A DNA stretch of 64,000 nt from assembly GCA_964631725.1 (NCBI GenBank), contig CAZVYX010000027.1:1624-65623 (forward strand), read 5' to 3'. The position numbers were made by a program, and so were the translations under genes. This document shows, piece by piece, positions 1 through 64,000 of the stretch (positions within the stretch are counted from its first letter, which is position 1; each line of letters starts with the position of its first letter). The notes below the pieces were generated by a model that made no database searches, had not been told where the DNA came from, and was given only the letters and a program-made list of their open reading frames with translations. This stretch comes from an uncultured Rhodospirillaceae bacterium. Lineage in GTDB: Bacteria; Pseudomonadota; Alphaproteobacteria; GCA-2731375.

Positions 1-618
1 TTCCAGAGCCGCCTTGCGCGGCATGATCACGCCGGGCATGCCGGCCGCGCCCTGGGGCAGGGGGATTTCGATGTGCGCCAGGCGGTGGCCGTCGGTCGCG
101 ACGCCGCGCAGCACCGCCGCATCCTCGGGCGCATGCAGATAGATACCATTCAGGTAATAGCGGGTTTCCTCGGTCGAAATGGCAAAGCGGGTCTTTTCGA
201 TCAGGCGCTGCAAATCCGGTGCCGGCAGAACAAACTGGTGCGGCAGATCGCCGTCGGCCATAACCGGGAAATCCTCCCGCGGCAGGCAGGAGAGGGCAAA
301 TTTCGAGCGTGCCGCGCGCACCACCAGCCTGCCGTCGTCAGCGCCGTAGTCGAGTTCCACCTGGGCCCCGTCGGGCAGCTTGCGCACGATGTCGTGCAAG
401 ATATGCGCCGGCGCGGTGGTGCCACCGGGGGTCTGCACCTCCGCTGCGACCGTTTCGACGATGGCCAGGTCCAGATCCGTCGCGGTCAGGCTCAGGCCGC
501 CATCGTCTGCGACCAGTTGCACGTTGGACAAAATCGGGATCGTATTACGCCGTTCGACAACGTTTTGGACATGCCCCAGGGCGCGCAAAAGGGCGGAACG
601 TTCAATAGTTAGCTTCAT
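1..618 (-). CDS. dnaN: DNA polymerase III beta sliding clamp, N-terminal part (runs off window start)
   Basis: Reverse translation from ATG at 618 gives MKLTIERSALLRALGHVQNVVERRNTIPILSNVQLVADDGG... The ORF continues to position 1. Typical beta-clamp N-terminus. Confidence 0.85.
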   Translation of the reverse strand, partial: MKLTIERSALLRALGHVQNVVERRNTIPILSNVQLVADDGGLSLTATDLDLAIVETVAAEVQTPGGTTAPAHILHDIVRKLPDGAQVELDYGADDGRLVVRAARSKFALSCLPREDFPVMADGDLPHQFVLPAPDLQRLIEKTRFAISTEETRYYLNGIYLHAPEDAAVLRGVATDGHRLAHIEIPLPQGAAGMPGVIMPRKAALE

Positions 619-779
619 GATTTCTTCGTTTCAAAGCAATTATAGCGCGGACAAAAACATCAGTCCCGCCACGGTTGAGACGCAAGAGAATCACGGCCCA
701 CCTTGTCGGGGCAAAAGCATAACAGAAAGTGCGGCGAATCGCACCTTTTTTGCCCGAAATTTGTGCCCTACACTGGTTT

Positions 780-1685
780 CTACAGCAGCTTTTTCAAGGC
801 CCTGGCAATAGCCTTTTGTTGCCGGACGGAGGCGGCCGGCATGGGCGCCCTGGGCAGGCCGCCGGGCACGCCCTGCTCGGACAGGGCGAATTTCACCGCC
901 GCCGGCAGGTTGTCGTCGATCATCGCGTTCCACAACCGCAAAAGCTGTTCATGCAGGCGCCGGGCGGCGGCATGCTCGCCGGCCTGTACCAGATCCCAGA
1001 GCCTGACCTCCGCCGCCGGCGCCGCTGTCAGAATGGCCGCGATGGCGCCGTGGGCCCCCAGGGCAAAGGACGGATACATCAGGGCATCCACCGCCGTCAT
1101 GATCCTCGATCCACTTGGCGCGCCCAGAAGCAAATCGGCCAGCAGCTTCATATCGCCGGCGCTCTGCTTCACGCCGACAACCTGGGGCACCTCCTTCAGG
1201 ATGCGGATCAGCAGGGCCGGGGACAGATAGCTCCAGGGAATGACGTTGTAGATCAGAATAGGAATTTTCGTGGCTTTTCCGACGGTGCGGAAATGCTCCA
1301 GCATATGGTTGTCATCGGGCCGGAAGAGATAATGCACCGGGGTGATTTGCAGCGCGGCGGGGCCCAGGTCGGCCACCGCCTCGGCCCGCTCAATCGCCTG
1401 CTGCGTGGAATCGACGATAATGCCGGCGACTACCGGTACCCGGCCCTTGGCCTCGGCCATGGCAACGCGCACCAGACGGGTCGCCTCCTTGGTTGAAAGG
1501 GTATGCCCTTCCCCGGTGCTGCCCCCGACCGCCAGGCCATGCACGCCGGCGCCGATCAGGAAATTCACCTGTTTTCGGAAAGCGGTCTCGTCGACCTCAC
1601 CCTTGCGGGTAAAGGGCGTGGTCATGGGCGCGATGATGCCGGTCAGATCCTGAACGGCGAAGCGGGTGGGTTTCTTGGCGGCCAT
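780..1685 (-). CDS. dihydrodipicolinate synthase (DapA/NAL) family lyase
   Basis: 301 aa with family-typical motifs (GVHGLAVGGSTGE, K-containing TIM barrel). Confidence 0.8.
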   Translation of the reverse strand: MAAKKPTRFAVQDLTGIIAPMTTPFTRKGEVDETAFRKQVNFLIGAGVHGLAVGGSTGEGHTLSTKEATRLVRVAMAEAKGRVPVVAGIIVDSTQQAIERAEAVADLGPAALQITPVHYLFRPDDNHMLEHFRTVGKATKIPILIYNVIPWSYLSPALLIRILKEVPQVVGVKQSAGDMKLLADLLLGAPSGSRIMTAVDALMYPSFALGAHGAIAAILTAAPAAEVRLWDLVQAGEHAAARRLHEQLLRLWNAMIDDNLPAAVKFALSEQGVPGGLPRAPMPAASVRQQKAIARALKKLL

Positions 1686-1719
1686 TCGTTTACTCCAAGG
1701 CTAAGTTCGAGATTTTATT

Positions 1720-2151
1720 CTAAGTGACCAAAAAATGAGCTGACGCGGTGGCGAACAATTTGTTGCGGTCCTTCTGCCAGGCCTGGGCCCGCACATTGGC
1801 GACACGGCGGCCCTGTTTGGTGACGATGCCGGTGGCGAAACTGTCCGCCGGCCTGCCGGGACGCAGATATTCGACCGTAATGTTGATGATTTTCGGTAGC
1901 CGCGGCGTATCCATGGCGCCAATCAGCGAGATCATCGCCGCGCTTTCCAGCAACGCCCCGGTGACGCCGCCATGCAGGGCAGGCAACATCGGATTGCCGA
2001 TCAACATATCCTGAAACGGCATCACCGTGATCAACTCGTCGCCCTGCTGCTCAACGCGCAGGCCGAGCCAGCGGAAATAGGGCACGGCGTCCACCAGCGG
2101 GCGCAGATCGCCGCTCTGGCGCGCCTCCGCTATGCCCTTGGGAATATTCAA
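1720..2151 (-). CDS. PaaI-family hotdog thioesterase
   Basis: 143 aa hotdog-fold motif (MLPALHGGVTGALLESAAMISLI). Confidence 0.7.
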   Translation of the reverse strand: MNIPKGIAEARQSGDLRPLVDAVPYFRWLGLRVEQQGDELITVMPFQDMLIGNPMLPALHGGVTGALLESAAMISLIGAMDTPRLPKIINITVEYLRPGRPADSFATGIVTKQGRRVANVRAQAWQKDRNKLFATASAHFLVT

Positions 2152-2612
2152 GCCGGCTTCGCCTTTGATTTCGCGGGTCTATCGGATTTCCCCGGTCGCG
2201 TTAGCATGAAAGAGCCCGTGGCATGGGCAATCGGATCATCCACGTCGCCCTGATAGGCGATGGCGCGGGTAAATGCGATATTGCGTGTCATCTTGTAGCA
2301 GTGGGCATGGGCGAAAATGTCCTGGCGCGGCGCCGCCGGCTTCAGATAGTCGATGCGCAGATCCAGGGTCGCTGTCATCGTCGCGGAACTCATCAACGGC
2401 ATGATACACATGCCGCTCAAGCTATCCAGCAGCACCGTTACGATACCGCCGTGTATGACGCCGCTGTCCGGATCGCCGACAAATTCCGGGCGATGGGGCA
2501 CCTTGGCGACGGCGCCGGTGTCATCAATCGAGATCAAATCCAGGCCAACCGCCGACATGTGCGGGATGGCGCTGATCATCAACTGCCGGACGTTTTCAAA
2601 ATCAATTTCCAT
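2148..2612 (-). CDS. PaaI-family hotdog thioesterase (second, tandem)
   Basis: Family core starts at MEIDFENVRQLM... (ATG at 2612). The longer 2810 start is probably spurious. Overlaps the downstream thioesterase by ATGA. Confidence 0.65.
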   Translation of the reverse strand: MEIDFENVRQLMISAIPHMSAVGLDLISIDDTGAVAKVPHRPEFVGDPDSGVIHGGIVTVLLDSLSGMCIMPLMSSATMTATLDLRIDYLKPAAPRQDIFAHAHCYKMTRNIAFTRAIAYQGDVDDPIAHATGSFMLTRPGKSDRPAKSKAKPA

Positions 2613-2800
2613 GCTGGGCAGACAATGCGTGCTTGCCCCCGTGCTGTCAAACTTTGCCCTATCAAACACGGACGGCGAATTGCCGGGCAGTATGCCGCTA
2701 TATGCACTGGCGGCGGCGGAAAAACGGTCGTATAAAATGCGCCATGTGGAACAGCACGGTTTGTATTCGGGCCGGTGGGTTTGAACCGGGCGCGGAGCCA

Positions 2801-3814
2801 ATGATGGCACGGCGGGTCTTGCGCCTTGGTGCGCTGATTTTCGGCTGCATCTTGTTGCTGGGCATGGCCGCCGCCCGGGCCGGTGACGGCGGTTACTTCC
2901 GTATCGCCACCGGCGCCACGGACGGCACCTACTTTCCCATCGGCTCGTTGATCGCCTCGGCCATATCCAACCCTCCAGGCTCCCGCGATTGCGACGACGG
3001 CGGCTCGTGCGGCGTGCCCGGCCTGATCGCCGTTGGCCAGGCCAGCAAGGGCTCGGTCCAGAATGTCGCCTTGATCGCGGGCGGCACGGTGGAATCCGGC
3101 CTCGGCCAGGCCGATGTCGCCTATATGGCCTATTTCGGCCTGGGGCCCTTCAAGGGCGCGGCGCAGTTCGACGGCCTGCGGGTCGTCGCCACCCTGTTCC
3201 CCGAGCTGGTGCAACTGGCGGTGCGCAAGCACAGCGGCATCTATGCGGTCGAAGATCTGCGTGACAGGCGTGTCTCTTTGGGCGTCGAAGGTTCGGGCAC
3301 GGCGGTGGACGCGGATGTCATAATGGCGGCCCATGGCCTGGCGGCGGGCAGCTACAAGGCGATGCATCTGGACCTTGGTGAATCGGCGGACCGCCTGCGC
3401 CTGGGCAAGCTGGATGCCTTTTTCATTATCGGCGGCGCGCCGGTGCCCGCCATGGTCGATCTGGCGGAGCAGACCAATATCACCCTTTTGCCGATCCACG
3501 GTGCGGCGGCAACGCGGCTGCGGCGGGAGTATCCCTTTTTTGCTCCGGCGACCCTGCCCACGGGCGTCTACCGCAACGTCGACGAAACCAAGACCCTGAG
3601 CGTTGGCGCGCAATGGCTGGTGTCGGACCGCCTGGATGCGAAGCTGGTTTATGAGATGACCCGCGCCCTGTGGCATCCATCGACCCGGCGGGTGCTGGAT
3701 AACGGCCATCCCGGCGGCCGCCTGATCCAATTGAAGAGCGCCCTGGACAGCCTGGGCATTCCCCTGCACGAGGGTGCGAGGCGCTACTACAAGGAAGTCG
3801 GCGCCCTACCCTGA
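2801..3814 (+). CDS. TAXI-family TRAP transporter solute-binding protein (orphan, no fused permease nearby)
   Basis: Signal peptide MMARRVLRLGALIFGCILLLGMAAARA, then a TAXI-like body (YFRIATGATDGTYFPIGSLIA...IIGGAPVPAMVDL). Confidence 0.7.
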   Translation: MMARRVLRLGALIFGCILLLGMAAARAGDGGYFRIATGATDGTYFPIGSLIASAISNPPGSRDCDDGGSCGVPGLIAVGQASKGSVQNVALIAGGTVESGLGQADVAYMAYFGLGPFKGAAQFDGLRVVATLFPELVQLAVRKHSGIYAVEDLRDRRVSLGVEGSGTAVDADVIMAAHGLAAGSYKAMHLDLGESADRLRLGKLDAFFIIGGAPVPAMVDLAEQTNITLLPIHGAAATRLRREYPFFAPATLPTGVYRNVDETKTLSVGAQWLVSDRLDAKLVYEMTRALWHPSTRRVLDNGHPGGRLIQLKSALDSLGIPLHEGARRYYKEVGALP

Positions 3815-3957
3815 TCGGTGCTATATCTCGACACCGGCATCAGCCAAGCGCGAAGCGGCCATGATGACAGGCTCATGTCATTGATTATCAAGCGATATGG
3901 GGGCTTCGCACCGTTCCACGCTTTGCTGTACAAGGATAGGGCTGAAGCCTGACTGTA

Positions 3958-5370
3958 ATGGAGCCTACCGTGACCGCCAATATTGAAGCCAATCTCGATC
4001 CCGCCGCCATCCCCATCTGGCCCGTTGCCAGTGCCGATCTGGCCGCCTGGCAGGCGGACCGGCCCGGCGCCATGACGGCGTGGTGTCAAAGCAGCGGCTT
4101 TACGGCGGAGGCCGGCAAGTACGTCTTGTTGCCGGGCGAGTCCGGCGATCTGGCCGGCGTTCTGCTGGGCTTGGGCGAGGGTGGAGAGCAGGCCCGCGAC
4201 TACTGGGCCTTCGGCACCCTGGCCAAGGGTCTGCCGGCGGGAGATTATCGGATCGACGGTGAATTGACGCCGGACCAGGCCGATCACGCGGCCCTGGCCT
4301 GGGCCCAGGCCGGCTACCGTTTCGATCGCTATCAAGGCAAGGATAAGGAGGCGGCCGAGGCGATGGCCCGGCTGTGTCTGCCGGAAAATGCCGACGCCAA
4401 GGCCTTGGCCGGTGCGGTCAAGGGTGGTTTTCTGGCCCGGGATTTGATCAATACGCCGGCCTCCGACATGGGGCCGGGCGAGTTGGCGGATGCGGCCCTG
4501 GCCCTGGCGGAGGAATTCGGCGGCACCGGGACAGTTATCGTCGGCGATGATCTGTTGGCCGCCAATTACCCGGCGATCCACGCGGTGGGCCGGGCCTCGG
4601 CGCGGGCGCCCCGGCTGATCGATCTGCGCTGGGGTCCAGCGGATGCACCGCGCCTGACTTTGGTCGGCAAGGGGGTTTGTTTCGATACTGGCGGCCTGGA
4701 TCTGAAACCGGCCGCCGGCATGCTGAAGATGAAAAAGGACATGGGCGGGGCGGCGACGGTGCTAGGGCTGGCGGCCATGATCATGACGGCGGAGTTGCCC
4801 CTATCCCTGCGCGTCCTGATCCCGGCGGTGGAAAATGCCGTCAGCGGCAATGCCTACCGGCCCGGCGATGTGATCGATACCCGCAAGGGCCTGACGGTGG
4901 AAGTCGGCAACACGGATGCCGAAGGCCGGATCGTGTTATGCGACGCCCTGGCCGAGGCGGATGCGGATGATCCTGATCTGATCATCGATATCGCGACCCT
5001 GACCGGCGCGGCGCGGGTTGCCCTGGGTCCGGATCTGCCGGCAATCTTCACCGGCAGTGACGAACTGGCGGCGGCGTTGCAGCAGGCCGGCGAGGAACTG
5101 GATGATCCGACCTGGCGTCTGCCCCTCTTCGCTCCCTACGCCGAACGCCTGAAGAGCAAGGTCGCCGACTACAACAATGTCTCGGAAGGCCCCTTCGCCG
5201 GCGCCATAACGGCCGCCTTGTTCATGCAGGCCTTTGTCAGCGATCCGAGCCGGTGGCTGCATATGGATAGCTACGGCTGGAACGACAAGGATCGCCCGGG
5301 CCGGCCCGCGGGGGGCGAAGGCCTGGCGATGCGGGCCCTGTTTGCGGTGATCGGGCGGCGTTTCGGATAG
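3958..5370 (+). CDS. pepA: M17 leucyl aminopeptidase family
   Basis: 470 aa with the NTDAEGR and GKGVCFDTGG motifs. Confidence 0.85.
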   Translation: MEPTVTANIEANLDPAAIPIWPVASADLAAWQADRPGAMTAWCQSSGFTAEAGKYVLLPGESGDLAGVLLGLGEGGEQARDYWAFGTLAKGLPAGDYRIDGELTPDQADHAALAWAQAGYRFDRYQGKDKEAAEAMARLCLPENADAKALAGAVKGGFLARDLINTPASDMGPGELADAALALAEEFGGTGTVIVGDDLLAANYPAIHAVGRASARAPRLIDLRWGPADAPRLTLVGKGVCFDTGGLDLKPAAGMLKMKKDMGGAATVLGLAAMIMTAELPLSLRVLIPAVENAVSGNAYRPGDVIDTRKGLTVEVGNTDAEGRIVLCDALAEADADDPDLIIDIATLTGAARVALGPDLPAIFTGSDELAAALQQAGEELDDPTWRLPLFAPYAERLKSKVADYNNVSEGPFAGAITAALFMQAFVSDPSRWLHMDSYGWNDKDRPGRPAGGEGLAMRALFAVIGRRFG

Positions 5371-5389
5371 TTGGTCTTGTTATCGCAGG

Positions 5390-5827
5390 TTGAATTTCGC
5401 GGCAAAAGGGGTTGATCCACGACCCGTTATCCTATTGACTGCCAATTCGGTTCGGAACCGGCATGATCGTGGGAGAAAGCCCGTGGCGGCGACACTGACA
5501 TCCCAGCAGGCCTTGAAACTCTGGCACCAGACACTGGTGTCTTCGGTACGTTCCGAGGGACCCGACCTATCAGCCCGGCAGATGGCCCTGTTTCTGCAGG
5601 TCTATCTCGAATCGCCGCCCCATACGGTACGCGGGCTGGCGGCGGCGCTGCAAATCTCGAAACCGGCGGTCGTGCGGGCCCTGGATACCCTGGGCCGCCT
5701 TGATTTCACCCGCCGCAGGCGGGATCAGAGCGATAAGCGCAATGTTTTGATCCAGCGCACGGTCAAGGGATCTGTCTTTCTGAGCGAATTCGCCGAATGG
5801 GTCGTCAGCGCATCGGACACGGTTTGA
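5390..5827 (+). CDS. MarR-family transcriptional regulator
   Basis: Winged HTH LSARQMALFLQVYLESPPHTVRGLAAALQISKPAVVRALDTLGRLDF. The real start may be the GTG at 5484, which follows GGGAGAAAG. Confidence 0.65.
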   Translation: MNFAAKGVDPRPVILLTANSVRNRHDRGRKPVAATLTSQQALKLWHQTLVSSVRSEGPDLSARQMALFLQVYLESPPHTVRGLAAALQISKPAVVRALDTLGRLDFTRRRRDQSDKRNVLIQRTVKGSVFLSEFAEWVVSASDTV

Positions 5828-5839
5828 CCCAACGGCAAG

Positions 5840-5944
5840 CTAGAGCAATTTTCAATTAGTCGGAGTCGTGAACGCGACTTAAGTAATTGGTTCAATTGCT
5901 CTTTTCTTAAGAGTCTGAGCATGTTTAGAAAAAACATGCTCTAG
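5840..5944 (+). repeat. MITE-like two-hairpin repeat, subtype A, copy A1 (CTAG at both ends)
   Basis: ctagagcaattttcaatt...aattggttcaattgctct (hairpin 1) then gagcatgtttagaaaaaacatgctctag (hairpin 2). Related copies at 14278, 34436, 58699, 62558. Confidence 0.8.
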
Positions 5945-5968
5945 CCAAGCGAATGGATTTTTGTTGCC

Positions 5969-6835
5969 ATGGACCCGCGCATTACACCGGCCCGCGATGA
6001 TCTAGCCGCGAACTGGCTGCGAGATCAGGTCGCGGCGGCGCGCTATGTCGATGGCTCCCCCCGCACGGTTGTTCGGGACGGCGCGCCCCTGCGTTTCTCG
6101 CCGGATCGGAACGCCGGCCTGGAAAGCCAGTTGATCCATGGCGAAACTTTCCAGGTGTACGAGGAGCGCGATGGCTGGTGCTGGGGGCAGAGTTTGACCG
6201 ACAATTATGTCGGTTATGTTCCGGCGGTGGATCTGGCGGACAACCTGCCGGCACCTGATCATCAAGTCGCGGCCCTGCACAGCCATCTCTATTCCGAGCC
6301 GGATCTGAAACGGCCGGTCGCCGGCATCATCTCCATGTCGGCGCGGGTTAAGGTTGTTGATGTCGAGGGCAAGTTTTGCCGTATTGCTTCCGGCCATTGG
6401 CTGCACTCCAGGCATTTGGTGTCCCTGGACTACAGCACCCAGGATTATGTTGGTACGGCGATGAAGTTTATCGGCGTGCCATATCTGTGGGGCGGACGCA
6501 CGGCCATGGGCCTGGACTGTTCATCACTGGTGCAATTGGCCCTGGGCATGGCGGGTATCGCGGTGCCGCGGGACAGCGATTTGCAGGAAAACGGCGCCGG
6601 CGCTCCGGGCGCGCCCGTCGCCATGGAAGACGGCCATGATTTTTCCCAGCTTGAAGAGGGCGACCTGGTGTTTTTTCCCGGCCATGTTGGCTTTTTTGTC
6701 AGCGATTGGCGCTTCCTGCATGCCAATGCGTTCGATATGCAGGTCTCTCTGCACGGATTTTCCGATGTCCTTGACCGCGCCAATCAGGATAACACCGCGG
6801 TAACTTCCATCAGGCGGATTGCGCCATCCCATTGA
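5969..6835 (+). CDS. NlpC/P60 (C40) peptidase with N-terminal SH3-like domain
   Basis: GVPYLWGGRTAMGLDCSSLVQLAL catalytic Cys region; the C-terminal His region is present. Confidence 0.7.
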   Translation: MDPRITPARDDLAANWLRDQVAAARYVDGSPRTVVRDGAPLRFSPDRNAGLESQLIHGETFQVYEERDGWCWGQSLTDNYVGYVPAVDLADNLPAPDHQVAALHSHLYSEPDLKRPVAGIISMSARVKVVDVEGKFCRIASGHWLHSRHLVSLDYSTQDYVGTAMKFIGVPYLWGGRTAMGLDCSSLVQLALGMAGIAVPRDSDLQENGAGAPGAPVAMEDGHDFSQLEEGDLVFFPGHVGFFVSDWRFLHANAFDMQVSLHGFSDVLDRANQDNTAVTSIRRIAPSH

Positions 6836-8102
6836 CCTTGCGCAGCCAATATCGGGCCATCACGGCGTGACCCGGCCGGAGACCGCTACCGGCACTTCGG
6901 CGCTGGCGCCCTTCGCCGTGCGCAGCTTTCGGTTCCAATGGCCGGCAGACTTGCTGACATCCTGGGCCTTCGAGATGGAGACCCTGATCCTGGGTTGGTA
7001 CGTGCTGGTGGAAACGGATTCGGTGCTGCTGCTGACCGCCTTCGGCTCCCTGCAATTCCTCGGCACCCTGATTTCGCCGCTGCTGGGTGTCGTCGCCGAC
7101 CGTGTGGGCCGGCGGGCGGTGCTGTGTACCATGCGGGCCATGTACGCCGTTCTGGCCCTGACCCTGATGGGTCTGGCCTTGAGCGGAACCCTGAACCCCT
7201 ATTTCGTATTGGTCATCGCGCTGCTGGCCGGTTTGGTGCGGCCCTCGGACCTGGTCATGCGGAATTCCCTGATCGGCGATACGGTGCCAAGTGCCTTGCT
7301 GGCCAAGGCCATCGGGCTGTCGCGCACGACCATGGACTCGGCCCGTATCGCCGGCGCCTTGGCGGGCGCCGGTCTGTTCGCGACCCTTGGCATCGGCCCG
7401 GCCTATGTGGGCGTCGTGGCTTTGTACGGCATCTCGCTCGTCCTGACTTTTGGCGTCGCCGGTCCGCGCCCCTCACCCGCGCGGCCGGCTTCCCAGCCGA
7501 CATCCTCCTGGCAGGAGTTGAAGGCCGGCCTGGCCTTTGTCCGGAACACGCCCGAGGTGCTGGCGCTGATGATCCTGGCCTTTCTGGTCAATCTCACGGC
7601 CTATCCGGTCTCCATGGGCCTGCTGCCCTATGTGGCCAAGGAAATTTACGCCATTGATCAGAATGGTCTGGGACATCTGGTGGCGGGCTACGCCTGCGGC
7701 GCCTTGCTGGGCTCCATCATCATGATCATGACGGGGGGCGCCCGGCGGCCAGGGCGCTTCATGGTGCTTTCCATCGTGGCTTGGTACGTTTTGATGATAT
7801 TCTTTGCCTGGCAGGAAATGAAATGGCCCGGCTTCGTGATCTTGCTGCTCACCGGCGTTTTGCAAAGCACCGCCATGATTTCCATGTCGGTGACCTTGCT
7901 GCGCATAACGCCGGAGCAGTTCCGGGGCCGCATCCAGGGCGTGCGCATGCTGGCGGTTTATGGCCTGCCCGTGGGTTTGCTGGCCGCCGGCGTTCTGGTC
8001 GATTGGTCTGGATTTTTCAGCGCCGTGTTGGTTTACGCCTTGTTGGGCATATTGTGCACAGGATGGATTGCCTTGCGATGGCGCGCCGCCATCTGGCGCT
8101 GA
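6819..8102 (+). CDS. MFS transporter
   Basis: 12-TM profile with the MFS motif GVVADRVGRR. Start uncertain. Confidence 0.7.
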   Translation: MRHPIDLAQPISGHHGVTRPETATGTSALAPFAVRSFRFQWPADLLTSWAFEMETLILGWYVLVETDSVLLLTAFGSLQFLGTLISPLLGVVADRVGRRAVLCTMRAMYAVLALTLMGLALSGTLNPYFVLVIALLAGLVRPSDLVMRNSLIGDTVPSALLAKAIGLSRTTMDSARIAGALAGAGLFATLGIGPAYVGVVALYGISLVLTFGVAGPRPSPARPASQPTSSWQELKAGLAFVRNTPEVLALMILAFLVNLTAYPVSMGLLPYVAKEIYAIDQNGLGHLVAGYACGALLGSIIMIMTGGARRPGRFMVLSIVAWYVLMIFFAWQEMKWPGFVILLLTGVLQSTAMISMSVTLLRITPEQFRGRIQGVRMLAVYGLPVGLLAAGVLVDWSGFFSAVLVYALLGILCTGWIALRWRAAIWR

Positions 8103-8122
8103 GCGGGCGAGGGGACGGAAGC

Positions 8123-9364
8123 ATGAACAAGAACGCCATGGAAGTTAATGGAGAGAGGCTTTGGGATAGCCTGGAAGCCTCGGGCCAGATCGGCAAGCTG
8201 CGTGGCACCGGCCTGCGCCGCCTGCCGCTTTCCGACGCCGACAAGGAAATGCGCGACACCTTCCGCACCTGGGCCGAGGCGGCCGGCTGCGCCGTGACGG
8301 TGGATCAGGTCGGCAATATCTTCGCCCGCCGTCCGGGCGGCGATGATACCCTGCCCGCCGTTGCCACGGGCAGCCATTTGGATACCCAGATGTGCGGCGG
8401 CAAATATGACGGCGTCCTCGGTGTGATGAGCGGCCTGGAAGTGATCCGCACCCTGAATGATCTCGGCGTCGAGACCAAACGTCCGATCGAGCTGGTGGTC
8501 TGGAGCAACGAAGAGGGCGCCCGTTTTACCCCGCCCATGCAGGGCTCCCTCGCCTTTATCGGTGATCTCAGCCTGGAGACTGTCCTAACGTCCGAGGACG
8601 CCGATGGCCTGCGTTTCGAAGACGAGCTGCGGCGCATCGGCTACGATGGTACGCGCGAACTGGGTGAGAGCAAGTTCGAGGCCTATCTTGAACTGCATAT
8701 TGAACAGGGCCCGGTGCTCGACCGTATTGGCATCGATACCGGCATCGTCGTCGCCGGCTTCAAATCCCATGGCCTGAAAATCCAGGTCACGGGCAATACC
8801 GCCCACGTTGGCCCGACGCCCATGGACGAGCGGCAAAACGCCCTGGTCGGCGCGGCGCATCTGATCACGGCGGTGGATGCCATTGGCTGGCAGCACCACC
8901 CCCAGGGCGGCAAGAGCACGACGCCCCATATCAGTTGTTTTCCGAACCTGCCCGGCATCATCCCGGAGTCGGCGCAACTGACTGTCGATTTTCGCCATCC
9001 CGAAGCCAAGGTCGCCGATCAGATGTTGGCCGAGGTGCAGGCGGCGATGGCCGAGGCGGCCGAGAAGGCAAATGTGCGGATGGAAGTCGTCGATAGCTGG
9101 ACCTTCGGCGACAATCCGTTTTCCGACGACTGCATCAAGGCCCTGGAAGACACCGCCGATGCCATGGGCATCGACTATATGGAAATCCGCAGCCAGGCCG
9201 GCCACGACGCCTATGCCATCGGCAAGGTCGCGCCCATGGGCATGATCTTCACCCCCTGCACCGCCGGCGTCAGCCACAACGTTGAAGAGAGCATTGAGCT
9301 GCAGCGAACCCTGCCGGGCGTCAACCTGCTGCTCAACACCATGGTCAACATGGCGAACCGCTAA
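8123..9364 (+). CDS. M20-family Zn amidohydrolase (allantoate amidohydrolase / N-carbamoyl-L-amino-acid hydrolase type)
   Basis: Starts MNKNAMEVNGERLWDSLE... with GSHLDTQ and VWSNEEGARF motifs. The track ORF start at 7781 overlaps the MFS gene and is spurious. Confidence 0.8.
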   Translation: MNKNAMEVNGERLWDSLEASGQIGKLRGTGLRRLPLSDADKEMRDTFRTWAEAAGCAVTVDQVGNIFARRPGGDDTLPAVATGSHLDTQMCGGKYDGVLGVMSGLEVIRTLNDLGVETKRPIELVVWSNEEGARFTPPMQGSLAFIGDLSLETVLTSEDADGLRFEDELRRIGYDGTRELGESKFEAYLELHIEQGPVLDRIGIDTGIVVAGFKSHGLKIQVTGNTAHVGPTPMDERQNALVGAAHLITAVDAIGWQHHPQGGKSTTPHISCFPNLPGIIPESAQLTVDFRHPEAKVADQMLAEVQAAMAEAAEKANVRMEVVDSWTFGDNPFSDDCIKALEDTADAMGIDYMEIRSQAGHDAYAIGKVAPMGMIFTPCTAGVSHNVEESIELQRTLPGVNLLLNTMVNMANR

Positions 9365-10104
9365 TCGTGGTAGAAAATCGCCGGCGGCGGGTTCGGGGAC
9401 ATGTTCTCGCTTTCCCAATCCCACAGGATGGGCGTGCGGTCGGGATGTGCGGCCCGCAAGGCGCGCAGGGCGATCATCGGTTCGTAGATCCCGTAAAGAC
9501 GGCGCAGTTCTCCGACCGCATCGAATTTCATGTCGGCCCGTAGATCAAGCAGTGGAATCTCAGGCAGTTCGGGGGTGCCGATGACTTTGACCGCCGCGCC
9601 GCGCTCGCTGAAATGACGGCCATTGGCGGCCTGTTGGCCACCGGCATCGCGGCCTGCTTCCAGGGCCGAGATCAGGCGCGATGCCAGGGGCCCCTCGGCG
9701 GAATTCTCGAACCCCTCAACCATTGCCGCTACGACTTCGGGGCCTGCTAGAACATTGCCGAAGGCGAGGCAGTCCCGACCATGTTGCTCGCCCGCCCAGG
9801 GCTGGTTCGCCTGACCGGTTCGGGCAATGACCGCGCCATCACGGCGCATGATGGCAATTTGCCGGTATTCCACATGATCGTCGGCGGCCGCCACACTGGC
9901 CAAGGCATTTTCGAGCGAGCGGCCCTCGTCCAAGGCGCGGACACCGGCAATGGCGGCGCGGGGGTTTCCCTTCGCCTGCACGACGACAATATCGCCGCCA
10001 TAACCATAGCAAGGTGAAATGCCTCCGACACCCATGGTCACCGACGTCAGGGCCAGGCCGATTTGTCCGGTCTTCTGACAATGGCCAAGAATTGAGAATG
10101 TCAT
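9361..10104 (-). CDS. DUF1028 Ntn-hydrolase-like protein
   Basis: Begins MTFSILGHC (Thr2 nucleophile signature). 247 aa. Confidence 0.7.
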   Translation of the reverse strand: MTFSILGHCQKTGQIGLALTSVTMGVGGISPCYGYGGDIVVVQAKGNPRAAIAGVRALDEGRSLENALASVAAADDHVEYRQIAIMRRDGAVIARTGQANQPWAGEQHGRDCLAFGNVLAGPEVVAAMVEGFENSAEGPLASRLISALEAGRDAGGQQAANGRHFSERGAAVKVIGTPELPEIPLLDLRADMKFDAVGELRRLYGIYEPMIALRALRAAHPDRTPILWDWESENMSPNPPPAIFYHD

Positions 10105-10175
10105 TTTTCACTGCTCCGATGACAAGTTGTTGCCGCCGGGCCGGGTGGCGTCCGGCCCGCAAGGCTTATCAGCCA

Positions 10176-10859
10176 TTAGGCGGTTGGTTCCGTCTGCCGC
10201 CAGACATCGTCCCGGGGCATATTGGGATTGCCGGGGCGTGTGTCGTAGTAGGGAATGAGCGGCTTGTAATGTTCGTAGAGGCGGCGCAGTTCGCCCACCG
10301 GTTCGTCATGCAGATCGGCGCGCAGATCGATCCAGGCATAGCTGCGTTTGTTCACCACCTTCAGGGCCGAGGAAAATTCGCCGCCCACCTGGCCGCCGGC
10401 ATCACGGCCCGCTTCCAGACATTGCATCAACCGATCGCCAAGGTCCCCGCCCTTCGTTTGCTCCCAGACTTCCTCCATCGCGGTCACCGTTGCCTCGCCC
10501 GTCAGACGGTTGCCCAGGGAGACAAAATCCTGCTTCGCGACATGGCCCTTCCAATCCTCGCTGTCCTGGCCGGTCCAGGCGGCGGTGCGGCCTTCCTGGT
10601 CGACCACCGCGACCTGACGCCATTCGCGGTGCGGATCGTTATCCGACAGCTCCCGCAGCACCTTGTCGGCGCCGTATCCCATGGACAACAGATCAAGGCC
10701 GAGGGGCCCGAAGCGGGGATCGCCGTTGGCCTGCACTACCAGCGCGCCCACGCCCGGTTTCAGGAACGGGCATTTCGCGCCGATGGCGATGGGACGGGTG
10801 GCGATGGCGATGCCGAACATCCCGGTATCGGGGCAGCGGGCGACAACGGAATAAGTCAT
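10176..10859 (-). CDS. DUF1028 Ntn-hydrolase-like protein (tandem paralog)
   Basis: Begins MTYSVVARC from ATG at 10859. Colinear with the upstream paralog (EAGRDAGGQ and GELRRLY motifs shared). Confidence 0.7.
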   Translation of the reverse strand: MTYSVVARCPDTGMFGIAIATRPIAIGAKCPFLKPGVGALVVQANGDPRFGPLGLDLLSMGYGADKVLRELSDNDPHREWRQVAVVDQEGRTAAWTGQDSEDWKGHVAKQDFVSLGNRLTGEATVTAMEEVWEQTKGGDLGDRLMQCLEAGRDAGGQVGGEFSSALKVVNKRSYAWIDLRADLHDEPVGELRRLYEHYKPLIPYYDTRPGNPNMPRDDVWRQTEPTA

Positions 10860-11827
10860 GAAACATCCTCCAATTCCGGAATAACCCACAATGGCGCCTC
10901 GCCCCGGTTGACCCGCTGGACGTTGTCAAAGGCATTGCGCACCCGCGCCTTGTTGCTTTCGAAGGTCGGGCCGGCCATGTGCGGCGTCAGAACGACATTG
11001 TCCAGGGCCAGCAGCGGGTTGTCGGGCGCGGGAGGTTCCTGGTCAAAGACATCCAGGCCGGCGCCGGCGATGCGGTCGGCGGCCAGGGCATCGTGCAACG
11101 CGACCTCGTCAATGACCGGTCCGCGCGAGGTATTGACCACCATGGCGGTGGGTTTCATCAGCGCCAGTTCGGCCGCGCCGATCATGTGACGGGTCGAGGC
11201 GTTCAGGGGGACATGCAGCGAGATCAGATCGGATTCCGCCAGCAGTTCCCGCAGCAGGCGGAAACGGACGCCAAGGGCATCTTCCTCCGCCTCGGTAAGG
11301 CGCGCGATATCGTAGTAGATCACCGCCATGCCAAAGGCCTGGGCCAGCCGCGCGGTCTTCTTGCCGATGGCGCCCAGGCCGACAATGCCCAAGGTGCGGT
11401 TGCGCAGTTCATGCAGCGCCAGCACATCATTGCCCCGCCAGCGGCCCGCCGCCACGTCGCCGTGCTGGCGCACCAGTTGCCGGGAAACCGCCAGCATCAG
11501 CAACAGGGCATGCTCCGAAACGGCGACCGAGTTGGCGCCGCCGTTATTTGATATCGGCACCCCGGCCTTGCGCGCGGCGGCGATATCGGCCCGGTCATAA
11601 CCGGCGCTGAGCAACTGTATCAGGCGCAGATTGGGCGCCGTGGCATAAAGCTCGTCATCCACCAGCATATCGACGAAGCCGACCAGATATTCCGCCGTTG
11701 CCAACGCCCCCTGGTACTCGGCACTGCGCGCCTCGGTGATGATCAGATCATAACCGCTCGGCGCCAATTCCCGCGCGAATGCCGCCGCCGCCGGAAACTG
11801 CGTTACAAATACGATTTTCGAGCTCAT
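10856..11827 (-). CDS. D-isomer-specific 2-hydroxyacid dehydrogenase
   Basis: GIVGLGAIG NAD-binding motif; catalytic R/E/H region. Start MSSKIVFVT at 11827. Confidence 0.8.
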   Translation of the reverse strand: MSSKIVFVTQFPAAAAFARELAPSGYDLIITEARSAEYQGALATAEYLVGFVDMLVDDELYATAPNLRLIQLLSAGYDRADIAAARKAGVPISNNGGANSVAVSEHALLLMLAVSRQLVRQHGDVAAGRWRGNDVLALHELRNRTLGIVGLGAIGKKTARLAQAFGMAVIYYDIARLTEAEEDALGVRFRLLRELLAESDLISLHVPLNASTRHMIGAAELALMKPTAMVVNTSRGPVIDEVALHDALAADRIAGAGLDVFDQEPPAPDNPLLALDNVVLTPHMAGPTFESNKARVRNAFDNVQRVNRGEAPLWVIPELEDVS

Positions 11828-11962
11828 GGCCGGTCCTTCTTCTTTCGAAATCTGTTGCACGACAGCACAAAGCATCGGCAAATTGAAAGCAACCTATTTT
11901 CCGCTGCGGCGGGAATCCTAAGCCGGGCCTTGCCGCAAAACGCCACAAAGAGGAATAAAGCC

Positions 11963-12337
11963 ATGAACGAGCAGGAAACATTCGCATTATTGGATGACAT
12001 CGGCGCCGCCTTCGCGCGCCATGATATTGCCGCCATGGTCGGTTATTTCGCCAAGGACGGCGTCTTTGTGAATGCCATCGGGCCCGATCCGTTCGGCACC
12101 CGCTATCAGGGGCACGAACAGATCCGGGGCTATTTCGACAATCTTTTTGCCAGCACGGAAGAGGTGCAATGGGAAAAGCAGGACGCCCGGGTTGTCGGCG
12201 ACAAGGCCTACACCGAATGGCACCGCCGGGCGACCTTGAAAAGCGGCGAGAAACAGGACTGGCTCGGCGTCGATATCTATACCTTCGGCGAAGGCGAAAT
12301 CCTGAAAAAGGACACCTACATCAAGGTCGTTGGCTAG
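11963..12337 (+). CDS. SnoaL-like / NTF2-fold protein
   Basis: 124 aa. RBS aggaataaag precedes the ATG at 11963. Confidence 0.55.
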   Translation: MNEQETFALLDDIGAAFARHDIAAMVGYFAKDGVFVNAIGPDPFGTRYQGHEQIRGYFDNLFASTEEVQWEKQDARVVGDKAYTEWHRRATLKSGEKQDWLGVDIYTFGEGEILKKDTYIKVVG

Positions 12338-13755
12338 GGCGGTGAGAGGTTAAACACCCTCCGGGCGTTGTCTCCGCCAACACTTGCGGCAAGGTCTTCG
12401 GGTAGCTGATCGATGATCGCCCAGGTTGACTCGAACGAGGCCGCCAGCTTGGCCCTCTCGGGACCGGGACCGACGAATTCGTCCGCGCCCAGCATGATGC
12501 GGTTCGGGAAATCCTTGATCAACTGCAGCCAGTCCGGCTTGATGCGCCTGTCCAAATCGACGATCCGATTGGGGAAGGCACGGCCATCCCGGCTTTGCAG
12601 TTGTTGCGGCACGCGCAGCGAGAGGTACAGATTGGCGTGGGCCCGCAACAGACGACGCATCAGTGACGGCGTCATTTGGCCGGTGTTGTCCCAGCCGATA
12701 TGCTCCCAGACGATGCGGGCCTTGCGGTTGTGCCGCAGCAGAGCTTCCAGATCGGGGATCGTCGGCTCCAGGGTATGGGGATTCTTGCCGCAACGCCGGC
12801 GCAGGTTTTCGGGCGTGGCGGCGCGGGTCTCAATGGCCTCCATATGCAGATCGATTGCGACGTTCCGTTGCGCCGCGATATCGGCCAGTTCCAGGAACAG
12901 GGGATGATTTGGCGCGACATATTCGAACTTGTGCTTGGGGTTCATGCACAGGTGGTAGGAGATCATCTCGCCAAAGCCCACGGCGCCATCATCCAATAAT
13001 TGCTCCGCCGTCTTTCGAAAGCGCCGTTTCAAATCTTCCGTGACCGCGTCGGCGGGCCATTCCTGAAGCATCTCGCCCAGCAGCGCGCCGCCAGCCAGCA
13101 GGCGGAGCCGACCGGGGTGGCCCCGCACCGCTTCGCGCATCAGGCGGTAGGACTGCATCCGGCCCTCCCGCGATGACGGCACCACCACGATCAGCGCGGT
13201 TTTCAGGCGCTGTTGGTCCATGCGGGCAACAAGGTTGTTCGCGGCGGCGGCCAGGTTGGCCGCCTCGTCCATGGGTTCGCGGCGGCCCTGTTCACGTCCG
13301 CCACCCTGGTTGCCGTGGGTCTTGTCGAGGCCAACCTGGTGCAGGTGTATATGAGTATCGACAAACCGTAACGGTCCTTGCCGGGCCATGGCCGGGGCGG
13401 CGGTATCACTGGCGGAACGCCGCCCGCCCTGTTGCCGGCCTGATTGACTTTGCGCGCCGGTCCGGCCACCGCCCCGCGGGCCGCCCCGCCGCACCTCCTG
13501 CGGTGTCAGATAACCGCTGCCATCGGCGTCCAGACGATCGAAAACCTGGGCCGGTCCGGGAAATTCGCGCTTTGACAACCGGCCATCGCCGTCTCGGTCG
13601 TTCCGCTGAAAGACCGGCGGGACATTCTGTGCCGACACTTCGAACTCGGCAGTGGTAAATGGCATCCCGGGGACGAAAACAGCCACCAGGGTGGCCCCGC
13701 CAAGCATCAGGTGGGTTAGGCATCGTATCGCAAAGGCAGACTTGAACAAGGCCAT
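12334..13755 (-). CDS. secreted EF-hand (x2) + amidohydrolase-2 (PF04909-like TIM-barrel metal hydrolase) fusion
   Basis: Signal peptide MALFKSAFAIRCLTHLMLGGATLVAVFV. Two canonical 12-residue EF loops (DRDGDGRLSKRE, DADGSGYLTPQE). G/R-rich linker, then FVDTHIHLH metal-binding motif. Confidence 0.65.
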   Translation of the reverse strand: MALFKSAFAIRCLTHLMLGGATLVAVFVPGMPFTTAEFEVSAQNVPPVFQRNDRDGDGRLSKREFPGPAQVFDRLDADGSGYLTPQEVRRGGPRGGGRTGAQSQSGRQQGGRRSASDTAAPAMARQGPLRFVDTHIHLHQVGLDKTHGNQGGGREQGRREPMDEAANLAAAANNLVARMDQQRLKTALIVVVPSSREGRMQSYRLMREAVRGHPGRLRLLAGGALLGEMLQEWPADAVTEDLKRRFRKTAEQLLDDGAVGFGEMISYHLCMNPKHKFEYVAPNHPLFLELADIAAQRNVAIDLHMEAIETRAATPENLRRRCGKNPHTLEPTIPDLEALLRHNRKARIVWEHIGWDNTGQMTPSLMRRLLRAHANLYLSLRVPQQLQSRDGRAFPNRIVDLDRRIKPDWLQLIKDFPNRIMLGADEFVGPGPERAKLAASFESTWAIIDQLPEDLAASVGGDNARRVFNLSPP

Positions 13756-13894
13756 GTATCCGACTCCTTGATCACCGATCATAGCCGATCTGGCGCAAAT
13801 GATGGAACTACTCTGCCGTCTTCGGATGGCCTTGGGAATTTCGGCGACTGTTGTTAAGGTTGCCTACGGCTTATCACATCAAAGGGTGTAACCC

Positions 13895-14239
13895 ATGGTC
13901 ATCACGATCGTTCAAATTCCGCGCAGTGCCGCCAAGCCCGACAAGGCGGCCTCCATCGAAGGCGCCAAGAAAAGCGCGCCCATATACCGCGAAGTCAAAG
14001 GTCTGCTGCGTAAGGACTTCCTCAATGGCGAGGACTGCGGCGGCGGCGTCTATCTTTGGGAATCCCGGGAAGCGGCGGAAGCCTGGTTCAATGACGACTG
14101 GTGGGGCTGGATCGAAGAGCGTTTTGGCGCCCGGCCGACCCTGACCTATTTCGACCATTATCTGACGGTCGACAATATGGTCGGCGAAATCCGCGTCGAT
14201 GGCCAGCCCATCGAGATCGCGGAAGAGGCGGCGGAGTAA
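13895..14239 (+). CDS. YdhR-like putative monooxygenase (dimeric alpha/beta barrel)
   Basis: 114-aa ORF with a clean ATG. Weak family resemblance only. Confidence 0.45.
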   Translation: MVITIVQIPRSAAKPDKAASIEGAKKSAPIYREVKGLLRKDFLNGEDCGGGVYLWESREAAEAWFNDDWWGWIEERFGARPTLTYFDHYLTVDNMVGEIRVDGQPIEIAEEAAE

Positions 14240-14277
14240 GCCCCCGCCCCGCCCATTCCCGCCCCGCCTAGAGCATG

Positions 14278-14373
14278 TCTTTTCTAAACATGCTCGGACT
14301 CTTAAGAGAAAGAGCAATTGAATCAATCACTTGATTCGCGAAAGCGAATCCAATTAATTGAAAATTGCTCTAG
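14278..14373 (-). repeat. MITE-like repeat subtype A, copy A2 (inverted relative to A1), CTAG both ends
   Basis: ctagagcatgtcttttctaaacatgctc...agagcaattgaatcaatcacttgattcgcgaaagcgaatccaattaattgaaaattgctctag. The 3' CTAG supplies the ligase TAG stop. Confidence 0.8.
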
Positions 14374-15911
14374 TCCCGTGGCAGTTCGTGCTTTAGGACC
14401 TTGCCGGTGGCGTTGTGGGGCAATTCGTCCATGAAGCGAACCTGTTTCGGCACCTTGAAGCGGGCCAATTGCGTATCGCAGTGATCGATCACGGCTGCTT
14501 CGTCCAGGTTCGAGCCTGGCTTCAACACGACGCAGGCGCGGCCGACCTCGCCCCATTTCTCATCCGGAATGCCGATCACGGCATTTTCCAGCACGCCGTC
14601 CAGTTGGAAGATGACGTTCTCCACTTCCACCGGATAGACGTTCTCGCCGCCTGAGATGAACATGTCCTTGGTGCGGTCGACGATATAGTAGTAGCCATCT
14701 TCGTCCTGGCGGGCGGCGTCGCCGGTGCGGAACCAGCCGTCCGGGGTGAAAAAGTCGTCGTGCTCCGCCTCCCGGTTCCAATAGCCGGGCGTCACGACGG
14801 GTCCTTGGATCAGCATTTCGCCGGTCTCGCCCTGGACGACGTCATTTTCCGCTTCATCGACAATCCTCAGTTTGACGTAAAGCGGCGGCAGGCCGGAAGA
14901 GCCGACCCTGGAAATGGCCTGGTCGCCGGACAGCATCAGGCCCAGGGGTCCCGTCTCCGTCATGCCCCAGCCCTGCTGCAGATTGATACCCTTGTCGCCA
15001 AATTCCTCAATCAGGGACAGGGGCGCGGCAGCGCCGCCGACGCCAAGGCAAACGATATGTGACAGGTCGGCATCGGCGAAGCCGGGAACCTGCGCCATCA
15101 TCAGATAATTGGTGGGCACGCCCAGGGCGTGGGTAATGTTCAGCCCCTTGTTGGACAGCAGGGCCAGAAAATAGTCCGGCTCGAACGTGCGCAGCACGAC
15201 ATTGCAACCGCCTGTATGAAACATCGGGTTGCCATAGACGTTCAGACCACCGGTATGAAATATCGGCAGGAACACCAGGTTCTTGGAGTTGCAGGTGATC
15301 TCCGTCGTCATGACGCACTGCACGGAGTTGAAAACCGCCATCTGATAGGTGATCTTGGCGCCCTTGGGCCGGCCCGTTGTGCCGGATGTATACATCAGGG
15401 TCCAGATATCGGTGAGCTGCCGCGGCGGCGCGGCAACCGGGGCGACGCCCGCGGCGGCGGCCGCCGCCAGCCCCGCTTCGTAGTCGCTGTCGCCGCCGTT
15501 GTTCAGGCTGGCGATGGCCGGGACCTCCGCCAGGCGTTGAATTTCAACCGCTTCCGCCGTTAGCTCCGTGCCATATAAAATCGCCTTGGGTGCGGCATCC
15601 TTGCAGATGTATTCCAGTTCCGGCACCGCCAGGCGCCAATTCAGGGGCAGGAAGATCGCGCCGAGCCGCCGGCAGGCGAACTGAATTTCGAACATATCGG
15701 TGTCGTTGTGACACAGCACCGCGACCCGGTCCTCCTCGCCAACACCCAGGCCGTCGCGCAGGTATTTCGCGGCAAGATCGACGCGGTCGTGCATTTCCCC
15801 ATAGGTGAAATGCCGGTCGGAGGCCAGATCGTGCATGGCTTCCCGTCCTGGCGAGAACCGGGCGTGGTGGGCAATCCAATCATTGACCGGAATATAATCG
15901 GGGGTGGACAT
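14370..15911 (-). CDS. AMP-dependent acyl-CoA synthetase/ligase
   Basis: Start MSTPDYIPVND at 15911. YTSGTTGRPKG and GWFRTGD motifs. Contains an in-frame 13-codon tandem duplication (see findings). Confidence 0.85.
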   Translation of the reverse strand: MSTPDYIPVNDWIAHHARFSPGREAMHDLASDRHFTYGEMHDRVDLAAKYLRDGLGVGEEDRVAVLCHNDTDMFEIQFACRRLGAIFLPLNWRLAVPELEYICKDAAPKAILYGTELTAEAVEIQRLAEVPAIASLNNGGDSDYEAGLAAAAAAGVAPVAAPPRQLTDIWTLMYTSGTTGRPKGAKITYQMAVFNSVQCVMTTEITCNSKNLVFLPIFHTGGLNVYGNPMFHTGGCNVVLRTFEPDYFLALLSNKGLNITHALGVPTNYLMMAQVPGFADADLSHIVCLGVGGAAAPLSLIEEFGDKGINLQQGWGMTETGPLGLMLSGDQAISRVGSSGLPPLYVKLRIVDEAENDVVQGETGEMLIQGPVVTPGYWNREAEHDDFFTPDGWFRTGDAARQDEDGYYYIVDRTKDMFISGGENVYPVEVENVIFQLDGVLENAVIGIPDEKWGEVGRACVVLKPGSNLDEAAVIDHCDTQLARFKVPKQVRFMDELPHNATGKVLKHELPRD

Positions 15912-15934
15912 GACGGTACTCCTATTCTCTGAAC

Positions 15935-16354
15935 CTATGTCTTGAGGCCGCCCTTGCGGCAAATAATCTTCCAGCTTTTGGCATCCACGGGCTGGACCGA
16001 CAGGCGGGTATTGGTGACCAGGGGCATTGCGGCCAGGCGTTCATCGGCCTTGACGTCAGCCAGTGTGACCGGGTTCGGCATCGCTTCGATTGCGCGTACA
16101 TCGACCATGCCAAATTTGCCCTTTGCGTCGGTCGGGTCCAGATACCATTCCTTGCAAACCTCGACGATCCCCACCACGCGCTTTTCATTGACCGAGTGAT
16201 AGAAGAAACCTTTGTCGCCCACCTTCATGGCCTTCATGTTGTTGCCGGCCTGGTGGTTGCGCACGCCGTCCCATTCGGCGCCCTTCCTGCCTTCCTTGAC
16301 CTGGTCGTCCCACGACCAGGCGCCCGGTTCCGATTTAAACAGCCAGTAGGCCAT
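15935..16354 (-). CDS. EVE (PUA-like) domain protein
   Basis: MAYWLFKSEPGAWSWDDQ... is the canonical EVE start. Confidence 0.7.
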   Translation of the reverse strand: MAYWLFKSEPGAWSWDDQVKEGRKGAEWDGVRNHQAGNNMKAMKVGDKGFFYHSVNEKRVVGIVEVCKEWYLDPTDAKGKFGMVDVRAIEAMPNPVTLADVKADERLAAMPLVTNTRLSVQPVDAKSWKIICRKGGLKT

Positions 16355-16389
16355 GCCTATTCCCCCAAAGATTTCCAAAATACCTGGTT

Positions 16390-17382
16390 TTAGCCGTGTT
16401 CCGCCCGATAAGGCCGCTCCAGCATGCCTTCGATCGTGGCGTCGATATCGGCCATGTAGTTCAAGACCCCGTCCATGGCGGTGCAGATCGGCATCTCGAA
16501 ATCCATTGGGCTGACGTGATCGGCGATGGCGCTGACCGTGTGCGCCCCCTCCGCCACGGAGCGGCGCTCGGCCAGAATATCCTCCATCCGGCGGCCCTCG
16601 CCCAGTTCGATGCCCAGGGACATATTGCGCGAAGTGTCGGAATTGCAGGTCAGGGCCAGATCGCCCAGGCCGGACAGACCCATCAGGGTCTCGGAACGGC
16701 CGCCGCGCATGGCGCCATAGCGCATCATTTCCGCCAGTCCCCGGGTCATCAGGGCGGCGCGGGCGTTGTCGCCCAGGGCCCGCCCCTCGACAATGCCGCA
16801 GGCGATGGCCAGAACGTTCTTAACCGCGCCGCCGATCTGCGCCCCGATCACGTCATCGGTCCAGTAGGGGCGAAAATGCGGCACGCCGATGGCCTCGACG
16901 ATGCGCCCGCCCAGGTCTTCCTCGGCACAGGCCAGGGTAACGGCGGTCGGCAGCCCCTTGGCCACCTCGATGGCGAACGTGGGCCCGGACAGCACCGCTT
17001 GCGGCGCCTCGGGCATGGTCTCCGACAGCACCTCGCTCATCAAGGCGAAGCTTTCCTTTTCGATCCCCTTGGCGCAAATCACCGCCGGCACGCCTGGCTT
17101 CAGATGCGCCGCCAATTCGTCCGTTACCGGGCGCAGAAACTGCGCCGGGGTGACCAGCAGCACCAGGTCCGCCGCCGCCGCCTCGCCCAGATCCGTGGTG
17201 GCGCGCAGGCTTTCGTGCAGGGGCACGTCGGGCAGGAAAACCGAATTGACGTGGTCCTTGTTGATGGCCGCGACAACCTCTTCCTCGCGGGCCCAGATCT
17301 GGGCCTGCCGCCCGGCCGCCGCCAACAATTGCGCCAGCGCGGTCCCCCAGGCACCCGCGCCGATTACCGATATCTTTTCCAT
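16390..17382 (-). CDS. gpsA: NAD(P)H-dependent glycerol-3-phosphate dehydrogenase
   Basis: MEKISVIGAGAWGTALA...; full-length 330 aa. Confidence 0.9.
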   Translation of the reverse strand: MEKISVIGAGAWGTALAQLLAAAGRQAQIWAREEEVVAAINKDHVNSVFLPDVPLHESLRATTDLGEAAAADLVLLVTPAQFLRPVTDELAAHLKPGVPAVICAKGIEKESFALMSEVLSETMPEAPQAVLSGPTFAIEVAKGLPTAVTLACAEEDLGGRIVEAIGVPHFRPYWTDDVIGAQIGGAVKNVLAIACGIVEGRALGDNARAALMTRGLAEMMRYGAMRGGRSETLMGLSGLGDLALTCNSDTSRNMSLGIELGEGRRMEDILAERRSVAEGAHTVSAIADHVSPMDFEMPICTAMDGVLNYMADIDATIEGMLERPYRAEHG

Positions 17383-17430
17383 GCCGCGTTTATGGCTAAA
17401 AGACCGCCCGCCCGCAAGATCAATGCGGCC

Positions 17431-18867
17431 CTAGCCGAGGTCGGGTACTTTATCGAACCAGGGATTGGCCACTTCCAACTGCGCCGCCAGACGGAACAAG
17501 GTCGCCTCGTCGCCAAAGGGCGCTCCGAAATGGATCCCCACCGGCAGGCCGCCACGGCTCCAATGCAGGGGCACGGTCATCGCGGGGCAGCCTGTGTTGT
17601 TATAGAACGGCGTGATCGCGATCTCGTCCTTGAACAAGGCATCCCAATAATGGTCCAGGTCATTGTCCTGCATGTCGATGGCGCCCAGGGGTAGCGGTGG
17701 GTGGCGCAGGGTGGAGGACAGAATCAGGTCGTAGTCGTTGAAGAAAGCGGCCAACTGGCGGCCCGCCTGGTGCAACACCATGACGGCCGCGGCATAATCG
17801 CCGGCGCTTGATTTCGTGCCTTCCTGGGCCAGGGCCCAGGTTACGGCTTCGACATCCTGGCCGCTGGGTTCCCGCCCCAGGGCCTTGCAACGCAGGCGCA
17901 CGGCGGTCCAGACATTGCCGGCGATCACCGTGCGGGAGGCTTGGTCCAGGGCGCCCACATCGAGTTTTGGTTGGGCCGGCTCCACCCGGTGGCCCAGATC
18001 GGTGCATAGCTTGGCCGCATCCTCGACGCCCTTGACGCATTCGGGGTCAAGCGGCCGGCCATCGAAACCATCGGTCATCAGGGCGATGCGCAGCTTGCCC
18101 GGATCGGCACCGACCTCTTCCGCGAACGGCCGGGCGGGCGCAGGTGCGGCATAGGGGTCGCCCGGCGCCGCGCCATGGGTGCAATCCATCATGCGGGCTG
18201 AATCCCGGACCGAACGACTGACCACATGGCCCGTGGACATGCCGCTCCAGCCCTCGCCCACATCAGGGCCTGCGGGATTACGGCCACGGGTCGGCTTGAC
18301 CCCGAACAGGCCGCAGTTCGATGCCGGTATGCGGATCGAACCGCCACCGTCCGTCGCGTGTGCCATGGGCAGGATGCCGGCGGCCACCGCCGCCGCCGAT
18401 CCGCCCGACGAGCCGCCGGCCGAATGGGCCGGGTTCCACGGGTTCGGCGTGGCGCCATGCAAGGTTGGCTCGGTGGTGGCGTTCAGGCCCATTTCCGGCG
18501 TGTTGGTCCGGCCCATGATGACCAGCCCGGCGGCCTTGCAACGCTCGGTATAGGTGGCGTCGTGGTCGGGCACGAAATCAGCCCACAGGCGGCTTCCAAA
18601 GGTGCAGGGCTGTCCCGCATCGAAGGCGCCTAGGTCCTTCAATAGATACGGTACGTTCTGGAAGGGGCCGTCCGGCGCACTGCCGTCGGCGACGGTTTGC
18701 CGGGCCTGCTCGAATTGTTGGTGCACAATGGCATTTACCTCCGGATTGACCGCCTCCGCCCGGGCTATGGCGGCCTCCAACACCTCCGTTGGGTCCAAAT
18801 CACCCTGGGCAATGGCTTCGGCCAGGGCCGTGGCATCCATTTTTCGGTATTCCGCGAACGTCACCAT
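17431..18867 (-). CDS. amidase-signature (AS) family amidase
   Basis: GGSSGGSAAAVAAG and the AS region; 478 aa. Confidence 0.85.
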   Translation of the reverse strand: MVTFAEYRKMDATALAEAIAQGDLDPTEVLEAAIARAEAVNPEVNAIVHQQFEQARQTVADGSAPDGPFQNVPYLLKDLGAFDAGQPCTFGSRLWADFVPDHDATYTERCKAAGLVIMGRTNTPEMGLNATTEPTLHGATPNPWNPAHSAGGSSGGSAAAVAAGILPMAHATDGGGSIRIPASNCGLFGVKPTRGRNPAGPDVGEGWSGMSTGHVVSRSVRDSARMMDCTHGAAPGDPYAAPAPARPFAEEVGADPGKLRIALMTDGFDGRPLDPECVKGVEDAAKLCTDLGHRVEPAQPKLDVGALDQASRTVIAGNVWTAVRLRCKALGREPSGQDVEAVTWALAQEGTKSSAGDYAAAVMVLHQAGRQLAAFFNDYDLILSSTLRHPPLPLGAIDMQDNDLDHYWDALFKDEIAITPFYNNTGCPAMTVPLHWSRGGLPVGIHFGAPFGDEATLFRLAAQLEVANPWFDKVPDLG

Positions 18868-18897
18868 GATTGTCTCTCCCCAGTTTTCCCACAGCTT

Positions 18898-19157
18898 ATA
18901 CCAAATTGCGGTGATAAAGGCTCATATAGACGCATTACGAAGGCTTTCGGGTAGGAGCGCGTGGCGCCGTGGTACCAGTACCATAAGCTGTGCGCGACAC
19001 CGCCGAAAGCCTTCGCAATGCGCCGAATTCGGCCGTTTCAGGAGCCCCTGGGCGGCGTCGTGAAAGCTTGACGGTAGCGGTACCGCCGGCGCTTCCACTC
19101 CTACCCGAGGGGCTCCTGAAACGATCTATATGGGTCTTTATCACCGCAACTTGGTAT
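18898..19157. repeat. 260-bp MITE-like structured repeat with ~35-bp terminal inverted repeats (ataccaaRttgcggtgataaag...)
   Basis: The left TIR at 18898-18932 matches the reverse complement of 19123-19157. Internal nested palindromes (cgaaggctttcgg/ccgaaagccttcg; cgtttcaggagcccct/aggggctcctgaaacg). Lies 31 bp upstream of the amidase start and abuts the stop of the HTH/citrate-synthase-like gene. Confidence 0.75.
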
Positions 19158-20395
19158 TAAGCGCTGGCGGGCGTTCGCGCCAGTTGCGGCTGTTCACCGA
19201 CATAGCGGGCCCGGGGGCGGATCAGTTCCGGGCGGGCATATTGTTCCTGGGCATGGGCGATCCAGCCGGCGCAGCGGCCAATAGCGAAGATACCCATGGG
19301 CGCCTCCACCGGCAGCCCCAGGCTGCGTTGCAGCATGACCAGGGAGAAATCCACGTTGGGCCACAGACCGGTATTGGCGGTCCCGGCTTCGGCCAGTTCC
19401 TCGGCCATGGCCAGGCTTTCGCTGTTACCCCTCATGGTCGAAGAAGTGGCGGCGGTGAGCAGCCGGCGCAGCATTTTGCACCGGGGATCGCCATCGGGAT
19501 AAAGCGTATGGCCAAAACCGGGCAGCCTTTCGCCCCGGCGCAGCCGCGCGGCGACGGCGGACAGGGGGCTCTCCGCCGCCGCGACTTCATCGAACAGAGC
19601 CGTGACACGGGCGCCCTGGCCGCCGTGGCGCGGTCCTTGCAGGGCGGACAGGCCGGCCATCACCGCACCGTAGGGGGTGGCGCGGGTCGAGGCGACGCAA
19701 CGGACCGTGAAGGTGGAGGCATTCAATTCATGATCGGCGCAGAGCACCAGGGCGGCCCTGATCAACTTGGCGGCGGTGGCATCGCCGCCCCAATGGGCCG
19801 TCAATTGCGCATGGATCGGCTCGATCGATGGTTTCTTGGCGGTGAATCCGGCGGTTAGCAGCCGCAACAGGTCGGCGCCGGTGCGGGCCACGCTGGCGCT
19901 TTCCAGATTGTAGGCGCGCAAATCCTGGGACGCGGCCAGGGGCAACAGCGCCTGGCAACGGGCGATGCCGGTCAGGGGCGAGGCAAATGGACCGATGTCC
20001 GGCGCCTGCGCCGAAAACGGGTCGTGCGCATCGCATTGCCATAGAAGGCCCGCGACACTTTCCAGGCTGGAGCCGCGCGCCAGTTCGCCTGCGTCCCGGC
20101 CCCGGTAATACAAGGCGCCATCGGCGATCAGGGTAATCGCCGAATCCAGGATCGGCGTGCCGTGGGTCAGGGCCGTTGCGGCGATTGTTTCGGATCCGTA
20201 TTTAGCGCCGAACTCAGCGGTTTTACGGGCGCGAATTGCCCGCACATCATCCGCGCGGTAGAGCCGGCTGCGGCTGCCTTCCACCGGTTCCGAGCGCACC
20301 AGCCCCCGGCTGACATAGGCATATAAAGTGGCGCGGGAAACGTTCAGTTCCGCCGCTGCTTCACGGGCATTGAGGTAAGGCTTGGCCATTTTCAT
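19157..20395 (-). CDS. citrate-synthase-like protein with N-terminal HTH (MerR/excisionase-type) domain
   Basis: N-terminus AAELNVSRATLYAYVSRG (HTH). C-terminal citrate-synthase fold (FGHTLYPDGDPR). Start at 20395 or 20389. Confidence 0.7.
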   Translation of the reverse strand: MKMAKPYLNAREAAAELNVSRATLYAYVSRGLVRSEPVEGSRSRLYRADDVRAIRARKTAEFGAKYGSETIAATALTHGTPILDSAITLIADGALYYRGRDAGELARGSSLESVAGLLWQCDAHDPFSAQAPDIGPFASPLTGIARCQALLPLAASQDLRAYNLESASVARTGADLLRLLTAGFTAKKPSIEPIHAQLTAHWGGDATAAKLIRAALVLCADHELNASTFTVRCVASTRATPYGAVMAGLSALQGPRHGGQGARVTALFDEVAAAESPLSAVAARLRRGERLPGFGHTLYPDGDPRCKMLRRLLTAATSSTMRGNSESLAMAEELAEAGTANTGLWPNVDFSLVMLQRSLGLPVEAPMGIFAIGRCAGWIAHAQEQYARPELIRPRARYVGEQPQLARTPASA

Positions 20396-20401
20396 CCATA
20401 G

Positions 20402-20424
20402 TTGATTGTATGAATCAATATTGA
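20402..20424. promoter_or_regulatory. palindromic operator candidate in divergent promoter (TTGATTgtatgAATCAA overlapping TCAATATTGA)
   Basis: Perfect inverted repeats lying between the divergent HTH/citrate-synthase-like gene and the citrate-synthase-family gene. Confidence 0.4.
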
Positions 20425-20488
20425 CGATATAGGCAAGACTATCAGATATGGCAACGACCGCAAGGAAAACCACGAGAGGAGAATTTGC

Positions 20489-21580
20489 ATGGATACGGGT
20501 CTCGATGGTGTTGTCGCCGCTGTAACCAACCTAAGTCAGGTGGATGGGGAGGCCGGCCGTCTGATCGTGCGCGGCCATGATATCGAGGAACTGGCCGCCG
20601 ATTACGATTTTGCCGATATGGCGGCGCTGTTATGGGATGGTCTGGTGCCGGGCGATCAAAGCAGCACCGCAATTCGGCGGGCCCTGGGCCAGGCGCGCCT
20701 GCGCGCAGCGGAAAAGCTGCCGCATCTGCTGCCCGCCGCCAAGGGCTTGAGCGCCATTGAGGGGCTGCGCGCCGGTCTGGCCATGCTGGCGGACGATGAT
20801 TGCGACCATGTGCTGCTTTGTGCCGCCGTGCCCGTCTTCACCGCCGCCCTGTGGCGGCAGGGCCAGGGCAAAGGCCCCGTCGCCCCTGATCCCGCCAAGG
20901 GTCAGGCGGAAGATTTTCTCGCCATGTTGACCGATGGCGCGGCGGATCAGGCGTCATCCCGCGCCTTGGAGACCTACCTCGTCACCGTCGCCGATCATGG
21001 TCTCAATGCCTCCACCTTCACGGCCAGGGTCGTGGCCTCGACCAGGGCCGGGATCGTCTCGGCCGTGGTCGGCGCGCTGTGCGCCCTGAAGGGCCCGCTG
21101 CATGGCGGTGCGCCCGGTCCGGTACTCGACATGCTGGACGAGATCGGCGACCTCGACGGCGTCGAACCCTGGTTGGAACGGCAGTTCGCGGCCGGCGAAA
21201 GGCTGATGGGTTTCGGGCACCGGGTCTACCGCACCCGCGACCCCCGGGCCGATGTCCTGAAGGGCGTGGTCGCTAATTTGCGCGGCGGGCAGAACCGGAT
21301 TGCCCTGGCCGAGGCGGTCGAAGCCGCAATCCTGGCGCAACTGGCGGCGCGTTACCCGGACCGGCGCCTGGATACCAATGTGGAATTCTATACCGCCCTG
21401 GCCCTGGAAGCTGCCGGATTGCCGCGCGAACTGTTCACCCTGGCCTTCGCCATGGGCCGGGTTCTGGGCTGGACGGCGCATATCTTCGAACAGGAGCAGT
21501 CGGGCCGTATCATCCGGCCAGCCTCCCGCTACACCGGTCCCGTACCCAAGGGCGAGACCCTGGCCGCCGTGGCGGGATAG
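20489..21580 (+). CDS. citrate synthase family protein (citrate/2-methylcitrate synthase or citryl-CoA lyase type)
   Basis: GFGHRVYRTRDPRA and HGGA motifs; 363 aa. Confidence 0.75.
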   Translation: MDTGLDGVVAAVTNLSQVDGEAGRLIVRGHDIEELAADYDFADMAALLWDGLVPGDQSSTAIRRALGQARLRAAEKLPHLLPAAKGLSAIEGLRAGLAMLADDDCDHVLLCAAVPVFTAALWRQGQGKGPVAPDPAKGQAEDFLAMLTDGAADQASSRALETYLVTVADHGLNASTFTARVVASTRAGIVSAVVGALCALKGPLHGGAPGPVLDMLDEIGDLDGVEPWLERQFAAGERLMGFGHRVYRTRDPRADVLKGVVANLRGGQNRIALAEAVEAAILAQLAARYPDRRLDTNVEFYTALALEAAGLPRELFTLAFAMGRVLGWTAHIFEQEQSGRIIRPASRYTGPVPKGETLAAVAG

Positions 21581-21672
21581 GGAGGACACGCCAGCGTCAA
21601 GACGGCCAAGACAAGGCCTACCTGTTGGACTATGCTGAAGGGCATAAGCATTCCGGTTTGGAGGGTAGGGTC

Positions 21673-23709
21673 ATGAAATTGGGCAAGATTGCTGGCATCG
21701 TTGTTGCCGTGTTGGTGCTGATCATCGGCGGCGGGGCGGCCTATCTGGCCAGCCTGGATGTGGACGAGTACCGGGGCGAGATCGCCCAGGCGGCCCAGGA
21801 TGCCACGGGCCGGGTTCTGAAATTGGAAGGACCATTGTCCCTGGCCGTGTCCTTGACGCCCACGGTATCGGGCGAGGGCATCAGTCTGGCCAATGCACCC
21901 TGGGGCACCCGGCCCCAGATGCTGACATTGAGCCGTTTCGAAGTGGAGCTGCAGCTATTTCCGCTGTTGTTCGGCGATATGCAGATCAACCGGCTGATCC
22001 TGATCGAACCGGATATCCTGCTGGAAACCGATGCCGAGGGCACGGGCAACTGGCAGTTCGGGGCGCCGGGCGAAAAAGCCAAGCAAGCCGAAAGCGGCGG
22101 CGGGGACGCCGCGATCCCCCATGTGAGCCGGTTGCGGATTGAAAATGGTCTGCTGACCTATCGTGACGGCGTCAGCGGGGAAACCACGAAGGTCTCGTTG
22201 GCCTCGGTCGAGGCCACGGCGGCCTCCCCGTCCGATCCTCTGCAATTGAGTGTCGTTGCCGCATTGAACGAAACTGCCCTGAAGCTGAATGGCAGCATCG
22301 GTCCGCTGAAAAATGCCATGGATCCGGACGCGCCGCTGCAAATCAATCTGGCCGCCGAAGGCTTCGGCGTTAACGCCAAGATCAAGGGAACGGCGACGGC
22401 GGCCACGGGTGCCCTGGATGCCGGGGTCGAGGTTTCGGCTAAGGATCTGTCCGGGCTGCGCGCCCTGGCCGGTGATGGCCTGCCGACGGGCCTGCCCTTT
22501 GGTGTGAGTGCCCAGGCCAAGGCCAATGGCGGCAAGGCGGGCCTGACGAACATCAAGCTGACCCTGGGCAAGAGCGACCTGTCCGGCACGGCGCGTGTCG
22601 ATACCACGGGCAAGCTGCCGGTGGTGACCGCTGATCTGTCCGGCAAGCGACTGGATCTGGGTGAAATCCAGGCGGCTACCCAGGGCGCCGCGGCAAAGAA
22701 ATCGTCCACGGCCGGAAAGTCGAAGCGGCCGGGCAAGGTGCTGCCGGCGGATAAACTGCCCCTGGACGCGCTAAAAACCATCAATGCCGATGTGAAATTG
22801 AGCCTGGCTGAAGTGGTAACGCCGGAGATTACCCTGAACCAGGTTTCCGCCGCCGCTAAATTGTCCAAGGGCCGTCTAAGCCTGCAACCCATGGGCCTGA
22901 CGCTGGCGGGCAGCAAGGTGGACTTGGCCGCCTCGGTTGATGCCGGACGCAAGATTCCCACCGTGAGCTTTTCCATAACGGCGCCGAAATTGGACGTGGG
23001 TCGGCTGCTGAACGAAACCAAGACCACGGATCTGGTCCAGGGCACGGGAACCTAGCGGGTGAAGCTCGCCGGTCAGGGCCATTCGGTGGCCGCCATCGCC
23101 GGCAGCCTGAATGGCGGCACCTCCCTGCTGATGAATGAGGGCAGGGTGAAGACCGAGGCCCTGGACATGGCCGTCGGCGGTCTGTCGGCCATTGTGGGCA
23201 TGATGTCGTCGGAAAAATCGGAATGGACGGTGCTGAATTGCGTCGCCTCCCGCTTCGACGTCAAGAAGGGCGTCGCAACCTCGAAAGTCCTGCTGGCGGA
23301 CACGGAATATTCCACCATCGTCGGCGAGGGCAGCATGGATCTGGGCAAGGAAGCCTTGGCCATGAAGGTTTCGCCCCAGTCGAAATCCGCGACACTAAAC
23401 GTTGCCGTGCCGATCAAGATTGGCGGCACCTTCGCCGAGCCGACCTTCCGGCCCGACGAATTGGCCACGGCGCGCCGTCTGGGCGGCCTGTTGGGTGCCG
23501 CCTTGTTCCCGCCGGCGGCCTTGCTGGCGCTGGGTGACATGGGCACTGGCGACGACAATCCTTGTCTGAAGATTGCCAAGGGCGGCGGCAAGAAGCCGGC
23601 GGCGAAAACCAGCGAACAACCGGCCGCCAGCAAGGCCACCGAGGCGCTGAAATCGCCAATGGATGCGGTGAAAAAGGGCTTGGGCAGCCTGTTCGGCAAG
23701 AAAGAATAG
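21673..23709 (+). pseudogene. asmA: AsmA-family protein interrupted by one in-frame TAG (23053..23055). Either a pseudogene or a sequencing/assembly artefact.
   Basis: The N-terminal TM segment and AsmA body (21673..23055) and the C-terminal AsmA part (23056..23709) are in the same frame. The junction reads ...VQGTGT * RVKLAGQGHS... Confidence 0.55.
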
Positions 23710-23716
23710 CGGCGGC

Positions 23717-24496
23717 ATGAGCGGGGAAGTCCTGACCCGGCGTAGCGGCGTTATCGCCACCGTGACCCTGTCGGCGCCCGACCGCCTGAATGCCATGAAC
23801 CTGGCTATGTGGCAGGGCATCGCCGACAGCTTTACCGATCTGGATGGCGCGGAAGATCTTCGGTGCATCATCCTGCGCGGGGCCGGCGAAAAAGCCTTCG
23901 CGGCGGGGGCCGATATCGCCGAATTCGCGGCTGAACGCTTTGACCGGGACAGCGCCCGGGTTTATGGCGGCGTGATGGCATCCGCGTTGGAAGCCATTCA
24001 AGCCTGCCGCCATCCCGTGGTGGCGATGATCCACGGCGCTTGCGTGGGCGGCGGCCTGGAACTGGCCTGTTGCTGCGATATGCGCATTTGCGGCGAAAGC
24101 AGCCGTTTCGGCGTACCGGTGAAAAACCTTGGCCTGGTCGTGGCCCTGAATGAAATGCAGGCGGTCGCGTCCGTGGTCGGCCGGGCCAACGCGTTGGAGA
24201 TCGTGCTGGAAGGCCGGGTTTTTGATGCCCAAAGAGCGCTCGAGATGGGTCTGGTCAACCGGATCGTCGCCGATGACGCCGTGACGGCGGAGGCGGAGGC
24301 GACCGCCCGCCGCATCGCCCAGGGGGCGCCGCTGGTGGCGCGCTGGCACAAGCAATTCGCGCGCCGCCTGATGGATCCCGCGCCCTTGACCGAGGCCGAT
24401 ATCGAAGAAAGCTACGCCTGCTTCGACACCGAGGATTTTCAAACCGGCTACCAGGCATTCCTGAACAAAGAGAAGCCGGAGTTCGAGGGCCGATAG
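23717..24496 (+). CDS. enoyl-CoA hydratase/isomerase (crotonase) family
   Basis: Oxyanion-hole region FAAGADI...HGACVGGGLELA. Confidence 0.85.
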   Translation: MSGEVLTRRSGVIATVTLSAPDRLNAMNLAMWQGIADSFTDLDGAEDLRCIILRGAGEKAFAAGADIAEFAAERFDRDSARVYGGVMASALEAIQACRHPVVAMIHGACVGGGLELACCCDMRICGESSRFGVPVKNLGLVVALNEMQAVASVVGRANALEIVLEGRVFDAQRALEMGLVNRIVADDAVTAEAEATARRIAQGAPLVARWHKQFARRLMDPAPLTEADIEESYACFDTEDFQTGYQAFLNKEKPEFEGR

Positions 24497-24586
24497 CTCT
24501 CCCACCTGCCATGACACCGACTTTGCCGTTGCGCCCATGGCGCATGGGTCTTAACTTCGCGCTCTGTCAGGTAGAGGAGGAAGTCC

Positions 24587-25615
24587 ATGTTGGAGACGGT
24601 GCAACTCGGCAATTGCGGGCTCAATGTTTCGCGTCTGTGCCTGGGCACGATGAATTTCGGCGAGCCGGGGCGCGGCCATCAGGGTGATTGGACGCTTCCC
24701 ATTGACGAGGCCCGGCCGATCTTCAAGGCCGCCCTCGACCATGGCCTGTTCTATTTCGATTGCGCCGATGTCTATGGCATCGGCGCTTGCGAACGGGTGG
24801 TTGGACAGCTTCTCCGGGAACTGGTGCCGCGTGACCAATATGTACTTTCGACCAAGGTTTCGGGGGTCATGGGCCCGAACCCCAATCAGGCCGGCCTGTC
24901 CCGCAAGCATGTGATGGAGGGCGTGGATGCCTGCCTGCAGCGCCTTGGCCTCGACTATGTCGATCAGCTGATTATCCACCGCCATCCGCACGGCCGCATG
25001 GGCTTTACCCCGACGCCGATCGAGGAAACGATGGAGGCGCTGCACGACGTGGTGAAGGCGGGAAAGGCGCTTTATATCGGCGGATCGTCGATGTTCGCCT
25101 GGCAGTTCGTCGAATTGCAGATGACGGCGGAGCGTCATGGCTGGACGAAGTTCGTCTCCATGCAGAACCATTACAACCTGATCTACCGCGAGGAAGAGCG
25201 CGAGATGAACCCCTATTGCGCCGCGACCGGCGTGGCGCTGACCCCCTGGTCGCCGCTGGCCCGCGGTATCCTGACCGGTTCCTATAAGGGCAGCCTTGAT
25301 GGCGGCAGTACGGCGCGCAGCCAAGGCGCCGACCGCAAGCGTACGGAAGGGCTTTATCTGGGTGAAATGGATTTCAAGATCGCCGACCGCGTCGTCGAGC
25401 TGGCGGAAAAGCTCGGTCACACCCCAGCCCAGATCGCCATTGCCTGGCTGTTGAGCAAGGAAGAGATTACGGCACCGGTGGTCGGCGTCTCGAAGATCAG
25501 CCAGCTTAATCAATTGGTGGCGGCCACCGAGATTACCCTGGATGATGACGACATCGCGTATCTGGAAGAGCTCTACAAGCCGGTGGAAAACCTGCTCAGC
25601 TTCGGCAGTTCCTAA
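24587..25615 (+). CDS. aldo/keto reductase
   Basis: LGTMNFG...DCADVYG...IGVSN-type motifs; 342 aa. Confidence 0.85.
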   Translation: MLETVQLGNCGLNVSRLCLGTMNFGEPGRGHQGDWTLPIDEARPIFKAALDHGLFYFDCADVYGIGACERVVGQLLRELVPRDQYVLSTKVSGVMGPNPNQAGLSRKHVMEGVDACLQRLGLDYVDQLIIHRHPHGRMGFTPTPIEETMEALHDVVKAGKALYIGGSSMFAWQFVELQMTAERHGWTKFVSMQNHYNLIYREEEREMNPYCAATGVALTPWSPLARGILTGSYKGSLDGGSTARSQGADRKRTEGLYLGEMDFKIADRVVELAEKLGHTPAQIAIAWLLSKEEITAPVVGVSKISQLNQLVAATEITLDDDDIAYLEELYKPVENLLSFGSS

Positions 25616-26457
25616 TGAACGCGAAACAGAAACCCGTTGCCGTTGTCATCGGCGCCACCTCCAAATGGCAAGCGGATGGCCGTAACACCCGGTTGGCCCA
25701 TGGTGATACGGTCGACGATCAGGACTTGCCGGTGGGTATTCGCTGGGGTATCGGCGGCGCGGTGGCGCAAAAATTCGCCGCCGAGGGTTTTTTCACCGTG
25801 CTCACCACACGCAATGCCGCCAACGCCGCCGGCCTTGAAAGCGCCATCAGGGATCATGGTGGCGATTGCATGATCGTCGAGCTGGACCTGATCTCCGATA
25901 CCTCGATAGCAAACGCCTTCGCCAGGATAAGAGGCGAGGCCGGTGATCCGGAGGTGTTGGTTTACAACGCCGGCTATCTGGAAGGCCGCGATCTGCCGCC
26001 CGAGAAGGAATTGCTGGAACACATCCCCGTGGAGATGTTCGATACCGCGCAGCATATTTCCAGCCGGGGGCCATTCCTGGTCGCCAAGGAAGTGCTGCCG
26101 GCCATGCGCCTGAAGGGTGAAGGCTCGTTCCTGATATCCAACAACGCCAGCTCCCTGCGCGGGCGCAAGCGTCAAACGGGGCAGTCGCTGTACTACCCCA
26201 GGGTTATGATGCGCACCCTTGCCCAGGTCCTGACGGAGGAATATTCAGAGCACGGCGTGCACGTGGCCAACGTCGTCATTGATGGCCTGATCGATTCACC
26301 GGGAACGCGGGCCCTGCCGCGGGCGCAAGACAACCCCGGCGCGGTAATGAACCCGGTGAAGATCGCCGAGGCGTTCTACTATCTGCACACCCAGGACAAA
26401 TCCTGCTGGACCCACGAGTTGCAGTTGACACCCTATCCCACGAAGCCGAGTTACTAG
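25615..26457 (+). CDS. atypical SDR-family oxidoreductase (insertion in Gly-rich loop)
   Basis: VIGATS ...26-aa insert... GIGGAVA; YxxxK-like region later. Confidence 0.55.
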   Translation: MNAKQKPVAVVIGATSKWQADGRNTRLAHGDTVDDQDLPVGIRWGIGGAVAQKFAAEGFFTVLTTRNAANAAGLESAIRDHGGDCMIVELDLISDTSIANAFARIRGEAGDPEVLVYNAGYLEGRDLPPEKELLEHIPVEMFDTAQHISSRGPFLVAKEVLPAMRLKGEGSFLISNNASSLRGRKRQTGQSLYYPRVMMRTLAQVLTEEYSEHGVHVANVVIDGLIDSPGTRALPRAQDNPGAVMNPVKIAEAFYYLHTQDKSCWTHELQLTPYPTKPSY

Positions 26458-26550
26458 AGCAACCCGCATTCAATTGAATGCGGATAAGTTGCTCTATTCT
26501 AAAGATTTTAGCGCATGGGTTCGGGTTTGATTAAACCCGACATGCGCTAG
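26455..26550 (+). repeat. MITE-like repeat subtype B, copy B1, CTAG both ends
   Basis: ctagagcaacccgcattcaattgaatgcggataagttgctct (hairpin 1) + gcgcatgggttcgggtttgattaaacccgacatgcgctag (hairpin 2). The SDR stop TAG lies inside the 5' CTAG. Confidence 0.8.
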
Positions 26551-26580
26551 GCCCTAGCCCGTTTTCGATTTTGAACTACC

Positions 26581-26650
26581 CACCCGCTCCCCCTCCCGGC
26601 CACCCAATGAGTATGATCCCGTGGGTGGTCGGGAGGGGGAGCGGGTGGCT
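26581..26650. repeat. long near-perfect inverted repeat (27-bp arms, 14-nt loop)
   Basis: ccacccgctccccctcccggccaccca ...atgagtatgatccc... tgggtggtcgggagggggagcgggtgg. Confidence 0.7.
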
Positions 26651-26686
26651 TGGCGCTTCGATGAATATCGAAAATGGTCTAGCCCG

Positions 26687-27328
26687 CTACGCCGACAGCA
26701 GAGGGATCAGCTTTCGGGCTTCGTCGATACTGTCGGCGCCAAGGACCTGGAAGCCGTCGGCGGCATGGCGCAATGCTTCATCCCGATGCCCCGAGCCAAA
26801 GCCGGTCAGGACATGGACGCCGCCCGATAGTCCCGCGCTCCGCCCCGCGCCCATATCGGTCGGCAGATCGCCGACAATCCACGAAGGGGCAAGATCTGCG
26901 CCCAGGCCACGCGCCGCCTTCAGCAGCATGCCGGGGTTGGGCTTGCGGTCGCCGTGGTCGCGGTCGTATGGGGCGACGGCGTCGGGGTGATAGGGGCAGG
27001 CACAGACCGCATCAACATGGGCGCCAAAAGCGGCCAGATCGGCCTTGATCTTGTCCTGCACGGCCTGGAATTCGGCCCAGCCGTAATAGCCGCGTCCGAC
27101 ACCGGACTGATTGGTGACCAGCACCACGTGCAGGCCCCGCTGGTTGGCCAGCGCAATGGTCTCGCCGGCGCCGGGGATCAACTCGGTCTTTTCAACTTCG
27201 TGCAGATAGTGGGTCTCAACCACGACGACACCGTCGCGGTCCAGGAACAATACCGGCGCCGACCGCGTCTGGCCCAGGATTTCGACCCAGACACCGTCGT
27301 CATCGACAAATGTCGGATGGTCAGCCAT
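26687..27328 (-). CDS. HAD-IIIA family phosphatase (GmhB / histidinol-phosphatase-like)
   Basis: FLDRDGVVV motif, DRKPNPGM motif. Confidence 0.7.
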   Translation of the reverse strand: MADHPTFVDDDGVWVEILGQTRSAPVLFLDRDGVVVVETHYLHEVEKTELIPGAGETIALANQRGLHVVLVTNQSGVGRGYYGWAEFQAVQDKIKADLAAFGAHVDAVCACPYHPDAVAPYDRDHGDRKPNPGMLLKAARGLGADLAPSWIVGDLPTDMGAGRSAGLSGGVHVLTGFGSGHRDEALRHAADGFQVLGADSIDEARKLIPLLSA

Positions 27329-28298
27329 CGCCGCTCTGCAAGACCTCCGGATTGATCAGATAGTAGGGGTCCAGCTTGCCGTCAAAGGCATCAAGGCAAT
27401 TCTGCACCGCGCGCAGGCCCATGTTGCGGAACGCCTCCTTGGTGACGCCGGCGATATGGGGGCTGAGGAAGACGTTGTCCAGGCTCAGTAAGGGCAGATC
27501 GGGTGCGGGCGGTTCGTCCCGGGTCACATCCAGCCCGGCGGCCGCGAGCGGTCCGTTGGTCAGGGCGTGATGCAGGGCGTCCTCGTCGATCAACGTGCCG
27601 CGCGCGGTATTGATCAACACCGCGCCCTGGCGCATGCGGGAAAACTCCTGACCCGTCAGCTCCGGGCTGCCGTCGTGATTGCCGGGGCGGTGCATGGAGA
27701 CGATGTCGGCCCGTTCCAGGGCGTCGCGGAAATCCTCGACATATTCGTAGCCGTGGCCCCGGATCACCCGTTGCGGCACGTACGGATCGGCGACGATCAC
27801 ATCCATGTCGAAGGCGGCGCAGCGCCGGGCCATGCGGGTACCGATGCGGCCGAAGCCGACGATCAGGATGGTCTTGCCCGAGACTTCGGATGACGTGATG
27901 GAATCGCGACGGCCGTAGTTCTGACCCCGCGTTGCCGCGTCCAGGGGCAGGGCATCCTTAATGGTCGCCAGCATCAGCATGAAGGCATGCTCGCAAACTG
28001 CATTGGAATTCGCCTCGCCGACCACGGACAAAGGCAGGCCATGGGCGGTCGCCGCCGCCACGTCGACATTGTCATAGCCGACCCCATGGCGGGAGATGAT
28101 CTGCAGGCTATCGGCATTGGCGCAGGCCGCTTCGCCGAACGGCGTGGTGCGCAGAACGACGCCATGGACGCCGGGCATGGCGTCGACCAGTTGTTGCTCC
28201 GTGGGATCAATCAGGCTTTCGACATCGACCTCCGGATGCTCCGCCAGCAGCGTCAGGGTGTCGGGATGGAACTTTCCGGCCAATAAGAGCTTAGGCAT
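27321..28298 (-). CDS. D-isomer-specific 2-hydroxyacid dehydrogenase (second copy in window)
   Basis: GFGRIG NAD motif; 325 aa. Confidence 0.8.
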   Translation of the reverse strand: MPKLLLAGKFHPDTLTLLAEHPEVDVESLIDPTEQQLVDAMPGVHGVVLRTTPFGEAACANADSLQIISRHGVGYDNVDVAAATAHGLPLSVVGEANSNAVCEHAFMLMLATIKDALPLDAATRGQNYGRRDSITSSEVSGKTILIVGFGRIGTRMARRCAAFDMDVIVADPYVPQRVIRGHGYEYVEDFRDALERADIVSMHRPGNHDGSPELTGQEFSRMRQGAVLINTARGTLIDEDALHHALTNGPLAAAGLDVTRDEPPAPDLPLLSLDNVFLSPHIAGVTKEAFRNMGLRAVQNCLDAFDGKLDPYYLINPEVLQSGDG

Positions 28299-28407
28299 TT
28301 ACTTCACTCCCCACGCCAGGGCGATTTGGGCCGCCAATGGCCCGTATATCCTTCACATTATTCGCGCGCATGTTCGACTCCTTACCTATTCGTATTGTAA
28401 ATGCCAG

Positions 28408-29472
28408 CTACCCGCACGGCAGCGGTGGCTCAACGTCCAATTTCTCGTTCCAGGGCGCCAGGCTATCCAAGATGGTGGGATATAATATCACACCTTCGGC
28501 CACGGCTTGCCGCCTGCGGGTCAAGGCGCCATCTCCTGGCATGCGAACGGGGGATTGACCGTCGGGAACAGCCGCAGCGCGGCAGACATCCGCCAGCCAG
28601 CCGGTCTGATGCGTAAACGCTTCAACGCCGCCGAAGGCATCAGGATCGATGATCTGCAGGAACACCCCGGCGCCCCAATTCGTCGGGTTGTCGGCCCGGC
28701 CATAGCCCGGCAGGCCAGACGTCAGGGCCTCGATCATCAGAGCCAGGGCGAAACCTTTGTGGCCCCGGTCCAGGCCGCCCAGGGCCAACAGCGCGCCGGG
28801 CGGATCGGTTTCCAGTACTTTGGGATCATCACTGGCCTGGCCTTGATTGTCGACCAGCCAGGGGCCCGGCAGCTTGCGGTTCTCGCCATCCATGCGCGCC
28901 GACAGGCCCATGGTCGTGGCCGAGGCGGAGATATCGATCAGAATGGGATCGCCCGTGGTGGGAATGCCTACCGCAAGGGGATCGGGGGTGAATTTGGCTT
29001 CGTAGGAGCCAAAGGGCGCCACGGCGGCGACGGAAGGATCGGAGCTGGCCAGGGTGATCATCAGGTTCCGGTCCGTGGCCTGGGTCAGAAACGTTGCCAG
29101 GCAGGCAATATGATGACTGCGCCGAATGGATACGGTTACCGTGCCATATTGCTTGGCCCGTTCGCACGCGGTCCGGATTGCATTCCAGGTCAGCCAGACT
29201 CCCGACAGATAGCCGCCGTCCCAAACCATGGTGGCGCCCCGGTCGGTAATCACCTCCGGCTCGCCCGTTGCGGCCATCAGGCCGTTCGCCAGATGATCCA
29301 GATATTGTCGGCCCAGGGCCAGGCCATGGGTGTCGTGACCCATGGCGTCGGCTTCGACCAGCAATTCGGCGACAATGGCGGCGCGGTCGGCGGGCATGCC
29401 GGCGGCGGTGAACAGGTCCGTGGCGTAACGGACCAGATCGCCGATCGCATAGCGTGGTGTTGCGCCGTTCAT
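28408..29472 (-). CDS. Ldh2-family (malate/L-lactate/L-sulfolactate type) dehydrogenase
   Basis: Ldh2 motifs (HDTHGL, HKGFALA). Start at 29472 (MNGATP...) or 29490. Confidence 0.75.
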   Translation of the reverse strand: MNGATPRYAIGDLVRYATDLFTAAGMPADRAAIVAELLVEADAMGHDTHGLALGRQYLDHLANGLMAATGEPEVITDRGATMVWDGGYLSGVWLTWNAIRTACERAKQYGTVTVSIRRSHHIACLATFLTQATDRNLMITLASSDPSVAAVAPFGSYEAKFTPDPLAVGIPTTGDPILIDISASATTMGLSARMDGENRKLPGPWLVDNQGQASDDPKVLETDPPGALLALGGLDRGHKGFALALMIEALTSGLPGYGRADNPTNWGAGVFLQIIDPDAFGGVEAFTHQTGWLADVCRAAAVPDGQSPVRMPGDGALTRRRQAVAEGVILYPTILDSLAPWNEKLDVEPPLPCG

Positions 29473-29632
29473 TAGGCGGCTTCGGCCCATCGGCTATTCA
29501 AGACCACCGCTCCCGAAATCGGCCGGTTGATGATCCTGTCGTCGCTAAATGCCATCGCGGCGGACCTCTCAAAATAACGCTGCCGGGCCCGGTTTGACGC
29601 CGGGCCCGGCAAAAACGTCTTGTATTGTCAGC

Positions 29633-30565
29633 CTAGACCGGGTCCCAACTGAACACGTCGCCGCTACGCTCGAGAGGCATGAAGCTGGACTTCATGGCCG
29701 GCAGGGCATGTTCGGCGATGGTTTCCGGCGTCCAGCCTTCGCTGCGCTGCACCGAGCGGACCGGGCGGGGTTGGTTAAAGAGGAAGATCTCGTTATGGCG
29801 CACGCCAAAGATCTGCGCCGTGACCTCCGATGCCGCATCCGACAGCAGGAACACCGCCATGGGTGCGATCTTGGCGGGGGTCATGGCCTTGATCTTCTCG
29901 ACCCGCGCCTTTTCCTCCTCCGAGGAAATGGGAATGGTGCCGATCAGACGGCTCCATGCGAACGGCGAGATGCAGTTGGAGCGCACGCCGAAGCGCGACA
30001 TATCCAAGGCCAGGGACTTGGACAGACCGACGATGCCCAGCTTGGCCGCGGCATAGTTCGCCTGACCGAAGTTGCCGACCAGGCCGGAGGTCGAGGTCAT
30101 GTGCACGAAGGCACCGCTGCCCTGCTCGCGAAAATGCGTCGCCGCGGCCCGGGCCACGTTGAAACAGCCCTTCAGATGCACGGCGATGACGATGTCCCAT
30201 TCCTCCTCGGTCATCTTGTGGAAGATGACGTCGCGCAGAATGCCGGCATTGTTGACGATACCGTCGATCTTGCCATAGGTTTCGACGGCCTGTTGCACCA
30301 TGGCCTCGGCGGCGTCGAAATCCGCGACCGAGCCATAGTTGGCCACGGCTTCGCCGCCGGCTTCCTTGATGTCGCCGACCACTTCCATGGCCGGGGTTTT
30401 GTCCTCGCCCTCGCCATCGGCCTGGCCGCCCAGGTCATTGACGATCACCTTGGCGCCCTGGCTGGCGGCCATAAGGGCGATATCACGGCCCACGCCGCGC
30501 CCGGCGCCCGTTACCAGAATTACCTTGTCTTTCAGCATTTCGCCGCCACTGATTTGCTCTGTCAT
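29633..30565 (-). CDS. SDR oxidoreductase, (R)-3-hydroxyacyl-CoA dehydrogenase / MFE-2-like
   Basis: VILVTGAGRGVGR...NNAGILRD...YAAAK. Confidence 0.75.
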   Translation of the reverse strand: MTEQISGGEMLKDKVILVTGAGRGVGRDIALMAASQGAKVIVNDLGGQADGEGEDKTPAMEVVGDIKEAGGEAVANYGSVADFDAAEAMVQQAVETYGKIDGIVNNAGILRDVIFHKMTEEEWDIVIAVHLKGCFNVARAAATHFREQGSGAFVHMTSTSGLVGNFGQANYAAAKLGIVGLSKSLALDMSRFGVRSNCISPFAWSRLIGTIPISSEEEKARVEKIKAMTPAKIAPMAVFLLSDAASEVTAQIFGVRHNEIFLFNQPRPVRSVQRSEGWTPETIAEHALPAMKSSFMPLERSGDVFSWDPV

Positions 30566-30614
30566 GACCTCTTCCTTCCTCCATGGCGCATCAACGCGCG
30601 CCCGTTTCCGTTAC

Positions 30615-30711
30615 CTAGCGCATGTCGGGTTTAACCAAACCCGAACCCATGCGCAAAAACTTTTGGAATAGAGCAACTTATCCGCATTCAATTGAATGCG
30701 GGTTGCTCTAG
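30615..30711 (-). repeat. MITE-like repeat subtype B, copy B2 (inverted relative to B1), CTAG both ends
   Basis: ctagcgcatgtcgggtttaaccaaacccgaacccatgcgc ... agagcaacttatccgcattcaattgaatgcgggttgctctag. Confidence 0.8.
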
Positions 30712-30789
30712 TCAAATCCGAAGGCCGCAACATACACCGCCCGTCGGCAGAGGCAAGGGAGAGGCTTGTCCGCCCCGTCCTGCGGTCGC

Positions 30790-31896
30790 TCAACTCTGGA
30801 AATCGTTGATGGACAGCTCAGCCCGCATGTCGCGGGTTGCCTCTTCCTTGTAGTCTTCCAGAGGAATACCGGCGCCGTCGGCGATCTTCACGACGGCGCT
30901 GAACGAGGCGATGGTGGCGCAAGCATCGACAAAGGCAGCGTCGCCCATATTCTCGCGCACCGTCCGCCGCGCCGCCGCCATTTCAGCCGCGTCGCCGCCA
31001 TGCACGGCCCCTACCAGATCCATCAGGATTTCGCCGTGGGGGATACTGCTCACCGCCGCCTCGTCCGTCATGATGGCGGACAGATCGTACTGATCACCAG
31101 AACTTTTGCCGCTCTCACGGAGCAGGGCCGAATGGCTGGTGGTTCAATAATAGCAGCCGTTCAGGGCCGAGGTTCGCCCCGCGATCAGCTCGATCTGGGC
31201 ATGGCTGATGGCGCGGAAATCATGCTCGAAATCCCTGATCTCGTGATCCTTCATATACAGCTCGACATCGAGATCGAAGAAGTTGAAGACTTCCTGGGGC
31301 ACCAGACTGACGCCGCGATGAATGTTCTTGTCGCCATGCACGGGGTAGGGATTGGGATCATCCGGACCGACATCTTCCGGTGCCAGGGTGGCGACATAGG
31401 CCAGATTGCGCTTGGCGCCCATCGGCCGTTGCCGGCTGGGTTCGCCGGGCATGGGCGCCGGCAGCTCGCGTGGCGGCAGGCCCAGGCCCTGGTGCAGTTT
31501 GTCCAGCCCCGTCAGCACCGCGATGACGCCGATAATCTCGACATATTCGGTTTCTTCCAACGCCGGCATTGCACTGCCTTCGACCAGGGAAAGTATCCAG
31601 CGCTCGGTGATCCGGCCCGCATCGGTGACAATTCTATGGATCGCCTCGATCGCCGCCGGCGGCAGGTCGGAGGAGCTGTCGTGTTCGCCCGCCACGGTAT
31701 AGGGCGACAATGCCGCCTGGCGCTCGCGGCACAAACCGCAGTCTCCCGCGCGCCGCGCCTCCGCCGCGATGGCCAGGCGCTCGGCCCCGGTCCACCAGGT
31801 GCCGGGCCGGGCCAGACGGTCCCAGGCGACTTCCACCTCCCGGGCCAGACTTTCACGTATGGGCAGCATTTCGCCCGCGACTTCAATTTCGGTCAT
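30790..31896 (-). CDS. AhpD-like / carboxymuconolactone-decarboxylase-family candidate selenoprotein. In-frame TGA (31144..31146) read as Sec within C-x-x-U-x-x-x-H.
   Basis: Track ORFs 31144..31896 and 30790..31071 share one frame, separated only by TGA. Joined they read ...ALNGCYY-U-TTSHSALL..., matching the AhpD Cys-x-x-Cys-x3-His motif with Sec at the resolving position. Confidence 0.65.
31093..31143 (-). promoter_or_regulatory. candidate bacterial SECIS element immediately 3' of the UGA
   Basis: mRNA: UGA-ac-CACCAG-ccauucggcc-CUGCUC-cguga-GAGCGG-caaaaguu-CUGGUG. Outer 6-bp stem, inner 6-bp stem (one G-U pair), 5-nt apical loop containing GU. Apex is ~30 nt from the UGA. Confidence 0.4.
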
Positions 31897-31907
31897 ATTG
31901 AACCTCC

Positions 31908-32669
31908 CTAAATCACTTCCGCCGGGGCCTGGGGCACGGTCTTCCAGAAATCCGCATCATGGCCGTAGAATATCCGGGCGCCCGCGGTCTGCAGGGCGCG
32001 GATACGCTTCAGGCTTTCCAGCATTTCCTCCCTGTCATGCACCACCTTTGGCAGGTGCAGCCTTTCCAATGTCTGGCGCAGATAACAGGCATCCCCCGCC
32101 AGCAAGACATCGCCGCCGCCCAGACGGACCTTGAGGGACTGATGCCCCGGCGTATGGCCGTACGTTGGAATGCAGACCACGCTGCCGTCGCCGAACAGGT
32201 CATGTTCGCCATCCACCAAATTCAGATCATGGCCGTGATCATAGTCCTCCAGGGCGAAGCCGTTGGATTTCATCAGGTCCGGGTCGTGACCGGCCAGCCA
32301 TTCCCGTTTCTGCACGACCAATTGCGCATTCTTGACCTGATAATTGCCACCCGCGTGGTCGAAATGCAGATGGGAATTGACCAGATAGCGGACCTTTTCA
32401 ACATCCACGTCACAGCGTTCCAGGCGGGCGCCCAGCTCCTCGCCAACTTTGAATTCCGGGCTGAAATGCTTGGTGATGACCTGGGCGCGTTTTTTTACCG
32501 GATTCTGAATATCCGTGTGCAGGCCGCTGTCGAACAGCACCTGGCCCTTGGGATGGTCGATCAGATAGACCGGCACGGGCAGGCGGATTTCGCCATCTTC
32601 CCCGTCCAGGAAACTATGCAGGGGCATGGTCAACCAACCGCAGGTCATGGCGTACAGGCGAACGGACAT
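31908..32669 (-). CDS. MBL-fold N-acyl-homoserine-lactonase-like hydrolase (AttM/AiiB type)
   Basis: MSVRLYAMTCGWL..., HLHFDHAGG zinc motif. The stop is 11 bp upstream of the selenoprotein start. Confidence 0.75.
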   Translation of the reverse strand: MSVRLYAMTCGWLTMPLHSFLDGEDGEIRLPVPVYLIDHPKGQVLFDSGLHTDIQNPVKKRAQVITKHFSPEFKVGEELGARLERCDVDVEKVRYLVNSHLHFDHAGGNYQVKNAQLVVQKREWLAGHDPDLMKSNGFALEDYDHGHDLNLVDGEHDLFGDGSVVCIPTYGHTPGHQSLKVRLGGGDVLLAGDACYLRQTLERLHLPKVVHDREEMLESLKRIRALQTAGARIFYGHDADFWKTVPQAPAEVI

Positions 32670-32799
32670 TTCAACTCCCAAAAAACTACAGCTGAAGAAT
32701 TGCGGCTGAATGTAGCAGGGGCCAACAATTACGAGACTCGAACAATGTTTGCTTTTATGCTCCGCCGCAAGTCAATTACAAGATATAGGAGACGCCAAA

Positions 32800-33549
32800 A
32801 TGCGTGGATTAAAGGGCAAGAACGTAATTCTCACCGGCGGTGCCAGCGGCATCGGGCAGGCGATCAGCCTGCGTCTGGGCGAAGAAGGCTGCAACGTGGG
32901 GATCTTCGACCTGAACGGTGATGGCGCCAATGCGACGGCCGAAAAGATCCGCACCGCGGGCGGTACCGCCAACGGCTATGCCGTCGATGTCAGCGACTAT
33001 GACGCGGTTGCCAGCGCCGTTGCCACCTTCGAAAGCGATTGCGGCCCGGTGGACGGCCTGGTCAACAACGCCGGCTGGGACAAGTCCATGCCCTTCCTGG
33101 ATACGGATCTGGAGCTTTGGCACAAGGTCGTGGCCATCAACATGTATGGCCCGTTGAATCTATGCCACGTAATCCTGAAAGGCATGGCGGAGCGCGGCAG
33201 CGGCCGGGTGGTCAATATTTCTTCCGATGCGGGCCGGGTCGGGTCCTCCGGCGAGGCGGTGTATGCCGCCTGCAAGGGCGGTCTGATCGCCTTTTCCAAG
33301 ACCATGAGCCGGGAATTGGCGCGCAAGAACATCACGCTGAACACTGTCTGCCCCGGCCCGACCAACACGCCGCTGCTGGCCGAGCAGGGTCCAAAGCTGG
33401 TTGCCGCCCTGGAACGTGCCGTACCCATGCGCCGGGTCGCCGAGCCGGAGGATTATCCGGGTCTGGTATCGTTCTTCCTGTCCGACGATGCCTCCTACAT
33501 CACCGGCCAGACGATTTCCGTCTCGGGCGGCTTGACGATGCATGGGTGA
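32800..33549 (+). CDS. SDR oxidoreductase (BadH-like 2-hydroxycyclohexanecarboxyl-CoA dehydrogenase candidate)
   Basis: LTGGASGIGQA...NNAG...YAACK. RBS AGGAG precedes the ATG at 32800. Confidence 0.75.
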   Translation: MRGLKGKNVILTGGASGIGQAISLRLGEEGCNVGIFDLNGDGANATAEKIRTAGGTANGYAVDVSDYDAVASAVATFESDCGPVDGLVNNAGWDKSMPFLDTDLELWHKVVAINMYGPLNLCHVILKGMAERGSGRVVNISSDAGRVGSSGEAVYAACKGGLIAFSKTMSRELARKNITLNTVCPGPTNTPLLAEQGPKLVAALERAVPMRRVAEPEDYPGLVSFFLSDDASYITGQTISVSGGLTMHG

Positions 33550-33626
33550 TTTTTCTTAGTTGGCTGAACCACCCGCTCCCCTGGAGTAGGCGGCCAGGCG
33601 AACGCAGCGAATAGCGAGTAATTTTC

Positions 33627-34418
33627 ATGGACTTCAAGGATCTGATCTATACCGAGAAGGACGGCGTTGCGACGATTATGATCAATCGTCCGAAGGTCTA
33701 TAACGCTTTCAGCAATCAAACGGCGGAAGAGTTGATCAAGGCCTTCAACATGGCCGGCTGGAACCCCGACATCGGCGTTGTTGTATTCACTGGTGTTGGC
33801 GACAAAGCCTTTTGCACCGGCGGCGACCAGTCGGCGGACTCCCACGAGGGCAGTTACGGCGGCCGGGGCACCACGGGCATGCCGGTGGAGGAATTGCACA
33901 CCATTATCCGCGATATCCCCAAGCCGGTGATCGCCCGCGTCAATGGCTATGCCATCGGCGGCGGTCACGTCTTCCACGTCTTGTGCGATCTGACCATTGC
34001 CTCGGACAATGCCATCTTCGGCCAGGTCGGGCCCGCCATGGGCTCGGTCGATCCGGGCTTTGGCACGGCTTATCTGGCCCGCCTGGTGGGCGAGAAAAAG
34101 GCGCGGGAGATCTGGTACATGTGCCGCCGTTATTCGGCCCAGGAAGCCCTGGAAATGGGTTTGGTCAACGCGGTGGTGCCGTTCGACAAGCTGGACGAGG
34201 AGGTGGATGCCTGGTGCCAGGAAATCATGGCCAAAAGCCCCACCGCCCTGGCCATCGCCAAGCGCAGCTTCAATGCCGATACCGAGCATATCCGCGGCCT
34301 GGGCGTGTTGGGTTTCCAGGCCCTGAAGGGTTACTACGAAACGGAAGAATCCAAGGAAGGTGTCAATGCCTTCCGGGAAAAGCGCAAGCCAGATTTCCGC
34401 AAGTATCAACCCCGCTGA
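33627..34418 (+). CDS. MenB/BadI-family crotonase (naphthoate synthase / 2-ketocyclohexanecarboxyl-CoA hydrolase type)
   Basis: Close motif match to MenB (VNGYAIGGGHV, DNAIFGQ.GP..GS.D.G.G, KKAREIWY, PDF.K). Confidence 0.8.
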   Translation: MDFKDLIYTEKDGVATIMINRPKVYNAFSNQTAEELIKAFNMAGWNPDIGVVVFTGVGDKAFCTGGDQSADSHEGSYGGRGTTGMPVEELHTIIRDIPKPVIARVNGYAIGGGHVFHVLCDLTIASDNAIFGQVGPAMGSVDPGFGTAYLARLVGEKKAREIWYMCRRYSAQEALEMGLVNAVVPFDKLDEEVDAWCQEIMAKSPTALAIAKRSFNADTEHIRGLGVLGFQALKGYYETEESKEGVNAFREKRKPDFRKYQPR

Positions 34419-34435
34419 ACGAAGAGCAATTTTCA

Positions 34436-34525
34436 AACAATTGGATTCGCCTTGGCGATACAAGTGATTGGTTCAATTGCTCTTTTCTCAAGTGTCCGAG
34501 CATGTTTAGAAGAGACATGCTCTGG
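34436..34525 (+). repeat. MITE-like repeat subtype A, copy A3 (ends degraded: gaag.../...ctgg)
   Basis: agagcaattttcaaacaattggattcgccttggcgatacaagtgattggttcaattgctct + gagcatgtttagaagagacatgctc. Confidence 0.75.
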
Positions 34526-34544
34526 CCGCGAAATTCTGTATGAT

Positions 34545-34605
34545 CCGGGCCGGCCTTTGTTGCGACAGTCAGTGTCGCAAAACGGGGCCGGCCCGTTTTG
34601 TTTTG
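34545..34605 (+). terminator. rho-independent terminator candidate
   Basis: ccgggccggcc-tttg-ttgcgaca-gtcag-tgtcgcaa-aacg-gggccggcccg, then ttttgttttgg. Confidence 0.5.
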
Positions 34606-34621
34606 GCGTAGACGAGAGTGA

Positions 34622-36187
34622 ATGATGAGCAATTCCGACGGCTACCTTTTCATGGCGGATCCGATCCGCCGCCATGCGCTGGAGCGGGGCGACCGCCCGG
34701 CCCTGGTATTCGAGGGCCAGGAAACCACCTACCGCCAGCTTGATGCCCGCTCCAATCAGGTTGCCAACGGCTTGATCGCCGCCGGCGTCAAACCGGGCCA
34801 GCGGATCGCCATTCTGGCCAAGAATATCGATCTGTTTTTCGAGATCTATTACGGCGCCACCAAGGCCGGCGCCGTGCTGGTGCCGATCAATTTCCGCCTG
34901 GCGCCGCCCGAGGTCGCCTATGTCCTCAACGATGCGGTTGCCAAGATGCTGTTTGTCACCGAGGAGTTTCATGATCTGGTGGCCGGGGTCGAGGCGGAGG
35001 TAGCCGGTCTCGAACAGGTCCTTACCCTACAGGACGGCCGCGACGGCTGGACCGGTTATGCCGCCTGGCGCGACGGGCAGCCGACGGACGATCCGCGGAT
35101 GGAGGGCGCGCCATCGGATACCTGCCTGCAGGCCTATTCGTCCGGCACCACGGGCCACCCCAAGGGCGTGGAGATCACCCACGATAATTTTGTCCAGTTT
35201 CTGCCCAACCCGCTGGCGGAATGGGGCACCTGGGAAGCGGACGATGTTTCCCTGGTCGCCATGCCGTTGTTCCATGTGGCCGGCTGCGTCTGGGCCTTTG
35301 TCGGACTATACATTGGCGCCAACAACATCCTGCTGCCGGAGGTTGATCCGCCGGCGATCCTGAAAGCCATCGAGACCTACAAGGTCACCCAGGTGATCTT
35401 CGTGCCGGCGGTGATCCTGTTCCTGCTGCAAACGCCGGGCGCGGCGGAGACAGATGTTTCGTCGGTCAAGATGGTGCTGTACGGCGCCTCGCCCATTCCC
35501 CAGCCGGTGCTGCAACAGGCCATGGAGATTTTCGATTGCGGTTTTGCCCAGCTTTATGGGCTGACTGAAACCACGGGCGCCGTGACCTATCTGCCGCCCG
35601 AGGATCACGACGGCAGCGAAAAGATGAAATCCTGCGGCAAGCCCATGCGTGGGGCGAAAATCCGCGTCGTCGATGAAAACGGCCAGGATTGTCCGCCCGG
35701 CGTGGTGGGGGAGGTTATCATCGCCGGCGTGCAGGTCATGAAGGGCTATTGGAACCAACCGGAAGAGACCGCCAAGGCCGTCCGCGATGGCTGGTTCTAT
35801 TCCGGCGATGCCGGTTATTTCGATGCCGAGGGCTATTTGTACATCCACGACCGGGTCAAGGACATGATCGTCTCGGGCGGCGAGAACATCTACCCCGCCG
35901 AGGTGGAGAGCGCCCTGGCCGGCCACGAAAAGATCGCCGATGTGGCCGTGATCGGCGTGCCGGACGAAAAATGGGGTGAAACTGTGAAGGCCGTCATCGT
36001 CACCGCGCCCGGCGCGGATTTGAGCGCCGATGAGGTTATTGCCTATGCCCGGCAACAGATCGCCGGCTACAAGATCCCCCGCTCGGTGGATTTCACGGAC
36101 GAACTGCCGCGCAACCCATCGGGCAAGATCCTGAAACGGGAATTGCGCCAGCCCTATTGGGAAGGCCATGACCGGCAGGTAAACTAG
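34622..36187 (+). CDS. AMP-dependent acyl-CoA ligase (AliA-like candidate)
   Basis: YSSGTTGHPKG, GWFYSGD, SGKILKREL; 521 aa. Confidence 0.85.
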   Translation: MMSNSDGYLFMADPIRRHALERGDRPALVFEGQETTYRQLDARSNQVANGLIAAGVKPGQRIAILAKNIDLFFEIYYGATKAGAVLVPINFRLAPPEVAYVLNDAVAKMLFVTEEFHDLVAGVEAEVAGLEQVLTLQDGRDGWTGYAAWRDGQPTDDPRMEGAPSDTCLQAYSSGTTGHPKGVEITHDNFVQFLPNPLAEWGTWEADDVSLVAMPLFHVAGCVWAFVGLYIGANNILLPEVDPPAILKAIETYKVTQVIFVPAVILFLLQTPGAAETDVSSVKMVLYGASPIPQPVLQQAMEIFDCGFAQLYGLTETTGAVTYLPPEDHDGSEKMKSCGKPMRGAKIRVVDENGQDCPPGVVGEVIIAGVQVMKGYWNQPEETAKAVRDGWFYSGDAGYFDAEGYLYIHDRVKDMIVSGGENIYPAEVESALAGHEKIADVAVIGVPDEKWGETVKAVIVTAPGADLSADEVIAYARQQIAGYKIPRSVDFTDELPRNPSGKILKRELRQPYWEGHDRQVN

Positions 36188-36202
36188 CAGAGGATTGATC
36201 GC

Positions 36203-37339
36203 ATGATCCCGACAGAAGAGCAGATCATGATCCGCGATATGGCCCGGGCCTTCGCGGCGGAGCAAATCGCGCCCCATGCCGGCGAGTGGGAGGACCAGGC
36301 GCAATTTCCGGCGGAGGTCTTCAAGGCCATGGGCGAGCTCGGGCTGATGGGTATGACCGTGCCGGAGGAATGGGGCGGCGCCGGTCTGGACTATGTCACC
36401 TATGCCATGGCGCTGGAGGAGATCGCCGCCGGCGACGGCGCCGTCGCCATGGTCATGAGCGGCCATAACTCCGTCGGCTGCATGCCGATCCTGGAATACG
36501 GCACCGAGGCGCAGAAAGAACGTTATCTGCGCGCCCTGACCCAGGGCGAGATGCTCTGTGCTTTCGCCCTGACGGAGGCCAAGGGCGGCTCCGACGCCGG
36601 CGCCCTGATCACCCGCGCGGTGCGTGATGACGACGGCTACGTCATCAACGGCAACAAGCAGTTCATCACCACCGGCAAGAATGCGGATATCACCCTGATT
36701 TTCGCCGTCACCAACCCGGAATTGGGCACCAAGGGCATTTCCGCCTTTATCGTGCCCACGGATACCCCTGGCTATGAAGTGGTGCGGCTGGAGGAAAAGA
36801 TGGGCCTGAATGCCTCCGACACGGCGCAACTGGCCTTCAACGACATGCGGGTGCCCCACGATGCCCTGCTGGGCGAGGAAGGCCAGGGCTACCGCATCGC
36901 CCTTGGCAATCTGGAGGGCGGGCGTATCGGCATTGCCTCCCAGGCCCTGGGCATGGCGCGGGCGGCCTATGAAGCGGCCCTGGAATACGCGCAGGAACGG
37001 GAAGCCTTCGGTAAGCCGATTATCGAGCATCAGGCGGTGGCCTTCCGTCTGGCGGATATGGCGACGCAATTGGAGGCGGCGCGGCAGTTGATCTGGCATG
37101 CCGCCGCCCTGCGCAGCGCCGGCGAGAAATGCCTGATGGAAGCTTCCATGGCGAAAATGTTCTCCACCGACATGGCGGAGCAGGTCTGCTCCGACGCCAT
37201 GCAGACCCTGGGCGGTTATGGCTTTTTGCGGGACTTTCCCGTGGAGCGCTATTACCGTGGTGTCCGAGGCGCCCGTATTTACGAAGGCACCAATGACATA
37301 CAAAAACTGGTCATCGCCCGGGATATCGCGGCTGACTAG
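36203..37339 (+). CDS. acyl-CoA dehydrogenase (short/medium-chain type; AliB-like candidate)
   Basis: 378 aa with a canonical ACAD C-terminus (YEGTNDIQ). Confidence 0.85.
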   Translation: MIPTEEQIMIRDMARAFAAEQIAPHAGEWEDQAQFPAEVFKAMGELGLMGMTVPEEWGGAGLDYVTYAMALEEIAAGDGAVAMVMSGHNSVGCMPILEYGTEAQKERYLRALTQGEMLCAFALTEAKGGSDAGALITRAVRDDDGYVINGNKQFITTGKNADITLIFAVTNPELGTKGISAFIVPTDTPGYEVVRLEEKMGLNASDTAQLAFNDMRVPHDALLGEEGQGYRIALGNLEGGRIGIASQALGMARAAYEAALEYAQEREAFGKPIIEHQAVAFRLADMATQLEAARQLIWHAAALRSAGEKCLMEASMAKMFSTDMAEQVCSDAMQTLGGYGFLRDFPVERYYRGVRGARIYEGTNDIQKLVIARDIAAD

Positions 37340-37353
37340 GTGGAGGGTTCGTC

Positions 37354-38559
37354 ATGGATATCGCGTTATCGGATGATCTGCGGGCATTTCAGACCGAGGT
37401 TCGAAGCTTTCTGGAAGACAACCTGAGCCCTGAAATCCGCGAGGCCGCGCGCCTTTGCACTACGATCGTGCCGGAGCATGAGGCGACCATGGCGTGGCAC
37501 GGGGTCTTGTACCGCAAGGGCTGGGTCGCGCCCAATTGGCCGGCGGAACATGGCGGTCCCGGTTGGAGCGTGGAGCAGCGCTACATATTCGCCCGGGAAT
37601 GTGCCAAGGCAGGGGTGCCGCGCCAATGGCCGGGCGGGCTGTCCCTGGTCGGGCCCGCTATCATGGGCTACGGCAGCGCCGAACAAAAGGCCTACTATCT
37701 GCCGCGCATTCTGTCCGGCGAGGATCTTTGGTGCCAGGGCTATTCCGAACCGGGTTCCGGCTCGGACCTGGCCTCGTTGCAATGCCGGGCCGTGGCGGAT
37801 GGTGACGACTATGTCATCAACGGCTCCAAGATCTGGACCTCATATGCCCATTACGCGAACCGCATGTTCTGTCTGGTCCGTACCTCGACGGAGGGCAAGC
37901 CCCAGGCCGGCATTACTTTTCTGCTGCTTGAGATGGATAGCCCCGGCATCAGGGTTGAACCGATCCATATCATGGGCGGTGACCACGAATTCAATCAGGT
38001 GTTTTTCACCGACGTGCGGGTACCGCAGGCCAACCGGGTTGGGGCCGAGAATGAAGGCTGGACCGTGGCCAAGTATCTGTTGGAATTCGAACGGGGCGGT
38101 GATGCCCGTGCGGCCAGGCAGCGGACCAGACTGGACGAGGCGCGTCGCCTTGCCGCCGCACGGCGGAACAGTGACGGCCGCAGTCTGTTGGAAGAACCTA
38201 GTTTCGCCGCTGATCTGGCGGCGGTGCAAATCGAATTGGAGACGGTGGAGTTCACCGAAGTGCGCGCCATGGCCGAGATCGCCAAGCGCGGCAATCCCGG
38301 TCCCGCCTCTTCGATGCTGAAGGTTCGCGCGACGGAGGTACAGGTGGCGATCAGCGAACTGGCGATGCGGGCGATCGCCTATTACGCCGCGCCGCATCAG
38401 CCGGAAGAGCGCCTGGCCGGCGCCAACCTGGAACCCATCGGCCTGCGGGACGAGATGTCGATCACGGCGCGCTACTTGAATGACCGTGCGGCAAGCATAT
38501 ACGCCGGTTCAAACGAGATTCAGCGCAACATCATGGCCAAAATGGTACTGGGGATGTAG
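37354..38559 (+). CDS. acyl-CoA dehydrogenase family protein (FadE-like, ~400 aa)
   Basis: ACAD N/M/C domains; GSNEIQRNIMAKMVLGM C-terminus. Confidence 0.8.
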   Translation: MDIALSDDLRAFQTEVRSFLEDNLSPEIREAARLCTTIVPEHEATMAWHGVLYRKGWVAPNWPAEHGGPGWSVEQRYIFARECAKAGVPRQWPGGLSLVGPAIMGYGSAEQKAYYLPRILSGEDLWCQGYSEPGSGSDLASLQCRAVADGDDYVINGSKIWTSYAHYANRMFCLVRTSTEGKPQAGITFLLLEMDSPGIRVEPIHIMGGDHEFNQVFFTDVRVPQANRVGAENEGWTVAKYLLEFERGGDARAARQRTRLDEARRLAAARRNSDGRSLLEEPSFAADLAAVQIELETVEFTEVRAMAEIAKRGNPGPASSMLKVRATEVQVAISELAMRAIAYYAAPHQPEERLAGANLEPIGLRDEMSITARYLNDRAASIYAGSNEIQRNIMAKMVLGM

Positions 38560-38588
38560 CGGCTGGCTTGCATGATGGAGAGTCTGTG

Positions 38589-39794
38589 ATGGATATCGCG
38601 CTGTCGGATGAACTGCTGGCTTTTCAGGCCGAGGTCCGGACCTTTCTGGAAGACAATCTGAGCCTGGAAATCCGCGAAGCTTCGCGCCTGTGCACGACGA
38701 TTATTGCCGAACACGAGGCGGTGATGCGGTGGCACAAAATCATGTACCGCCAGGGTTGGGCCGCGCCGGGCTGGCCGGAGGAATATGGCGGGCCCGGCTG
38801 GGATACCATGCGCCGCTATCTGTTCGCCGCCGAATATGCCCGTGCCGGGGCGCCGCGCCTGGCACCCCAGGGGCTGGCGATGGTGGCGCCCGCCCTCATG
38901 GGCCACGGCAGCGAGGAACAAAAGGCCTTCTATCTGCCCCGTATCCTTTCGGGCGAGGATGTCTGGTGTCAGGGCTATTCCGAGCCGGGCTCGGGCTCCG
39001 ACCTGGCGTCATTGCAATGCCGTGCCGTCGCCGATGGCGATGACTACATCATCAACGGTTCCAAGATCTGGACCACCTCGGCCCACGAGGCCAACCGCAT
39101 GTTCTGCCTGGTCCGCACCTCGACCGAAGGCAAGCCCCAGGCCGGCATTACATTTCTGTTGCTGGACATGGATACCCCCGGCATCGTTGTCGAGCCGATC
39201 CATATCCTGGGCGGCGACCACGAATTCAATCAGGTGTTCTTCACCGATGCACGGGTTCCCCAGGTCAACCGGGTCGGGGCCGAGAACGAAGGCTGGACCG
39301 TGGCCAAATATCTCCTCGAGTTCGAGCGCGGCGGTGGGGCCCGCGCCGCCTCTCAGCGGACCAGGTTGGATGAGGCCCGGCGTCTTGCCGCCCATCGGCG
39401 GAAAAGCGACGGCCGCAGCTTGTTGGCGGAACCCGGTTTCGCCGCTGATCTCGCGGCCTTGGAGATCGAGTTGAACACGGTGGAGTTCACCGAACTGCGC
39501 ACCATGGCCGAGATCGCCAAGCGCGGCAGCCCGGGCCCGGCATCCTCGATGCTGAAGACGCGGTCGACGGAGGTGCAGATGGCGATCAGTGAGCTGGCGA
39601 TGCGGGCGATCGGCTATTACGCCGCCCCGCATCAGCCGGAGGAACGCCTGGCCGGCGCCAATCTGCAGCCCATTGGCTTGCGGGACGAGATGTCGATAAC
39701 CGCGCGTTATTTGAATGACCGGGCCGGCAGTATCTATGGCGGCTCGAACGAGATTCAGCGCAACATCATGGCCAAACTGGTGCTGGGGATGTAG
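38589..39794 (+). CDS. acyl-CoA dehydrogenase family protein (tandem paralog, ~78% identical to upstream gene)
   Basis: Colinear with 37354..38559 throughout. Confidence 0.8.
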   Translation: MDIALSDELLAFQAEVRTFLEDNLSLEIREASRLCTTIIAEHEAVMRWHKIMYRQGWAAPGWPEEYGGPGWDTMRRYLFAAEYARAGAPRLAPQGLAMVAPALMGHGSEEQKAFYLPRILSGEDVWCQGYSEPGSGSDLASLQCRAVADGDDYIINGSKIWTTSAHEANRMFCLVRTSTEGKPQAGITFLLLDMDTPGIVVEPIHILGGDHEFNQVFFTDARVPQVNRVGAENEGWTVAKYLLEFERGGGARAASQRTRLDEARRLAAHRRKSDGRSLLAEPGFAADLAALEIELNTVEFTELRTMAEIAKRGSPGPASSMLKTRSTEVQMAISELAMRAIGYYAAPHQPEERLAGANLQPIGLRDEMSITARYLNDRAGSIYGGSNEIQRNIMAKLVLGM

Positions 39795-40016
39795 CTGCCG
39801 GAAATCTCCGGTACCTCTTCAGAGCAGGAAAACCAGGACAACCAGCAACGCCAGGGCCATGTTCGGCAAGTCGGCAAGTGTCGGCATGATTTCCACCCTC
39901 CAGCGGTATCGTTGGTGGAAAGCATGGCGGGGAAGGGCCCGCGGCGCAGTGACGGAAATCACCGAAAGGCGCAATATTGTGCCAAAAACCCCCTAAATGG
40001 CGCGATTTAGGCCGAA

Positions 40017-41048
40017 TTAACCCTTTTCTCGGGAATTTGCGTACCGTTGGTAAAGGCGCATGGCCAGGCCGGAAAAGCCGTCGGGCATGAAATAGACCAC
40101 GAAAAGAAGCGCGAAACCGAATGGCGGTACCGCCAGGGCGGCGGGCATGGAACCGGAGGCGGCGGGCAGGAACAGCACCAAAAAGCTGCCGATTAGGGCC
40201 CCCCACACCGAGCGGAAGCCGGCCATCACCGCCCCGATCAGCAGCAGGATGGAAAAAAACAAACCGTAGGAATCCGGCGCCACGAAATCCGCCAACAGAC
40301 CGGTCAGGGCGCCGCCCATGCCGGCGTACATGGCGGAAACGCCAAAAACCGTGGTCTTGAACATGGCGACGTTGATGCCCATGGGCGCGGCGGCGATTTC
40401 GTTGTCACGGATTGCCGCCAGGGCCCGGCCGGAACGGCTGTTGATCAGGTTGCCGGCCAGCCAGAAAAACCCGATCATGATGACAAGCGTGACGAAGTAC
40501 CAATATTGATCGTCGTTCAGCCCGGTCCAGGCGGGCGGGTCGGGCCGGTCGAGGTAAACGCCGCTGACGCCCCCCGTCCAATGCTGCAACTCGTCCAGCT
40601 TCAGGACTTGCGGCAGGACCAGGGAGAGACCCCAGGTCATCAGCATCAGATGGATCATGTTCAGGCGCAGGGCCGGCCAGCCGAACAGAAAGCCCGAGAT
40701 AAAGGAAACCACCGCCGCCACGGGCAGGGCGCCATAGGCCGACAACCCGCCATGGCTCATGGCGATCGAGGTGGAATAGGCTCCAATGGCAAAAAAGGCC
40801 CCGTGGCCGATGGAAAACTGCCCGCTCAACCCGGTCAGCAGGTTGACCCCCAAAATGGCCAGGGCCAGGGCAAAAACCAGCGCCAGGGTATAGGTGGTGT
40901 AGCCGTCCAGCACGAACGGCAAGACCACGGTCAGGCCCAGGAACAGGGCAAGGGCGCCCCATTTCCAGGCCGGGGGAATGGCCTTTGGATCGCCCTGTTC
41001 ACGGATGCGGCTGCGAAGGTCTGGCGCCGGCAAATTCGATAACGTCAC
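40017..41048 (-). CDS. branched-chain amino acid ABC transporter permease (LivM-like), orphan
   Basis: Multi-TM protein with LivM-like conserved stretches. No ATPase or binding protein adjacent. Confidence 0.65.
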   Translation of the reverse strand: MTLSNLPAPDLRSRIREQGDPKAIPPAWKWGALALFLGLTVVLPFVLDGYTTYTLALVFALALAILGVNLLTGLSGQFSIGHGAFFAIGAYSTSIAMSHGGLSAYGALPVAAVVSFISGFLFGWPALRLNMIHLMLMTWGLSLVLPQVLKLDELQHWTGGVSGVYLDRPDPPAWTGLNDDQYWYFVTLVIMIGFFWLAGNLINSRSGRALAAIRDNEIAAAPMGINVAMFKTTVFGVSAMYAGMGGALTGLLADFVAPDSYGLFFSILLLIGAVMAGFRSVWGALIGSFLVLFLPAASGSMPAALAVPPFGFALLFVVYFMPDGFSGLAMRLYQRYANSREKG

Positions 41049-41126
41049 TTCGGCCCCAATTCGCCGCTTACAAGAACGCCTCTCTTATAGCGGGCCGGCT
41101 GTCATCGTCAATGAAATCCGCGCCTG

Positions 41127-42368
41127 CTATTCCGCGATCCGGCCGGCCTCCTTGGCGTTGGCGAAGATCGCCGCCGCCACCACCGACAGGACGGCAAGAA
41201 AGGCGAAGATCCAGCGATAAGCGATCTCCGGCGCCGGGCCGCCGGCGCCGTCGAAGCTTCCGACGATCAGGCCCGAGGCGGCCTGAATGACCGCGATGCC
41301 GAGCATGACCGCGAGATTCTGGAAAGTGAGGCCGCGCCCGATTAGATGATCCGGCAGAACGGCGCGGGCAAAGGCATGGTTCAACATGACATAGCTGCCG
41401 ATGGTGGCGAACAGCAGCAACAGTATGGTCGCGGTCCAAAAATCCGGCTCTTCGAGCAGCGCCAGCAAAGCCAGTATGGCGGCGGTGGCCAGGGCGGCCG
41501 CGACGATCAGCCACTTGCGCCGGCTGACATGGTGATCAAGCCGGCCGTAAAGGGAAACGCCGATGAGCACGGCGGCGTTCATGCCCAGCAGGACATTGCC
41601 GCGGGCGACGCCGTCCAGGCCATGGATATCGGCCAGATAGGGCCCGCCCCACAGCCCGACCACGGTCAGCACAGTTGCATAGCTGACAAACTGGATCGCC
41701 GAGACCAGCCAGAGTTCGCGGTTGGCGACAACGGCCCGCAATCCCCGCAGGATATCCGGCCAGGACTCGTGCTGATTATCGGCCTCCCTCTGTCCCAACG
41801 GCGCATCGCGGACAACCAGGTAAAGCAGTAGGGCAAAAGCCCCGGTCACGCCGGCCATCACCAGGAAAGCGCCGCGCCAGCCGATGATCTCCACCGCCCA
41901 GGCCAGCGGTGTCGTGGCCAAAAGGGTGCCGCCGCCGCCGACCACGAACAGTGCGGCGGAGAGGGTGGCGAAGCGCTCCTCGGGATACCAGCGCGCGATC
42001 ACCACCATCGAGCCCATCAGCCCGGCGGCGCAGCCAATCCCCAACAGCAATCGACCGATCGCCAGAACCGCGCCGCCGTCGGCGGCGGCGAAGGTGATGG
42101 CGCCAAGCACCGCGACCAGGAACAGCCCGGTCATGGTCCGTCTGGCCCCGTACCGGTCCAACAAGACGCCGGTGGGTATTTGCGCCGCGCCGAAGGCAAG
42201 AAAGAAAAGCCCGGTGATGCCGCCCATGGTTTCGGCGGACAGGTCCAGCTCGGCCATCAGTTCCGGCGCGATGGCGGCGTTGGCGACCCGGTAAAACTGG
42301 CTCGCCACATAGGCCCCGCAGAGCACGAGATAGATCCGCAGGGCCTGGCGTCTTCCTGGTTCGGTCAT
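41127..42368 (-). CDS. MFS transporter
   Basis: 12-TM protein with the LLDRYGARR motif. Confidence 0.75.
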   Translation of the reverse strand: MTEPGRRQALRIYLVLCGAYVASQFYRVANAAIAPELMAELDLSAETMGGITGLFFLAFGAAQIPTGVLLDRYGARRTMTGLFLVAVLGAITFAAADGGAVLAIGRLLLGIGCAAGLMGSMVVIARWYPEERFATLSAALFVVGGGGTLLATTPLAWAVEIIGWRGAFLVMAGVTGAFALLLYLVVRDAPLGQREADNQHESWPDILRGLRAVVANRELWLVSAIQFVSYATVLTVVGLWGGPYLADIHGLDGVARGNVLLGMNAAVLIGVSLYGRLDHHVSRRKWLIVAAALATAAILALLALLEEPDFWTATILLLLFATIGSYVMLNHAFARAVLPDHLIGRGLTFQNLAVMLGIAVIQAASGLIVGSFDGAGGPAPEIAYRWIFAFLAVLSVVAAAIFANAKEAGRIAE

Positions 42369-42633
42369 CGCCGCATGCTCTATGTTTTTGCCCCGGTGGG
42401 CAACATAAGACGCACTTGCGCCAGGCGGAACCGGCCGGCCGGCGCCAAGGCGGCGACAAAGACAAAGACGGAGTCCCCGGAAATCCGTGCTCTTTGCCTT
42501 GCGCGTTTGAGTTTCGTGAAAGCGGGAAAGCGCGTATCTTTTCCTTATCGTTTTGCACGGGCATCGGGTGATGAAGGGTGGTGCTATCTTTCGGCCCCGC
42601 CAATTCTGGCAATTAGGCTGGAAAACTTGGTAA

Positions 42634-43386
42634 TTGGATAAAAAAATGCCGGTTGAACAGGGCGGAAAAACGGTCTTCGGCGCCTCGGTTGGAATATTGA
42701 TGCTGGAAACTCGCTTTCCCAGAATTCATGGCGATGCTGGAAATGCAGAGAGCTGGCCGTTTCCGGTTCACTACAAGGTTGTCCCGGGCGCGACACCGGA
42801 CAACGTGGTGCGCGGCGATCCAAGGCTATTGCTCGACCGGTTCATCGATGCCGGCCGAGAACTTGTTGCCATGGGCGCCGACGGCATTACCACGACATGT
42901 GGCTTCCTTGCCCTGGTGCAGGAAGATATCAAGAACGCCTTGGGCGTGCCGGTCGCAACCTCTTCCTTGGTACAAATTCCCATGGTTCAGGCTCTGCTTC
43001 CAGCAGGCCAGCGGGTCGCGGTCATTACCATTTCCAAGGCAACCTTGACCAAAGCGCATTTAGCTGCCGCGGGCGCCCCCCTGGATACACCGATAATCGG
43101 CACCGATGATGGACGCTGTTTCACCCGCGACGTGCTCGGCGACGCGGCTGAAATCAATATCTCCGACTGCCGTTTGGATATGATCGATGCCGCCAGGCAG
43201 TTGATGGAAACCGAACAGCATGTTGGGGCCGTCATATTGGAATGCACCAATATGGCGCCATATGCGCATGACATTCGGAAAATCACCGGTCTGCCGGTCT
43301 ATTCCATCCATAGCTTCGTCAGCTGGTTCCAAGCCGGCCTCCGTCCCCGAAAATTCCGGTTGGAGCTGGACGATCCGCGTTATTGA
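42634..43386 (+). CDS. Asp/Glu/hydantoin racemase superfamily protein
   Basis: 250 aa. The two Cys-containing half-site regions are typical of this family. Confidence 0.6.
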   Translation: MDKKMPVEQGGKTVFGASVGILMLETRFPRIHGDAGNAESWPFPVHYKVVPGATPDNVVRGDPRLLLDRFIDAGRELVAMGADGITTTCGFLALVQEDIKNALGVPVATSSLVQIPMVQALLPAGQRVAVITISKATLTKAHLAAAGAPLDTPIIGTDDGRCFTRDVLGDAAEINISDCRLDMIDAARQLMETEQHVGAVILECTNMAPYAHDIRKITGLPVYSIHSFVSWFQAGLRPRKFRLELDDPRY

Positions 43387-43481
43387 TCCACCGTTTCTTG
43401 GCGGGGAGTTCTGAGTTCCGGGACACCTTAGCCTAATTGCGGGTTCTTGCGCTTGTTTCGGAGAGGACGGCGCCGCCGGCC

Positions 43482-44132
43482 CTACTCCGCGGCGTCGTAG
43501 GCGCCGGTGATCAGGGCGCGGTATTCTTCGGTGTAGTCGCCGCGCTGTTCCGATAGGGCGGCATCGCGCATTTGATAGCCGTTGCCGGCGTGGGCCGTCA
43601 TCTGCTCCACCGGCGTTGGGTTGGTGACTTCCGGCCAGTGGCCCGGCTGCGGTTCCGCGCCCTCGGCGACGATGGCGAGGGGCAGGTCGTCGGCCACGGC
43701 GGGGGGCTGGGTGATCTTCATGATGTCCCAACTGATCTCCAGCGGAATGTTGTTGGGGTCATAAAAGTAAATCGACCAAATAGTGCCATGATCCACCGCG
43801 CCGGAAACCTCGAAACCGGCTGCTTCCAACTTATCCTTGGCCGCAAACAGGTCTTCCCGGCTTTCGCAGGTCATGGAAACGTGGTCAAAACCAAGCGGCT
43901 GCCGGCTGGGCGAGCCGTGGGGTTTCGGGTTCATCGGCTGGGCGCCTTCGTAGGCGAAAAAGGCGATCATCGCCTCGCCGGCGCGGAAGAAATAGTGCCG
44001 ATAGCCGTCGTGGCCGACGCCGGCCTCCAGCGTCATGCCCAGCAGATCGCGATAGAATCGGATGGTGGCGTCCAGATCGTGGGTGATGAACGCCAGGTGG
44101 TTGATCCCGGTTAAGGCCATGTTTGTCTCCAT
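43482..44132 (-). CDS. VOC (glyoxalase / extradiol dioxygenase) family protein
   Basis: INHLAFITHDLDATIRFYRDLLGM and a second beta-alpha-beta-beta-beta module. Start at 44132 or 44120. Confidence 0.65.
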   Translation of the reverse strand: METNMALTGINHLAFITHDLDATIRFYRDLLGMTLEAGVGHDGYRHYFFRAGEAMIAFFAYEGAQPMNPKPHGSPSRQPLGFDHVSMTCESREDLFAAKDKLEAAGFEVSGAVDHGTIWSIYFYDPNNIPLEISWDIMKITQPPAVADDLPLAIVAEGAEPQPGHWPEVTNPTPVEQMTAHAGNGYQMRDAALSEQRGDYTEEYRALITGAYDAAE

Positions 44133-44340
44133 TCCCCAAAATGCAGTGTCGTGACTATAGCAAAATAACGCTGTCTGACGATGTGCTGGATTATTTGGGT
44201 GCTCTGGCCGTGGCGACAAGGTGCCCGTGTGGAAACAATCTGTTGCCAAAAAGGCTGGGCTGAAACCTTGCCAAGGGCGCTGATGCGGACCAGTTATCAG
44301 ATGAAGCATCGCGTTTTCCTGTCGTAGGAGTTTTCAGATC

Positions 44341-45222
44341 ATGAGCGCCTCCCAACCCGGCATTCTTGCCCCCGGCCCCGAATTTTCACGGTTCTTGGAA
44401 TTTTCCCACCTTGCCGGCCGCGACCCGCTGCCAATCCTGCGGGAATTGGCGGCGCAATCCGTGACGCCGGAGCTTGTGGTTGGGCTGGGCGCTGGATTGC
44501 TCAGGGGATTGGGCCGCGACATCGACGGCCTGCGCGCCTTTCCCAGCCTCAGCGGACCGGGCTGCGAGGTGCCCTCGACCCAGACCGACATCTGGTGCTG
44601 GATCAGGGGCGATGATCAGGGGCGGTTGATGCATGCGGGCCGGGACATTGCCGCCCTGCTGCGCCCCGCCTTTGGCCGGGACCGCATGGCCGACGGCTTT
44701 ACCTACGATGGCGGCCGCGATCTGTCAGGCTATGTGGACGGTACGGAAAATCCCGAAGGTGATGCGGCCCGTGATGCGGCCATCGTCGCCGATGCCGGCG
44801 CCGGCCTGGACGGTTCCAGCTTCGTCGCGACGCAGCAATGGCTCCATGACCTGACGCATTTCGCGACGCTGCCCCAGATGGAACGGGACAATATCATCGG
44901 CCGGCGGTTGAGCGACAACGAAGAGCTGGACGACGCCCCCGTCTCGGCCCACGTCAAGCGCACGGCTCAGGAAAGCTTCGATCCGGAAGCTTTCATCCTG
45001 CGCCGGTCCATGCCATGGGCCAACGAAAACGGCGAGGGCCTGCAGTTCGTCGCCTTCGGCGCGACATTGGACGCCTTCGAGGTGCAATTGCGCCGGATGA
45101 CCGGGCAGGATGACGGCATCGTCGACGGCCTGTTCCGTTTCAGCCGCGCTGTCTCCGGCAGCTATTTCTGGTGCCCGCCCGTGGCCGGCGGCCGCCTGGA
45201 TTTGTCCGCCATTGGGCTCTGA
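44341..45222 (+). CDS. Dyp-type peroxidase
   Basis: N-terminal SQPGIL hallmark and a C-terminal GxxDG-containing heme region. Confidence 0.8.
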   Translation: MSASQPGILAPGPEFSRFLEFSHLAGRDPLPILRELAAQSVTPELVVGLGAGLLRGLGRDIDGLRAFPSLSGPGCEVPSTQTDIWCWIRGDDQGRLMHAGRDIAALLRPAFGRDRMADGFTYDGGRDLSGYVDGTENPEGDAARDAAIVADAGAGLDGSSFVATQQWLHDLTHFATLPQMERDNIIGRRLSDNEELDDAPVSAHVKRTAQESFDPEAFILRRSMPWANENGEGLQFVAFGATLDAFEVQLRRMTGQDDGIVDGLFRFSRAVSGSYFWCPPVAGGRLDLSAIGL

Positions 45223-45240
45223 TCTGAGGGTCTCCGCCGC

Positions 45241-45702
45241 CTACCAATAGTCGGCCATGATCTCCCTGGCCCAGGCCGGCTCGCTGATTTCGCCCCTGGG
45301 GGCGAAGCCGCTAAGGTAGGGCTTCAAGTCCAGCACCGGCGTGCCGTCGATGGCGTCCAGGCCCCGTACGGTCAGGGTCAGGCCGTCGACCGCGATGACC
45401 TTGCAGACGGTGATGCCCAGTCGGTTGGGGCGCCCCTTGCCGCGCTGGGCGAAGATGCCCACCTTGGGCCAATCGCCACGGCCACGGGGATGGCGGGCGC
45501 AGGAGACAATTTTTTCCTCCCCCACCTGGTGAAAATGAAACAGCACCTCGACATGGGAAAAATCTTCCAGACCGGCCAGGGCATCGGCCTGGAACTGCCC
45601 GCCATCCAGTTCGATGACCGCCTGTTCCCGGTCCCAATCATCGTCCCGTGCCTCAACGCGGCCGCCGCGCACATATCCGATGGGGGTGAGTGCAATGCTC
45701 AT
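45241..45702 (-). CDS. TsaA/TrmO (YaeB, UPF0066) family tRNA methyltransferase-like protein
   Basis: 153-aa barrel-type N-domain with PNRLG and DGTPVLDLKPY motifs. Confidence 0.6.
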   Translation of the reverse strand: MSIALTPIGYVRGGRVEARDDDWDREQAVIELDGGQFQADALAGLEDFSHVEVLFHFHQVGEEKIVSCARHPRGRGDWPKVGIFAQRGKGRPNRLGITVCKVIAVDGLTLTVRGLDAIDGTPVLDLKPYLSGFAPRGEISEPAWAREIMADYW

Positions 45703-45730
45703 GCGATGATGTCCTCAACTCGTGTATCGT

Positions 45731-48700
45731 TCAGGCTAGCTTATCCAACAACGCCTGGGCCGCCAGCAAATCCGGCGCATCCAGACCCTCGGTGAACCAA
45801 CCATGGATTGGCATTACCAGTTCGCGCGCCGCGTCCCGTTTGCCTTGATCGAGCCATAGTTCCGCCAGGGAGGAGGCGGCGCGCAGTTCCAACAGCTTGG
45901 CGGCCTGGCGGCGGGCGACTTCAATTGCGCGTTGAAAGCAGATTTCCGCATCGCCGCCCTGGGCGTGCCGAACTTCGCCGTGTATGCGGTGAAGTTCCGC
46001 TTCCCACCAACGCTCGGCGGTGTCTCCGACGACGCACAGGCATCTTTCGATCAGTTCGCCGGCTTGCTCGTGCCGACCGAGGTGCAGCAACCCCCTGGCT
46101 TGGAAACACTGGTAAATCGTTCGCATATATTCATGCAACGCTATTTCCAGGCTGGCCTCGATCTGTTCGACACCCAATGCCGCCGTATCGGCGCTTGCCG
46201 CCAATGCCGCGCCATGCATGAGACGGCTATGGTCAAGCCAATTGGGATTGGCGGCTTCAATCGAGATTTTCGTCATGGTTTCCGCGGTTGAGACCGTTGC
46301 CGCCAACTGATTGCCGGTAAGCCGCACAAGACAGGCCCAATGATAGGCAAACCCTAATGTGTTCTGGTGCTTGAGTTCGTGCGCCAGGGCCAGTCCATCC
46401 TCGACCAGCCGTGCCGCTTGCTGGCCATGGCCAAGGAATTGCGTGGCGATTGCCAGATGCATCTTGGCGGCGACACCGATGTCATGGGGGAAACGCTGTG
46501 TTGAGTCCCGGTGAGTGCGGGGGTCGAAATATTCGATGGCCTTGAGTGAGGCCTCGTGCGCCTCGGCGAATTCACCCCGGCTATTGTAGCCGACCGCCAT
46601 GCAGCGATGGCCAACGCAAATTGCCTCTCCATTGCCGGACCGTTCGGCACGGTCGAGAAGCTCGCGGGAGATATCCAGGAAGTCATGAAACCTCGAGAGT
46701 GAACCGTAGAGGGCGCAAAAGCCATGCAGTACGGTAATATGACGAGGGTCGTCGGTAAATCCGGCCAGCAAATCGCGGGCCCGTTGATAGGCCCATTCGG
46801 TTTCTTCGGCGCCATAACCAAGGTGCGCCATCGAGGCTAAGGCCAGGCAAATCTGCAGGTCGATCTCCAAGCTATCGTGCTCCCGCGACCCGGAGACCCG
46901 TTCCAGTGCCGCAAGGCCGTGTTTCGCCTGCACCGTGGCTTCGGCAACGGCCGAGCGGCCAAGGGACTGACGCCCGGCGCGCAGCCACAGATGCGCGGCG
47001 CGTTCGGGTTCCTGCCCGGCGTCATAATGATGGGCTAACAATTCAGGTTCGGTTTCCGCGCGGTTGGGAAAATCCGTTTCCAAGGCGCGGGCCACATCGG
47101 CATGAATGGTCCGGCGCCTTTCACGCAGCAACATTTGATAGGCCGCATCCTGCACCAACGCATGTTTGAATACATAGTGAACTTCCCGGCCACGCTCGTC
47201 ACGCCAAAGCAGGCCGGAGCCAAGCAGGATATCAAGATCGTGACGCAGATCCCCCTCGGATAACGGCGACGCGGCCGCCAACAATTGATGGGATACCTCG
47301 CGGCCAATGATAGCGGCGATTTCCGCGGTTCTCTTGGCCCCGCCGACGCGGTCCAGGCGTGCGGTCAGGGAAGCCTGCAGGTTGGCGGGAACTTCGCCGC
47401 TGTCGGCTTCATCGCTTGCATTGGCCAAATTATGGGTCAGCTCTTCAATATAAAGCGGCACCCCATCGCCATGGGCCATGATGTGTTTGATCTTGTCGCT
47501 GGAAAGATCAGCGCCACCAACCCCGCGGATCATCTCTTCCACCTGCGTCTGGCTCAACCGCCGGATCGGCAGGCTGGTAACGCTGGCCAGGTCACCCCAT
47601 GGCGGCGTGAATTCCGGACGATGGGTGATCACCAACAACACCGCCGCACTGGTCATGGCCTCGATCACCTGTTGCAGCAGACCCAAGGTTGTCGGATCGA
47701 TCCAATGGACATCCTCGAAGACCGCCAACACCGGCTGTTGCGCCGCCAGACCCATCAGGTGATCGATGATCGCGGTCTCCGTCCGCTGCTTGCGTTGCAG
47801 CGGCTCAAGCGCGATGGCGCCGTAGCGGTCTTCATGGGGGATCGATAACAGGGCAGCAAACAATGGTCTGACCGCGGCATCCGCATCGCCGACCTTGTCC
47901 AATAGGCTTTCAAGCTTGTCCAGTTTGGCCCCGGCGTTGTCGTCCGGTGCCAGCCCGGCGGCATACTCAAGCTGCCGGATGATGGGATAATAGGCGCTGT
48001 TGTCATGATAGGGTGCGCATTGATAGCGCAGACGCAGATGCTGCTGGCTTGCGAGATTTTCGTACAGCGCCTGAGTAAGACGCGACTTGCCGATCCCCGC
48101 CTCGCCGGAGACCATGACCACCTGACCCTCGCCGCCTTTCGCGGTCTCCCACCGGTCAAGCAGCATGTTCAACTCGCCCTGGTGCCCGATAAACGGCAGC
48201 CGGCTTTGCCCATGTGCCGCTTCGAACCGGCTGACGGTGGCGGCTTCATCACCTACCAGCCACGCCGGAACCGGTTCGGCGAAACCCTTCAGGTTCTGCG
48301 GCGGCAGGGCGGTCATATGGAAGGTCTGGCCGACCAGTTCCCTGGTGGCGGCACAGATGATCACGTGACCTGGATCGCCGACTTGCTGCAGGCGGGCCGC
48401 CCGGTTCGGAGTTGCGCCGGTCACCGCATCCGCGTCCATGCCGCCCTCGCCAACCAGATCACCAACCACAACCTGGCCGGAAGCGATACCAACCCGGGCG
48501 GCCAGGTTCTCACCCGTATTGGTTTGCACCGTCCGCACCGCCTCAATAGCGGCCAGTCCGCTGCGCACGGCCCGTTCCGCCTGATCCTCATGGGCTTGCG
48601 GCCAGCCGAAATAGGCCAGGACGCCGTCGCCCAGGAATTTTGCCACATGCCCGCCGTAGCGTGTCACGGCGCCCGCGACGGCATCCTGATAGCGGCGCAT

Positions 48701-49021
48701 GACGTCGCGCAGATCCTCCGGATCGAGTCGCTGCGACAGCGCGGTGGAACCGACCAGATCACAGAACATGACAGTCAACTGCCGCCGATCCGCCGCCGCG
48801 CCGGGCACGGCGGCGGCCGTGGCTGCCGTTGGCGCGGCACCGGCAAGGTCGGCGGCCGCCTTCCGCAGTTTCTTGCGATGGCCAAGCGAGAGCCCGAGTT
48901 CCTTCAACTCATCGTCGGTAAGATCGGGAAGAACGTCGAAATCGAGGTCGTTTTCGGCGAACAGATCAGCGTGTTTGCCGAGACCGAGCCCTTCCAGCCA
49001 ATGCCGGATATCAGCCGCCAT
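45731..49021 (-). CDS. multidomain signalling protein: SAM domain + class III adenylate/guanylate cyclase + STAND P-loop NTPase + TPR-like repeats
   Basis: N-terminal SAM (LGLGKHADLFAENDLDFDVLPDLTDDELKELGL). Cyclase core (RQLTVMFCDLVGST...GIASGQVVVGD...NRAARLQ). Walker A VSGEAGIGKS. Long helical repeat C-terminus. 1096 aa. Confidence 0.7.
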   Translation of the reverse strand: MAADIRHWLEGLGLGKHADLFAENDLDFDVLPDLTDDELKELGLSLGHRKKLRKAAADLAGAAPTAATAAAVPGAAADRRQLTVMFCDLVGSTALSQRLDPEDLRDVMRRYQDAVAGAVTRYGGHVAKFLGDGVLAYFGWPQAHEDQAERAVRSGLAAIEAVRTVQTNTGENLAARVGIASGQVVVGDLVGEGGMDADAVTGATPNRAARLQQVGDPGHVIICAATRELVGQTFHMTALPPQNLKGFAEPVPAWLVGDEAATVSRFEAAHGQSRLPFIGHQGELNMLLDRWETAKGGEGQVVMVSGEAGIGKSRLTQALYENLASQQHLRLRYQCAPYHDNSAYYPIIRQLEYAAGLAPDDNAGAKLDKLESLLDKVGDADAAVRPLFAALLSIPHEDRYGAIALEPLQRKQRTETAIIDHLMGLAAQQPVLAVFEDVHWIDPTTLGLLQQVIEAMTSAAVLLVITHRPEFTPPWGDLASVTSLPIRRLSQTQVEEMIRGVGGADLSSDKIKHIMAHGDGVPLYIEELTHNLANASDEADSGEVPANLQASLTARLDRVGGAKRTAEIAAIIGREVSHQLLAAASPLSEGDLRHDLDILLGSGLLWRDERGREVHYVFKHALVQDAAYQMLLRERRRTIHADVARALETDFPNRAETEPELLAHHYDAGQEPERAAHLWLRAGRQSLGRSAVAEATVQAKHGLAALERVSGSREHDSLEIDLQICLALASMAHLGYGAEETEWAYQRARDLLAGFTDDPRHITVLHGFCALYGSLSRFHDFLDISRELLDRAERSGNGEAICVGHRCMAVGYNSRGEFAEAHEASLKAIEYFDPRTHRDSTQRFPHDIGVAAKMHLAIATQFLGHGQQAARLVEDGLALAHELKHQNTLGFAYHWACLVRLTGNQLAATVSTAETMTKISIEAANPNWLDHSRLMHGAALAASADTAALGVEQIEASLEIALHEYMRTIYQCFQARGLLHLGRHEQAGELIERCLCVVGDTAERWWEAELHRIHGEVRHAQGGDAEICFQRAIEVARRQAAKLLELRAASSLAELWLDQGKRDAARELVMPIHGWFTEGLDAPDLLAAQALLDKLA

Positions 49022-49133
49022 GCGATTTCCTCCGCCGCCATCGTATCAGACAAACCTGATGGGTAGGAGAGCTTTCCGACCGGGGCCTCCCTTTCGGCGG
49101 GGGACCGGATCCCATCGGACAAAACAGGCAAAC

Positions 49134-49162
49134 AAAAAGCCGGCCAAATTGGCCGGCTTTTT
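49134..49162. terminator. bidirectional rho-independent terminator (GCCGGCC-aaatt-GGCCGGC flanked by A and T tracts)
   Basis: aaaaagccggccaaattggccggcttttt. Confidence 0.6.
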
Positions 49163-49183
49163 GCCGTCAATATTTGCTACACC

Positions 49184-49419
49184 TTAGCGGCGCAAAAACG
49201 GCTCGGTGACGAACTTGCCAGGCACCATGACCATGGCGACATGGGGCGCGGGGACGGCGGCTGTATGCGCCGGTCTATCCTTGCCAGGTTTCGCCAGGCG
49301 CTCGGACAGGGAGATCAGGGCCGAGGCGATGATATTGGCGATCGGGGCAATGGTGTCGCTCAAGGTTGATACCAGCAGGGCGCTGGGGGCAATGGGGGCA
49401 TTGAACTTTTGATGGGTCA
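49184..49419 (-). CDS. small hypothetical protein (78 aa)
   Basis: ATG at 49419 follows the RBS-like GGGAGA. The terminator lies just downstream. No recognisable family. Confidence 0.35.
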
Positions 49420-49689
49420 TGGCAGATCTCCCTTGTTTGATGCGCATGAACAAATCCGGTTTCATCGGGCTCATATAGGCCTGGTTGCGGCATAGGAAAC
49501 GCGCCAATATTGCATTGCTGCCCTGCGAAAATTGCATGCCTGAAGCGTCCGGATTCGTCTCGAGTGAAGGGCGATTTTTCCAACTGACCTAATGGAAAAT
49601 TCTGTGTTACAGTCCGGCCATAAACCAACAAAGACGGTCACGGGAAAATCCCGGACCTGACAATGAAAATACCGGGGTGGTGGGGTCTC

Positions 49690-50784
49690 ATGTCAGAAGC
49701 GTCGGATACGCTTGTAAGGTTCGAGTCGGTTCAGAAAAGCTATGACGGCGAAATCCTCGTCGTGAAGGATTTCAATCTGGACGTCGCCCGCGGCGAATTC
49801 GTCACCATGCTGGGCCCCTCGGGATCCGGCAAGACAACCTGCCTGATGATGCTGGCGGGCTTCGAGCCGGCCACCCATGGCGAAATCTATCTCGATGGTG
49901 TCCCCATCAACAATGTGCCGCCGCACAAGCGGGGCATAGGCATGGTCTTCCAGAATTACGCCCTGTTTCCCCACATGACGGTGGCGGAGAACCTGGCGTT
50001 TCCCCTGCAGGTACGGGGCCTGAACAAATCCGAAATATCGGAGAAAGTGAACGGCGCCCTGGACATGGTCCGTCTGGGCGGTTTTGGCGACCGACGTCCG
50101 GCGCAGCTTTCCGGCGGCCAGCAGCAGCGGGTCGCGGTGGCCCGCGCCCTGGTTTTTAGGCCGCAACTGGTGCTGATGGACGAACCCCTGGGCGCCCTGG
50201 ATAAGAATCTGCGCGAAGAGATGCAATACGAGATCAAGCATATCCACGAGGATCTGCAGGTCACCATGGTGTATGTGACCCATGATCAGTCCGAGGCGCT
50301 GACCATGTCGAACCGTATCGCCGTGTTCGATGATGGCATCGTGCAGCAACTGGCCCCCCCCGATGAGCTGTATGAAAAACCCATGAACGCTTTTGTCGCC
50401 GGCTTCATCGGCGAGAACAACAGGCTGTTTGGCCAGGTCAAGGCCGTCGACGGGGATTTCTGCCAGGTCGAATTGGAAGGTGGCGGCGGCATGGTCAAGG
50501 CGTTGTGCGTCAATGTGGATGGCGTCGGCGCGCGCACGACTTTGTCTCTTCGACCCGAACGGGTAACCATCGGGGCGGCGGAGGGGGAATCAACCAATTC
50601 CCTTGAGGCCACGGTCGAGGAACTGATTTATCTCGGCGATCACATCCGCAGCCGGGTCAGCCTTTCCGGCAACGATGAATTCATCGTCAAAGTGCCCAAT
50701 TCGCACGGCCATGTGCATCTAAAGGAAGGTGAAACGACCCAGATCGGCTGGGAGGCGGAGGACTGCCGCGCATTGGATGCGTGA
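49690..50784 (+). CDS. ABC transporter ATP-binding protein (PotA-like, polyamine/opine type)
   Basis: Walker A GPSGSGKTT, signature LSGGQQQRVA, C-terminal TOBE-like domain. Confidence 0.85.
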   Translation: MSEASDTLVRFESVQKSYDGEILVVKDFNLDVARGEFVTMLGPSGSGKTTCLMMLAGFEPATHGEIYLDGVPINNVPPHKRGIGMVFQNYALFPHMTVAENLAFPLQVRGLNKSEISEKVNGALDMVRLGGFGDRRPAQLSGGQQQRVAVARALVFRPQLVLMDEPLGALDKNLREEMQYEIKHIHEDLQVTMVYVTHDQSEALTMSNRIAVFDDGIVQQLAPPDELYEKPMNAFVAGFIGENNRLFGQVKAVDGDFCQVELEGGGGMVKALCVNVDGVGARTTLSLRPERVTIGAAEGESTNSLEATVEELIYLGDHIRSRVSLSGNDEFIVKVPNSHGHVHLKEGETTQIGWEAEDCRALDA

Positions 50785-50869
50785 CAAAGCTTGACGGCAA
50801 CGACAAACAGGCCCGGTTCAACGGGACGGATTGAAGACAATGAAACCAAAACAAGGGAGAACCAAAGCA

Positions 50870-51961
50870 ATGAAACAAATCTTGAAAACATCGGCGATCG
50901 CGATCGCCTGCGTGGCCATATCAGGCCTCGCATCGACGGCCCAGGCCGCCGAATTGAATGTTGTGTCATGGGGCGGCGCCTATACGGCCAGCCAGATGAA
51001 GGCCTATCACAAGCCATACACCAAAATGACCGGCACCAAGATCAATTCGATTGATTACAGTGGCGGCCTGGCCGAAATGCGGGCCCAGACCGAAGCCAAC
51101 AACGTCACCTGGGACGTCGTCGACGTGGTTATTTCCGACGCCATCACGGGCTGCGACGAAGGCATGTTCCGGCCCATCAACATCGACAAGGAAATGGCTA
51201 AGGCGCCAGACGGCACGGCGGCCTCCAAGGATTTCCTGGACGGCACCCTGCAGTCGGAATGCTTCGTGCCGCTGATCATCTATTCCACGGTTTTCGCCTA
51301 TCGTGACGACGCCTGGGGTGGCAAAAAGCCGACCTCGATCAAGGATGTTTTCGACACCAAGAACTTCCCCGGCAAACGCACCTTGCAGAAAAGCCCGGTG
51401 AACAATCTGGAATGGGCCTTGTTGGCGGATGGCGTTCCCCTGAGCAAAGTCTACGACGTGCTCGATACCGATGCCGGCAAGGACCGTGCCTTCGCCAAGC
51501 TGGCGACGATCAAGAAAGACGTGGTCTGGTGGACGGAAGGCGCGGTGCCGCCGCAGCTTCTGGCCGATGGCGAGGCCGTTTTCGGCACCGGTTACAACGG
51601 CCGCTGGTTCTCGGCCATTGCCGAGGAAAAGCAGCCTTTCGCCATGCTGTGGGATGGCCAGGTGCTGGATATTGACGGCTATGTGGTTTCCGCCAAGAGC
51701 AAGAATTTGGACGAGGCCATGAAGTATTTGAAATTCGCCACCGATACCCAACGGCTGGCGGATCAGGCCAAGTACATCTCCTATGGCCCGGCGCGCAAAT
51801 CATCGGGTCCGATGGTTGCCAAGCATGCCGAACTGGGCATCGAAATGGGTCCCCATATGCCGACAAAGTATGCGGACCAGGGCTTCCTCACCAACTTTGC
51901 CTGGTGGGCCGATAATGCCGACGAAATGAAGGAGCGTTTCGCGGCCTGGCTGTTGCAATAG
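50870..51961 (+). CDS. ABC transporter periplasmic substrate-binding protein (PotD/PotF-like)
   Basis: Signal peptide MKQILKTSAIAIACVAISGLASTAQA. The track ORF began at a TTG at 50831. Confidence 0.8.
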   Translation: MKQILKTSAIAIACVAISGLASTAQAAELNVVSWGGAYTASQMKAYHKPYTKMTGTKINSIDYSGGLAEMRAQTEANNVTWDVVDVVISDAITGCDEGMFRPINIDKEMAKAPDGTAASKDFLDGTLQSECFVPLIIYSTVFAYRDDAWGGKKPTSIKDVFDTKNFPGKRTLQKSPVNNLEWALLADGVPLSKVYDVLDTDAGKDRAFAKLATIKKDVVWWTEGAVPPQLLADGEAVFGTGYNGRWFSAIAEEKQPFAMLWDGQVLDIDGYVVSAKSKNLDEAMKYLKFATDTQRLADQAKYISYGPARKSSGPMVAKHAELGIEMGPHMPTKYADQGFLTNFAWWADNADEMKERFAAWLLQ

Positions 51962-52056
51962 GGCAGACAATTTGGTGCGCGGGGCAGGGTGACCTGTCCC
52001 GCCACCAGTATTGTCAGATTTGTTTTGTTAATTGTTGATCTGACGGGGGCGAAGGG

Positions 52057-53319
52057 ATGACGGATCAAACTGCGGACGGCGGGATCGTTCTTGCCGCTGA
52101 CGGCACGCCACTAAAGGCCAGCCTGAACCGTGCCTTGCGCAGAAACCGCATTCGCGCCGTGATGTTGGTGGCGCCGCTGTTGCTGTTTATTTTGTTCTCT
52201 TTCCTGATCCCTATTTTCGATATGACGTTCCGTAGCGTCGACAATTGGCATGTGGGCACCTTGATGCCCAAGACCACCGCCGCTTTGGCGGATTGGGATG
52301 GCAAGGATCTGCCCGAGGAGCCGGTGTTCGTGGCCCTGGTCGCGGACCTGCAGGCCGGTGCCAAATCACGCCAGATTGGCAAGGTGGGCACGCGGCTGAA
52401 CTATGAAAAATCCGGCTTGCGCGGCATGATCACCAGTTCGGCGCGGAAATCCAAGAAGCTCAAGGAGGGACCGTACAAGGCCAAGGTCCTGAAAATGCAC
52501 AAGAAGTGGCGGGATTTGGAAACCTGGGCCGTGATCAAGCGCAATACCGCGCCCTATACGGTCGGGTACTATCTGAACGCCGTCGATATGAAATATGACA
52601 AGAACGGCGAAATTGTCATGCAGCCGGAAAACCGGCGCATCTATGGCAAATTGTTCCTCCGCACCTTCGCGATCAGCCTGGCGATCACGGTAATCTGCGT
52701 CATCCTGGCCTATCCCATATCCTTTCTGCTGGCGACGCTGCCGTTGCGCTATTCCAACCTGCTGATGATTTTTGTCCTGCTGCCGTTCTGGACCTCGTTG
52801 CTGGTGCGGACCACGGCCTGGATCGCGATGCTGCAAAGCCAGGGTGTCCTGAACGATCTGTTCGTTTTCTTTGGCATGGTGGACGATCAAAACCGTTTGC
52901 AGCTGATCCATAATCTGACCGGCACGATCATTGCCATGACCCATATTCTGCTGCCCTTCATGGTGCTGCCGCTCTACAGCGTCATGAAAACAATTCCGCC
53001 CACCTATATGCGCGCCGCCCTGTCGCTGGGCGCCAATCCGGTCGTCGCCTTTGTTCGGGTTTATATGCCGCAAACTCTGTCGGGCATCGGCGCGGGCAGT
53101 ATTTTGGTCTTCATTCTGTCGATCGGCTATTACATCACGCCAGCGTTGGTCGGTGGCACCGACGGCACGCTGATTTCCAACCAGATCGCCTATCACATGC
53201 AGTCTTCCCTGAATTGGGGTCTGGCCGGCGCGCTGGGCGCCATCTTGTTGGCTTCGGTGCTGGCGCTGTATCTGCTGTACAACAGAATTGTCGGCATCGA
53301 TAACATGAGGCTGGGATAG
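52057..53319 (+). CDS. ABC transporter permease (PotB-like with ~130-aa N-terminal extension)
   Basis: EAA-like loop region and six TM helices. Confidence 0.8.
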   Translation: MTDQTADGGIVLAADGTPLKASLNRALRRNRIRAVMLVAPLLLFILFSFLIPIFDMTFRSVDNWHVGTLMPKTTAALADWDGKDLPEEPVFVALVADLQAGAKSRQIGKVGTRLNYEKSGLRGMITSSARKSKKLKEGPYKAKVLKMHKKWRDLETWAVIKRNTAPYTVGYYLNAVDMKYDKNGEIVMQPENRRIYGKLFLRTFAISLAITVICVILAYPISFLLATLPLRYSNLLMIFVLLPFWTSLLVRTTAWIAMLQSQGVLNDLFVFFGMVDDQNRLQLIHNLTGTIIAMTHILLPFMVLPLYSVMKTIPPTYMRAALSLGANPVVAFVRVYMPQTLSGIGAGSILVFILSIGYYITPALVGGTDGTLISNQIAYHMQSSLNWGLAGALGAILLASVLALYLLYNRIVGIDNMRLG

Positions 53320-53323
53320 AACC

Positions 53324-54175
53324 ATGGCCCTACCATCCTATGCAGGTCCGGTGGAGACGGCGTGGTACTATGGCTTCCGCCTGATTTGCGCCTTCATCTT
53401 CATCTTCCTGATCACGCCGATCCTGGTGATCATCCCCTTGAGTTTCAATGTGGAGCCCTACTTCACCTTTACCCAGGGCATGCTGTCGCTCGATCCCGAG
53501 GCCTACTCCCTGCGCTGGTATGACGATTTCATCTCCAACACGCAGTGGACCCATTCGGTCAAGAATAGTTTCATCATCGCCATCGCCGCGACCATATTGG
53601 CGACCATTCTGGGGACCTTGGCCGCCCTGGGCTTGAGTAATGCCAACATGCCGTTCCGCTCGCTGACCATGGGGCTGCTGATCTCGCCGATGATCGTGCC
53701 GTTGATCATTTCGGCGGCGGGGATGTATTTCTTTTATTCCAACATCGGCCTGGACCAGACCTTTCTTGGCATCATTCTGGCCCATACCGCATTGGGCACG
53801 CCGTTCGTGGTGATTACGGTGACCGCGACCTTGGTTGGGTTTGATCACTCCCTGACCAGAGCCTCCGCCAGCCTGGGCGCCAATCCGACCATCACTTTTT
53901 TCAAGATCATCATGCCGCTGATTTTGCCCGGCGTGATCTCCGGCGCCTTGTTCGCCTTCATCACGTCTTTCGACGAGGTCGTCGTGGTGCTGTTCCTGGC
54001 CGGCTTCGACCAACGCACCATTCCAAGGCAGATGTGGTCCGGTATCCGGGAACAGATCAGTCCGACCATTCTGGCCGTGGCGACCATATTGGTGATGATC
54101 TCCGTCGCTTTGCTTGCGACACTGGAATTGCTGCGCCGGCGCAGCGAACGACTGCGCGGCATGACGCCGGGCTAG
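53324..54175 (+). CDS. ABC transporter permease (PotC-like)
   Basis: 283 aa, six TM helices. Confidence 0.8.
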   Translation: MALPSYAGPVETAWYYGFRLICAFIFIFLITPILVIIPLSFNVEPYFTFTQGMLSLDPEAYSLRWYDDFISNTQWTHSVKNSFIIAIAATILATILGTLAALGLSNANMPFRSLTMGLLISPMIVPLIISAAGMYFFYSNIGLDQTFLGIILAHTALGTPFVVITVTATLVGFDHSLTRASASLGANPTITFFKIIMPLILPGVISGALFAFITSFDEVVVVLFLAGFDQRTIPRQMWSGIREQISPTILAVATILVMISVALLATLELLRRRSERLRGMTPG

Positions 54176-55323
54176 CGCACGGCCAGTTCAAGCGGGGCCG
54201 AGGATAGTCTTTCGTTGCCGTCATTGGTGACGATTACCGTTTCGCCCAAGGTCATGGCCTGGCCGGCGGCGCTGTCCATTAGGATCATGTGCAAGAAAAA
54301 CACCATTCCCGGCGCGGCGATAACGGGATTGCCGTGATAGAGCATTGGACTATCCATCCAGATCGGCGCGAAAACCGCACCCATGGAATAGCCGCAGGCA
54401 TTCATGCGGGCGTGCTTCAGGCCCGCGTCGTCCATGACCCTGGCGTGGGCATCGAAGACGCCGCCGATTGGCTGGCCAACCGTCAGGGCGGCCTTGCAGG
54501 CCGCCAACGCCTCGGCACTGGCTTCATACATATGCAATTGGTGCGGTGATGGGTCGCCGACGACGATCGTGCGCATCATGCAGGAATGGTAATGGCGGTA
54601 GGCACCCGCGAATTCCAGCGTCAATTGATCTTGCGGCTGCAAGACCTTCCGCCCCGTGAAATAGCGGCACAGCAGCGCGTCCGCGCCCGAGCCGATGATG
54701 AATTCGTTGCCGGCGTAATCACCGCCGCCGCGAAACACCGCACCCTGCATCGCGGCGAGTATATCGCCCTCGTCAGCGCCAGCGGCCGTCGTCGCGAGCG
54801 CCTGGTGCCAAGCGTCATCGGCAAGTTCGCCGGCCCGGCGTATGTAGTCCAGCTCCCTCGGGCTCTTTACCATGCGCTGTATGCTGACCAAGTCGGAAGC
54901 ATCTTCAAGGCTGCAAAACCCGTCCAGGGTGGCGTTCAAAATCATGCCGTTCTTGGCATTCAGGCCATAGGCGTCATATTCGACCCCCAGGCGCTGGCCG
55001 GCGCAGCCATGGCTCTGCAAGATCGCCTTTAGATCATCGCACGGCGTCACGCCGTCGCCGTCAACCCAAATCCGGATATCTTCGATAATGGACGTGTTCT
55101 GGGCCTGCCGCAGGTCGGGCGCCCGGGTCAGCAACGTCAACTGCCCGTCGAGGCCAAGATATAGGCATTGAAAGAAACAAAACCCAAATGTGTCATAGCC
55201 GCTTAGATAATACATACTTTCCTGGCGGAACATCAAAAGGCCGTCCAGGCCGCGATCCCGCAGCATTGAAACCGTTGCCGAAATCCGCTGCCGATATTCC
55301 GAAACCTCAAAATGTAAAGCCAT
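54172..55323 (-). CDS. M24-family (creatinase/prolidase fold) metallohydrolase
   Basis: Pita-bread fold motifs; 383 aa. Confidence 0.7.
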   Translation of the reverse strand: MALHFEVSEYRQRISATVSMLRDRGLDGLLMFRQESMYYLSGYDTFGFCFFQCLYLGLDGQLTLLTRAPDLRQAQNTSIIEDIRIWVDGDGVTPCDDLKAILQSHGCAGQRLGVEYDAYGLNAKNGMILNATLDGFCSLEDASDLVSIQRMVKSPRELDYIRRAGELADDAWHQALATTAAGADEGDILAAMQGAVFRGGGDYAGNEFIIGSGADALLCRYFTGRKVLQPQDQLTLEFAGAYRHYHSCMMRTIVVGDPSPHQLHMYEASAEALAACKAALTVGQPIGGVFDAHARVMDDAGLKHARMNACGYSMGAVFAPIWMDSPMLYHGNPVIAAPGMVFFLHMILMDSAAGQAMTLGETVIVTNDGNERLSSAPLELAVR

Positions 55324-55383
55324 GATTTGCCTACTCGATCTTTCGATGCTGATTGATTGCCGGTGTCCGGAACGGGACCATAG

Positions 55384-56373
55384 TCACATTTCGACCGCGA
55401 CGACCGCGATCATGTCGCCCATGGATATCAGGCCTGGCGCGTGACGGCCGGCGAAGATGCCGTCAATGGCGCTGCAATAGGAAACCGGTTCGGCTCCCGT
55501 CCGTTCCACATCATGTATGCGGGCGAGGACCTGCCCCTTCGCAACCACATCACCAAGCTCGACGTGGACCTCCAGCAGGCCCGTGGTTTCACTCAAAACA
55601 AAACAGCGTTGATCCGGCATCTCCAGACGCACGCTCGGTGACTGTTCCAAGGCGCCGGCCATGATGCCCGCATGCCGCAAGACGTTATTGACGCCCCTTT
55701 TGGCGATGGCGACCGTGTCCGGATAGGCCGTGCCGCCGCCGCCCAGTTCCGTGGTGATAAAGGTCTTGCCCATCGCTTCCGCCGCGCTGTCGTACAGCCC
55801 GGTGCCATCAGGTTCGATCATCATCACCGAATAGGGTGCGTTGAAGGCGGCCATGGCATCCACGCAGCGCCCCTGCTGTGCCTTGTCGTCAAGCACATGG
55901 GCGGCGCAAAACGGGATAAACTCCAGGGACTTGCCGCCGGAATGCAGGTCGATCACATAATCTGCCAGGGGCAACAGATGGCGTTGGAAATAATCCGCGA
56001 TCTTTTCCGTCGCGCCGCCGTCAGGGGCGCCGGGGAACAGGCGGTTTAGATTGCCGCCATCCAGGGGTGAGGTGCGGCGGGCCGATCGGAAGGCGGGATA
56101 ATTCATCGCCGGCACAATAATGACCCGGCCGGAAAGCTCGTCCGCGCTTATTCGGGCGGCCAGGTCAAACAGCGCGATGGGACCTTCATATTCGTCGCCA
56201 TGATTGCCCCCGGTCGCAAGCAAGGTCGGCCCGGCCCCGTTCCGGGCCACGGTAAGCGGGATCATGATGGAGCCCCAGGCCGACGCATCGGAGGAGTAGG
56301 GTAATTTCAAGAAGCCGTGTTGCACGCCGTCCCTGGCGAAATCAACCGTTGCCGTGATCGGGCTTTCGCGCAT
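55384..56373 (-). CDS. AstE/AspA (succinylglutamate desuccinylase/aspartoacylase) family deacylase; DoeB-like candidate
   Basis: GGNHGDEYEG zinc motif; 329 aa. Confidence 0.65.
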   Translation of the reverse strand: MRESPITATVDFARDGVQHGFLKLPYSSDASAWGSIMIPLTVARNGAGPTLLATGGNHGDEYEGPIALFDLAARISADELSGRVIIVPAMNYPAFRSARRTSPLDGGNLNRLFPGAPDGGATEKIADYFQRHLLPLADYVIDLHSGGKSLEFIPFCAAHVLDDKAQQGRCVDAMAAFNAPYSVMMIEPDGTGLYDSAAEAMGKTFITTELGGGGTAYPDTVAIAKRGVNNVLRHAGIMAGALEQSPSVRLEMPDQRCFVLSETTGLLEVHVELGDVVAKGQVLARIHDVERTGAEPVSYCSAIDGIFAGRHAPGLISMGDMIAVVAVEM

Positions 56374-56377
56374 GAAG

Positions 56378-57559
56378 CTAGTCCTTCACCAGAAGTTTTC
56401 TCGGAACGTCGGCCAGCAACTCGGGCGCGCCGTCGGTGATGACGATGCTTTCGGTGGTCTCCATACCCCAATCCTGCATCCACAATCCCGTCATGAAATG
56501 GAAGGTCATGCCGGCCTCAAGCACGCTGCGGTCGCCCCGCCGCAGGCTCATGGTCCGTTCGCCCCAATCGGGCGGATAACTAATGCCGATGGGGTAGCCG
56601 GCCCGGTTATCCTTCGTGATGCCATATGTCTCCAGCACCTTGAAAAACGCATTGGCGATATCTTCGCAGCGCTGCCCGGCGCGGGCCTGCTCCAACCCCG
56701 CATCCATACCTTCCAGAACTGCCTTGTCGGCATCCAGGAAGGTCTGGGGCGGCTGGCCAAGAAAAATCGTTCTCGATAAGGGAACATGATAGCGGCGATG
56801 GCAGCCGGCAATTTCAAAGAATGTCCCTTCGCCCGCCTTCATGGGCCTGTCGTCCCAAGTGAGATGGGGCGCGGCGGCGTCACTGCCCGATGGCAACAAG
56901 GGCACGATTGCCGGGTAATCGCCGCCATGGCCATCCGCGCCCTTGATACCCGTGGCATAAATTTCCGCCACAAGTTCGTTTTTGGCCATGCCGGGCTCAA
57001 TCACTTCGGCGATGCGTTCGTGCATTTTCCCGACAATGGCCCCCGCGCGGCGCATATAGATCAGCTCCTGCTCCGATTTGACGGCGCGGCACCAATTGAC
57101 CAGCGCGGTAGCGTCATGGAATGCCGCGTTGGGCAAATGGCGAACCAGCGAGGCGTAGGCAGCAGCCGAAAAATAGTAGTTGTCCATCTCGACGCCGATG
57201 CGAAGCTTGTCCCAATTGCGGTCCGCCATGATGCCGCTCAAATGGTCCATGGGGTGACGTTCTTGTGACTGCACATAGTGGTCGGGGTAGGAAAGGATAT
57301 TGGCCTCGTCCATGTATACCGTGCGCAGGGCGCCGTTGGCATCCTGCCGCCGGCCGTACCATATTGGCTCGCCCTCGAGGGCCAGCAGGACGCATTGGTG
57401 CACATAGAACGACCAGCCGTCATAGCCGGTCAGCCAGGCAATGTTTGAGGGATCGCTTACAATCAAGAGCTCGACCCCCATTGCGCTCATTGCGTTTCGG
57501 GCCTTGGCGATCCGCTCGGCGTATTCTCCGCTGCTGAATGGAAGTTCCACGTCCGGCAT
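56378..57559 (-). CDS. M24-family hydrolase; DoeA (ectoine hydrolase)-like candidate
   Basis: 393 aa. Directly upstream of the AstE/AspA gene, as in doeA-doeB pairs. Confidence 0.6.
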   Translation of the reverse strand: MPDVELPFSSGEYAERIAKARNAMSAMGVELLIVSDPSNIAWLTGYDGWSFYVHQCVLLALEGEPIWYGRRQDANGALRTVYMDEANILSYPDHYVQSQERHPMDHLSGIMADRNWDKLRIGVEMDNYYFSAAAYASLVRHLPNAAFHDATALVNWCRAVKSEQELIYMRRAGAIVGKMHERIAEVIEPGMAKNELVAEIYATGIKGADGHGGDYPAIVPLLPSGSDAAAPHLTWDDRPMKAGEGTFFEIAGCHRRYHVPLSRTIFLGQPPQTFLDADKAVLEGMDAGLEQARAGQRCEDIANAFFKVLETYGITKDNRAGYPIGISYPPDWGERTMSLRRGDRSVLEAGMTFHFMTGLWMQDWGMETTESIVITDGAPELLADVPRKLLVKD

Positions 57560-57598
57560 CTTCTAACCACCATGGTCGATGTCTCAAGTCACCATACC

Positions 57599-58486
57599 CT
57601 ATTTGTCGAGAATCTCGTGGACAATGCCGGAATCAAGCAATTCTCTTTGGGTCGGGTACCAGATTTCTTCATGCGAGGATTTGAAGACGCTATCTAGGAA
57701 ATGCCCGGCTATTCCTTGCTGCCGATAGAATTCAATCTCTTTCTTCATTTCACCTTCGAGATCAAATAGCGGCAGCGGAAACCTAAGTTCCAAACCATAT
57801 TGATGAAATCCGAGCTTGGCCTGATCGCCCATGCTTCTTCTTATCCCGCCGATGAAGGCCGTGGCACAGGCCGATTTGCAGACGCCATGGATGTAGGTGT
57901 TGAGCCCGCGGGCCTTGATCAGATGTGCCGTTCCGCGCCCCTCGTATACATGCCCACCATCACCGCTCAGGACAACTTCCGTAACCTTTGGGTTTTGGCT
58001 GAGTATGGCCGATAGTTTTTCCGTTATTCCAAGTGCGAAAATCCCGCTGATGTGGACCTGCTTGCCGTCCGGACTGATGACCAATGAATATTGTTTCGCG
58101 CGGTCTTCTTCCAGCTCGAGCGGATTTTCAATCTTGAATTTGTCCGGCGTCAACGCCTGAAAAGAGGAGAAAATGCTGAGCAGCGTAAAGACCAGGCTGG
58201 CGATAATCGCCATGTGCGCGGCCATTACCCAAACGTCTGAAAAGGCCCCGCCTTCAATCCGCCCCGTGGCCCTGAGGACACCGACGACCTGCCATGGATA
58301 GACAATGCCGTGGCAGAGGAAACAATAGATGATCGTTGCGGCCAATGCGTCCGACCGCTCGGAAACATACGGTGGCAGCACAAATTGGTCGGAAAACAAG
58401 ATTAGTGTTCGGAGCAAAACCAAATTCACACAGAGTGCCCAAGGCAATGAATGCTTTCCTTGCCAATGGTTCCGAACATAAGTCAT
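57599..58486 (-). CDS. membrane-anchored ClpP-class (S14/S49-like) serine-peptidase-like protein; low-GC gene
   Basis: N-terminal TM helices. C-domain SGDGGHVYEGRGTAHLI ... GVCKSACATAF resembles the ClpP INSPGG...GQAASMG regions. By eye, GC ~48% against ~64% background. Confidence 0.45.
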   Translation of the reverse strand: MTYVRNHWQGKHSLPWALCVNLVLLRTLILFSDQFVLPPYVSERSDALAATIIYCFLCHGIVYPWQVVGVLRATGRIEGGAFSDVWVMAAHMAIIASLVFTLLSIFSSFQALTPDKFKIENPLELEEDRAKQYSLVISPDGKQVHISGIFALGITEKLSAILSQNPKVTEVVLSGDGGHVYEGRGTAHLIKARGLNTYIHGVCKSACATAFIGGIRRSMGDQAKLGFHQYGLELRFPLPLFDLEGEMKKEIEFYRQQGIAGHFLDSVFKSSHEEIWYPTQRELLDSGIVHEILDK

Positions 58487-58495
58487 CTGACATTT

Positions 58496-58567
58496 ATACC
58501 AAGTTGCGGTGATAAAGACCCATATAGATCGTTTCAGGAGCCCCTCGGGTAGGAGTGGGAGCGCCGG
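58496..58567 (-). repeat. truncated second copy of the 260-bp repeat (TIR end only, ~70 bp conserved)
   Basis: ataccaagttgcggtgataaagacccatatagatcgtttcaggagcccctcgggtaggagtgg is the reverse complement of 19095-19157 with 1-2 mismatches. Confidence 0.7.
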
Positions 58568-58698
58568 CGATATTGCAATCGCGCTCACAGGGCAGGAGGC
58601 CACCTTCGGCCCAGCAGGGGCGGCATGGCGACGCCTCCCGGTGCGCCAACTGTCAGGTCAATACCGTCTCGGCACAGACATTCTTGTGCTGATGTTCT

Positions 58699-58805
58699 CC
58701 AGGAGCATGTTTCTTTCAAACATGCTCCTGCACTTAAGAGAAAGAGCAATTGAATCAATCACACGATTCGCGAAAGCGAATCCAATTGATTGAAAATTGC
58801 TCTAA
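58699..58805 (-). repeat. MITE-like repeat subtype A, copy A4 (ends degraded: ccag.../...ctaa)
   Basis: gagcatgtttctttcaaacatgctc + agagcaattgaatcaatcacacgattcgcgaaagcgaatccaattgattgaaaattgctct. Confidence 0.75.
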
Positions 58806-59554
58806 TAGGTCGCCCGGCCGCCCGATAGGTCGAACACGCCGCCGGTGGAAAAGCTGCAATCTTCCGAGGATAGCCAGGCGACCAGGGCCGCCGCCTCGTC
58901 GACCCGGCCCAGGCGGCCCATGGGGATACGCGACAGCATATAATCCACGTGCTCCTGGGTGATCTGGTCAAAGATCGCGGTGCGGATCGCCGCCGGGGTG
59001 ACGCAGTTGATGATCACGCCGGCCTCCGCCGTTTCCTTGGCCAATGACTTGGTCAGGCCGATCACGCCCGCCTTGGCGGCGGAATAGGCGCAGGCGTTGG
59101 GATTGCCCTCCTTGCCGGCGATCGAGGCGATGTTGACGATGCGGCCATAGCCATTGTCCATCATGTGCGAGATCAGGCTTTGGCAGCAGACGAACACCGC
59201 GTCCAGGTCCAGGTTCACCACTGACCGCCATTCGGCGTAGCTGTATTCCCAGCTTTTCTTGGCCGGGCCGGCGATGCCGGCGTTGCAGACCAGGATGTCG
59301 ATCTTGCCACGTGCGACGACGGCACTGTCGCGCGCGGCGGCGACCTGATCGGGATCCGTGACATCGACCTTGGCGCCGGTCAGGCCGTCGCCGGCATCGC
59401 ACGCCGCCAACTTGGCATCCAAATTGTCCTGGCTGATGTCCCACATAATCACGGACGCACCCGACGCCAGAAACCGCTCGGTGATGGAGCCGCCGATGCC
59501 GTCGGCGCCGCCGGTGACAATGGCCGTGCGGCCGTTCAAATCGATATTGTTCAT
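58802..59554 (-). CDS. SDR oxidoreductase (3-oxoacyl-ACP-reductase-like)
   Basis: VTGGADGIG...NAG...YSAAK. Confidence 0.8.
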   Translation of the reverse strand: MNNIDLNGRTAIVTGGADGIGGSITERFLASGASVIMWDISQDNLDAKLAACDAGDGLTGAKVDVTDPDQVAAARDSAVVARGKIDILVCNAGIAGPAKKSWEYSYAEWRSVVNLDLDAVFVCCQSLISHMMDNGYGRIVNIASIAGKEGNPNACAYSAAKAGVIGLTKSLAKETAEAGVIINCVTPAAIRTAIFDQITQEHVDYMLSRIPMGRLGRVDEAAALVAWLSSEDCSFSTGGVFDLSGGRATY

Positions 59555-59587
59555 CTTGCTACTCCAAATTCAATTCTTGGTCCCAAA

Positions 59588-60466
59588 TCAGCGCCTATCG
59601 CGCACGAATGGGAATATCCTGGTGAAATCGGCGCCGGGCTCGGCGGCGGTGAAGCGTTGCCAGATCGGCAACAGGTTGGTGCTGATGGTATTGGCGGTAC
59701 CGGCGTTGGCGACATTCTCCACATAGAGGGAGATATCCTTCAGGTACAGGGTATTGAGGAACTCCGCATCATAGGTTTCCGTCAGCACCCGGTTGGGAAA
59801 TTTGTCCGATGTCGCCGTGTTCTGCCCCGACGAGACATTCAGTACATCCAGCATAGTAGACATTTCCAGGCCCTGGGTCAGACCAAAGGCAATCGCTTCC
59901 GAGGTCGCCGTCAGCGCCAGGCCGGAAAGAAAATTGTTCAGCAACTTCATGGCCTGGGCCTGGCCCGGCTCCCCGCCCACATGAAAGGGCCGTTTCGACA
60001 TGGCTTGGAGCACCGGCAGCAGCGCCTCGAACTCAGCCTTCGGGCCGGCGAACATCAGGGCAATGGTGCCCGCCGCGGCACCCGCGATACCGCCCGAAAC
60101 CGGCGCATCCATATAGGCCAGGTCGGCGCCGGCCAGCCTGCCATGCACCGCCTTGGCGGCGGCGACGCCGATGGTCGAGGTATCGACGATGGTCGAAACG
60201 GCGCGCTGGTTGCTCTCGATGATCTCCTCCGCCACGGCGGCCGAGATCTCGCCATTGGGCAGGCTCAGGATAATGACATCCGCCGCCGCCGCCACGGCGC
60301 CGACCGAGGCGCCGATCGCCGCGCCTTCCGGTGCGCGCTCCTTGGTGCCGGCAACATCGAAACAAATCATCTCAAAACCGGCGGCGGCAACATTGGCGGC
60401 CATGCGGTTGCCCATGGCGCCGAGACCGATAAAGCCGACGACGGGCTGCTTCCCAGCCGTCATGCT
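59588..60466 (-). CDS. 3-hydroxyisobutyrate dehydrogenase / 2-hydroxy-3-oxopropionate reductase family (NAD-binding)
   Basis: Start MTAGKQPVVGFIGLGAMG at 60466. Confidence 0.75.
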   Translation of the reverse strand, partial: SMTAGKQPVVGFIGLGAMGNRMAANVAAAGFEMICFDVAGTKERAPEGAAIGASVGAVAAAADVIILSLPNGEISAAVAEEIIESNQRAVSTIVDTSTIGVAAAKAVHGRLAGADLAYMDAPVSGGIAGAAAGTIALMFAGPKAEFEALLPVLQAMSKRPFHVGGEPGQAQAMKLLNNFLSGLALTATSEAIAFGLTQGLEMSTMLDVLNVSSGQNTATSDKFPNRVLTETYDAEFLNTLYLKDISLYVENVANAGTANTISTNLLPIWQRFTAAEPGADFTRIFPFVRDRR

Positions 60467-60849
60467 CAGGTGCCTCCCTCGATATCGTCCAGCACCCGCC
60501 GGGCGATGCGGAAGGCCTCGACGCCTGCCGGCATGCCGCAATAGATGGCGATCTGTTCCAGCACGGTGCGCAATTCCTCCCTGCTACAGCCGTTATTGAT
60601 GGCGCCGCGAAAATGCAGTTCGAACTCCTGCGGCCGGTTCAGCGCCGCCAGCATGGCGATGTTGATCAGACTGCGGGTCTTTTTCTCCAAAGCCTCGTCG
60701 CCCCAGACGCCGCCCCAGGCAAATTCCGTTACCATCTCCTGAAAATGGCGGTTGAAGTCCGTGACATTGTTGATATTCCGGTTCACGTAGTCCTCGCCCA
60801 GAACCTCTTTTCTGATGCCCAGGCCTTTCTCGTACAGCGCCTCGTCCAT
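60466..60849 (-). CDS. carboxymuconolactone decarboxylase (PcaC-like CMD) family protein
   Basis: 127 aa from ATG at 60849. Contains the AINNGCSREEL motif. Confidence 0.7.
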   Translation of the reverse strand: MDEALYEKGLGIRKEVLGEDYVNRNINNVTDFNRHFQEMVTEFAWGGVWGDEALEKKTRSLINIAMLAALNRPQEFELHFRGAINNGCSREELRTVLEQIAIYCGMPAGVEAFRIARRVLDDIEGGT

Positions 60850-60957
60850 GTCCGCCTCGTCTATTGTTAAAAAACTGCCGCATACTACGCGCTCGGCATT
60901 TGATCTGGCCAGCGCTCTGCCCCATTCTGTGGCCAGAAAATTTGATGGGAGGTTTGA

Positions 60958-61725
60958 ATGGGTCGCGTAGCGAACAAGGTGGCATTGGTAACGGGCGGAT
61001 CTTCCGGCATCGGGCGCGCCACGGCGGAACTTCTGGCGCGGGAAGGCGCCACGGTGGTGTTGAGCGATCTGCAGGACGAAGCCGGGGCCGAAGCCGTCGC
61101 GGCGATCGTCGCGGCGGGCGGCAAGGCATCCTATCTCCACCACGATGTCACGGACGAGGCGGCCTGGAAAAGAATCATCGATACGGTGCTCGAGGATCAC
61201 GGTAGCTTGGACATCCTGGTCAACAATGCCGGTATCAGCGGCGGCAGCGGTGTGCCGGTGGAGGAGATTTCCCTGGAACAGTGGCGCGAAACATTGTCGG
61301 TCAATCTGGACGGCGTTTTTCTCGGCGTGAAGCATGGCGTTGCCGCCATGAAGGAAAGCGGCGGCTCGATCATCAATACCTCGTCCATTCTGGGTATCGT
61401 CGGCCTACCCCTGACCAGCGCCTATACCGCATCCAAGGGCGGCGTGCGTCTGTTGACCAAGGCCGTCGCCATGGAATGTGCGGCACGGGGCCTGAAGATC
61501 CGGGTCAACTCGGTGCATCCGGGCTTTATCGATACACCCATGGTGGGCGGGGCGATCCAGCGCGGCGGGCCGGAACGGCGGGAAATGATCCTAAACTCCC
61601 AGCCCACGGGTGAAATGGGCCAGCCGGAGGATATCGCCGAAGGTATTCTGTATCTGGCCTCGGACGCGGCGAAGTTCGTCACGGGCAGCGAATTGGTCAT
61701 CGACGGCGGCTATCTGGCCCGCTAA
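60958..61725 (+). CDS. SDR oxidoreductase
   Basis: VTGGSSGIG...NNAG...YTASK. Confidence 0.85.
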   Translation: MGRVANKVALVTGGSSGIGRATAELLAREGATVVLSDLQDEAGAEAVAAIVAAGGKASYLHHDVTDEAAWKRIIDTVLEDHGSLDILVNNAGISGGSGVPVEEISLEQWRETLSVNLDGVFLGVKHGVAAMKESGGSIINTSSILGIVGLPLTSAYTASKGGVRLLTKAVAMECAARGLKIRVNSVHPGFIDTPMVGGAIQRGGPERREMILNSQPTGEMGQPEDIAEGILYLASDAAKFVTGSELVIDGGYLAR

Positions 61726-61745
61726 TCAAAAAAGGAAACAACATC

Positions 61746-62561
61746 ATGAGTGGACCTGAAACCTACGAAGTCTTTGCCATCCGCTACGGCAGCGTGGCGG
61801 AACGTTTGCGCCGGGACAATTTCATCATCGCCCCGGAGCATCCAACCGACCCGCACGACGGCAACATGCCTCTGGACTATTTCGTCTGGGCCATCGTCAA
61901 CGAAAACCGCACGATCGTGGTCGACACCGGTTTTGAGCGCACCGAGGGCGATCGGCGCGGGCGCACCATTACCCGTCTGCCCGCCGAAGGCCTGGAGATC
62001 ATCGGCATCGATGCCGCCAAGGTCGAAGATGTGATCATCACGCATCTGCATTATGACCATGCCGGCACCCTGGATGATTTTCCCGCCGCCAGGTTCCATC
62101 TCCAGGAATCAGAGATGCACTACGCCACCGGTAAGCATATGTGCCACGAACCCTTTGGCCATGCCTATGCCCCGGATCATGTTTGCACCATGGTGCGGCG
62201 GGTGTTCGATGGCCGGGTCGCCTTTCACGATGGCGCGGCGGAGCTGGCGCCGGGCATCTCGGTGCATTGGATCGGCGGCCATACCGCGGGCGTGCAATGC
62301 GTCCGCGTGCTGACCAAGCGCGGCTGGCTGGTCCTGGCCTCGGACGCGGCGCATTTCTACGAGAATATGGAGGCGACAGCGCCGTTTCCGATAGTTTATT
62401 CCGCCGCCGATATGGTCCAGGGCTATGCCACCATGCTCGGTCTGGCGGAGTCGGGAAAGCACGTTATTCCCGGCCACGATCCTTTAGTGATGCAGCGCTA
62501 TCCCGTCGCCAAGGAAGGCCAGGAGGACGTGATCCGTCTGGACGTTGCGCCGAGGGATTAG
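61746..62561 (+). CDS. MBL-fold AHL-lactonase-like hydrolase (second in window)
   Basis: HLHYDHAG motif; 271 aa. Confidence 0.75.
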   Translation: MSGPETYEVFAIRYGSVAERLRRDNFIIAPEHPTDPHDGNMPLDYFVWAIVNENRTIVVDTGFERTEGDRRGRTITRLPAEGLEIIGIDAAKVEDVIITHLHYDHAGTLDDFPAARFHLQESEMHYATGKHMCHEPFGHAYAPDHVCTMVRRVFDGRVAFHDGAAELAPGISVHWIGGHTAGVQCVRVLTKRGWLVLASDAAHFYENMEATAPFPIVYSAADMVQGYATMLGLAESGKHVIPGHDPLVMQRYPVAKEGQEDVIRLDVAPRD

Positions 62562-62671
62562 AGCAATATTCAATCAATTGGTTTCGCCTTGGCGATCCAA
62601 GCGATTGGTTCAATTGCTCTTTTCTTAAGAGTCCCAAGTATCTGGGCATATCTGGAAGAGACATGCTCTGG
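62558..62671 (+). repeat. MITE-like repeat subtype A, copy A5 (ttag.../...ctgg)
   Basis: agagcaatattcaatcaattggtttcgccttggcgatccaagcgattggttcaattgctct + an imperfect second hairpin. The lactonase TAG stop lies in the 5' end. Confidence 0.75.
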
Positions 62672-62682
62672 GCGCGGCGGGA

Positions 62683-62847
62683 TCAGTATTGTTCGCTGAT
62701 TTCCGGGCCTATTTCCGGCGCCGTGTAGGAATGGGATTCCTGGGCCGCCAACATCGTGGCGCCCACCAACAGCACAAATGCAAGGGCGACTTTTGTCCAA
62801 CGACGGTCGGTGTTTCTATCGTAAAGGGCGGCTTTTATCGCGGACAA
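62683..62847 (-). CDS. speculative small membrane/secreted protein (54 aa, TTG start)
   Basis: GAGGA lies 7 nt before the TTG. Product LSAIKAALYDRNTDRRWTKVALAFVLLVGATMLAAQESHSYTAPEIGPEISEQY has a positively charged N-region and one hydrophobic helix. Sits in an AT-richer spacer. Confidence 0.2.
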   Translation of the reverse strand: MSAIKAALYDRNTDRRWTKVALAFVLLVGATMLAAQESHSYTAPEIGPEISEQY

Positions 62848-63009
62848 CTGTTCAATCCTCGTGATGAATTCTGCATTGCGCTAGTGGCTACAGCCATAAT
62901 GTCCGCCAGCGGTAAATATGCCCTTAACGGAAAAGGTTAATTTGCGGCAAAATTGTAGTATTATGGAAAATTCAACCTGTGCGGGGAAGGTTTCTTTGGC
63001 GCCGCGGCC

Positions 63010-64000
63010 TCAGGCGCCCAGCCGGATTTCGTCCATTGCGGGCTGCGGCGCCAGCCGCTCCAGCTTCGCCACCACGGTGAAGATTTCGTCGGCGGCGACC
63101 GGCGGGCTGAAATAGAACCCTTGCGCGTACTGGCAACTGTTGGCGCGAAGAAACTGCAACTGCTCATCCGTCTCCACGCCTTCCGCCACTACGTGCAGAT
63201 CCAGATGCTGCGCCAGGGCGATCACGGTACGCACGATCGCGCCGTCGGATGCGTCATGGTTTACATCGCGCACGAAGGACCGGTCGATCTTCAGGGCATC
63301 CAGGGGGAACCGTTTCAGATAGGCCAGGGACGAATAGCCGGTGCCGAAATCATCAATGCTTACACGCACGCCGGCGGCGCTGAGGCGCCCCAGAATGCCG
63401 GCCGCAGCCTCCGGATCCTGCATAATCGAGCTTTCCGTCAGCTCCAGTTCCAGCAGGGAAGCATCCACGCCGGTCTTTTCGATCCAGCTTTGTACGTGAT
63501 CCAGCAGGTCATCCTGGCTGAATTGATGTGCCGACAGATTTACCGCAACACGCATGGTCGGCATGCCCAGGCGTTGCCATTCCGTGATCTGGTTGCAGGC
63601 CATGCCCAGGATCAGGTCGCCCAGCGGCGTCATGAGGCCCAATTCCTCCGCCAGGGGAATGAATTGATCCGGTTGGATCAAGCCGCGGTCGGGATTATTC
63701 CAGCGCACCAGCGCCTCCAGCCCGACGACCTCGCCATTGTTGAGATCGACTTGCGGCTGGTAGTACAACTCGAACTCCTGGTGTCGGATTGCCCGTTGCA
63801 GGGCGACGCCAAGCCCGATGCGGCGCAGGGCGGAGCTGTTCATGTCGGGGCGGTAAAATTGATAGCCTTGTCCGCCCGTCTGCTTCGCCTGGTACATGGC
63901 GGCATCGGACAGGCGCAACAAATCATCGGCGCCCTCGGCGTCATCGGGGAACAGTGCGATGCCTATGCTGGGCGATACGGTGGCGGCATTTTCGCCGATC
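63010..64000 (-). CDS. GGDEF-EAL c-di-GMP signalling protein (EAL domain complete, GGDEF C-terminus visible; runs off window end)
   Basis: EAL motifs (EALVRW, DDFGTGYSSL, EGVE). Reading continues upstream to the window end with GGDEF-type sequence (...SIGIALFPDD...). Confidence 0.8.
   Translation of the reverse strand, partial: IGENAATVSPSIGIALFPDDAEGADDLLRLSDAAMYQAKQTGGQGYQFYRPDMNSSALRRIGLGVALQRAIRHQEFELYYQPQVDLNNGEVVGLEALVRWNNPDRGLIQPDQFIPLAEELGLMTPLGDLILGMACNQITEWQRLGMPTMRVAVNLSAHQFSQDDLLDHVQSWIEKTGVDASLLELELTESSIMQDPEAAAGILGRLSAAGVRVSIDDFGTGYSSLAYLKRFPLDALKIDRSFVRDVNHDASDGAIVRTVIALAQHLDLHVVAEGVETDEQLQFLRANSCQYAQGFYFSPPVAADEIFTVVAKLERLAPQPAMDEIRLGA

What the first reader, a model, noticed from the sequence alone, without database searches (positions are those of the whole stretch)
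5840..62671. Dense family of ~100-bp, CTAG-bounded, two-hairpin miniature repeats (7 copies, two subtypes) in intergenic spacers
Subtype A (5840-5944, 14278-14373, 34436-34525, 58699-58805, 62558-62671) and subtype B (26455-26550, 30615-30711) share one architecture: a terminal ctag(a/c)gca...tgc(t/g)ctag, a long first hairpin (A: agagcaatt..caatt / aattg..aattgctct; B: gagcaac-ccgcattcaattgaatgcgg-gttgctc) and a second hairpin (A: gagcatgttt..aaacatgctc; B: gcgcatgggttcgggttt..aaacccgacatgcgc). Copies occur in both orientations. All sit between genes, most at 3' ends. The best-preserved copies are bounded by CTAG on both sides. CTAG is a preferred target or terminal motif of some IS5-family transposases, so trans-mobilised MITEs are plausible. 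A structured sRNA or terminator family is the alternative. Seven copies plus two copies of a second repeat family in 64 kb is a high density.
Basis: seen in the sequence. Interest (0 to 1): 0.7.

Follow-up and report, generated by a model that had tools for sequence, protein, structure and literature searches.

The report
CTAG-targeting miniature transposons (CIR/RIME-like)
The seven ~100-bp repeats are real, non-coding "hitch-hiker" transposons of a kind long known in Alphaproteobacteria; they insert at the TA of CTAG, which here lies mostly at gene stop codons, and their ends look like those of IS630-family insertion sequences.

Summary
The window holds exactly seven copies, five of subtype A and two of subtype B, all between genes. 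Each folds into two hairpins joined by an AT-rich linker. They are not special to this window. The same termini (CTAGAGCAA...ACATGCKCTAG), two-arm plan and ~105-107-nt length recur in more than 20 alphaproteobacterial genomes, with lineage-specific interiors. Filled and empty orthologous sites show insertion at a single CTAG. Copies flanked TTAG...CTAG show that only TA is duplicated, so the element proper is GAGCA...TGCTC. The terminal TAG serves as the stop codon of a flanking gene at about 35% of ends, in both orientations, because CTAG is rare here and sits mostly at stop codons. Twelve alphaproteobacterial IS630-family insertion sequences share the N-TA|GAGC(G/A) tips. Each also has a GANTC at positions 24-28 of its left end, as the repeats do at one end. 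The best reading is MITEs mobilised in trans by an IS630-family transposase, not an IS5-family one. No transposase gene was found in the window. The anatomy matches published CIR repeats and, from memory, RIME and Bru-RS. These are new members of a known kind. The IS630 link and the fixed CcrM site are the interesting parts.

The parts
5840..5944 (+). Copy A1, complete, bounded by CTAG...CTAG. Hairpin 1 is about 5842-5902, the linker 5903-5916, hairpin 2 about 5917-5941. GANTC sites at 5863 (element position 24) and 5911.
   Evidence: It lies between a MarR-family gene (5390-5827) and an NlpC/P60 gene (5969-6835).
14268..14373 (-). Copy A2, complete, bounded by CTAG...CTAG. Its terminal TAG (14370-14372, minus strand) is the stop codon of the acyl-CoA synthetase gene 14370-15962. 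GANTC sites at element positions 24, 37, 50 and 73.
   Evidence: The orthologous gene in L188 (85% aa identity) ends GGGA-CTAG-AGCC with no element.
26454..26550 (+). Copy B1, the 97-nt B variant, bounded by CTAG...CTAG. Hairpin 1 is 26455-26496 and hairpin 2 is 26509-26549. TAG 26455-26457 is the stop codon of the SDR gene 25615-26457.
   Evidence: Homologues of the SDR end at the same residue (..KPS[F/Y]*), several with ..tac TAG, so the protein is unaltered.
30615..30711 (-). Copy B2, 95% identical to B1, bounded by CTAG...CTAG. It lies 49 bp upstream of the start of the SDR gene 29633-30565 (minus strand).
   Evidence: It is absent from the corresponding spacer of the syntenic contig L011.
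34421..34525 (+). Copy A3, with decayed termini (GAAG...CTGG). It starts 3 nt after the stop of the enoyl-CoA hydratase gene 33627-34418. GANTC at 34444 (element position 24).
58700..58805 (-). Copy A4, with TTAG at the hairpin-1 end and a decayed other end (CTCCTG). TAG 58802-58804 (minus strand) is the stop codon of the SDR gene 58802-59554. GANTC sites at 58752, 58765 and 58778.
62558..62671 (+). Copy A5, with TTAG at the hairpin-1 end and CTGG at the other, plus a ~10-nt insertion before hairpin 2. TAG 62559-62561 is the stop codon of the metallo-beta-lactamase-fold gene 61746-62561.

Best explanation
The seven repeats are non-autonomous DNA transposons (MITEs). They belong to a widespread alphaproteobacterial superfamily that the literature knows as CIR and, probably, RIME and Bru-RS repeats. 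The element proper runs from GAGCA... to ...TGCTC and is flanked by a duplicated TA. The preferred target is the TA inside CTAG, so intact copies read CTAG at both ends. Each end carries a terminal inverted repeat of IS630-family type. This comprises the tip TA|GAGC(A/G) and, at one end, a GANTC box at positions 24-28, often paired with a second inverted GANTC at 31-37. The most likely mechanism is cut-and-paste by an IS630/Tc1-mariner-type DDE transposase supplied in trans by a full-length IS elsewhere in the genome. CTAG is about 2.7-fold depleted in this genome and survives mainly as C+TAG at stop codons. Tolerated insertions therefore pile up exactly at gene ends, in either orientation, and the duplicated TA keeps the stop codon intact. 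Shown here: the copies, their fold, their dispersal, insertion polymorphism at a CTAG, TA-only duplication, end similarity to IS630-family IS, and stop-codon association. Inferred: that an IS630-family transposase is the mobiliser, and that the elements are still active in this organism.
For: The family is widespread. A scan for CTAGAGCAA-N70-100-ACATGCKCTAG gave more than 103 loci, nearly all Alphaproteobacteria (Stellaceae, Rhodospirillaceae and marine MAGs, Acetobacteraceae, Xanthobacter, Rhizobium, Bosea, Roseospirillum, Terasakiella). These yield 97 unique two-hairpin elements in 10 sequence clusters of constant ~105-107 nt. The Rhizobium-type element occurs in 479 plasmid records.

Insertion polymorphism is seen at three sites.
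- R. ruizarguesonis reads ...TTTTGAG-CTAG-[AGCAAT..ATGCT]-CTAG-CGCG, whereas R. beringeri reads ...TTTTGCG-CTAG-CCCG.
- Window copy A2 is absent from its orthologue L188.
- L012 is filled and L067 is empty.

Only TA is duplicated. Copies found without requiring CTAG have left 4-mers TTAG (6), GTAG (2) and ATAG (1), while the right 4-mer is CTAG in 10 of the 16 copies.

Stop codons coincide with the ends. A long high-GC3 ORF ends in the terminal TAG at 35 of 107 left ends and 40 of 107 right ends. In the window, CTAG occurs 26 times against 69.6 expected. Eight of these are element ends, and at least 8 of the other 18 are stop codons, including convergent genes sharing CTAG at 54172-54175.

The ends resemble IS630-family ends. 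Twelve alphaproteobacterial IS630-family IS of ~1050 bp, including ISRm2011-2, have ends N-TA|GAGC(G/A)... and a GANTC at 24-28 of IRL only. The repeats have GANTC at exactly 24 from one end in 5 of 10 cluster representatives, and this is the only positional peak. For most well-preserved copies, window arms match IS TIRs at 12-14 of 21 positions beyond the shared core, which about 0.05-3% of shuffles reach; decayed ends match worse.

The literature agrees on the mechanism. IS630-family elements use cut-and-paste with TA duplication, and IS630 prefers the TA in CTAG (PMC2170065).
Against: No IS630-family transposase gene lies in the window or in about 1.3 Mb of fetched loci. The partner in this organism is therefore unseen.

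The best IS matches to the A and B arms are only about 60-65% identical beyond the core, so none of the sampled IS is the actual parent.

The left and right ends of one element resemble each other only weakly beyond 8 nt. Each end instead pairs with an internal inverted copy, giving two separate hairpins. This is unusual for a TIR-type MITE and is not explained by the IS630 model.

The window's own B1 and B2 lack the GANTC box; they are the 97-nt deletion variant.

Exact empty-site evidence comes from a Rhizobium relative and from MAGs. For the window's own copies only one side is comparable.
Confidence: 0.72

Rival explanations
1. The elements are MITEs mobilised by an IS5-family transposase. 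The most plausible candidate would be an IS427-group element like Brucella IS711, which duplicates TA in YTAR/CTAG.
For: IS711 duplicates TA at YTAR and is reported to prefer the palindromic Bru-RS repeats. A Pseudomonas IS5-type MITE of 100 nt inserts at CTAG or YTAA. IS5-family transposase genes sit next to IS630 copies in L190 and L200.
Against: MITEPsy1 and its parent ISPsy2 have GGAAGGTC... ends and a 4-nt duplication, unlike GAGCA... with a TA duplication. Positive similarity of tip, register and GANTC box was found with 12 IS630-family IS and with no IS5-family end. IS711 landing in Bru-RS is explained simply by the CTAG those repeats carry.
Confidence: 0.1
2. The elements are REP/REPIN-like or IS200/IS605-type (PATE) elements. 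In this reading a tyrosine HUH transposase (RAYT/TnpA) moves them as single-stranded DNA, recognises the hairpins, and uses CTAG as the cleavage tetranucleotide.
For: There are two stable hairpins whose stem bases and flanking tetranucleotide are conserved while the upper stems vary with compensatory changes. Left and right ends share only about 8 nt. A single CTAG in the empty site is formally compatible with insertion 3' of a tetranucleotide.
Against: The base 5' of the left TA varies (T, G, A or C) while TA is constant on both sides. That fits a TA duplication, not a fixed tetranucleotide target. No HUH/Y1 motif was found in six-frame translations of the window and loci, although the screen was a crude regex. 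Elements occur equally in both orientations. The arms match the double-stranded TIRs of DDE-type IS630 elements.
Confidence: 0.05
3. The repeats are primarily a functional RNA or DNA signal, such as a 3'-UTR stabiliser, a terminator, an sRNA or a CcrM/GcrA-type regulatory site. In this reading they are kept by selection and spread by recombination rather than transposition.
For: The folds are very stable. In subtype A, hairpin 1 is followed by TTTTCTT. Copies sit right at gene ends. GANTC is 4-fold depleted in the window (63 against 254 expected), yet 11 of the 63 sites lie in the five A copies. Published CIR repeats were discovered through this CcrM association (PMC2229807).
Against: There is no orientation preference relative to the adjacent gene (35 versus 40), which an RNA or terminator function would require. 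Precise presence/absence with target duplication is seen. No Rfam family matches, even at E<=1. The terminator scan of 5000-15000 does not call A1 or A2. B1 and B2 lack GANTC. A secondary, exapted role for individual copies is not excluded.
Confidence: 0.08

Closest known systems
CIR1-CIR4, Caulobacter CcrM-associated intergenic repeats (Chen & Shapiro 2003, as summarised by Delihas 2008, PMC2229807)
   Same: About 110 bp and strictly intergenic. Found in Caulobacter, Brucella and other Alphaproteobacteria. Two long inverted repeats form two arms joined by a linker. A conserved GANTC sits at or next to the loop of one arm. TA at the termini. All of these hold for subtype A and for the wider family.
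   Different: The review lists CIR as having no TIR, an unknown TSD and an unknown means of mobility. Here a TA duplication in CTAG and IS630-type ends are shown. The window's subtype B copies lack the GANTC.
RIME1/RIME2, Rhizobium-specific intergenic mosaic elements (Osteras et al. 1995; paper not held, features recalled from its abstract)
   Same: 108-109 bp, two large palindromes, intergenic, found in Rhizobium and Sinorhizobium. The Rhizobium-type member of this superfamily is 105-108 nt with two palindromes and is abundant in Rhizobium, Sinorhizobium, Shinella and Agrobacterium plasmids. Modules recombine, as in the L057 chimera.
   Different: Identity with RIME1/2 is inferred and was not aligned. 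The window's A and B interiors share only termini, architecture and boxes with the Rhizobium type.
Bru-RS1/Bru-RS2 of Brucella (Halling & Bricker 1994)
   Same: 103-106 bp palindromic intergenic repeats, and hot spots for IS711, which inserts at the TA of YTAR. This behaviour is expected for CTAG-bounded elements.
   Different: No Bru-RS sequence could be compared, so membership is untested.
RUP of Streptococcus pneumoniae (Oggioni & Claverys 1999)
   Same: 107 bp, intergenic, with a TA target. It was proposed to be mobilised by an IS630-family transposase on the basis of TIR similarity. That is the same logic and the same IS family as here.
   Different: RUP folds as one end-to-end stem. These elements fold as two independent arms. 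The host is a Firmicute and there is no GANTC box.
IS630-family insertion sequences (IS630, ISY100, ISRm2011-2)
   Same: TA duplication, preference for CTAG, tips TA|GAGC(G/A), and a GANTC at 24-28 of IRL in the alphaproteobacterial members.
   Different: The IS are about 1050 bp and encode a DDE_3 transposase. The repeats are about 105 bp and encode nothing.
REP/BIME/REPIN elements with RAYT
   Same: Short extragenic palindromes with a conserved tetranucleotide next to the stem, and dimeric units.
   Different: REPs carry GTAG, show no target duplication and are linked to a Y1 transposase. None of these was found here.

Membership tests
CIR (CcrM-associated intergenic repeats) | About 110-bp repeat, strictly intergenic, in Alphaproteobacteria | tested here: met
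   The copies are 97-114 nt and all seven lie between ORFs. The relatives are nearly all Alphaproteobacteria. The window shows 4-fold GANTC depletion.
CIR (CcrM-associated intergenic repeats) | Two long inverted repeats forming two arms joined by a linker | tested here: met
   The MFE and centroid structures of six of the seven copies show two arms plus a linker; in A5 the second arm is weak and the two structures differ (z -3.4). Overall z ranges from -3.4 to -9.9. The same plan is seen in 10 clusters.
CIR (CcrM-associated intergenic repeats) | Conserved GANTC at or near the loop of one arm | tested here: inconclusive
   Met for A1-A4 (GANTC at element position 24); in A5 that site is mutated (GGTTTC). 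It is also met for the 107-nt B variants in related MAGs. It is not met for the window's B1 and B2, which are 97-nt variants lacking the apex.
CIR (CcrM-associated intergenic repeats) | Sequence similarity to CIR1-4 consensus sequences | not testable with these tools
   The Chen & Shapiro paper and Caulobacter/Brucella chromosomes are not in the collections.
MITE of IS630/Tc1-mariner type | Small, non-coding, multi-copy, dispersed | tested here: met
   Seven copies in 64 kb, dozens in related MAGs, and no ORF confined to the element.
MITE of IS630/Tc1-mariner type | Insertion polymorphism with TA target-site duplication | tested here: met
   Filled and empty sites. TTAG/GTAG/ATAG...CTAG flanks show that TA alone is duplicated.
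MITE of IS630/Tc1-mariner type | Terminal inverted repeats similar to those of an autonomous IS of the family | tested here: met
   Shared N-TA|GAGC(G/A) tip and a GANTC at 24-28 with 12 IS. For most well-preserved copies, 12-14 of 21 further positions match, which about 0.05-3% of shuffles reach. The similarity is at family level; no parent IS was identified.
MITE of IS630/Tc1-mariner type | Cognate transposase encoded in the same genome | not testable with these tools
   None in the window or in about 1.3 Mb of loci. The rest of the source genome is not available.
MITE of IS5 family | Ends similar to an IS5-family IS, with a 4-bp (IS5 group) or 2-3-bp (IS427 group) duplication at YTAR | tested here: inconclusive
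   A 4-bp duplication is rejected. The MITEPsy1/ISPsy2 ends are unrelated. IS427-group ends such as IS711 could not be compared.
REP/REPIN-RAYT | GTAG-headed palindrome, no target duplication, associated Y1 transposase | tested here: not met
   The palindrome head is CTAG/NTAG, TA is duplicated, and no HUH/Y1 motif was found in the loci (crude screen).
Rfam RNA family or intrinsic terminator | Match to a curated covariance model; a GC stem plus a T-run in a fixed orientation downstream of genes | tested here: not met
   No Rfam hit at the gathering threshold or at E<=1. A1 and A2 were not called by the terminator scan of 5000-15000; the other five copies were not scanned. Both orientations are equally frequent.

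The most novel reading that the evidence does not exclude
The CIR, RIME and Bru-RS-type repeats found across Alphaproteobacteria may all be IS630-family-derived MITEs. The invariant GANTC at positions 24-28, often paired with an inverted second site at 31-37, is present in the left end of every sampled alphaproteobacterial IS630-family IS and in one arm of the MITEs. It is absent from the Deinococcus and Piscirickettsia relatives. In this reading it is a CcrM methylation switch that couples transposase binding or cleavage to passage of the replication fork, in the way Dam/GATC controls IS10, IS50 and IS903 in enterobacteria.
Probability: 0.3. Interest if true: 0.7.

Novelty: new member of a known kind. 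Interest (0 to 1): 0.45.

Why it matters
For this window the elements are ordinary genomic parasites. They do explain several things: why gene ends here carry AT-rich hairpins, why some stop codons lie inside repeats, and why assemblies of these marine MAGs break at such sites.

The wider comparison is more useful. Two-armed ~105-nt repeats of Alphaproteobacteria have been catalogued since 1994-2003 (Bru-RS, RIME, CIR), with 'TSD unknown, TIR absent, mechanism of mobility unknown' (PMC2229807). The data here give a concrete, testable answer:
- TA duplication within CTAG.
- IS630-type ends.
- A CcrM site at a fixed position shared by the IS and the MITEs.

That makes cell-cycle control of transposition in Alphaproteobacteria directly testable. 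It also gives annotators a simple signature for masking these elements: NTAGAGCA...TGCTCTAN, ~105 nt, two arms.

Tried and rejected
- Searching paper texts for the terminal sequences returned only primers with XbaI sites.
- The single metagenome scan, seeded with the SDR gene next to B1, returned only distant homologues (80-85% identity, soil and marine). None had an element. It was useful only to show that the gene's C-terminus is native.
- Pairing TAGAGCA...TGCTCTA at 0.25-5 kb to find a full-length IS gave only pairs of separate short elements around ordinary genes.
- Regex screens of six-frame translations for RAYT/IS200, IS630, IS5 and IS110 motifs found nothing. A tblastn with a Roseomonas IS630 transposase found nothing in the window or loci.
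- Partial plasmid hits covering only hairpin 1 were checked as possible IS ends. They are short intergenic elements with a different second arm.
- A search of the 5.8-billion-protein set with the transposase gave thousands of 85-96% identical hits on ~1-2-kb contigs with no taxonomic handle, so the partner in the window's lineage was not found.
- The Azotobacter and Thalassospira IS630 copies were truncated at the left end and unusable.
- The Osteras 1995 and Chen & Shapiro 2003 papers are not held.
- Covariation within subtype A is modest: 5 of 31 pairs have compensatory changes. It cannot distinguish RNA structure from paired protein-binding sites, so it was not used as evidence for an RNA.

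Full report
**The observation**

Reading the seven stated places shows the repeats as described. A repeat scan recovers them as direct and inverted families. An nhmmer profile built from them finds exactly seven full-length copies in the 64 kb and nothing else above noise.

Five copies are subtype A: 5840-5944 (+), 14268-14373 (-), 34421-34525 (+), 58700-58805 (-) and 62558-62671 (+). Two are subtype B: 26454-26550 (+) and 30615-30711 (-). '+' means the long hairpin comes first.

The multiple alignment shows shared termini (CTAGAGCAA... / ...ACATGC[T/G]CTAG) around different interiors. As single-stranded DNA every copy folds into two separate hairpins joined by a 12-16-nt AT-rich linker. The z-scores are -3.4 to -9.9 against dinucleotide-preserving shuffles.

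The copies are about 38% G+C in a 62% G+C window. TAGAGCA occurs 12 times against 1.9 expected.

**Gene context**

All copies lie between ORFs. The neighbours are ordinary genes: MarR, NlpC/P60, acyl-CoA synthetases, short-chain dehydrogenases, a HAD hydrolase, a metallo-beta-lactamase-fold protein and an EAL protein.

In four of the seven copies the TAG of the terminal (C/T)TAG is the stop codon of the adjacent gene: 14370-72, 26455-57, 58802-04 and 62559-61.

For the SDR next to B1, 80 homologues end at the same residue (...KPS[F/Y]*), and several end with '...tac TAG'. The element therefore sits exactly at the native stop without changing the protein.

**Source and distribution**

The window is a marine metagenome contig, JGI 3300007765 Ga0105010_1000193. 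The nearest protein relatives are labelled Rhodospirillaceae MAGs.

Apart from about six evident chance matches, all lie in Alphaproteobacteria:
- marine MAGs that carry the same A and B subtypes;
- Stellaceae, Acetobacteraceae, Acidisphaera and Limobrevibacterium;
- Xanthobacter, Bosea, Pleomorphomonas and Rhizobium;
- Rhodospira, Roseospirillum and Terasakiella.

The 97 unique elements fall into 10 clusters at 75% identity. They keep the same termini, the same two-arm-plus-linker plan and nearly the same length (about 105-107 nt; variants of 97, 104 and 117). The stems differ completely between lineages.

The Rhizobium-type member occurs at 1669 places in 479 plasmid records of Rhizobium, Sinorhizobium, Shinella, Agrobacterium and others.

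**Mobility and target**

Three filled/empty comparisons were found.
- On orthologous Rhizobium plasmids the filled site reads ...TTTTGAG-CTAG-[AGCAAT...ATGCT]-CTAG-CGCG and the empty site reads ...TTTTGCG-CTAG-CCCG.
- The orthologue of the gene abutting window copy A2 (85% aa identity, L188) ends GGGA-CTAG-AGCC and is followed at once by another gene, with no element.
- An A-type copy in one MAG (L012) is absent from the syntenic spacer of another (L067).

In addition, B2 is absent from the syntenic spacer in L011.

Adjacent elements share one CTAG (L056 and L069). Among 16 copies recovered without requiring CTAG, the left 4-mer is TTAG (6), GTAG (2) or ATAG (1), while the right 4-mer is CTAG in 10 of the 16. 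Hence only TA is duplicated. The element proper is GAGCA...TGCTC, and CTAG is a preferred but not obligatory context.

**Why gene ends**

Across 107 elements, a long high-GC3 ORF ends in the terminal TAG at 35 left ends and 40 right ends. Several elements have convergent genes ending in both termini. There is thus no orientation bias, which argues against a terminator or 3'-UTR RNA as the organising principle.

In the window CTAG is strongly depleted, with 26 occurrences against 69.6 +/- 7.7 expected. Eight of the 26 are element ends. At least eight of the other 18 coincide with stop codons, including two convergent genes that share CTAG at 54172-54175.

A CTAG-seeking element in such a genome can hardly land anywhere harmless except at stop codons. 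The TA duplication then regenerates the stop.

**Which transposase**

No transposase lies in the window or in about 1.3 Mb of fetched loci.

It recovered annotated 'IS630 family transposase' genes in 964 plasmid records, mostly Rhizobium and Sinorhizobium. A real ORF from Roseomonas recovered 956 records.

I located the ends of twelve alphaproteobacterial copies: Sinorhizobium, Shinella, Roseomonas, Indioceanicola, Komagataeibacter, Methylobacterium, Bradyrhizobium, Sphingomonas, Methylocystis, ISRm2011-2, Brucella anthropi and Dinoroseobacter. All are about 1050 bp. All are flanked by N-TA...TA-N, mostly CTAG or TTAG, and begin GAGC(G/A) (two begin GAGT or AAGC). All have a GANTC at exactly positions 24-28 of the left end, counting the C of CTAG as 1. 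Most have a second, usually inverted, GANTC at 31-37. The right ends lack it.

The repeats show the same features:
- the tip TA|GAGCA;
- a GANTC at exactly 24-28 from one end in 5 of 10 cluster representatives, which is the only positional peak;
- a second inverted GANTC in several types, for example 24 and 33 in the Acetobacteraceae type and 24 and 37 in window copy A2.

The GANTC-bearing end is the left one in the A, B-107, Stellaceae and Acetobacteraceae types. It is the right one in the Rhizobium, Rhodospira and Terasakiella types.

Beyond the shared seven-base core, in-register comparison of the window's arms with the IS ends gives 12-14 matches out of 21 for most well-preserved copies. 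That is reached by about 0.05-3% of shuffles; the decayed ends (A4 and A5 right) match worse.

IS630-family elements transpose by cut-and-paste with TA duplication, and IS630 prefers the TA in CTAG (PMC2170065 and the Tenzen & Ohtsubo 1991 title it cites).

The most economical reading is that these are IS630-family MITEs. None of the sampled IS is the parent of A or B, so the assignment is at family level.

**Rivals**

The duplication is 2 bp, not 4 bp. The one IS5-type CTAG-targeting MITE I could read about has unrelated GGAAGGTC ends. IS427-group elements such as IS711 also duplicate TA in YTAR and like Bru-RS repeats. I could not compare their ends, so a small probability remains.

A RAYT or IS200/IS605-type single-strand mechanism would fit the hairpins. 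It does not fit the variable base 5' of a constant duplicated TA, and no Y1 motif was found.

A purely functional RNA or terminator family is contradicted by four results:
- the lack of orientation bias;
- precise insertion polymorphism;
- the absence of any Rfam match, even at E<=1;
- the terminator scan of 5000-15000, which does not call A1 or A2.

Exaptation of single copies is not excluded. In subtype A, for example, hairpin 1 is followed by TTTTCTT.

**What the IS630 model does not explain**

It does not explain why each end pairs with an internal inverted copy of itself, giving two arms, rather than with the other end. Part of the first arm's apex (GGAATC-N-GATTCC) is already a palindrome in the IS left ends, so the arm looks like an extension of that palindrome.

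In several lineages the second arm is itself bounded by (C)TAG on both sides (L018, Limobrevibacterium, Roseospirillum and Terasakiella). Chimeras of arms also exist (L057). These facts suggest modular, 'mosaic' units.

**Comparison with what is known**

Delihas's review describes CIR1-4 of Caulobacter, Brucella and other Alphaproteobacteria (Chen & Shapiro 2003). They are about 110 bp and strictly intergenic. They have two long inverted repeats forming two arms joined by a linker, a conserved GANTC at or in the loop of one arm, and TA at the termini. The review records TIR as absent, TSD as unknown and the mechanism of mobility as unknown (PMC2229807). A 2024 review still lists CIR only as a strictly intergenic MITE.

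That description fits the present family point for point. Consistent with it, GANTC is 4-fold depleted in the window (63 against 254 expected), yet 11 of the 63 sites lie inside the five A copies, which are 0.8% of the sequence.

RIME1/2 (108-109 bp, two large palindromes, Rhizobiaceae) and Bru-RS1/2 (103-106 bp palindromic repeats) are probably the Rhizobium and Brucella members. This rests on my recollection of the abstracts and, not on an alignment.

No paper in the held library mentions CIR, RIME or Bru-RS together with IS630 in this sense. That is not proof that the link is unpublished.

**Verdict**

The finding is a correct observation of an already known kind of element, with new subfamilies in an uncultured marine alphaproteobacterium. 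Its named transposase family is not supported by what was found.

What lifts it above routine is the cross-genome result. TA-in-CTAG duplication, IS630-type ends and a CcrM site at a fixed position shared by the IS and the MITEs give a testable mechanism for a repeat class whose mobility has been an open question. The CcrM-switch idea rests on twelve alphaproteobacterial IS and only two outside controls (Deinococcus and Piscirickettsia). It remains a hypothesis.

Noticed in passing
window 18896-18957, 19072-19160 (inverted), 58493-58581: A second, unrelated repeat of 60-90 nt (TTATACCAAGTTGCGGTGATAAAG...GGGTAGGAG) occurs in three copies, 79-92% identical. Two copies form an inverted pair next to the amidase gene start, and one lies 118 bp from copy A4. 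There is no credible Rfam match; the only hit is a plant miRNA model at E=0.16.
   Followed up: partly
window, whole: CTAG is 2.7-fold depleted (26 against 69.6 expected) and GANTC is 4-fold depleted (63 against 254 expected). Eleven of the 63 GANTC sites lie inside the five A-type repeats.
   Followed up: yes
window 54172-54175: The convergent genes 53324-54175 (+) and 54172-55323 (-) overlap by the four bases CTAG, each using its TAG as a stop. This is an unoccupied example of the site type at which elements with genes ending in both termini must have inserted.
   Followed up: partly
window 37330-39170: Tandem paralogous acyl-CoA dehydrogenase genes (37354-38559 and 38568-39794) are 77-84% identical at the DNA level with a 1235-bp period.
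   Followed up: no
L032 1081-1350, versus L068 1609-1630: A different ~250-bp insertion carries a long perfect palindrome (GGTTAATACGGTGACGTAGTACCTATTTCG...CGAAATAGGTACTACGTCACCGCATTAACC). It is present in one marine MAG and absent from the syntenic site of another.
   Followed up: no
L190 709-1809 (Sinorhizobium plasmid pSS05631a): The IS630-family IS sits in the CTAG at the centre of a ~50-bp perfect palindrome (TCCAGACACCCGCGCACAGGTCTC-G-CTAG-T-GGAGACC...), next to an IS5-family transposase gene.
   Followed up: no
L056 3242-3449; L069 3856-4065: Two elements lie head to tail and share a single CTAG. In L056 these are a B-type and an A-type copy. Each insertion therefore creates new target sites at its own ends.
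   Followed up: partly
L021, L024, L041, L051, L073, L087, L095, L097, L104: These loci carry a 117-nt variant of subtype A with a ~12-nt insertion at the apex of hairpin 1. L057 is a chimera of a different first arm with the B-type linker and second arm.
   Followed up: no
L007 5013-5170: A 6S RNA gene (Rfam RF00013, 64 bits) lies about 650 bp from a Pleomorphomonas copy of the repeat.
   Followed up: no
proteins P0121-P0240: The IS630-family DDE_3 transposase of the Roseomonas type has thousands of 85-96% identical relatives on ~1-2-kb metagenome contigs. This indicates a very successful, recently spread IS lineage that breaks assemblies.
   Followed up: no

What the first reader, a model, noticed from the sequence alone, without database searches (positions are those of the whole stretch)
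30790..31896. Candidate selenoprotein: AhpD/CMD-family gene with in-frame UGA at the C-x-x-[C/U]-x-x-x-H active-site position, plus a SECIS-like hairpin
Two adjacent minus-strand ORFs (31144..31896 and 30790..31071) are in the same frame. Only the TGA at 31144..31146 separates them. Reading through gives ...GRTSALNGCYY-U-TTSHSALL.... The AhpD/carboxymuconolactone-decarboxylase family has a conserved Cys-x-x-Cys-x-x-x-His catalytic motif. Here the TGA falls exactly at the second Cys, the spacing to His is exact, and the CMD-like sequence continues for 117 codons after it. A stem-loop with a GU-containing apical loop lies ~20-30 nt 3' of the UGA, where bacterial SECIS elements sit. AhpD-like Sec proteins have been reported in prokaryotic selenoproteomes (established knowledge). 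Standard gene callers would split or truncate this gene. It is probably co-transcribed with the upstream AHL-lactonase-like MBL hydrolase (11-bp gap). No selA/selB/selD/tRNA-Sec is in this window.
Basis: partly seen in the sequence, partly recalled or inferred. Interest (0 to 1): 0.8.

Follow-up and report, generated by a model that had tools for sequence, protein, structure and literature searches.

The report
Known AhpD-related selenoprotein gene, mis-split
The two adjacent reading frames are one 368-codon gene whose internal UGA almost certainly encodes selenocysteine, but it belongs to an AhpD-related selenoprotein family first reported in 2005 and already curated by NCBI, so the call is correct and not new.

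Summary
The minus-strand ORF 31144..31896 ends in TGA. The same frame stays open for 117 more codons to 30790, giving ...GCYY-U-TTSH....

The joined protein matches NCBIfam NF041238 'AhpD_rel_CFYUT, alkylhydroperoxidase-related (seleno)protein' over its full length (443 bits, cutoff 175). A 2026 review equates this family with 'hypothetical protein 1' of the 2005 Sargasso Sea selenoproteome.

Evidence that the UGA is decoded:
- All 73 copies examined (70 of the 72 genome-scan loci, two further related contigs and the window's own copy; Alpha-, Beta- and Gammaproteobacteria) carry TGA at this codon.
- dN/dS downstream of it is 0.12-0.15 against close relatives.
- More distant full-length homologs carry Cys at this position.
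- Synonymous sites are frozen over a 6-bp hairpin with loop CGUG(A/C), 18 nt after the UGA.
- selA-selB-tRNA-Sec lie within 1-7 kb of the gene in four betaproteobacterial loci.

A model of a Cys homolog shows a Sestrin-like double AhpD fold.

Verdict: a real selenoprotein gene that gene callers split, in an already known family. Low novelty.

The parts
30790..31896 (-). Complete 368-codon gene for an AhpD-related selenoprotein (NF041238 family). ATG at 31896-31894, Sec-UGA at 31146-31144, terminal TGA at 30792-30790.
   Evidence: 443 bits, model positions 1-357 of 357; tblastn covers residues 1-368 in related genomes.
31144..31146 (-). In-frame UGA, predicted selenocysteine codon (U251).
   Evidence: TGA in 73 of 73 copies examined. 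Cys at this column in 17 full-length distant homologs.
31132..31191 (-). Active-site block E236-x11-C248-x-Y250-U251-x3-H255. It corresponds to the AhpD proton-relay residues.
   Evidence: All five positions are invariant in 71 of 71 family sequences. The relay residues in M. tuberculosis AhpD and PA0269 are taken from PMC3141380.
31109..31125 (-). Conserved apical SECIS-like hairpin: CUGCUC / loop CGUGA / GAGCGG. It is embedded in codons L257-L258-R259-E260-S261-G262.
   Evidence: RNAalifold consensus. 430 of 432 cells are paired. Synonymous sites are frozen: Leu CTC 72/72, Arg CGT 72/72.
31095..31141 (-). Extended stem-loop in this lineage, with lower stem CCACCAG / CUGGUG around the conserved hairpin.
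   Evidence: MFE fold -22.5 kcal/mol, z = -1.5. The lower stem is not conserved across the family.
31729..31740 (-). N-terminal-domain C53-G-L-C56 motif, a second conserved CxxC.
   Evidence: C53 and C56 are invariant in 69 of 69 sequences that have residues at this column. hhalign places it on C248-x-x-U251 (P = 0.047).
31903..31908 (-). Shine-Dalgarno-like GGGAGG, 6 nt upstream of the ATG. It overlaps the last base of the MBL gene's TAG stop codon.
   Evidence: Read directly from the sequence.
31908..32681 (-). Upstream MBL-fold lactonase-like gene, 11 bp from the selenoprotein start. It may be co-transcribed, which is inference.
   Evidence: Best NCBIfam hit is AttM-family AHL lactonase at 167.6 bits, below the cutoff of 390. 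Synteny is kept only in the closest relatives L004-L008 and L011-L013.

Best explanation
Positions 30790-31896 on the minus strand hold one gene for a 368-residue selenoprotein of the NCBIfam NF041238 family (AhpD_rel_CFYUT, the 'hypothetical protein 1' of the Sargasso Sea selenoproteome).

Decoding. During translation the UGA at 31146-31144 is read as selenocysteine. SelB carrying Sec-tRNA(Sec) is recruited by a SECIS hairpin: a 6-bp stem CUGCUC/GAGCGG with loop CGUGA that begins 18 nt after the UGA, inside the coding sequence. That the downstream part is translated in frame is shown here by selection and conservation. That the inserted residue is Sec is inferred from the Sec/Cys pairing, the hairpin and the linkage of the family to sel genes.

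Protein. It is predicted to have two AhpD-like helical domains, a Sestrin-like arrangement. The C-terminal domain carries the full AhpD proton relay (E236, C248, Y250, U251, H255). Sec replaces the second Cys of the CxxC pair. I recall that this is the attacking nucleophile in M. tuberculosis AhpD, but I did not check that here. The N-terminal domain keeps a second invariant CxxC (C53, C56).

Likely function (inferred). It is a thiol/selenol-disulfide oxidoreductase that reduces a peroxiredoxin-type partner or a hydroperoxide or disulfide substrate through a transient selenenylsulfide with C248. The physiological substrate is unknown.
For: - Family assignment: NF041238 at E = 7.8e-133, 443 bits against a cutoff of 175, full length. 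[quoted passage not shown] The original description is in PMC1088965.
- UGA conservation: TGA in 73 of 73 copies examined from three proteobacterial classes.
- Translation downstream: dN/dS against L004-L008 is 0.12-0.15 after the TGA and 0.07-0.10 before it. Conservation starts at the first codon after the TGA, leaving no room for a separate start.
- Domain continuity: the CMD domain and the PDB AhpD-like matches (6k40, 3c1l) span the TGA, covering residues 227-346.
- Sec/Cys pair: 17 of the best 150 representatives are 339-418 aa with Cys at this column, and 105 end at C-x-x-stop.
- Hairpin: codons +8 to +10 each use a single codon within the majority residue and +7, +11 and +12 are near-fixed (89-94%), whereas upstream Leu and Arg codons show 1.5-2.2 bits of codon entropy. 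The stem is paired in 430 of 432 cells, and L035 has a G-C to A-U double change. The same GCUC-CGUGN-GAGC hairpin follows the UGA of two other candidate selenoprotein genes, in L003/L027 and in L046.
- Linkage to Sec machinery: selA, selB and tRNA-Sec lie 1-7 kb from the gene in L046, L051, L066 and L068. In L051 two tRNA-Sec genes flank it.
- UGA as a normal stop: it is an ordinary stop elsewhere in the window, for example in the BadH- and BadI-like genes whose family alignments reach the end of the protein.
Against: - No selA, selB, selD or tRNA-Sec was found in the 64-kb window or in about 18 kb of flanking scaffold. The rest of the source genome could not be searched.
- No Rfam family matches the hairpin.
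- Covariation support is minimal because the stem hardly varies. There is one double change in the 6-bp stem, and the shuffle controls are not exceeded convincingly.
- The single-sequence fold is only modestly better than shuffles (z = -1.5).
- As far as I found, no member of the family has been shown biochemically to contain selenium.
- The fold was predicted for a Cys homolog with about 46% identity in the N-part, not for the window protein itself.
Confidence: 0.9

Rival explanations
1. The gene is a pseudogene, or the TGA is a sequencing error. Under this reading the TGA is a nonsense mutation in a former Cys codon and the downstream frame is decaying.
For: Public gene calls all stop at this codon. 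No Sec machinery was seen in the window.
Against: - TGA is present in 73 of 73 independent copies down to about 52% identity.
- dN/dS downstream is 0.12-0.15.
- In 69 of the 71 loci where it could be read, the downstream frame stays open for 113-141 codons.
- The window sequence is 100% identical to independent metagenome contigs over the roughly 24 kb at the window's two ends, and the N-part ORF recurs 100% identical, with its TGA, on a further contig.
Confidence: 0.02
2. There are two separate polypeptides. UGA terminates a 250-residue protein, and a 93-residue protein is started independently at the ATG at 31071.
For: An ATG exists at 31071, and gene callers annotate a 93-aa ORF in many contigs.
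Against: - The strongest conservation (TTSH.ALLRESG) lies in the 24 codons between the TGA and that ATG.
- The catalytic His255 and half of the CMD domain would be lost.
- Cys homologs are continuous single chains.
- The ATG is not conserved as a start, since the C-part fragments called in databases vary from 66 to 149 aa.
Confidence: 0.04
3. UGA is read through as a standard amino acid (Trp, Gly or Cys). This could happen by genome-wide reassignment, by a UCA-anticodon tRNA-Cys type system, or by near-cognate suppression, without selenium.
For: The inserted residue was not identified, and Sec machinery was not found in the accessible 82 kb.
Against: - UGA ends about 17 of 57 crude gene calls in the window, including genes whose family alignments reach the C-terminus. 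The code is therefore standard.
- A hairpin conserved at the nucleotide level at SECIS distance has no role in simple read-through.
- The family gene lies next to selA-selB-tRNA-Sec(UCA) in four loci.
Confidence: 0.03

Closest known systems
NCBIfam NF041238 'AhpD_rel_CFYUT, alkylhydroperoxidase-related (seleno)protein', the same as 'hypothetical protein 1' of Zhang, Fomenko & Gladyshev 2005 (Sargasso Sea selenoproteome)
   Same: - Full-length match far above the curated cutoff.
- CxxU motif, a SECIS-like hairpin after the UGA, and Cys homologs.
- Marine proteobacterial origin.
- The review table links the two names.
   Different: Nothing essential. The window has C-Y-Y-U-T rather than C-F-Y-U-T, and both variants are common in the family.
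AhpD-like 1 and 2 selenoproteins of marine metagenomes (COG2128/TIGR01926; PF02627), CxxU
   Same: CMD/AhpD core with Sec at the second position of CxxC, abundant in ocean samples.
   Different: TIGR01926 scores 34 bits against a cutoff of 81.8. This family carries an extra N-terminal domain of about 220 residues with its own CxxC. I recall the AhpD-like 1 and 2 proteins as single-domain, about 180 aa, but I did not check that here.
Mycobacterium tuberculosis AhpD (PDB 1knc, 1gu9) and P. aeruginosa PA0269
   Different: Those proteins use Cys rather than Sec. AhpD works with AhpC, and I recall the lipoamide system as its reductant. No such partner was identified here. Sequence similarity is marginal (TIGR00777 16.6 bits).
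Human Sestrin-2 (PDB 5cuf)
   Different: 11% identity, eukaryotic, no Sec. This is a resemblance of architecture only, and it was obtained for a predicted model of a Cys homolog.
E. coli fdhF-type bacterial SECIS
   Same: A stem-loop inside the coding region just 3' of the UGA, with a small apical loop that contains G-U. These features are as described in PMC1088965.
   Different: The loop G-U is at +29/+30 counted from the U of the UGA. I recall +23/+24 for fdhF. The sequence is unrelated, and there is no Rfam model hit.

Membership tests
NCBIfam NF041238 (AhpD_rel_CFYUT selenoprotein) | HMM score above the curated cutoff over the full model | tested here: met
   443.1 bits against a cutoff of 175. 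Residues 13-368 match model positions 1-357 of 357.
NCBIfam NF041238 (AhpD_rel_CFYUT selenoprotein) | C-[F/Y]-Y-U-T motif with TGA at the U position | tested here: met
   The window reads GCYY-TGA-TTSH. TGA is present in 73 of 73 copies examined.
Bacterial selenoprotein gene (general criteria) | Sec/Cys pair: homologs with Cys aligned to the UGA | tested here: met
   17 full-length representatives carry C-x-x-C-x-x-x-H at this site (16 of the 17 with the His).
Bacterial selenoprotein gene (general criteria) | Sequence downstream of the UGA is translated in frame, shown by purifying selection and conservation starting at codon +1 | tested here: met
   dN/dS is 0.12-0.15 against L004-L008. T252, S254 and H255 are invariant.
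Bacterial selenoprotein gene (general criteria) | SECIS stem-loop immediately 3' of the UGA with a small G-containing apical loop | tested here: met
   A 6-bp stem with loop CGUG(A/C), 18 nt after the UGA, is paired in 430 of 432 cells. Synonymous sites are frozen.
Bacterial selenoprotein gene (general criteria) | Covariation support for the SECIS helix | tested here: inconclusive
   Only one double change in the 6-bp stem (L035), plus G-C/G-U and U-G/U-A alternation. The shuffle controls are reached in 24-58 of 500 shuffles.
Bacterial selenoprotein gene (general criteria) | selA, selB, selC and selD present in the same genome | not testable with these tools
   None were found in the window or in about 18 kb of flanking scaffold_67. 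Relatives L046, L051, L066 and L068 have selA-selB-tRNA-Sec beside the gene.
Bacterial selenoprotein gene (general criteria) | Selenium demonstrated in the protein by 75Se labelling or mass spectrometry | not testable with these tools
   This needs an experiment. I found no such report in the papers read.
AhpD/CMD superfamily (PF02627) | Pfam CMD domain above the gathering score | tested here: met
   26.8 bits against a cutoff of 23, residues 230-280. This is obtained only with the read-through protein.
AhpD/CMD superfamily (PF02627) | AhpD proton-relay residues (Glu, Cys, His/Tyr, Cys, His) | tested here: met
   E236, C248, Y250, U251 and H255 are invariant in 71 of 71 sequences. The reference residues come from PMC3141380.
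AhpD/CMD superfamily (PF02627) | All-helical AhpD fold | tested here: met
AhpD proper (TIGR00777, AhpC-reducing alkylhydroperoxidase D) | Equivalog-level sequence match and an AhpC partner | tested here: not met
   TIGR00777 scores 16.6 bits against a cutoff of 191.95. None of the eight neighbouring genes annotated is AhpC-like. The protein is AhpD-related, not AhpD.
Sestrin-like double AhpD-fold proteins | Two AhpD-like domains in one chain | tested here: inconclusive

The most novel reading that the evidence does not exclude
The NF041238 family may be a bacterial Sestrin-like enzyme with two AhpD domains. In this reading the invariant N-domain CxxC (C53, C56) serves as a built-in relay or resolving centre for the C-domain C248-x-x-U251 site. 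The family appears to be Sec-dependent in most lineages, with about six Sec forms for each Cys form among the 50%-identity cluster representatives listed. Its SECIS hairpin is frozen at the nucleotide level across Alpha-, Beta- and Gammaproteobacteria. It may have spread together with selA-selB-selC.
Probability: 0.3. Interest if true: 0.4.

Novelty: already known. Interest (0 to 1): 0.18.

Why it matters
- Annotation. Every homologous entry returned by the protein-collection searches splits this gene into a 245-250-aa 'hypothetical protein' and a fragment of about 93 aa. The catalytic domain is therefore lost from annotations. Reading it correctly marks this uncultured marine alphaproteobacterium as a probable selenocysteine user.
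- Biology. The family's function is untested. The near-exclusive use of Sec, the invariant SECIS hairpin and the predicted Sestrin-like double AhpD fold make it a reasonable target for biochemical study.
- Novelty. The existence of the selenoprotein family itself is not new.

Tried and rejected
- Rfam scans, at gathering thresholds over the whole window and at E-value thresholds around the site, gave no SECIS or other credible hit.
- A scan of the window for other ORF pairs separated by a TGA found only antisense artefacts and two genuinely separate genes.
- The hairpin motif does not recur downstream of another UGA in the window.
- The split molybdopterin oxidoreductase in L002 looked like a second selenoprotein, but it is interrupted by TAG, not TGA.
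- The SelB-like hit in L026 is tuf/fusA of the str operon.
I used the N-part and a Cys homolog (P0216) instead.
- A first MSA misplaced the C-terminal fragments on the N-domain. It was rebuilt and checked.
- Walking off both ends of the window on scaffold_67 added about 18 kb (dnaN-recF-gyrB on one side) and no sel genes.
I do not treat it as a functional pairing of the family.

Full report
**Observation**

On the minus strand an ORF runs from the ATG at 31896 to a TGA at 31146-31144 (250 codons). The same frame then continues without a stop for 117 codons to the TGA at 30792-30790. The read-through product is 368 residues and contains ...ALNGCYY-U-TTSHSALLRESG..., so the TGA occupies the second Cys of a C-x-x-C-x-x-x-H motif. 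The 93-aa ORF listed at 30790..31071 is only the part of this frame after an internal ATG. The upstream MBL-fold gene ends 11 bp before the start codon, and a GGGAGG lies 6 nt upstream of the ATG. The window contains no tRNA gene and no Rfam family at gathering score, and tblastn finds no match to E. coli SelA, SelB or SelD.

**What it is**

With Cys substituted at the TGA, the joined protein matches NCBIfam NF041238, 'AhpD_rel_CFYUT, alkylhydroperoxidase-related (seleno)protein'. This is an equivalog model. The match has E = 7.8e-133 and 443 bits against a curated cutoff of 175, and it covers the whole model. Pfam CMD (PF02627) is just above its gathering score on residues 230-280, which span the TGA.

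By sequence, the closest solved structures are AhpD-like proteins: 6k40 from Deinococcus radiodurans and 3c1l (Mlr4105). They align over residues 227-346, again across the TGA.

[quoted passage not shown] That paper describes hypothetical protein 1 as a new selenoprotein family with a conserved CXXU motif, a SECIS-like stem-loop and Cys homologs. AhpD-like CxxU selenoproteins in general are among the most abundant marine selenoprotein families. The family is therefore already known and curated.

**Is the UGA decoded?**

Several independent lines of evidence say it is.

1. *Database truncation.* The 120 best database homologs of the joined protein (63-100% identity) are all 237-287 aa and all end at C-x-x-stop. 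The 76 homologs of the C-terminal part are all fragments of 66-149 aa. Gene callers are splitting the gene everywhere.

2. *TGA conservation.* A scan of one genome per species returned 72 loci from Alphaproteobacteria (Rhodospirillaceae- and Hyphomicrobiaceae-like MAGs), Betaproteobacteria (Burkholderiales) and Gammaproteobacteria (Granulosicoccaceae, Chromatiales). tblastn matches ran through the stop to residue 364-368. The codon at the U position is TGA in 73 of the 73 copies in which the motif could be read: 70 of these 72 loci, the related contigs L002 and L003, and the window's own copy.

3. *Selection downstream.* Against its closest relatives (L004-L008) the window gene has dN/dS of 0.12-0.15 downstream of the TGA and 0.07-0.10 upstream. 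Conservation begins at the very first codon after the TGA. T252, S254 and H255 are invariant, which leaves no room for an independent start.

4. *Cys homologs.* An exhaustive HMMER search with the N-terminal part against 50%-identity cluster representatives found 105 of the best 150 ending at C-x-x-stop. Another 17 were 339-418 aa long with Cys at the aligned position, for example GCFYCTTAHS and DCYYCTMNHS. This is the classical Sec/Cys pair. It also shows that Sec forms outnumber Cys forms about six to one.

5. *UGA as a stop elsewhere.* About 17 of 57 crude gene calls in the window end in TGA. These include the BadH- and BadI-like neighbours, whose family alignments reach the C-terminus. Genome-wide reassignment of UGA is therefore excluded.

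**SECIS element**

In an ungapped alignment of UGA + 60 nt from 72 distinct sequences, RNAalifold predicts a single conserved helix. Columns 22-27 (CUGCUC) pair with columns 33-38 (GAGC[G/A]G), and the 5-nt loop is CGUG(A/C). In the window this helix lies at 31109-31125. The stem is paired in 430 of 432 cells. Variation consists of G-C/G-U and U-G/U-A alternation, plus one G-C to A-U double change in L035. Covariation statistics are therefore weak.

The stronger evidence is at synonymous sites. Codons +7 to +12 (Leu-Leu-Arg-Glu/Ala-Ser-Gly) are nearly fixed:
- Leu +8 is CTC in 72 of 72 sequences.
- Arg +9 is CGT in 72 of 72.
- Ser +11 is AGC in 89%.
- Gly +12 is GGC in 94%.

Leu and Arg codons upstream of the UGA use 5-6 codons, with 1.5-2.2 bits of entropy. 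This is what an RNA element overlapping the codons should look like.

The same GCUC-CGUGN-GAGC hairpin also follows the in-frame UGA of two other candidate selenoprotein genes in related loci. One is a thioredoxin-like 'STW-U-PTC' ORF next to a DsbD-like gene in L003 and L027. The other is a paralogous AhpD-related gene in L046. That fits a shared SelB recognition motif. The lower stem seen in the window (CCACCAG/CUGGUG; MFE -22.5 kcal/mol, z = -1.5) is specific to this lineage.

**Sec machinery**

In four betaproteobacterial loci (L046, L051, L066, L068), selA, selB and a tRNA-Sec(UCA) gene lie 1-7 kb from the family gene. In L051 two tRNA-Sec genes flank it directly. With 20-kb loci, fewer than one such coincidence would be expected among 72 loci (my estimate, which assumes genomes of about 4 Mb). 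The four may not be independent events.

For the window's own organism nothing can be said. The window is 100% identical, over the roughly 24 kb of overlap at its two ends, to positions 26544-90543 of a 128.5-kb marine metagenome scaffold (ENA ERZ23499127, scaffold_67). The additional 18 kb or so that I could read on either side carries dnaN-recF-gyrB and unrelated genes, but no sel genes. This is the main open point.

**How it probably works**

The five residues of the AhpD proton relay are Glu118, Cys130, His132, Cys133 and His137 in M. tuberculosis AhpD, and Glu36, Cys48, Tyr50, Cys51 and His55 in PA0269 (PMC3141380). They are matched with identical spacing by E236, C248, Y250, U251 and H255, and all five are invariant in 71 family sequences. 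Sec takes the place of the second Cys. I recall that this is the attacking nucleophile in AhpD, but I did not verify that here.

The roughly 220-residue N-terminal region carries its own invariant C53-x-x-C56. In a profile-profile comparison it aligns weakly (P = 0.047) with the C-terminal domain, with the two CxxC motifs in register.

I infer a thiol/selenol-disulfide oxidoreductase. U251 would attack an oxidised partner or a hydroperoxide, and C248 would resolve the resulting selenenylsulfide. The N-domain CxxC may act as a relay. The substrate is unknown.

None of the eight neighbouring genes annotated with NCBIfam is an AhpC. The MBL lactonase-like neighbour (AttM-like, 167.6 bits, below the cutoff of 390) is syntenic only in the closest clade. 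I therefore do not regard it as a functional partner of the family.

**Rival explanations**

- *Pseudogene or sequencing error.* Excluded by the universal TGA and by the purifying selection downstream.
- *Two separately translated polypeptides.* Contradicted by three points: conservation is strongest between the TGA and the internal ATG, the catalytic His would be lost, and the Cys homologs are continuous chains.
- *Read-through with a standard amino acid.* Not strictly excluded without proteomics. It does not explain the frozen hairpin or the linkage to the sel genes.

**Verdict**

The gene is an ordinary member of a selenoprotein family reported in 2005 and modelled in NCBIfam. The value of the finding is for annotation, since the gene is split in all of the homologous public gene calls that the searches returned. 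Several family-level observations are also worth noting: the dominance of Sec forms, the invariant SECIS hairpin, the Sestrin-like double AhpD fold and the occasional adjacency to selAB-selC. Novelty: already known. Interest is low.

Noticed in passing
L003 8343-8753 (TGA at 8493); L027 about 1100-1500: A thioredoxin-like ORF 'HYKSTW-U-PTCARQ' has an in-frame TGA (UxxC motif). It lies next to a DsbD_TM gene, about 1.5 kb upstream of the AhpD-related gene. It is followed after 38 nt by the same GCUC-CGUGC-GAGC hairpin. It is probably a second selenoprotein gene in these Hyphomicrobiaceae-like genomes.
   Followed up: partly
L046 about 4750-5230 (hairpin at 5045-5057): A paralogous AhpD-related gene ('...MHQCVY-U-TAAHSYMLRES') sits directly upstream of the family gene and has the same apical hairpin. 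selA, selB and tRNA-Sec lie just beyond it at 921-4227. This amounts to a small selenoprotein and Sec-machinery cluster.
   Followed up: partly
L051 9603-9696 and 11075-11168: Two tRNA-Sec(UCA) genes flank the AhpD-related selenoprotein gene (10001-11050). selB and selA follow at 11215-14164.
   Followed up: no
window 30663-30716: Nested inverted repeats lie in the 224-nt intergenic region downstream of the gene. They include a perfect 20-bp palindrome, CCGCATTCAA/TTGAATGCGG, flanked by 15-nt arms. This could be a terminator, an operator or a repeat element. It was not examined further.
   Followed up: no
window, whole (crude gene call): Stop-codon usage appears to be TAG (about 32) > TGA (about 17) > TAA (about 8) among 57 GC3-filtered ORFs. 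This is unusual for a genome of 62% GC. The gene call is rough and includes some antisense ORFs.
   Followed up: no
window 32749-34418 (+): Two genes lie divergent from the MBL gene. One is BadH-like (2-hydroxycyclohexanecarboxyl-CoA dehydrogenase, 335 bits against a cutoff of 431). The other is BadI-like (2-ketocyclohexanecarboxyl-CoA hydrolase, 442 bits against 468). They suggest an alicyclic-acid or CoA-ester degradation cluster, and they are conserved at 90-99% in the closest relatives.
   Followed up: partly
window 60466-60849 (-) and 61746-62561 (+): A second, small CMD-family protein (127 aa, PcaC-like, no CxxC) lies near another MBL-fold gene and SDR genes. This is a second MBL/CMD neighbourhood in the same window.
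   Followed up: no
L078 11068-15899 (scaffold_67, beyond window position 1): dnaN, recF and gyrB lie within about 6 kb of the window's left end. The window therefore sits close to the probable chromosomal replication origin region.
   Followed up: no
L002 13243-15543: A molybdopterin oxidoreductase gene is split by an in-frame TAG at 14251-14253. This is not a Sec codon. It may be a pseudogene, an assembly error or something else.
   Followed up: partly

Follow-up and report, generated by a model that had tools for sequence, protein, structure and literature searches.

The window, that is, the whole stretch of 64,000 nucleotides that was analysed, includes one intact open reading frame that encodes 1096 amino acids, with an ATG start and a TGA stop at 45731–45733 (Table 1). 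An earlier note on this DNA had placed a 1096-aa reading frame at 45731–49021. The ORF listing gives the same span, on the minus strand, and the motifs quoted in that note all occur in the translation: FCDLVGST (aa 86–93, nt 48743–48766), GDG (aa 131–133), NRAARLQ (aa 206–212, nt 48386–48406) and GEAGIGKS (aa 306–313, nt 48083–48106). The ATG start is credible because GGAGGA lies 7 nt upstream, the terminator of the preceding 117-aa reading frame lies at 49131–49165, and homologs start to align at residues 1 to 5. At its 5′ end the transcription unit of the cyclase is bounded by this terminator. A long reading frame on the opposite strand (48005–49066, plus) is a shadow ORF of the kind that is usual in DNA of 62% GC. 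GC3 of the cyclase gene is slightly lower than that of its immediate neighbours (0.69 versus 0.73–0.82), a gap too small to support recent horizontal acquisition. A protein identical to the 1096-aa protein is encoded on an ENA metagenome contig (P0001).

Table 1. Features of the cyclase gene and its flanks. Positions are those of the window.
Feature	Position	Strand	Basis
Intrinsic terminator of upstream 117-aa ORF	49131..49165	minus	16-bp stem and T-run
Shine-Dalgarno GGAGGA	49028..49033	minus	7 nt 5′ of the cyclase-gene ATG
Whole gene, 1096-aa SAM / class III cyclase / STAND NOD / TPR protein	45731..49021	minus	ORF list, translation, Pfam
SAM domain, aa 1–60	48842..49021	minus	Pfam SAM_1/SAM_2, PDB sequence matches, model
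Ala/Pro-rich flexible linker 1, aa 61–77	48791..48841	minus	pLDDT, low conservation
Class III (CHD) nucleotidyl cyclase domain, aa 78–259	48245..48790	minus	Pfam, PDB, fold, residue conservation
Flexible linker 2 (cyclase–NOD), aa 260–276	48194..48244	minus	pLDDT
STAND nucleotide-binding domain (NBD), aa 277–489	47555..48193	minus	Pfam AAA_16, motifs, model
STAND helical domain (HD), aa 490–544, GxP motif G520-V-P522	47390..47554	minus	model, conservation
STAND winged-helix domain (WHD), aa 545–630	47132..47389	minus	model secondary structure, H620 conservation, fold match
Arm and TPR-like alpha-solenoid sensor, aa 631–1096, ~24 helices	45734..47131	minus	model, fold, ANAPC5 match
153-aa TrmO_N-like gene, downstream	45241..45702	minus	28 nt past the cyclase stop, own GAGGA

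From the letters alone, the earlier note had read a SAM domain, a cyclase domain, a P-loop NTPase and TPR-like repeats, in that order. Pfam calls, judged against the curated gathering cut-offs, and fold comparison bear out all four assignments, and SAM_1, Guanylate_cyc and AAA_16 score well above their cut-offs. An AlphaFold (AF2) model of the protein as a monomer has a pLDDT of 90.8 and gives NBD, HD and WHD followed by a solenoid. The SAM domain is matched by SAM_1 at aa 4–58 (E = 3e-12, 47 bits versus a cut-off of 23) and by SAM_2 (E = 1e-9, 38.9 bits versus 20.5), and in a PDB sequence search it resembles the SAM domains of Shank2/3, tankyrase, BicC1 and SARM1. In the model it is a small helical bundle (helices 2–11, 15–23, 36–41 and 46–60) with a pLDDT of 86–97 over the block. 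On either side of the cyclase domain the model loses confidence: pLDDT is below 50 for aa 63–76 of linker 1, which is also the least conserved segment of the homolog alignment (28% gaps), and for aa 261–273 of linker 2. Two such linkers would suit an effector on a tether.

The cyclase domain is matched by Guanylate_cyc at aa 80–246 (E = 7.5e-19, 68.5 bits versus a cut-off of 21.9). In the PDB its sequence comes closest to that of the guanylyl cyclase Cya2 (2w01, E = 1e-24), and its predicted fold agrees with 2w01, 6sir, 1wc*, 3r5g and 1ybt at TM scores of 0.8–0.91 and an rmsd of 2–3 Å. The catalytic residues are all intact. The metal-binding aspartates D88 and D132, the transition-state residues N206 and R210 and the phosphate-binding R176 are each found in 120 of 120 homologs; the phosphate-binding K245 is found in 118, and K128, the lysine that contacts the base, is K or R in all 120. 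With a Pfam score above threshold and metal, transition-state and phosphate residues that are invariant or nearly so in the family, the cyclase assignment of the earlier note stands.

What the note had called a P-loop NTPase proves to be a true STAND NOD, both by its motifs and by its fold. AAA_16 matches aa 277–464 (E = 1.3e-19, 71.8 bits versus a cut-off of 32.6). Walker A (G306–S313, with K312) is invariant in homologs, as is the Walker B motif VFED at 434–437 (E436-D437), which is followed by H439, W440 and D442. Sensor-1 R468 occurs in 119 of 119 sequences, and the GxP motif is almost as constant (G520 in 117 of 119, P522 in all 119). The winged-helix domain has a beta-hairpin wing (605–618) and then the conserved F618-K619-H620, whose MHD-like histidine is kept in 117 of 119 sequences. 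In the model, R468, GxP and H620 all lie at the expected secondary-structure positions. The top Foldseek match in the PDB is the resting STAND-TPR protein PH0952 (6MFV; 760 columns, E = 6e-13), and Avs3 (E = 7e-9) and Apaf-1 (E about 3e-8) are also matched.

By sequence, the C-terminal 470 residues give a borderline repeat match, to the TPR-like ANAPC5 (aa 829–898, 23.2 bits versus a cut-off of 23). In the model the same residues are predicted with high confidence to form a continuous alpha-solenoid of about 24 helices, and homologs show TPR_12 and related matches. The helical repeats of the earlier note are there. The solenoid is variable in its middle (aa 781–1005) and conserved in its C-terminal cap (aa 1006–1096). 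Compared with the query, homologs are on average 66% identical in the cyclase domain, about 52% in SAM, NBD, WHD and the C-terminal cap, and 21–29% in the middle TPR repeats. Judged from these alignments, such a gradient would fit a conserved output combined with sensors that diversify among paralogs.

The 1096-aa protein is an intact, ordinary member of a very large alphaproteobacterial sensor family, and the gene adds nothing new beyond an intact, well-delimited example that makes a clean construct template. Rhizobial and other alphaproteobacterial relatives, paralogs or orthologs at the level of sequence only, are about 1100 aa long and align over their full length at 42–67% identity; among species-representative genomes, even the closest relative reaches no more than 44–45%. 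The SAM-cyclase-STAND-TPR architecture is by no means rare: it is found in 116 of the 120 best homologs, and the SAM region is aligned in 73 of the 80 best genome loci. The earlier note had considered a SAM domain unusual in bacteria, which is right for bacteria generally but not within this family. A genome can hold several paralogs: S. meliloti megaplasmids have two to four matching places each, and three paralogs (L012, L018 and L057) lie within one MAG. In RefSeq and GenBank, members go under the names “AAA family ATPase” or “Adenylate cyclase 2”. The combination of SAM, cyclase and AAA_16 has been noted in root-nodule bacteria (Seshadri et al. 2015; PMC4653623). In the searched literature we found no experimental characterization of any SAM-cyclase-STAND-TPR protein, in agreement with the note, which had described the type as poorly characterized, and no link between the family and a named S. 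meliloti cya gene.

A query with the SAM domain alone returned 87 short SAM-only proteins. P0143 is the one that we inspected: a cyclase-AAA_16 reading frame follows it after 29 nt. In L018 a SAM-only reading frame (9998–10324) overlaps the start of the cyclase reading frame in another frame, and the L057 reading frame likewise begins at the cyclase motif. Rather than stand-alone bacterial SAM proteins, these appear to be copies that have been split or frameshifted, possibly through long-read assembly errors.

The cyclase gene has no conserved operon partner. The TrmO_N-like gene downstream may be co-transcribed with it, given the 28-nt gap and no terminator between them. Yet the pairing is not conserved: other genes lie downstream in L001 and L085, and TrmO_N is not among the recurrent neighbour families of related loci. 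The remaining neighbours encode a Dyp peroxidase, a glyoxalase and an ABC transporter, and the genes scanned from 28 to 64 kb in the window are catabolic or transport genes. BLAST clustering of the four genes on either side in 65 related loci yielded no cluster larger than four and no fixed position, and a Pfam scan assigned the 148 immediate neighbours in related loci to 129 different families. Two homologs that are 65–67% identical (P0005 and P0002) have surroundings that differ from those in the window. In one subclade, Crp-type cNMP-binding regulators are encoded directly downstream on the same strand (L073 and L080) or nearby (L039). Within the window, tblastn of the protein found no second cyclase, and an HMM built from Crp-like sequences found no cNMP receptor.

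We consider it probable, at roughly 0.6, that the protein works as a STAND (NLR-like) switch and serves as a stand-alone sensor in the cytoplasm, where it produces a cyclic nucleotide that is most likely cAMP. A STAND-TPR switch mechanism has been described for PH0952 and MalT (PMC6468293). For the 1096-aa protein we infer gating by a ligand, activation driven by oligomerization, a role for SAM and ATP as the substrate. At rest, the NOD would be closed on ADP and held by the arm and the TPR repeats. The protein would then be a monomer and its lone cyclase domain inactive, because class III active sites form only across a dimer interface. A ligand, which could be a small molecule or a protein, would bind the variable middle TPR repeats and lift the autoinhibition; the NOD would swap ADP for ATP and then oligomerize, and catalytic dimers would form as the flexibly tethered cyclase domains meet. 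SAM, at the N-terminus, may provide a second interface for homo-oligomerization or tethering. The cNMP would act in trans, through receptors of the Crp family or other cNMP receptors whose genes lie at other places in the genome. In the related M. tuberculosis protein Rv0386, the cyclase domain is active even when isolated. Control of the cyclase by the NOD is therefore no more than plausible.

The same architecture and switch could also deliver a product other than cAMP, be it cGMP, a pyrimidine cNMP or a mixture. In class III cyclases, the canonical base-specifying pair is Lys with Asp or Thr for ATP, and Glu with Cys, Gly or Ser for GTP. K128 aligns with the residue whose change from Glu to Lys makes an adenylyl cyclase out of a guanylyl cyclase (6sir versus 5oyh). 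Guanylyl cyclases, among them Cya2 and wild-type RhGC, have Glu at this site, and adenylyl cyclases have Lys. The second position is A199 in the ungapped register, Ala in 112 of 120 homologs, and D198 fits if the register is shifted by one residue. The nucleotide product is uncertain because the second residue is Ala and an acidic residue is found only at the neighbouring position 198. A non-canonical Lys-Ala pair that is kept across the family, a closest PDB sequence that is a guanylyl cyclase, and the rhizobial Clr, which answers to cAMP and cGMP alike (PMC10127613), all favour another product. Against it stand K128 itself and the absence of a guanylyl-cyclase signature of Glu, Cys or Gly. 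On balance we regard a product other than cAMP as unlikely.

One could also argue that the family performs operon-free surveillance of the bacterial NLR type. The NOD and SAM polymerization would build a “cyclasome” that floods the cell with a cNMP, perhaps a non-canonical one, for effectors encoded in trans, and the expanded paralogs with their diversified TPR repeats would each recognize a different foreign or host-derived molecule. If true, immunity or symbiosis sensing would here follow a logic that parallels apoptosomes and SARM1, but we think this reading quite improbable.

The earlier note had hinted at defence signalling. In such a scheme the protein would work as an NLR-like sensor in defence against phages or in conflict: its TPR repeats would detect a phage or foreign protein, and a cNMP alarm would activate a toxic effector, much as in Pycsar or CBASS. 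The cyclase domain does match the PADLOC PycC models (E = 5e-19), the NOD-TPR part resembles Avs3, the middle TPR repeats vary, and IS110 transposases, reverse transcriptases or mad genes lie beside some related loci. Nevertheless, we find this very unlikely, for the following reasons. First, PADLOC matches the protein only through PycC, over nothing more than the catalytic core, and the match does not surpass the generic one to the Pfam cyclase. Second, the surroundings are metabolic: no effector gene is adjacent to the cyclase gene, the window holds no Pycsar-type effector (cNMP-binding plus TIR or TM), and no neighbour is conserved in the 65 related loci, where the only cNMP-binding neighbours are of the Crp type. 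Third, the PADLOC matches of interest among neighbours (“PycTIR”, “TIR effector”) are ordinary Crp transcription factors that are matched only via their cNMP-binding domain. Fourth, Alphaproteobacteria with large genomes carry several paralogs, on chromosomes and on megaplasmids, which is the pattern of housekeeping signal transduction. The hint of defence is not supported.

It is highly doubtful that the cyclase domain merely binds a nucleotide or dimerizes, with protein–protein interaction through SAM and TPR as the output. Other multidomain conflict systems do include cNMP cyclase domains that are inactive (PMC7159879). The domain also carries private substitutions, at A203 and at R207, which sits beside the catalytic N206 and is Leu in 118 of 120 relatives. 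However, the protein has all seven catalytic residues intact, the 120 homologs keep them without exception or nearly so, and no other domain is as conserved as the cyclase. A fusion of kinase and cyclase that regulates the biosynthesis of thiazole/oxazole-modified peptides (TIGR03903) is scarcely credible: although the model aligns with aa 56–1055 (model positions 262–1267, 509 bits, E = 4e-152), the score of 508.8 bits is below the curated cut-off of 705.75, the kinase part (model positions 1–261) is unmatched, with SAM in its place and no Pkinase match, and the ORFs that were scanned from 28 to 64 kb in the window include no cyclodehydratase, dehydrogenase or precursor-like genes.

The family couples a cyclase to an NLR-like switch. 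Large-genome Alphaproteobacteria have many class III cyclases, 28 by one count in S. meliloti (PMC13001267), and most are without a known signal. From one worked-out member of this family one would learn how a STAND module controls an enzyme that depends on dimerization, what SAM does in a bacterial protein and which product the conserved Lys-Ala pair yields.

Known systems share parts of this design. PycC of Pycsar has a homologous nucleotidyl cyclase catalytic core but lacks STAND, TPR and SAM, and it works with an adjacent gene for a cNMP-binding effector, which is absent here. SARM1 and other SAM-scaffolded enzymes offer an analogy only: in them SAM is joined to an enzyme domain whose activity depends on self-association, and they share no homology with the 1096-aa protein outside SAM. 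The TOMM fusion is homologous over about 1000 residues of the cyclase-NOD-TPR body but has an N-terminal Ser/Thr kinase where our protein has SAM and no TOMM genes around it. In M. tuberculosis, Rv0386, Rv1358 and Rv2488c begin with a class III cyclase followed by a P-loop ATPase of the MalT/AAA_16 type, with TPR repeats in Rv0386 (bioRxiv 10.1101/2024.03.06.583649). The order of cyclase and ATPase is thus shared, whereas these proteins are without SAM and end in a LuxR-type DNA-binding domain; in the 1096-aa protein no HTH match rises above threshold, and the end is the conserved TPR cap. The substrate-specifying residues of Rv0386 are reportedly non-canonical as well, a finding said to go back to Castro and colleagues in 2005.

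PH0952 and MalT have the order NBD-HD-WHD-arm-TPR, the fold and the ADP/ATP switch motifs in common with the 1096-aa protein, at an identity of about 12%. Both use a DNA-binding domain as effector; here that part falls to the cyclase with SAM. The closest counterparts are the SAM-cyclase-AAA_16(-TPR) proteins of rhizobia and other Alphaproteobacteria, which have the same four-part architecture and the same invariant catalytic and STAND residues, and which differ from the 1096-aa protein in their middle TPR repeats, just 21–29% identical.

Our results show that the 1096-aa protein is an ordinary member of a known and populous family, in which a SAM domain, a class III cyclase, a STAND switch and a TPR-like solenoid follow one another. 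The open reading frame first read from the sequence is exact to the nucleotide, and every motif quoted with it is found in the translation (FCDLVGST, aa 86-93; GDG, 131-133; NRAARLQ, 206-212; GEAGIGKS, 306-313). Apart from its remarks on the rarity of SAM and on defence, the domain and signalling reading of the earlier note is supported.

Coordinates of the features discussed, in the window, in the studied protein (aa) or in related genome loci (L-handles)
Feature	Position	Strand or placement	Remarks
SAM-cyclase-STAND-TPR gene	window 45731-49021	-	ATG start, 1096 codons and TGA stop
SAM_1/SAM_2	aa 4-58		Pfam, E 3e-12, well over curated cut-off
Guanylate_cyc	aa 80-246		Pfam, E 7.5e-19, well over curated cut-off
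AAA_16	aa 277-464		Pfam, E 1.3e-19, well over curated cut-off
ANAPC5 (TPR-like)	aa 829-898		Pfam, borderline match
A203 codon	window 48413-48415		Glu in 100/120 relatives
R207 codon	window 48401-48403		Leu in 118/120 relatives
Upstream 117-aa ORF	window 49184-49537	-, directly 5' of cyclase gene
Intrinsic terminator	window 49165->49131		very strong, 16-bp stem
Antisense 353-aa ORF	window 48005-49066	+	GC3 0.75
EAL-domain protein	window 63010-63921	-	303 aa, Pfam E 4e-80
AT-skew excursion	window 40001-42000		+0.27, over MFS and branched-chain amino acid permease genes
AT-skew excursion	window 6001-8000		-0.25
Split SAM and cyclase-AAA_16 pair	L084:5001-8358		on a 1.3-Mb contig
SAM in separate frame	L018:9998-10324		overlaps cyclase ORF
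ORF starting at cyclase motif	L057, from 10274
Crp-type regulator	L073:11548-12306	directly downstream, same strand	cNMP_binding + HTH_Crp_2
Crp-type regulator	L080:13387-14085	directly downstream, same strand	cNMP_binding + HTH_Crp_2
Crp-type regulator	L039:4581-5279	two genes away	cNMP_binding + HTH_Crp_2

The family is large. A protein search returned at least 8000 candidates at E <= 1e-10, and SAM_1, Guanylate_cyc and AAA_16 occur together in 116 of the best 120 clusters (length about 1100 aa, identity 42-67%). Among species-representative genomes, a scan turned up 519 relatives; in 73 of the best 80 the alignment starts at the SAM region. The earlier note had called an N-terminal SAM domain unusual in bacteria, but within this family it is the norm. 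The hosts of these 80 loci are mostly Bradyrhizobium, Mesorhizobium, Xanthobacteraceae, Rhodospirillaceae and Kiloniellales, joined by a small number of beta- and gammaproteobacteria, and several genomes recur two or three times. The top representative is only 44-45% identical, and therefore the source species is absent from the representatives. An ENA metagenome contig encodes an identical protein, and the closest named relative among the matches listed is a partial protein from a Rhodospirillaceae MAG (P0057, 64% identity). In PLSDB, relatives lie on 329 plasmids (Sinorhizobium 119, Rhizobium 99). On S. meliloti megaplasmids there are two to four matching places apiece, among them copies of full length (42% identity) that carry the annotation 'AAA family ATPase'. 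The combination of SAM (PF00536), cyclase (PF00211) and AAA_16 (PF13191) was reported in 2015 to be over-represented in root-nodule bacteria (PMC4653623). In the literature searched, no SAM-cyclase-STAND-TPR protein has been studied experimentally; it is the family, rather than this ordinary gene, that deserves biochemistry.

Apparent split copies also occur. P0143, a 101-aa SAM-only protein, lies 29 nt 5' of a 1007-aa ORF with a weak cyclase match and AAA_16; the pair is this architecture in split form. With SAM alone as query, 87 short SAM proteins of this kind were found, several of them on long contigs; natural splitting, pseudogenes or frameshift errors in long reads may account for them. 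A frameshift, real or from assembly, is likely behind L018 and L057, two paralogs in one long-read MAG (MFD05521.bin.1.111). Two Bradyrhizobium loci carry an extra large ORF near the SAM-cyclase-STAND gene (L023, +1 gene, 1060 aa; L064, +4 gene, 1083 aa). These ORFs group together by BLAST and may be further family members, a hint of local duplication if so.

The AlphaFold2 model, built with an alignment of 119 homologs as input, is confident (mean pLDDT 90.8, pTM 0.76) except for three stretches, namely the inter-domain linkers at aa 63-76 and 261-273 and a cyclase loop at aa 188-197. It runs from a small helical SAM bundle through an alpha/beta cyclase, a P-loop NBD, a helical domain and a winged helix with a beta-hairpin wing (605-618) to a continuous C-terminal alpha-solenoid of about 24 helices. 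The cyclase domain superimposes on solved class III catalytic domains with TM 0.8-0.91. The closest fold in the PDB by Foldseek is that of PH0952, a resting STAND ATPase with a TPR sensor (6MFV; 760 aligned columns, E 6e-13); Avs3 (E 7e-9) and Apaf-1 (E about 3e-8) also match. Walker A (K312), Walker B (E436-D437), sensor-1 R468, the GxP motif (G520, P522) and the winged-helix F-K-H motif, whose H620 corresponds to the MHD histidine, are invariant or nearly so among homologs, and an invariant H-W-x-D follows Walker B. Since these motifs are conserved and sit at the expected positions in the model, the NTPase module is a true STAND NOD in the sense of PMC6468293. The protein belongs to the STAND NTPases and to the SAM domain family, with every testable defining feature of both present.

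To assess the cyclase active site, residues were counted over the aligned 120 best homologs. Both aspartates that bind metal (D88, D132), the phosphate-binding R176 and the two transition-state residues (N206, R210) are invariant, and K245 is kept in 118. The specificity positions were located by aligning the protein with the wild-type guanylyl cyclase 6sir and with 5oyh, a mutant of it whose specificity is converted. The Glu/Lys switch position falls on K128, the first base-specifying residue (Lys in 109, Arg in 11). The Cys/Asp switch position falls on A199 without gaps, or, with a gap of one residue, on the neighbouring D198; position 199 is Ala in 112 relatives and position 198 Glu or Asp in 81. 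These counts therefore define a conserved non-canonical Lys-Ala pair across the family. Judged from these residues, ATP is most likely the substrate. The nucleotide product is the main uncertainty, and we consider a product other than cAMP improbable. All testable defining features of the class III cyclase superfamily are present, save the canonical second specificity residue. A role as a pseudo-enzyme or scaffold is unlikely for a domain in which the metal-binding and transition-state residues are invariant. The studied protein has two private substitutions beside the catalytic N206, namely A203 and the immediately adjoining R207.

How could these parts work together? Mean identity to the query is 66% in the cyclase, 51-53% in SAM, NBD, WHD and the last 90 residues, 36% in the arm and only 21-29% in the TPR repeats (781-1005). 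This gradient, taken from alignments, fits an output and a switch that stay constant and a sensor that diversifies; the conserved C-terminal cap could be an autoinhibitory contact. An ADP/ATP switch operates in STAND-TPR proteins (PMC6468293). In the studied protein, we infer that a ligand would cause the NOD to oligomerise and so bring the flexibly tethered cyclase domains together. Class III cyclases need to dimerise for activity. Ligand-induced oligomerisation is the most economical mechanism because it accommodates the flexible tethers, this dimer requirement and the nucleotide switch. SAM may serve as an additional module for self-association, and Crp-type receptors would read the cNMP in trans. 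We give this ligand-gated mechanism as a whole a probability of about 0.6.

A very strong intrinsic terminator closes the upstream 117-aa ORF, which has no Pfam match, so that the cyclase gene has its own 5' boundary; a Shine-Dalgarno sequence (GGAGGA) lies 7 nt 5' of its ATG. The identical ENA contig L087 has an ORF at the matching upstream position. A 153-aa TrmO_N-like gene begins 28 nt past the stop codon with its own GAGGA and no terminator between, and may be co-transcribed; this pairing was not seen in relatives. We take the antisense ORF covering the SAM and cyclase coding region for a shadow of the high-GC sense gene rather than a gene in its own right. Genes scanned at 28-64 kb of the window encode acyl-CoA dehydrogenases, SDRs, an acyl-CoA synthetase, M24 peptidases, an ABC importer, an MFS transporter, a Dyp peroxidase, a glyoxalase and one EAL-domain protein. 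The latter, a stand-alone putative c-di-GMP phosphodiesterase, is the only other second-messenger gene in the scanned part. Neither a second cyclase nor a Crp-like ORF was found in the window.

One could also argue, as the earlier note hinted, that the protein acts in defence. Across 65 related loci there is no conserved neighbour: BLAST clusters have at most 4 members without fixed position, and the 148 genes immediately adjacent represent 129 Pfam families, most commonly IS110 transposases (4), LysR regulators (3) and Crp-type regulators (3). PADLOC labels genes at L073, L080 and L039 'PycTIR' or 'TIR effector', calls that we rejected; the match is limited to the cNMP-binding halves, and Pfam identifies the genes as Crp regulators, mislabelled because the cNMP-binding domain is common to both. 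The defence reading is therefore left without positive support, and such a role is unlikely. The three regulators, from a small subclade, are instead candidate cognate cNMP receptors.

A role in a TOMM system is also unlikely. NCBIfam TIGR03903 ('TOMM system kinase/cyclase fusion') aligns with aa 56-1055 at 509 bits, under its cut-off of 706 bits, since the studied protein has SAM where the model has an N-terminal kinase. The studied protein stands outside TIGR03903, Pycsar and the mycobacterial Rv0386-type cyclase-ATPase-LuxR group, since defining features of each were tested for and are lacking. What it has in common with TIGR03903 and with the Rv0386-type group is the logic of a cyclase followed by a NOD.
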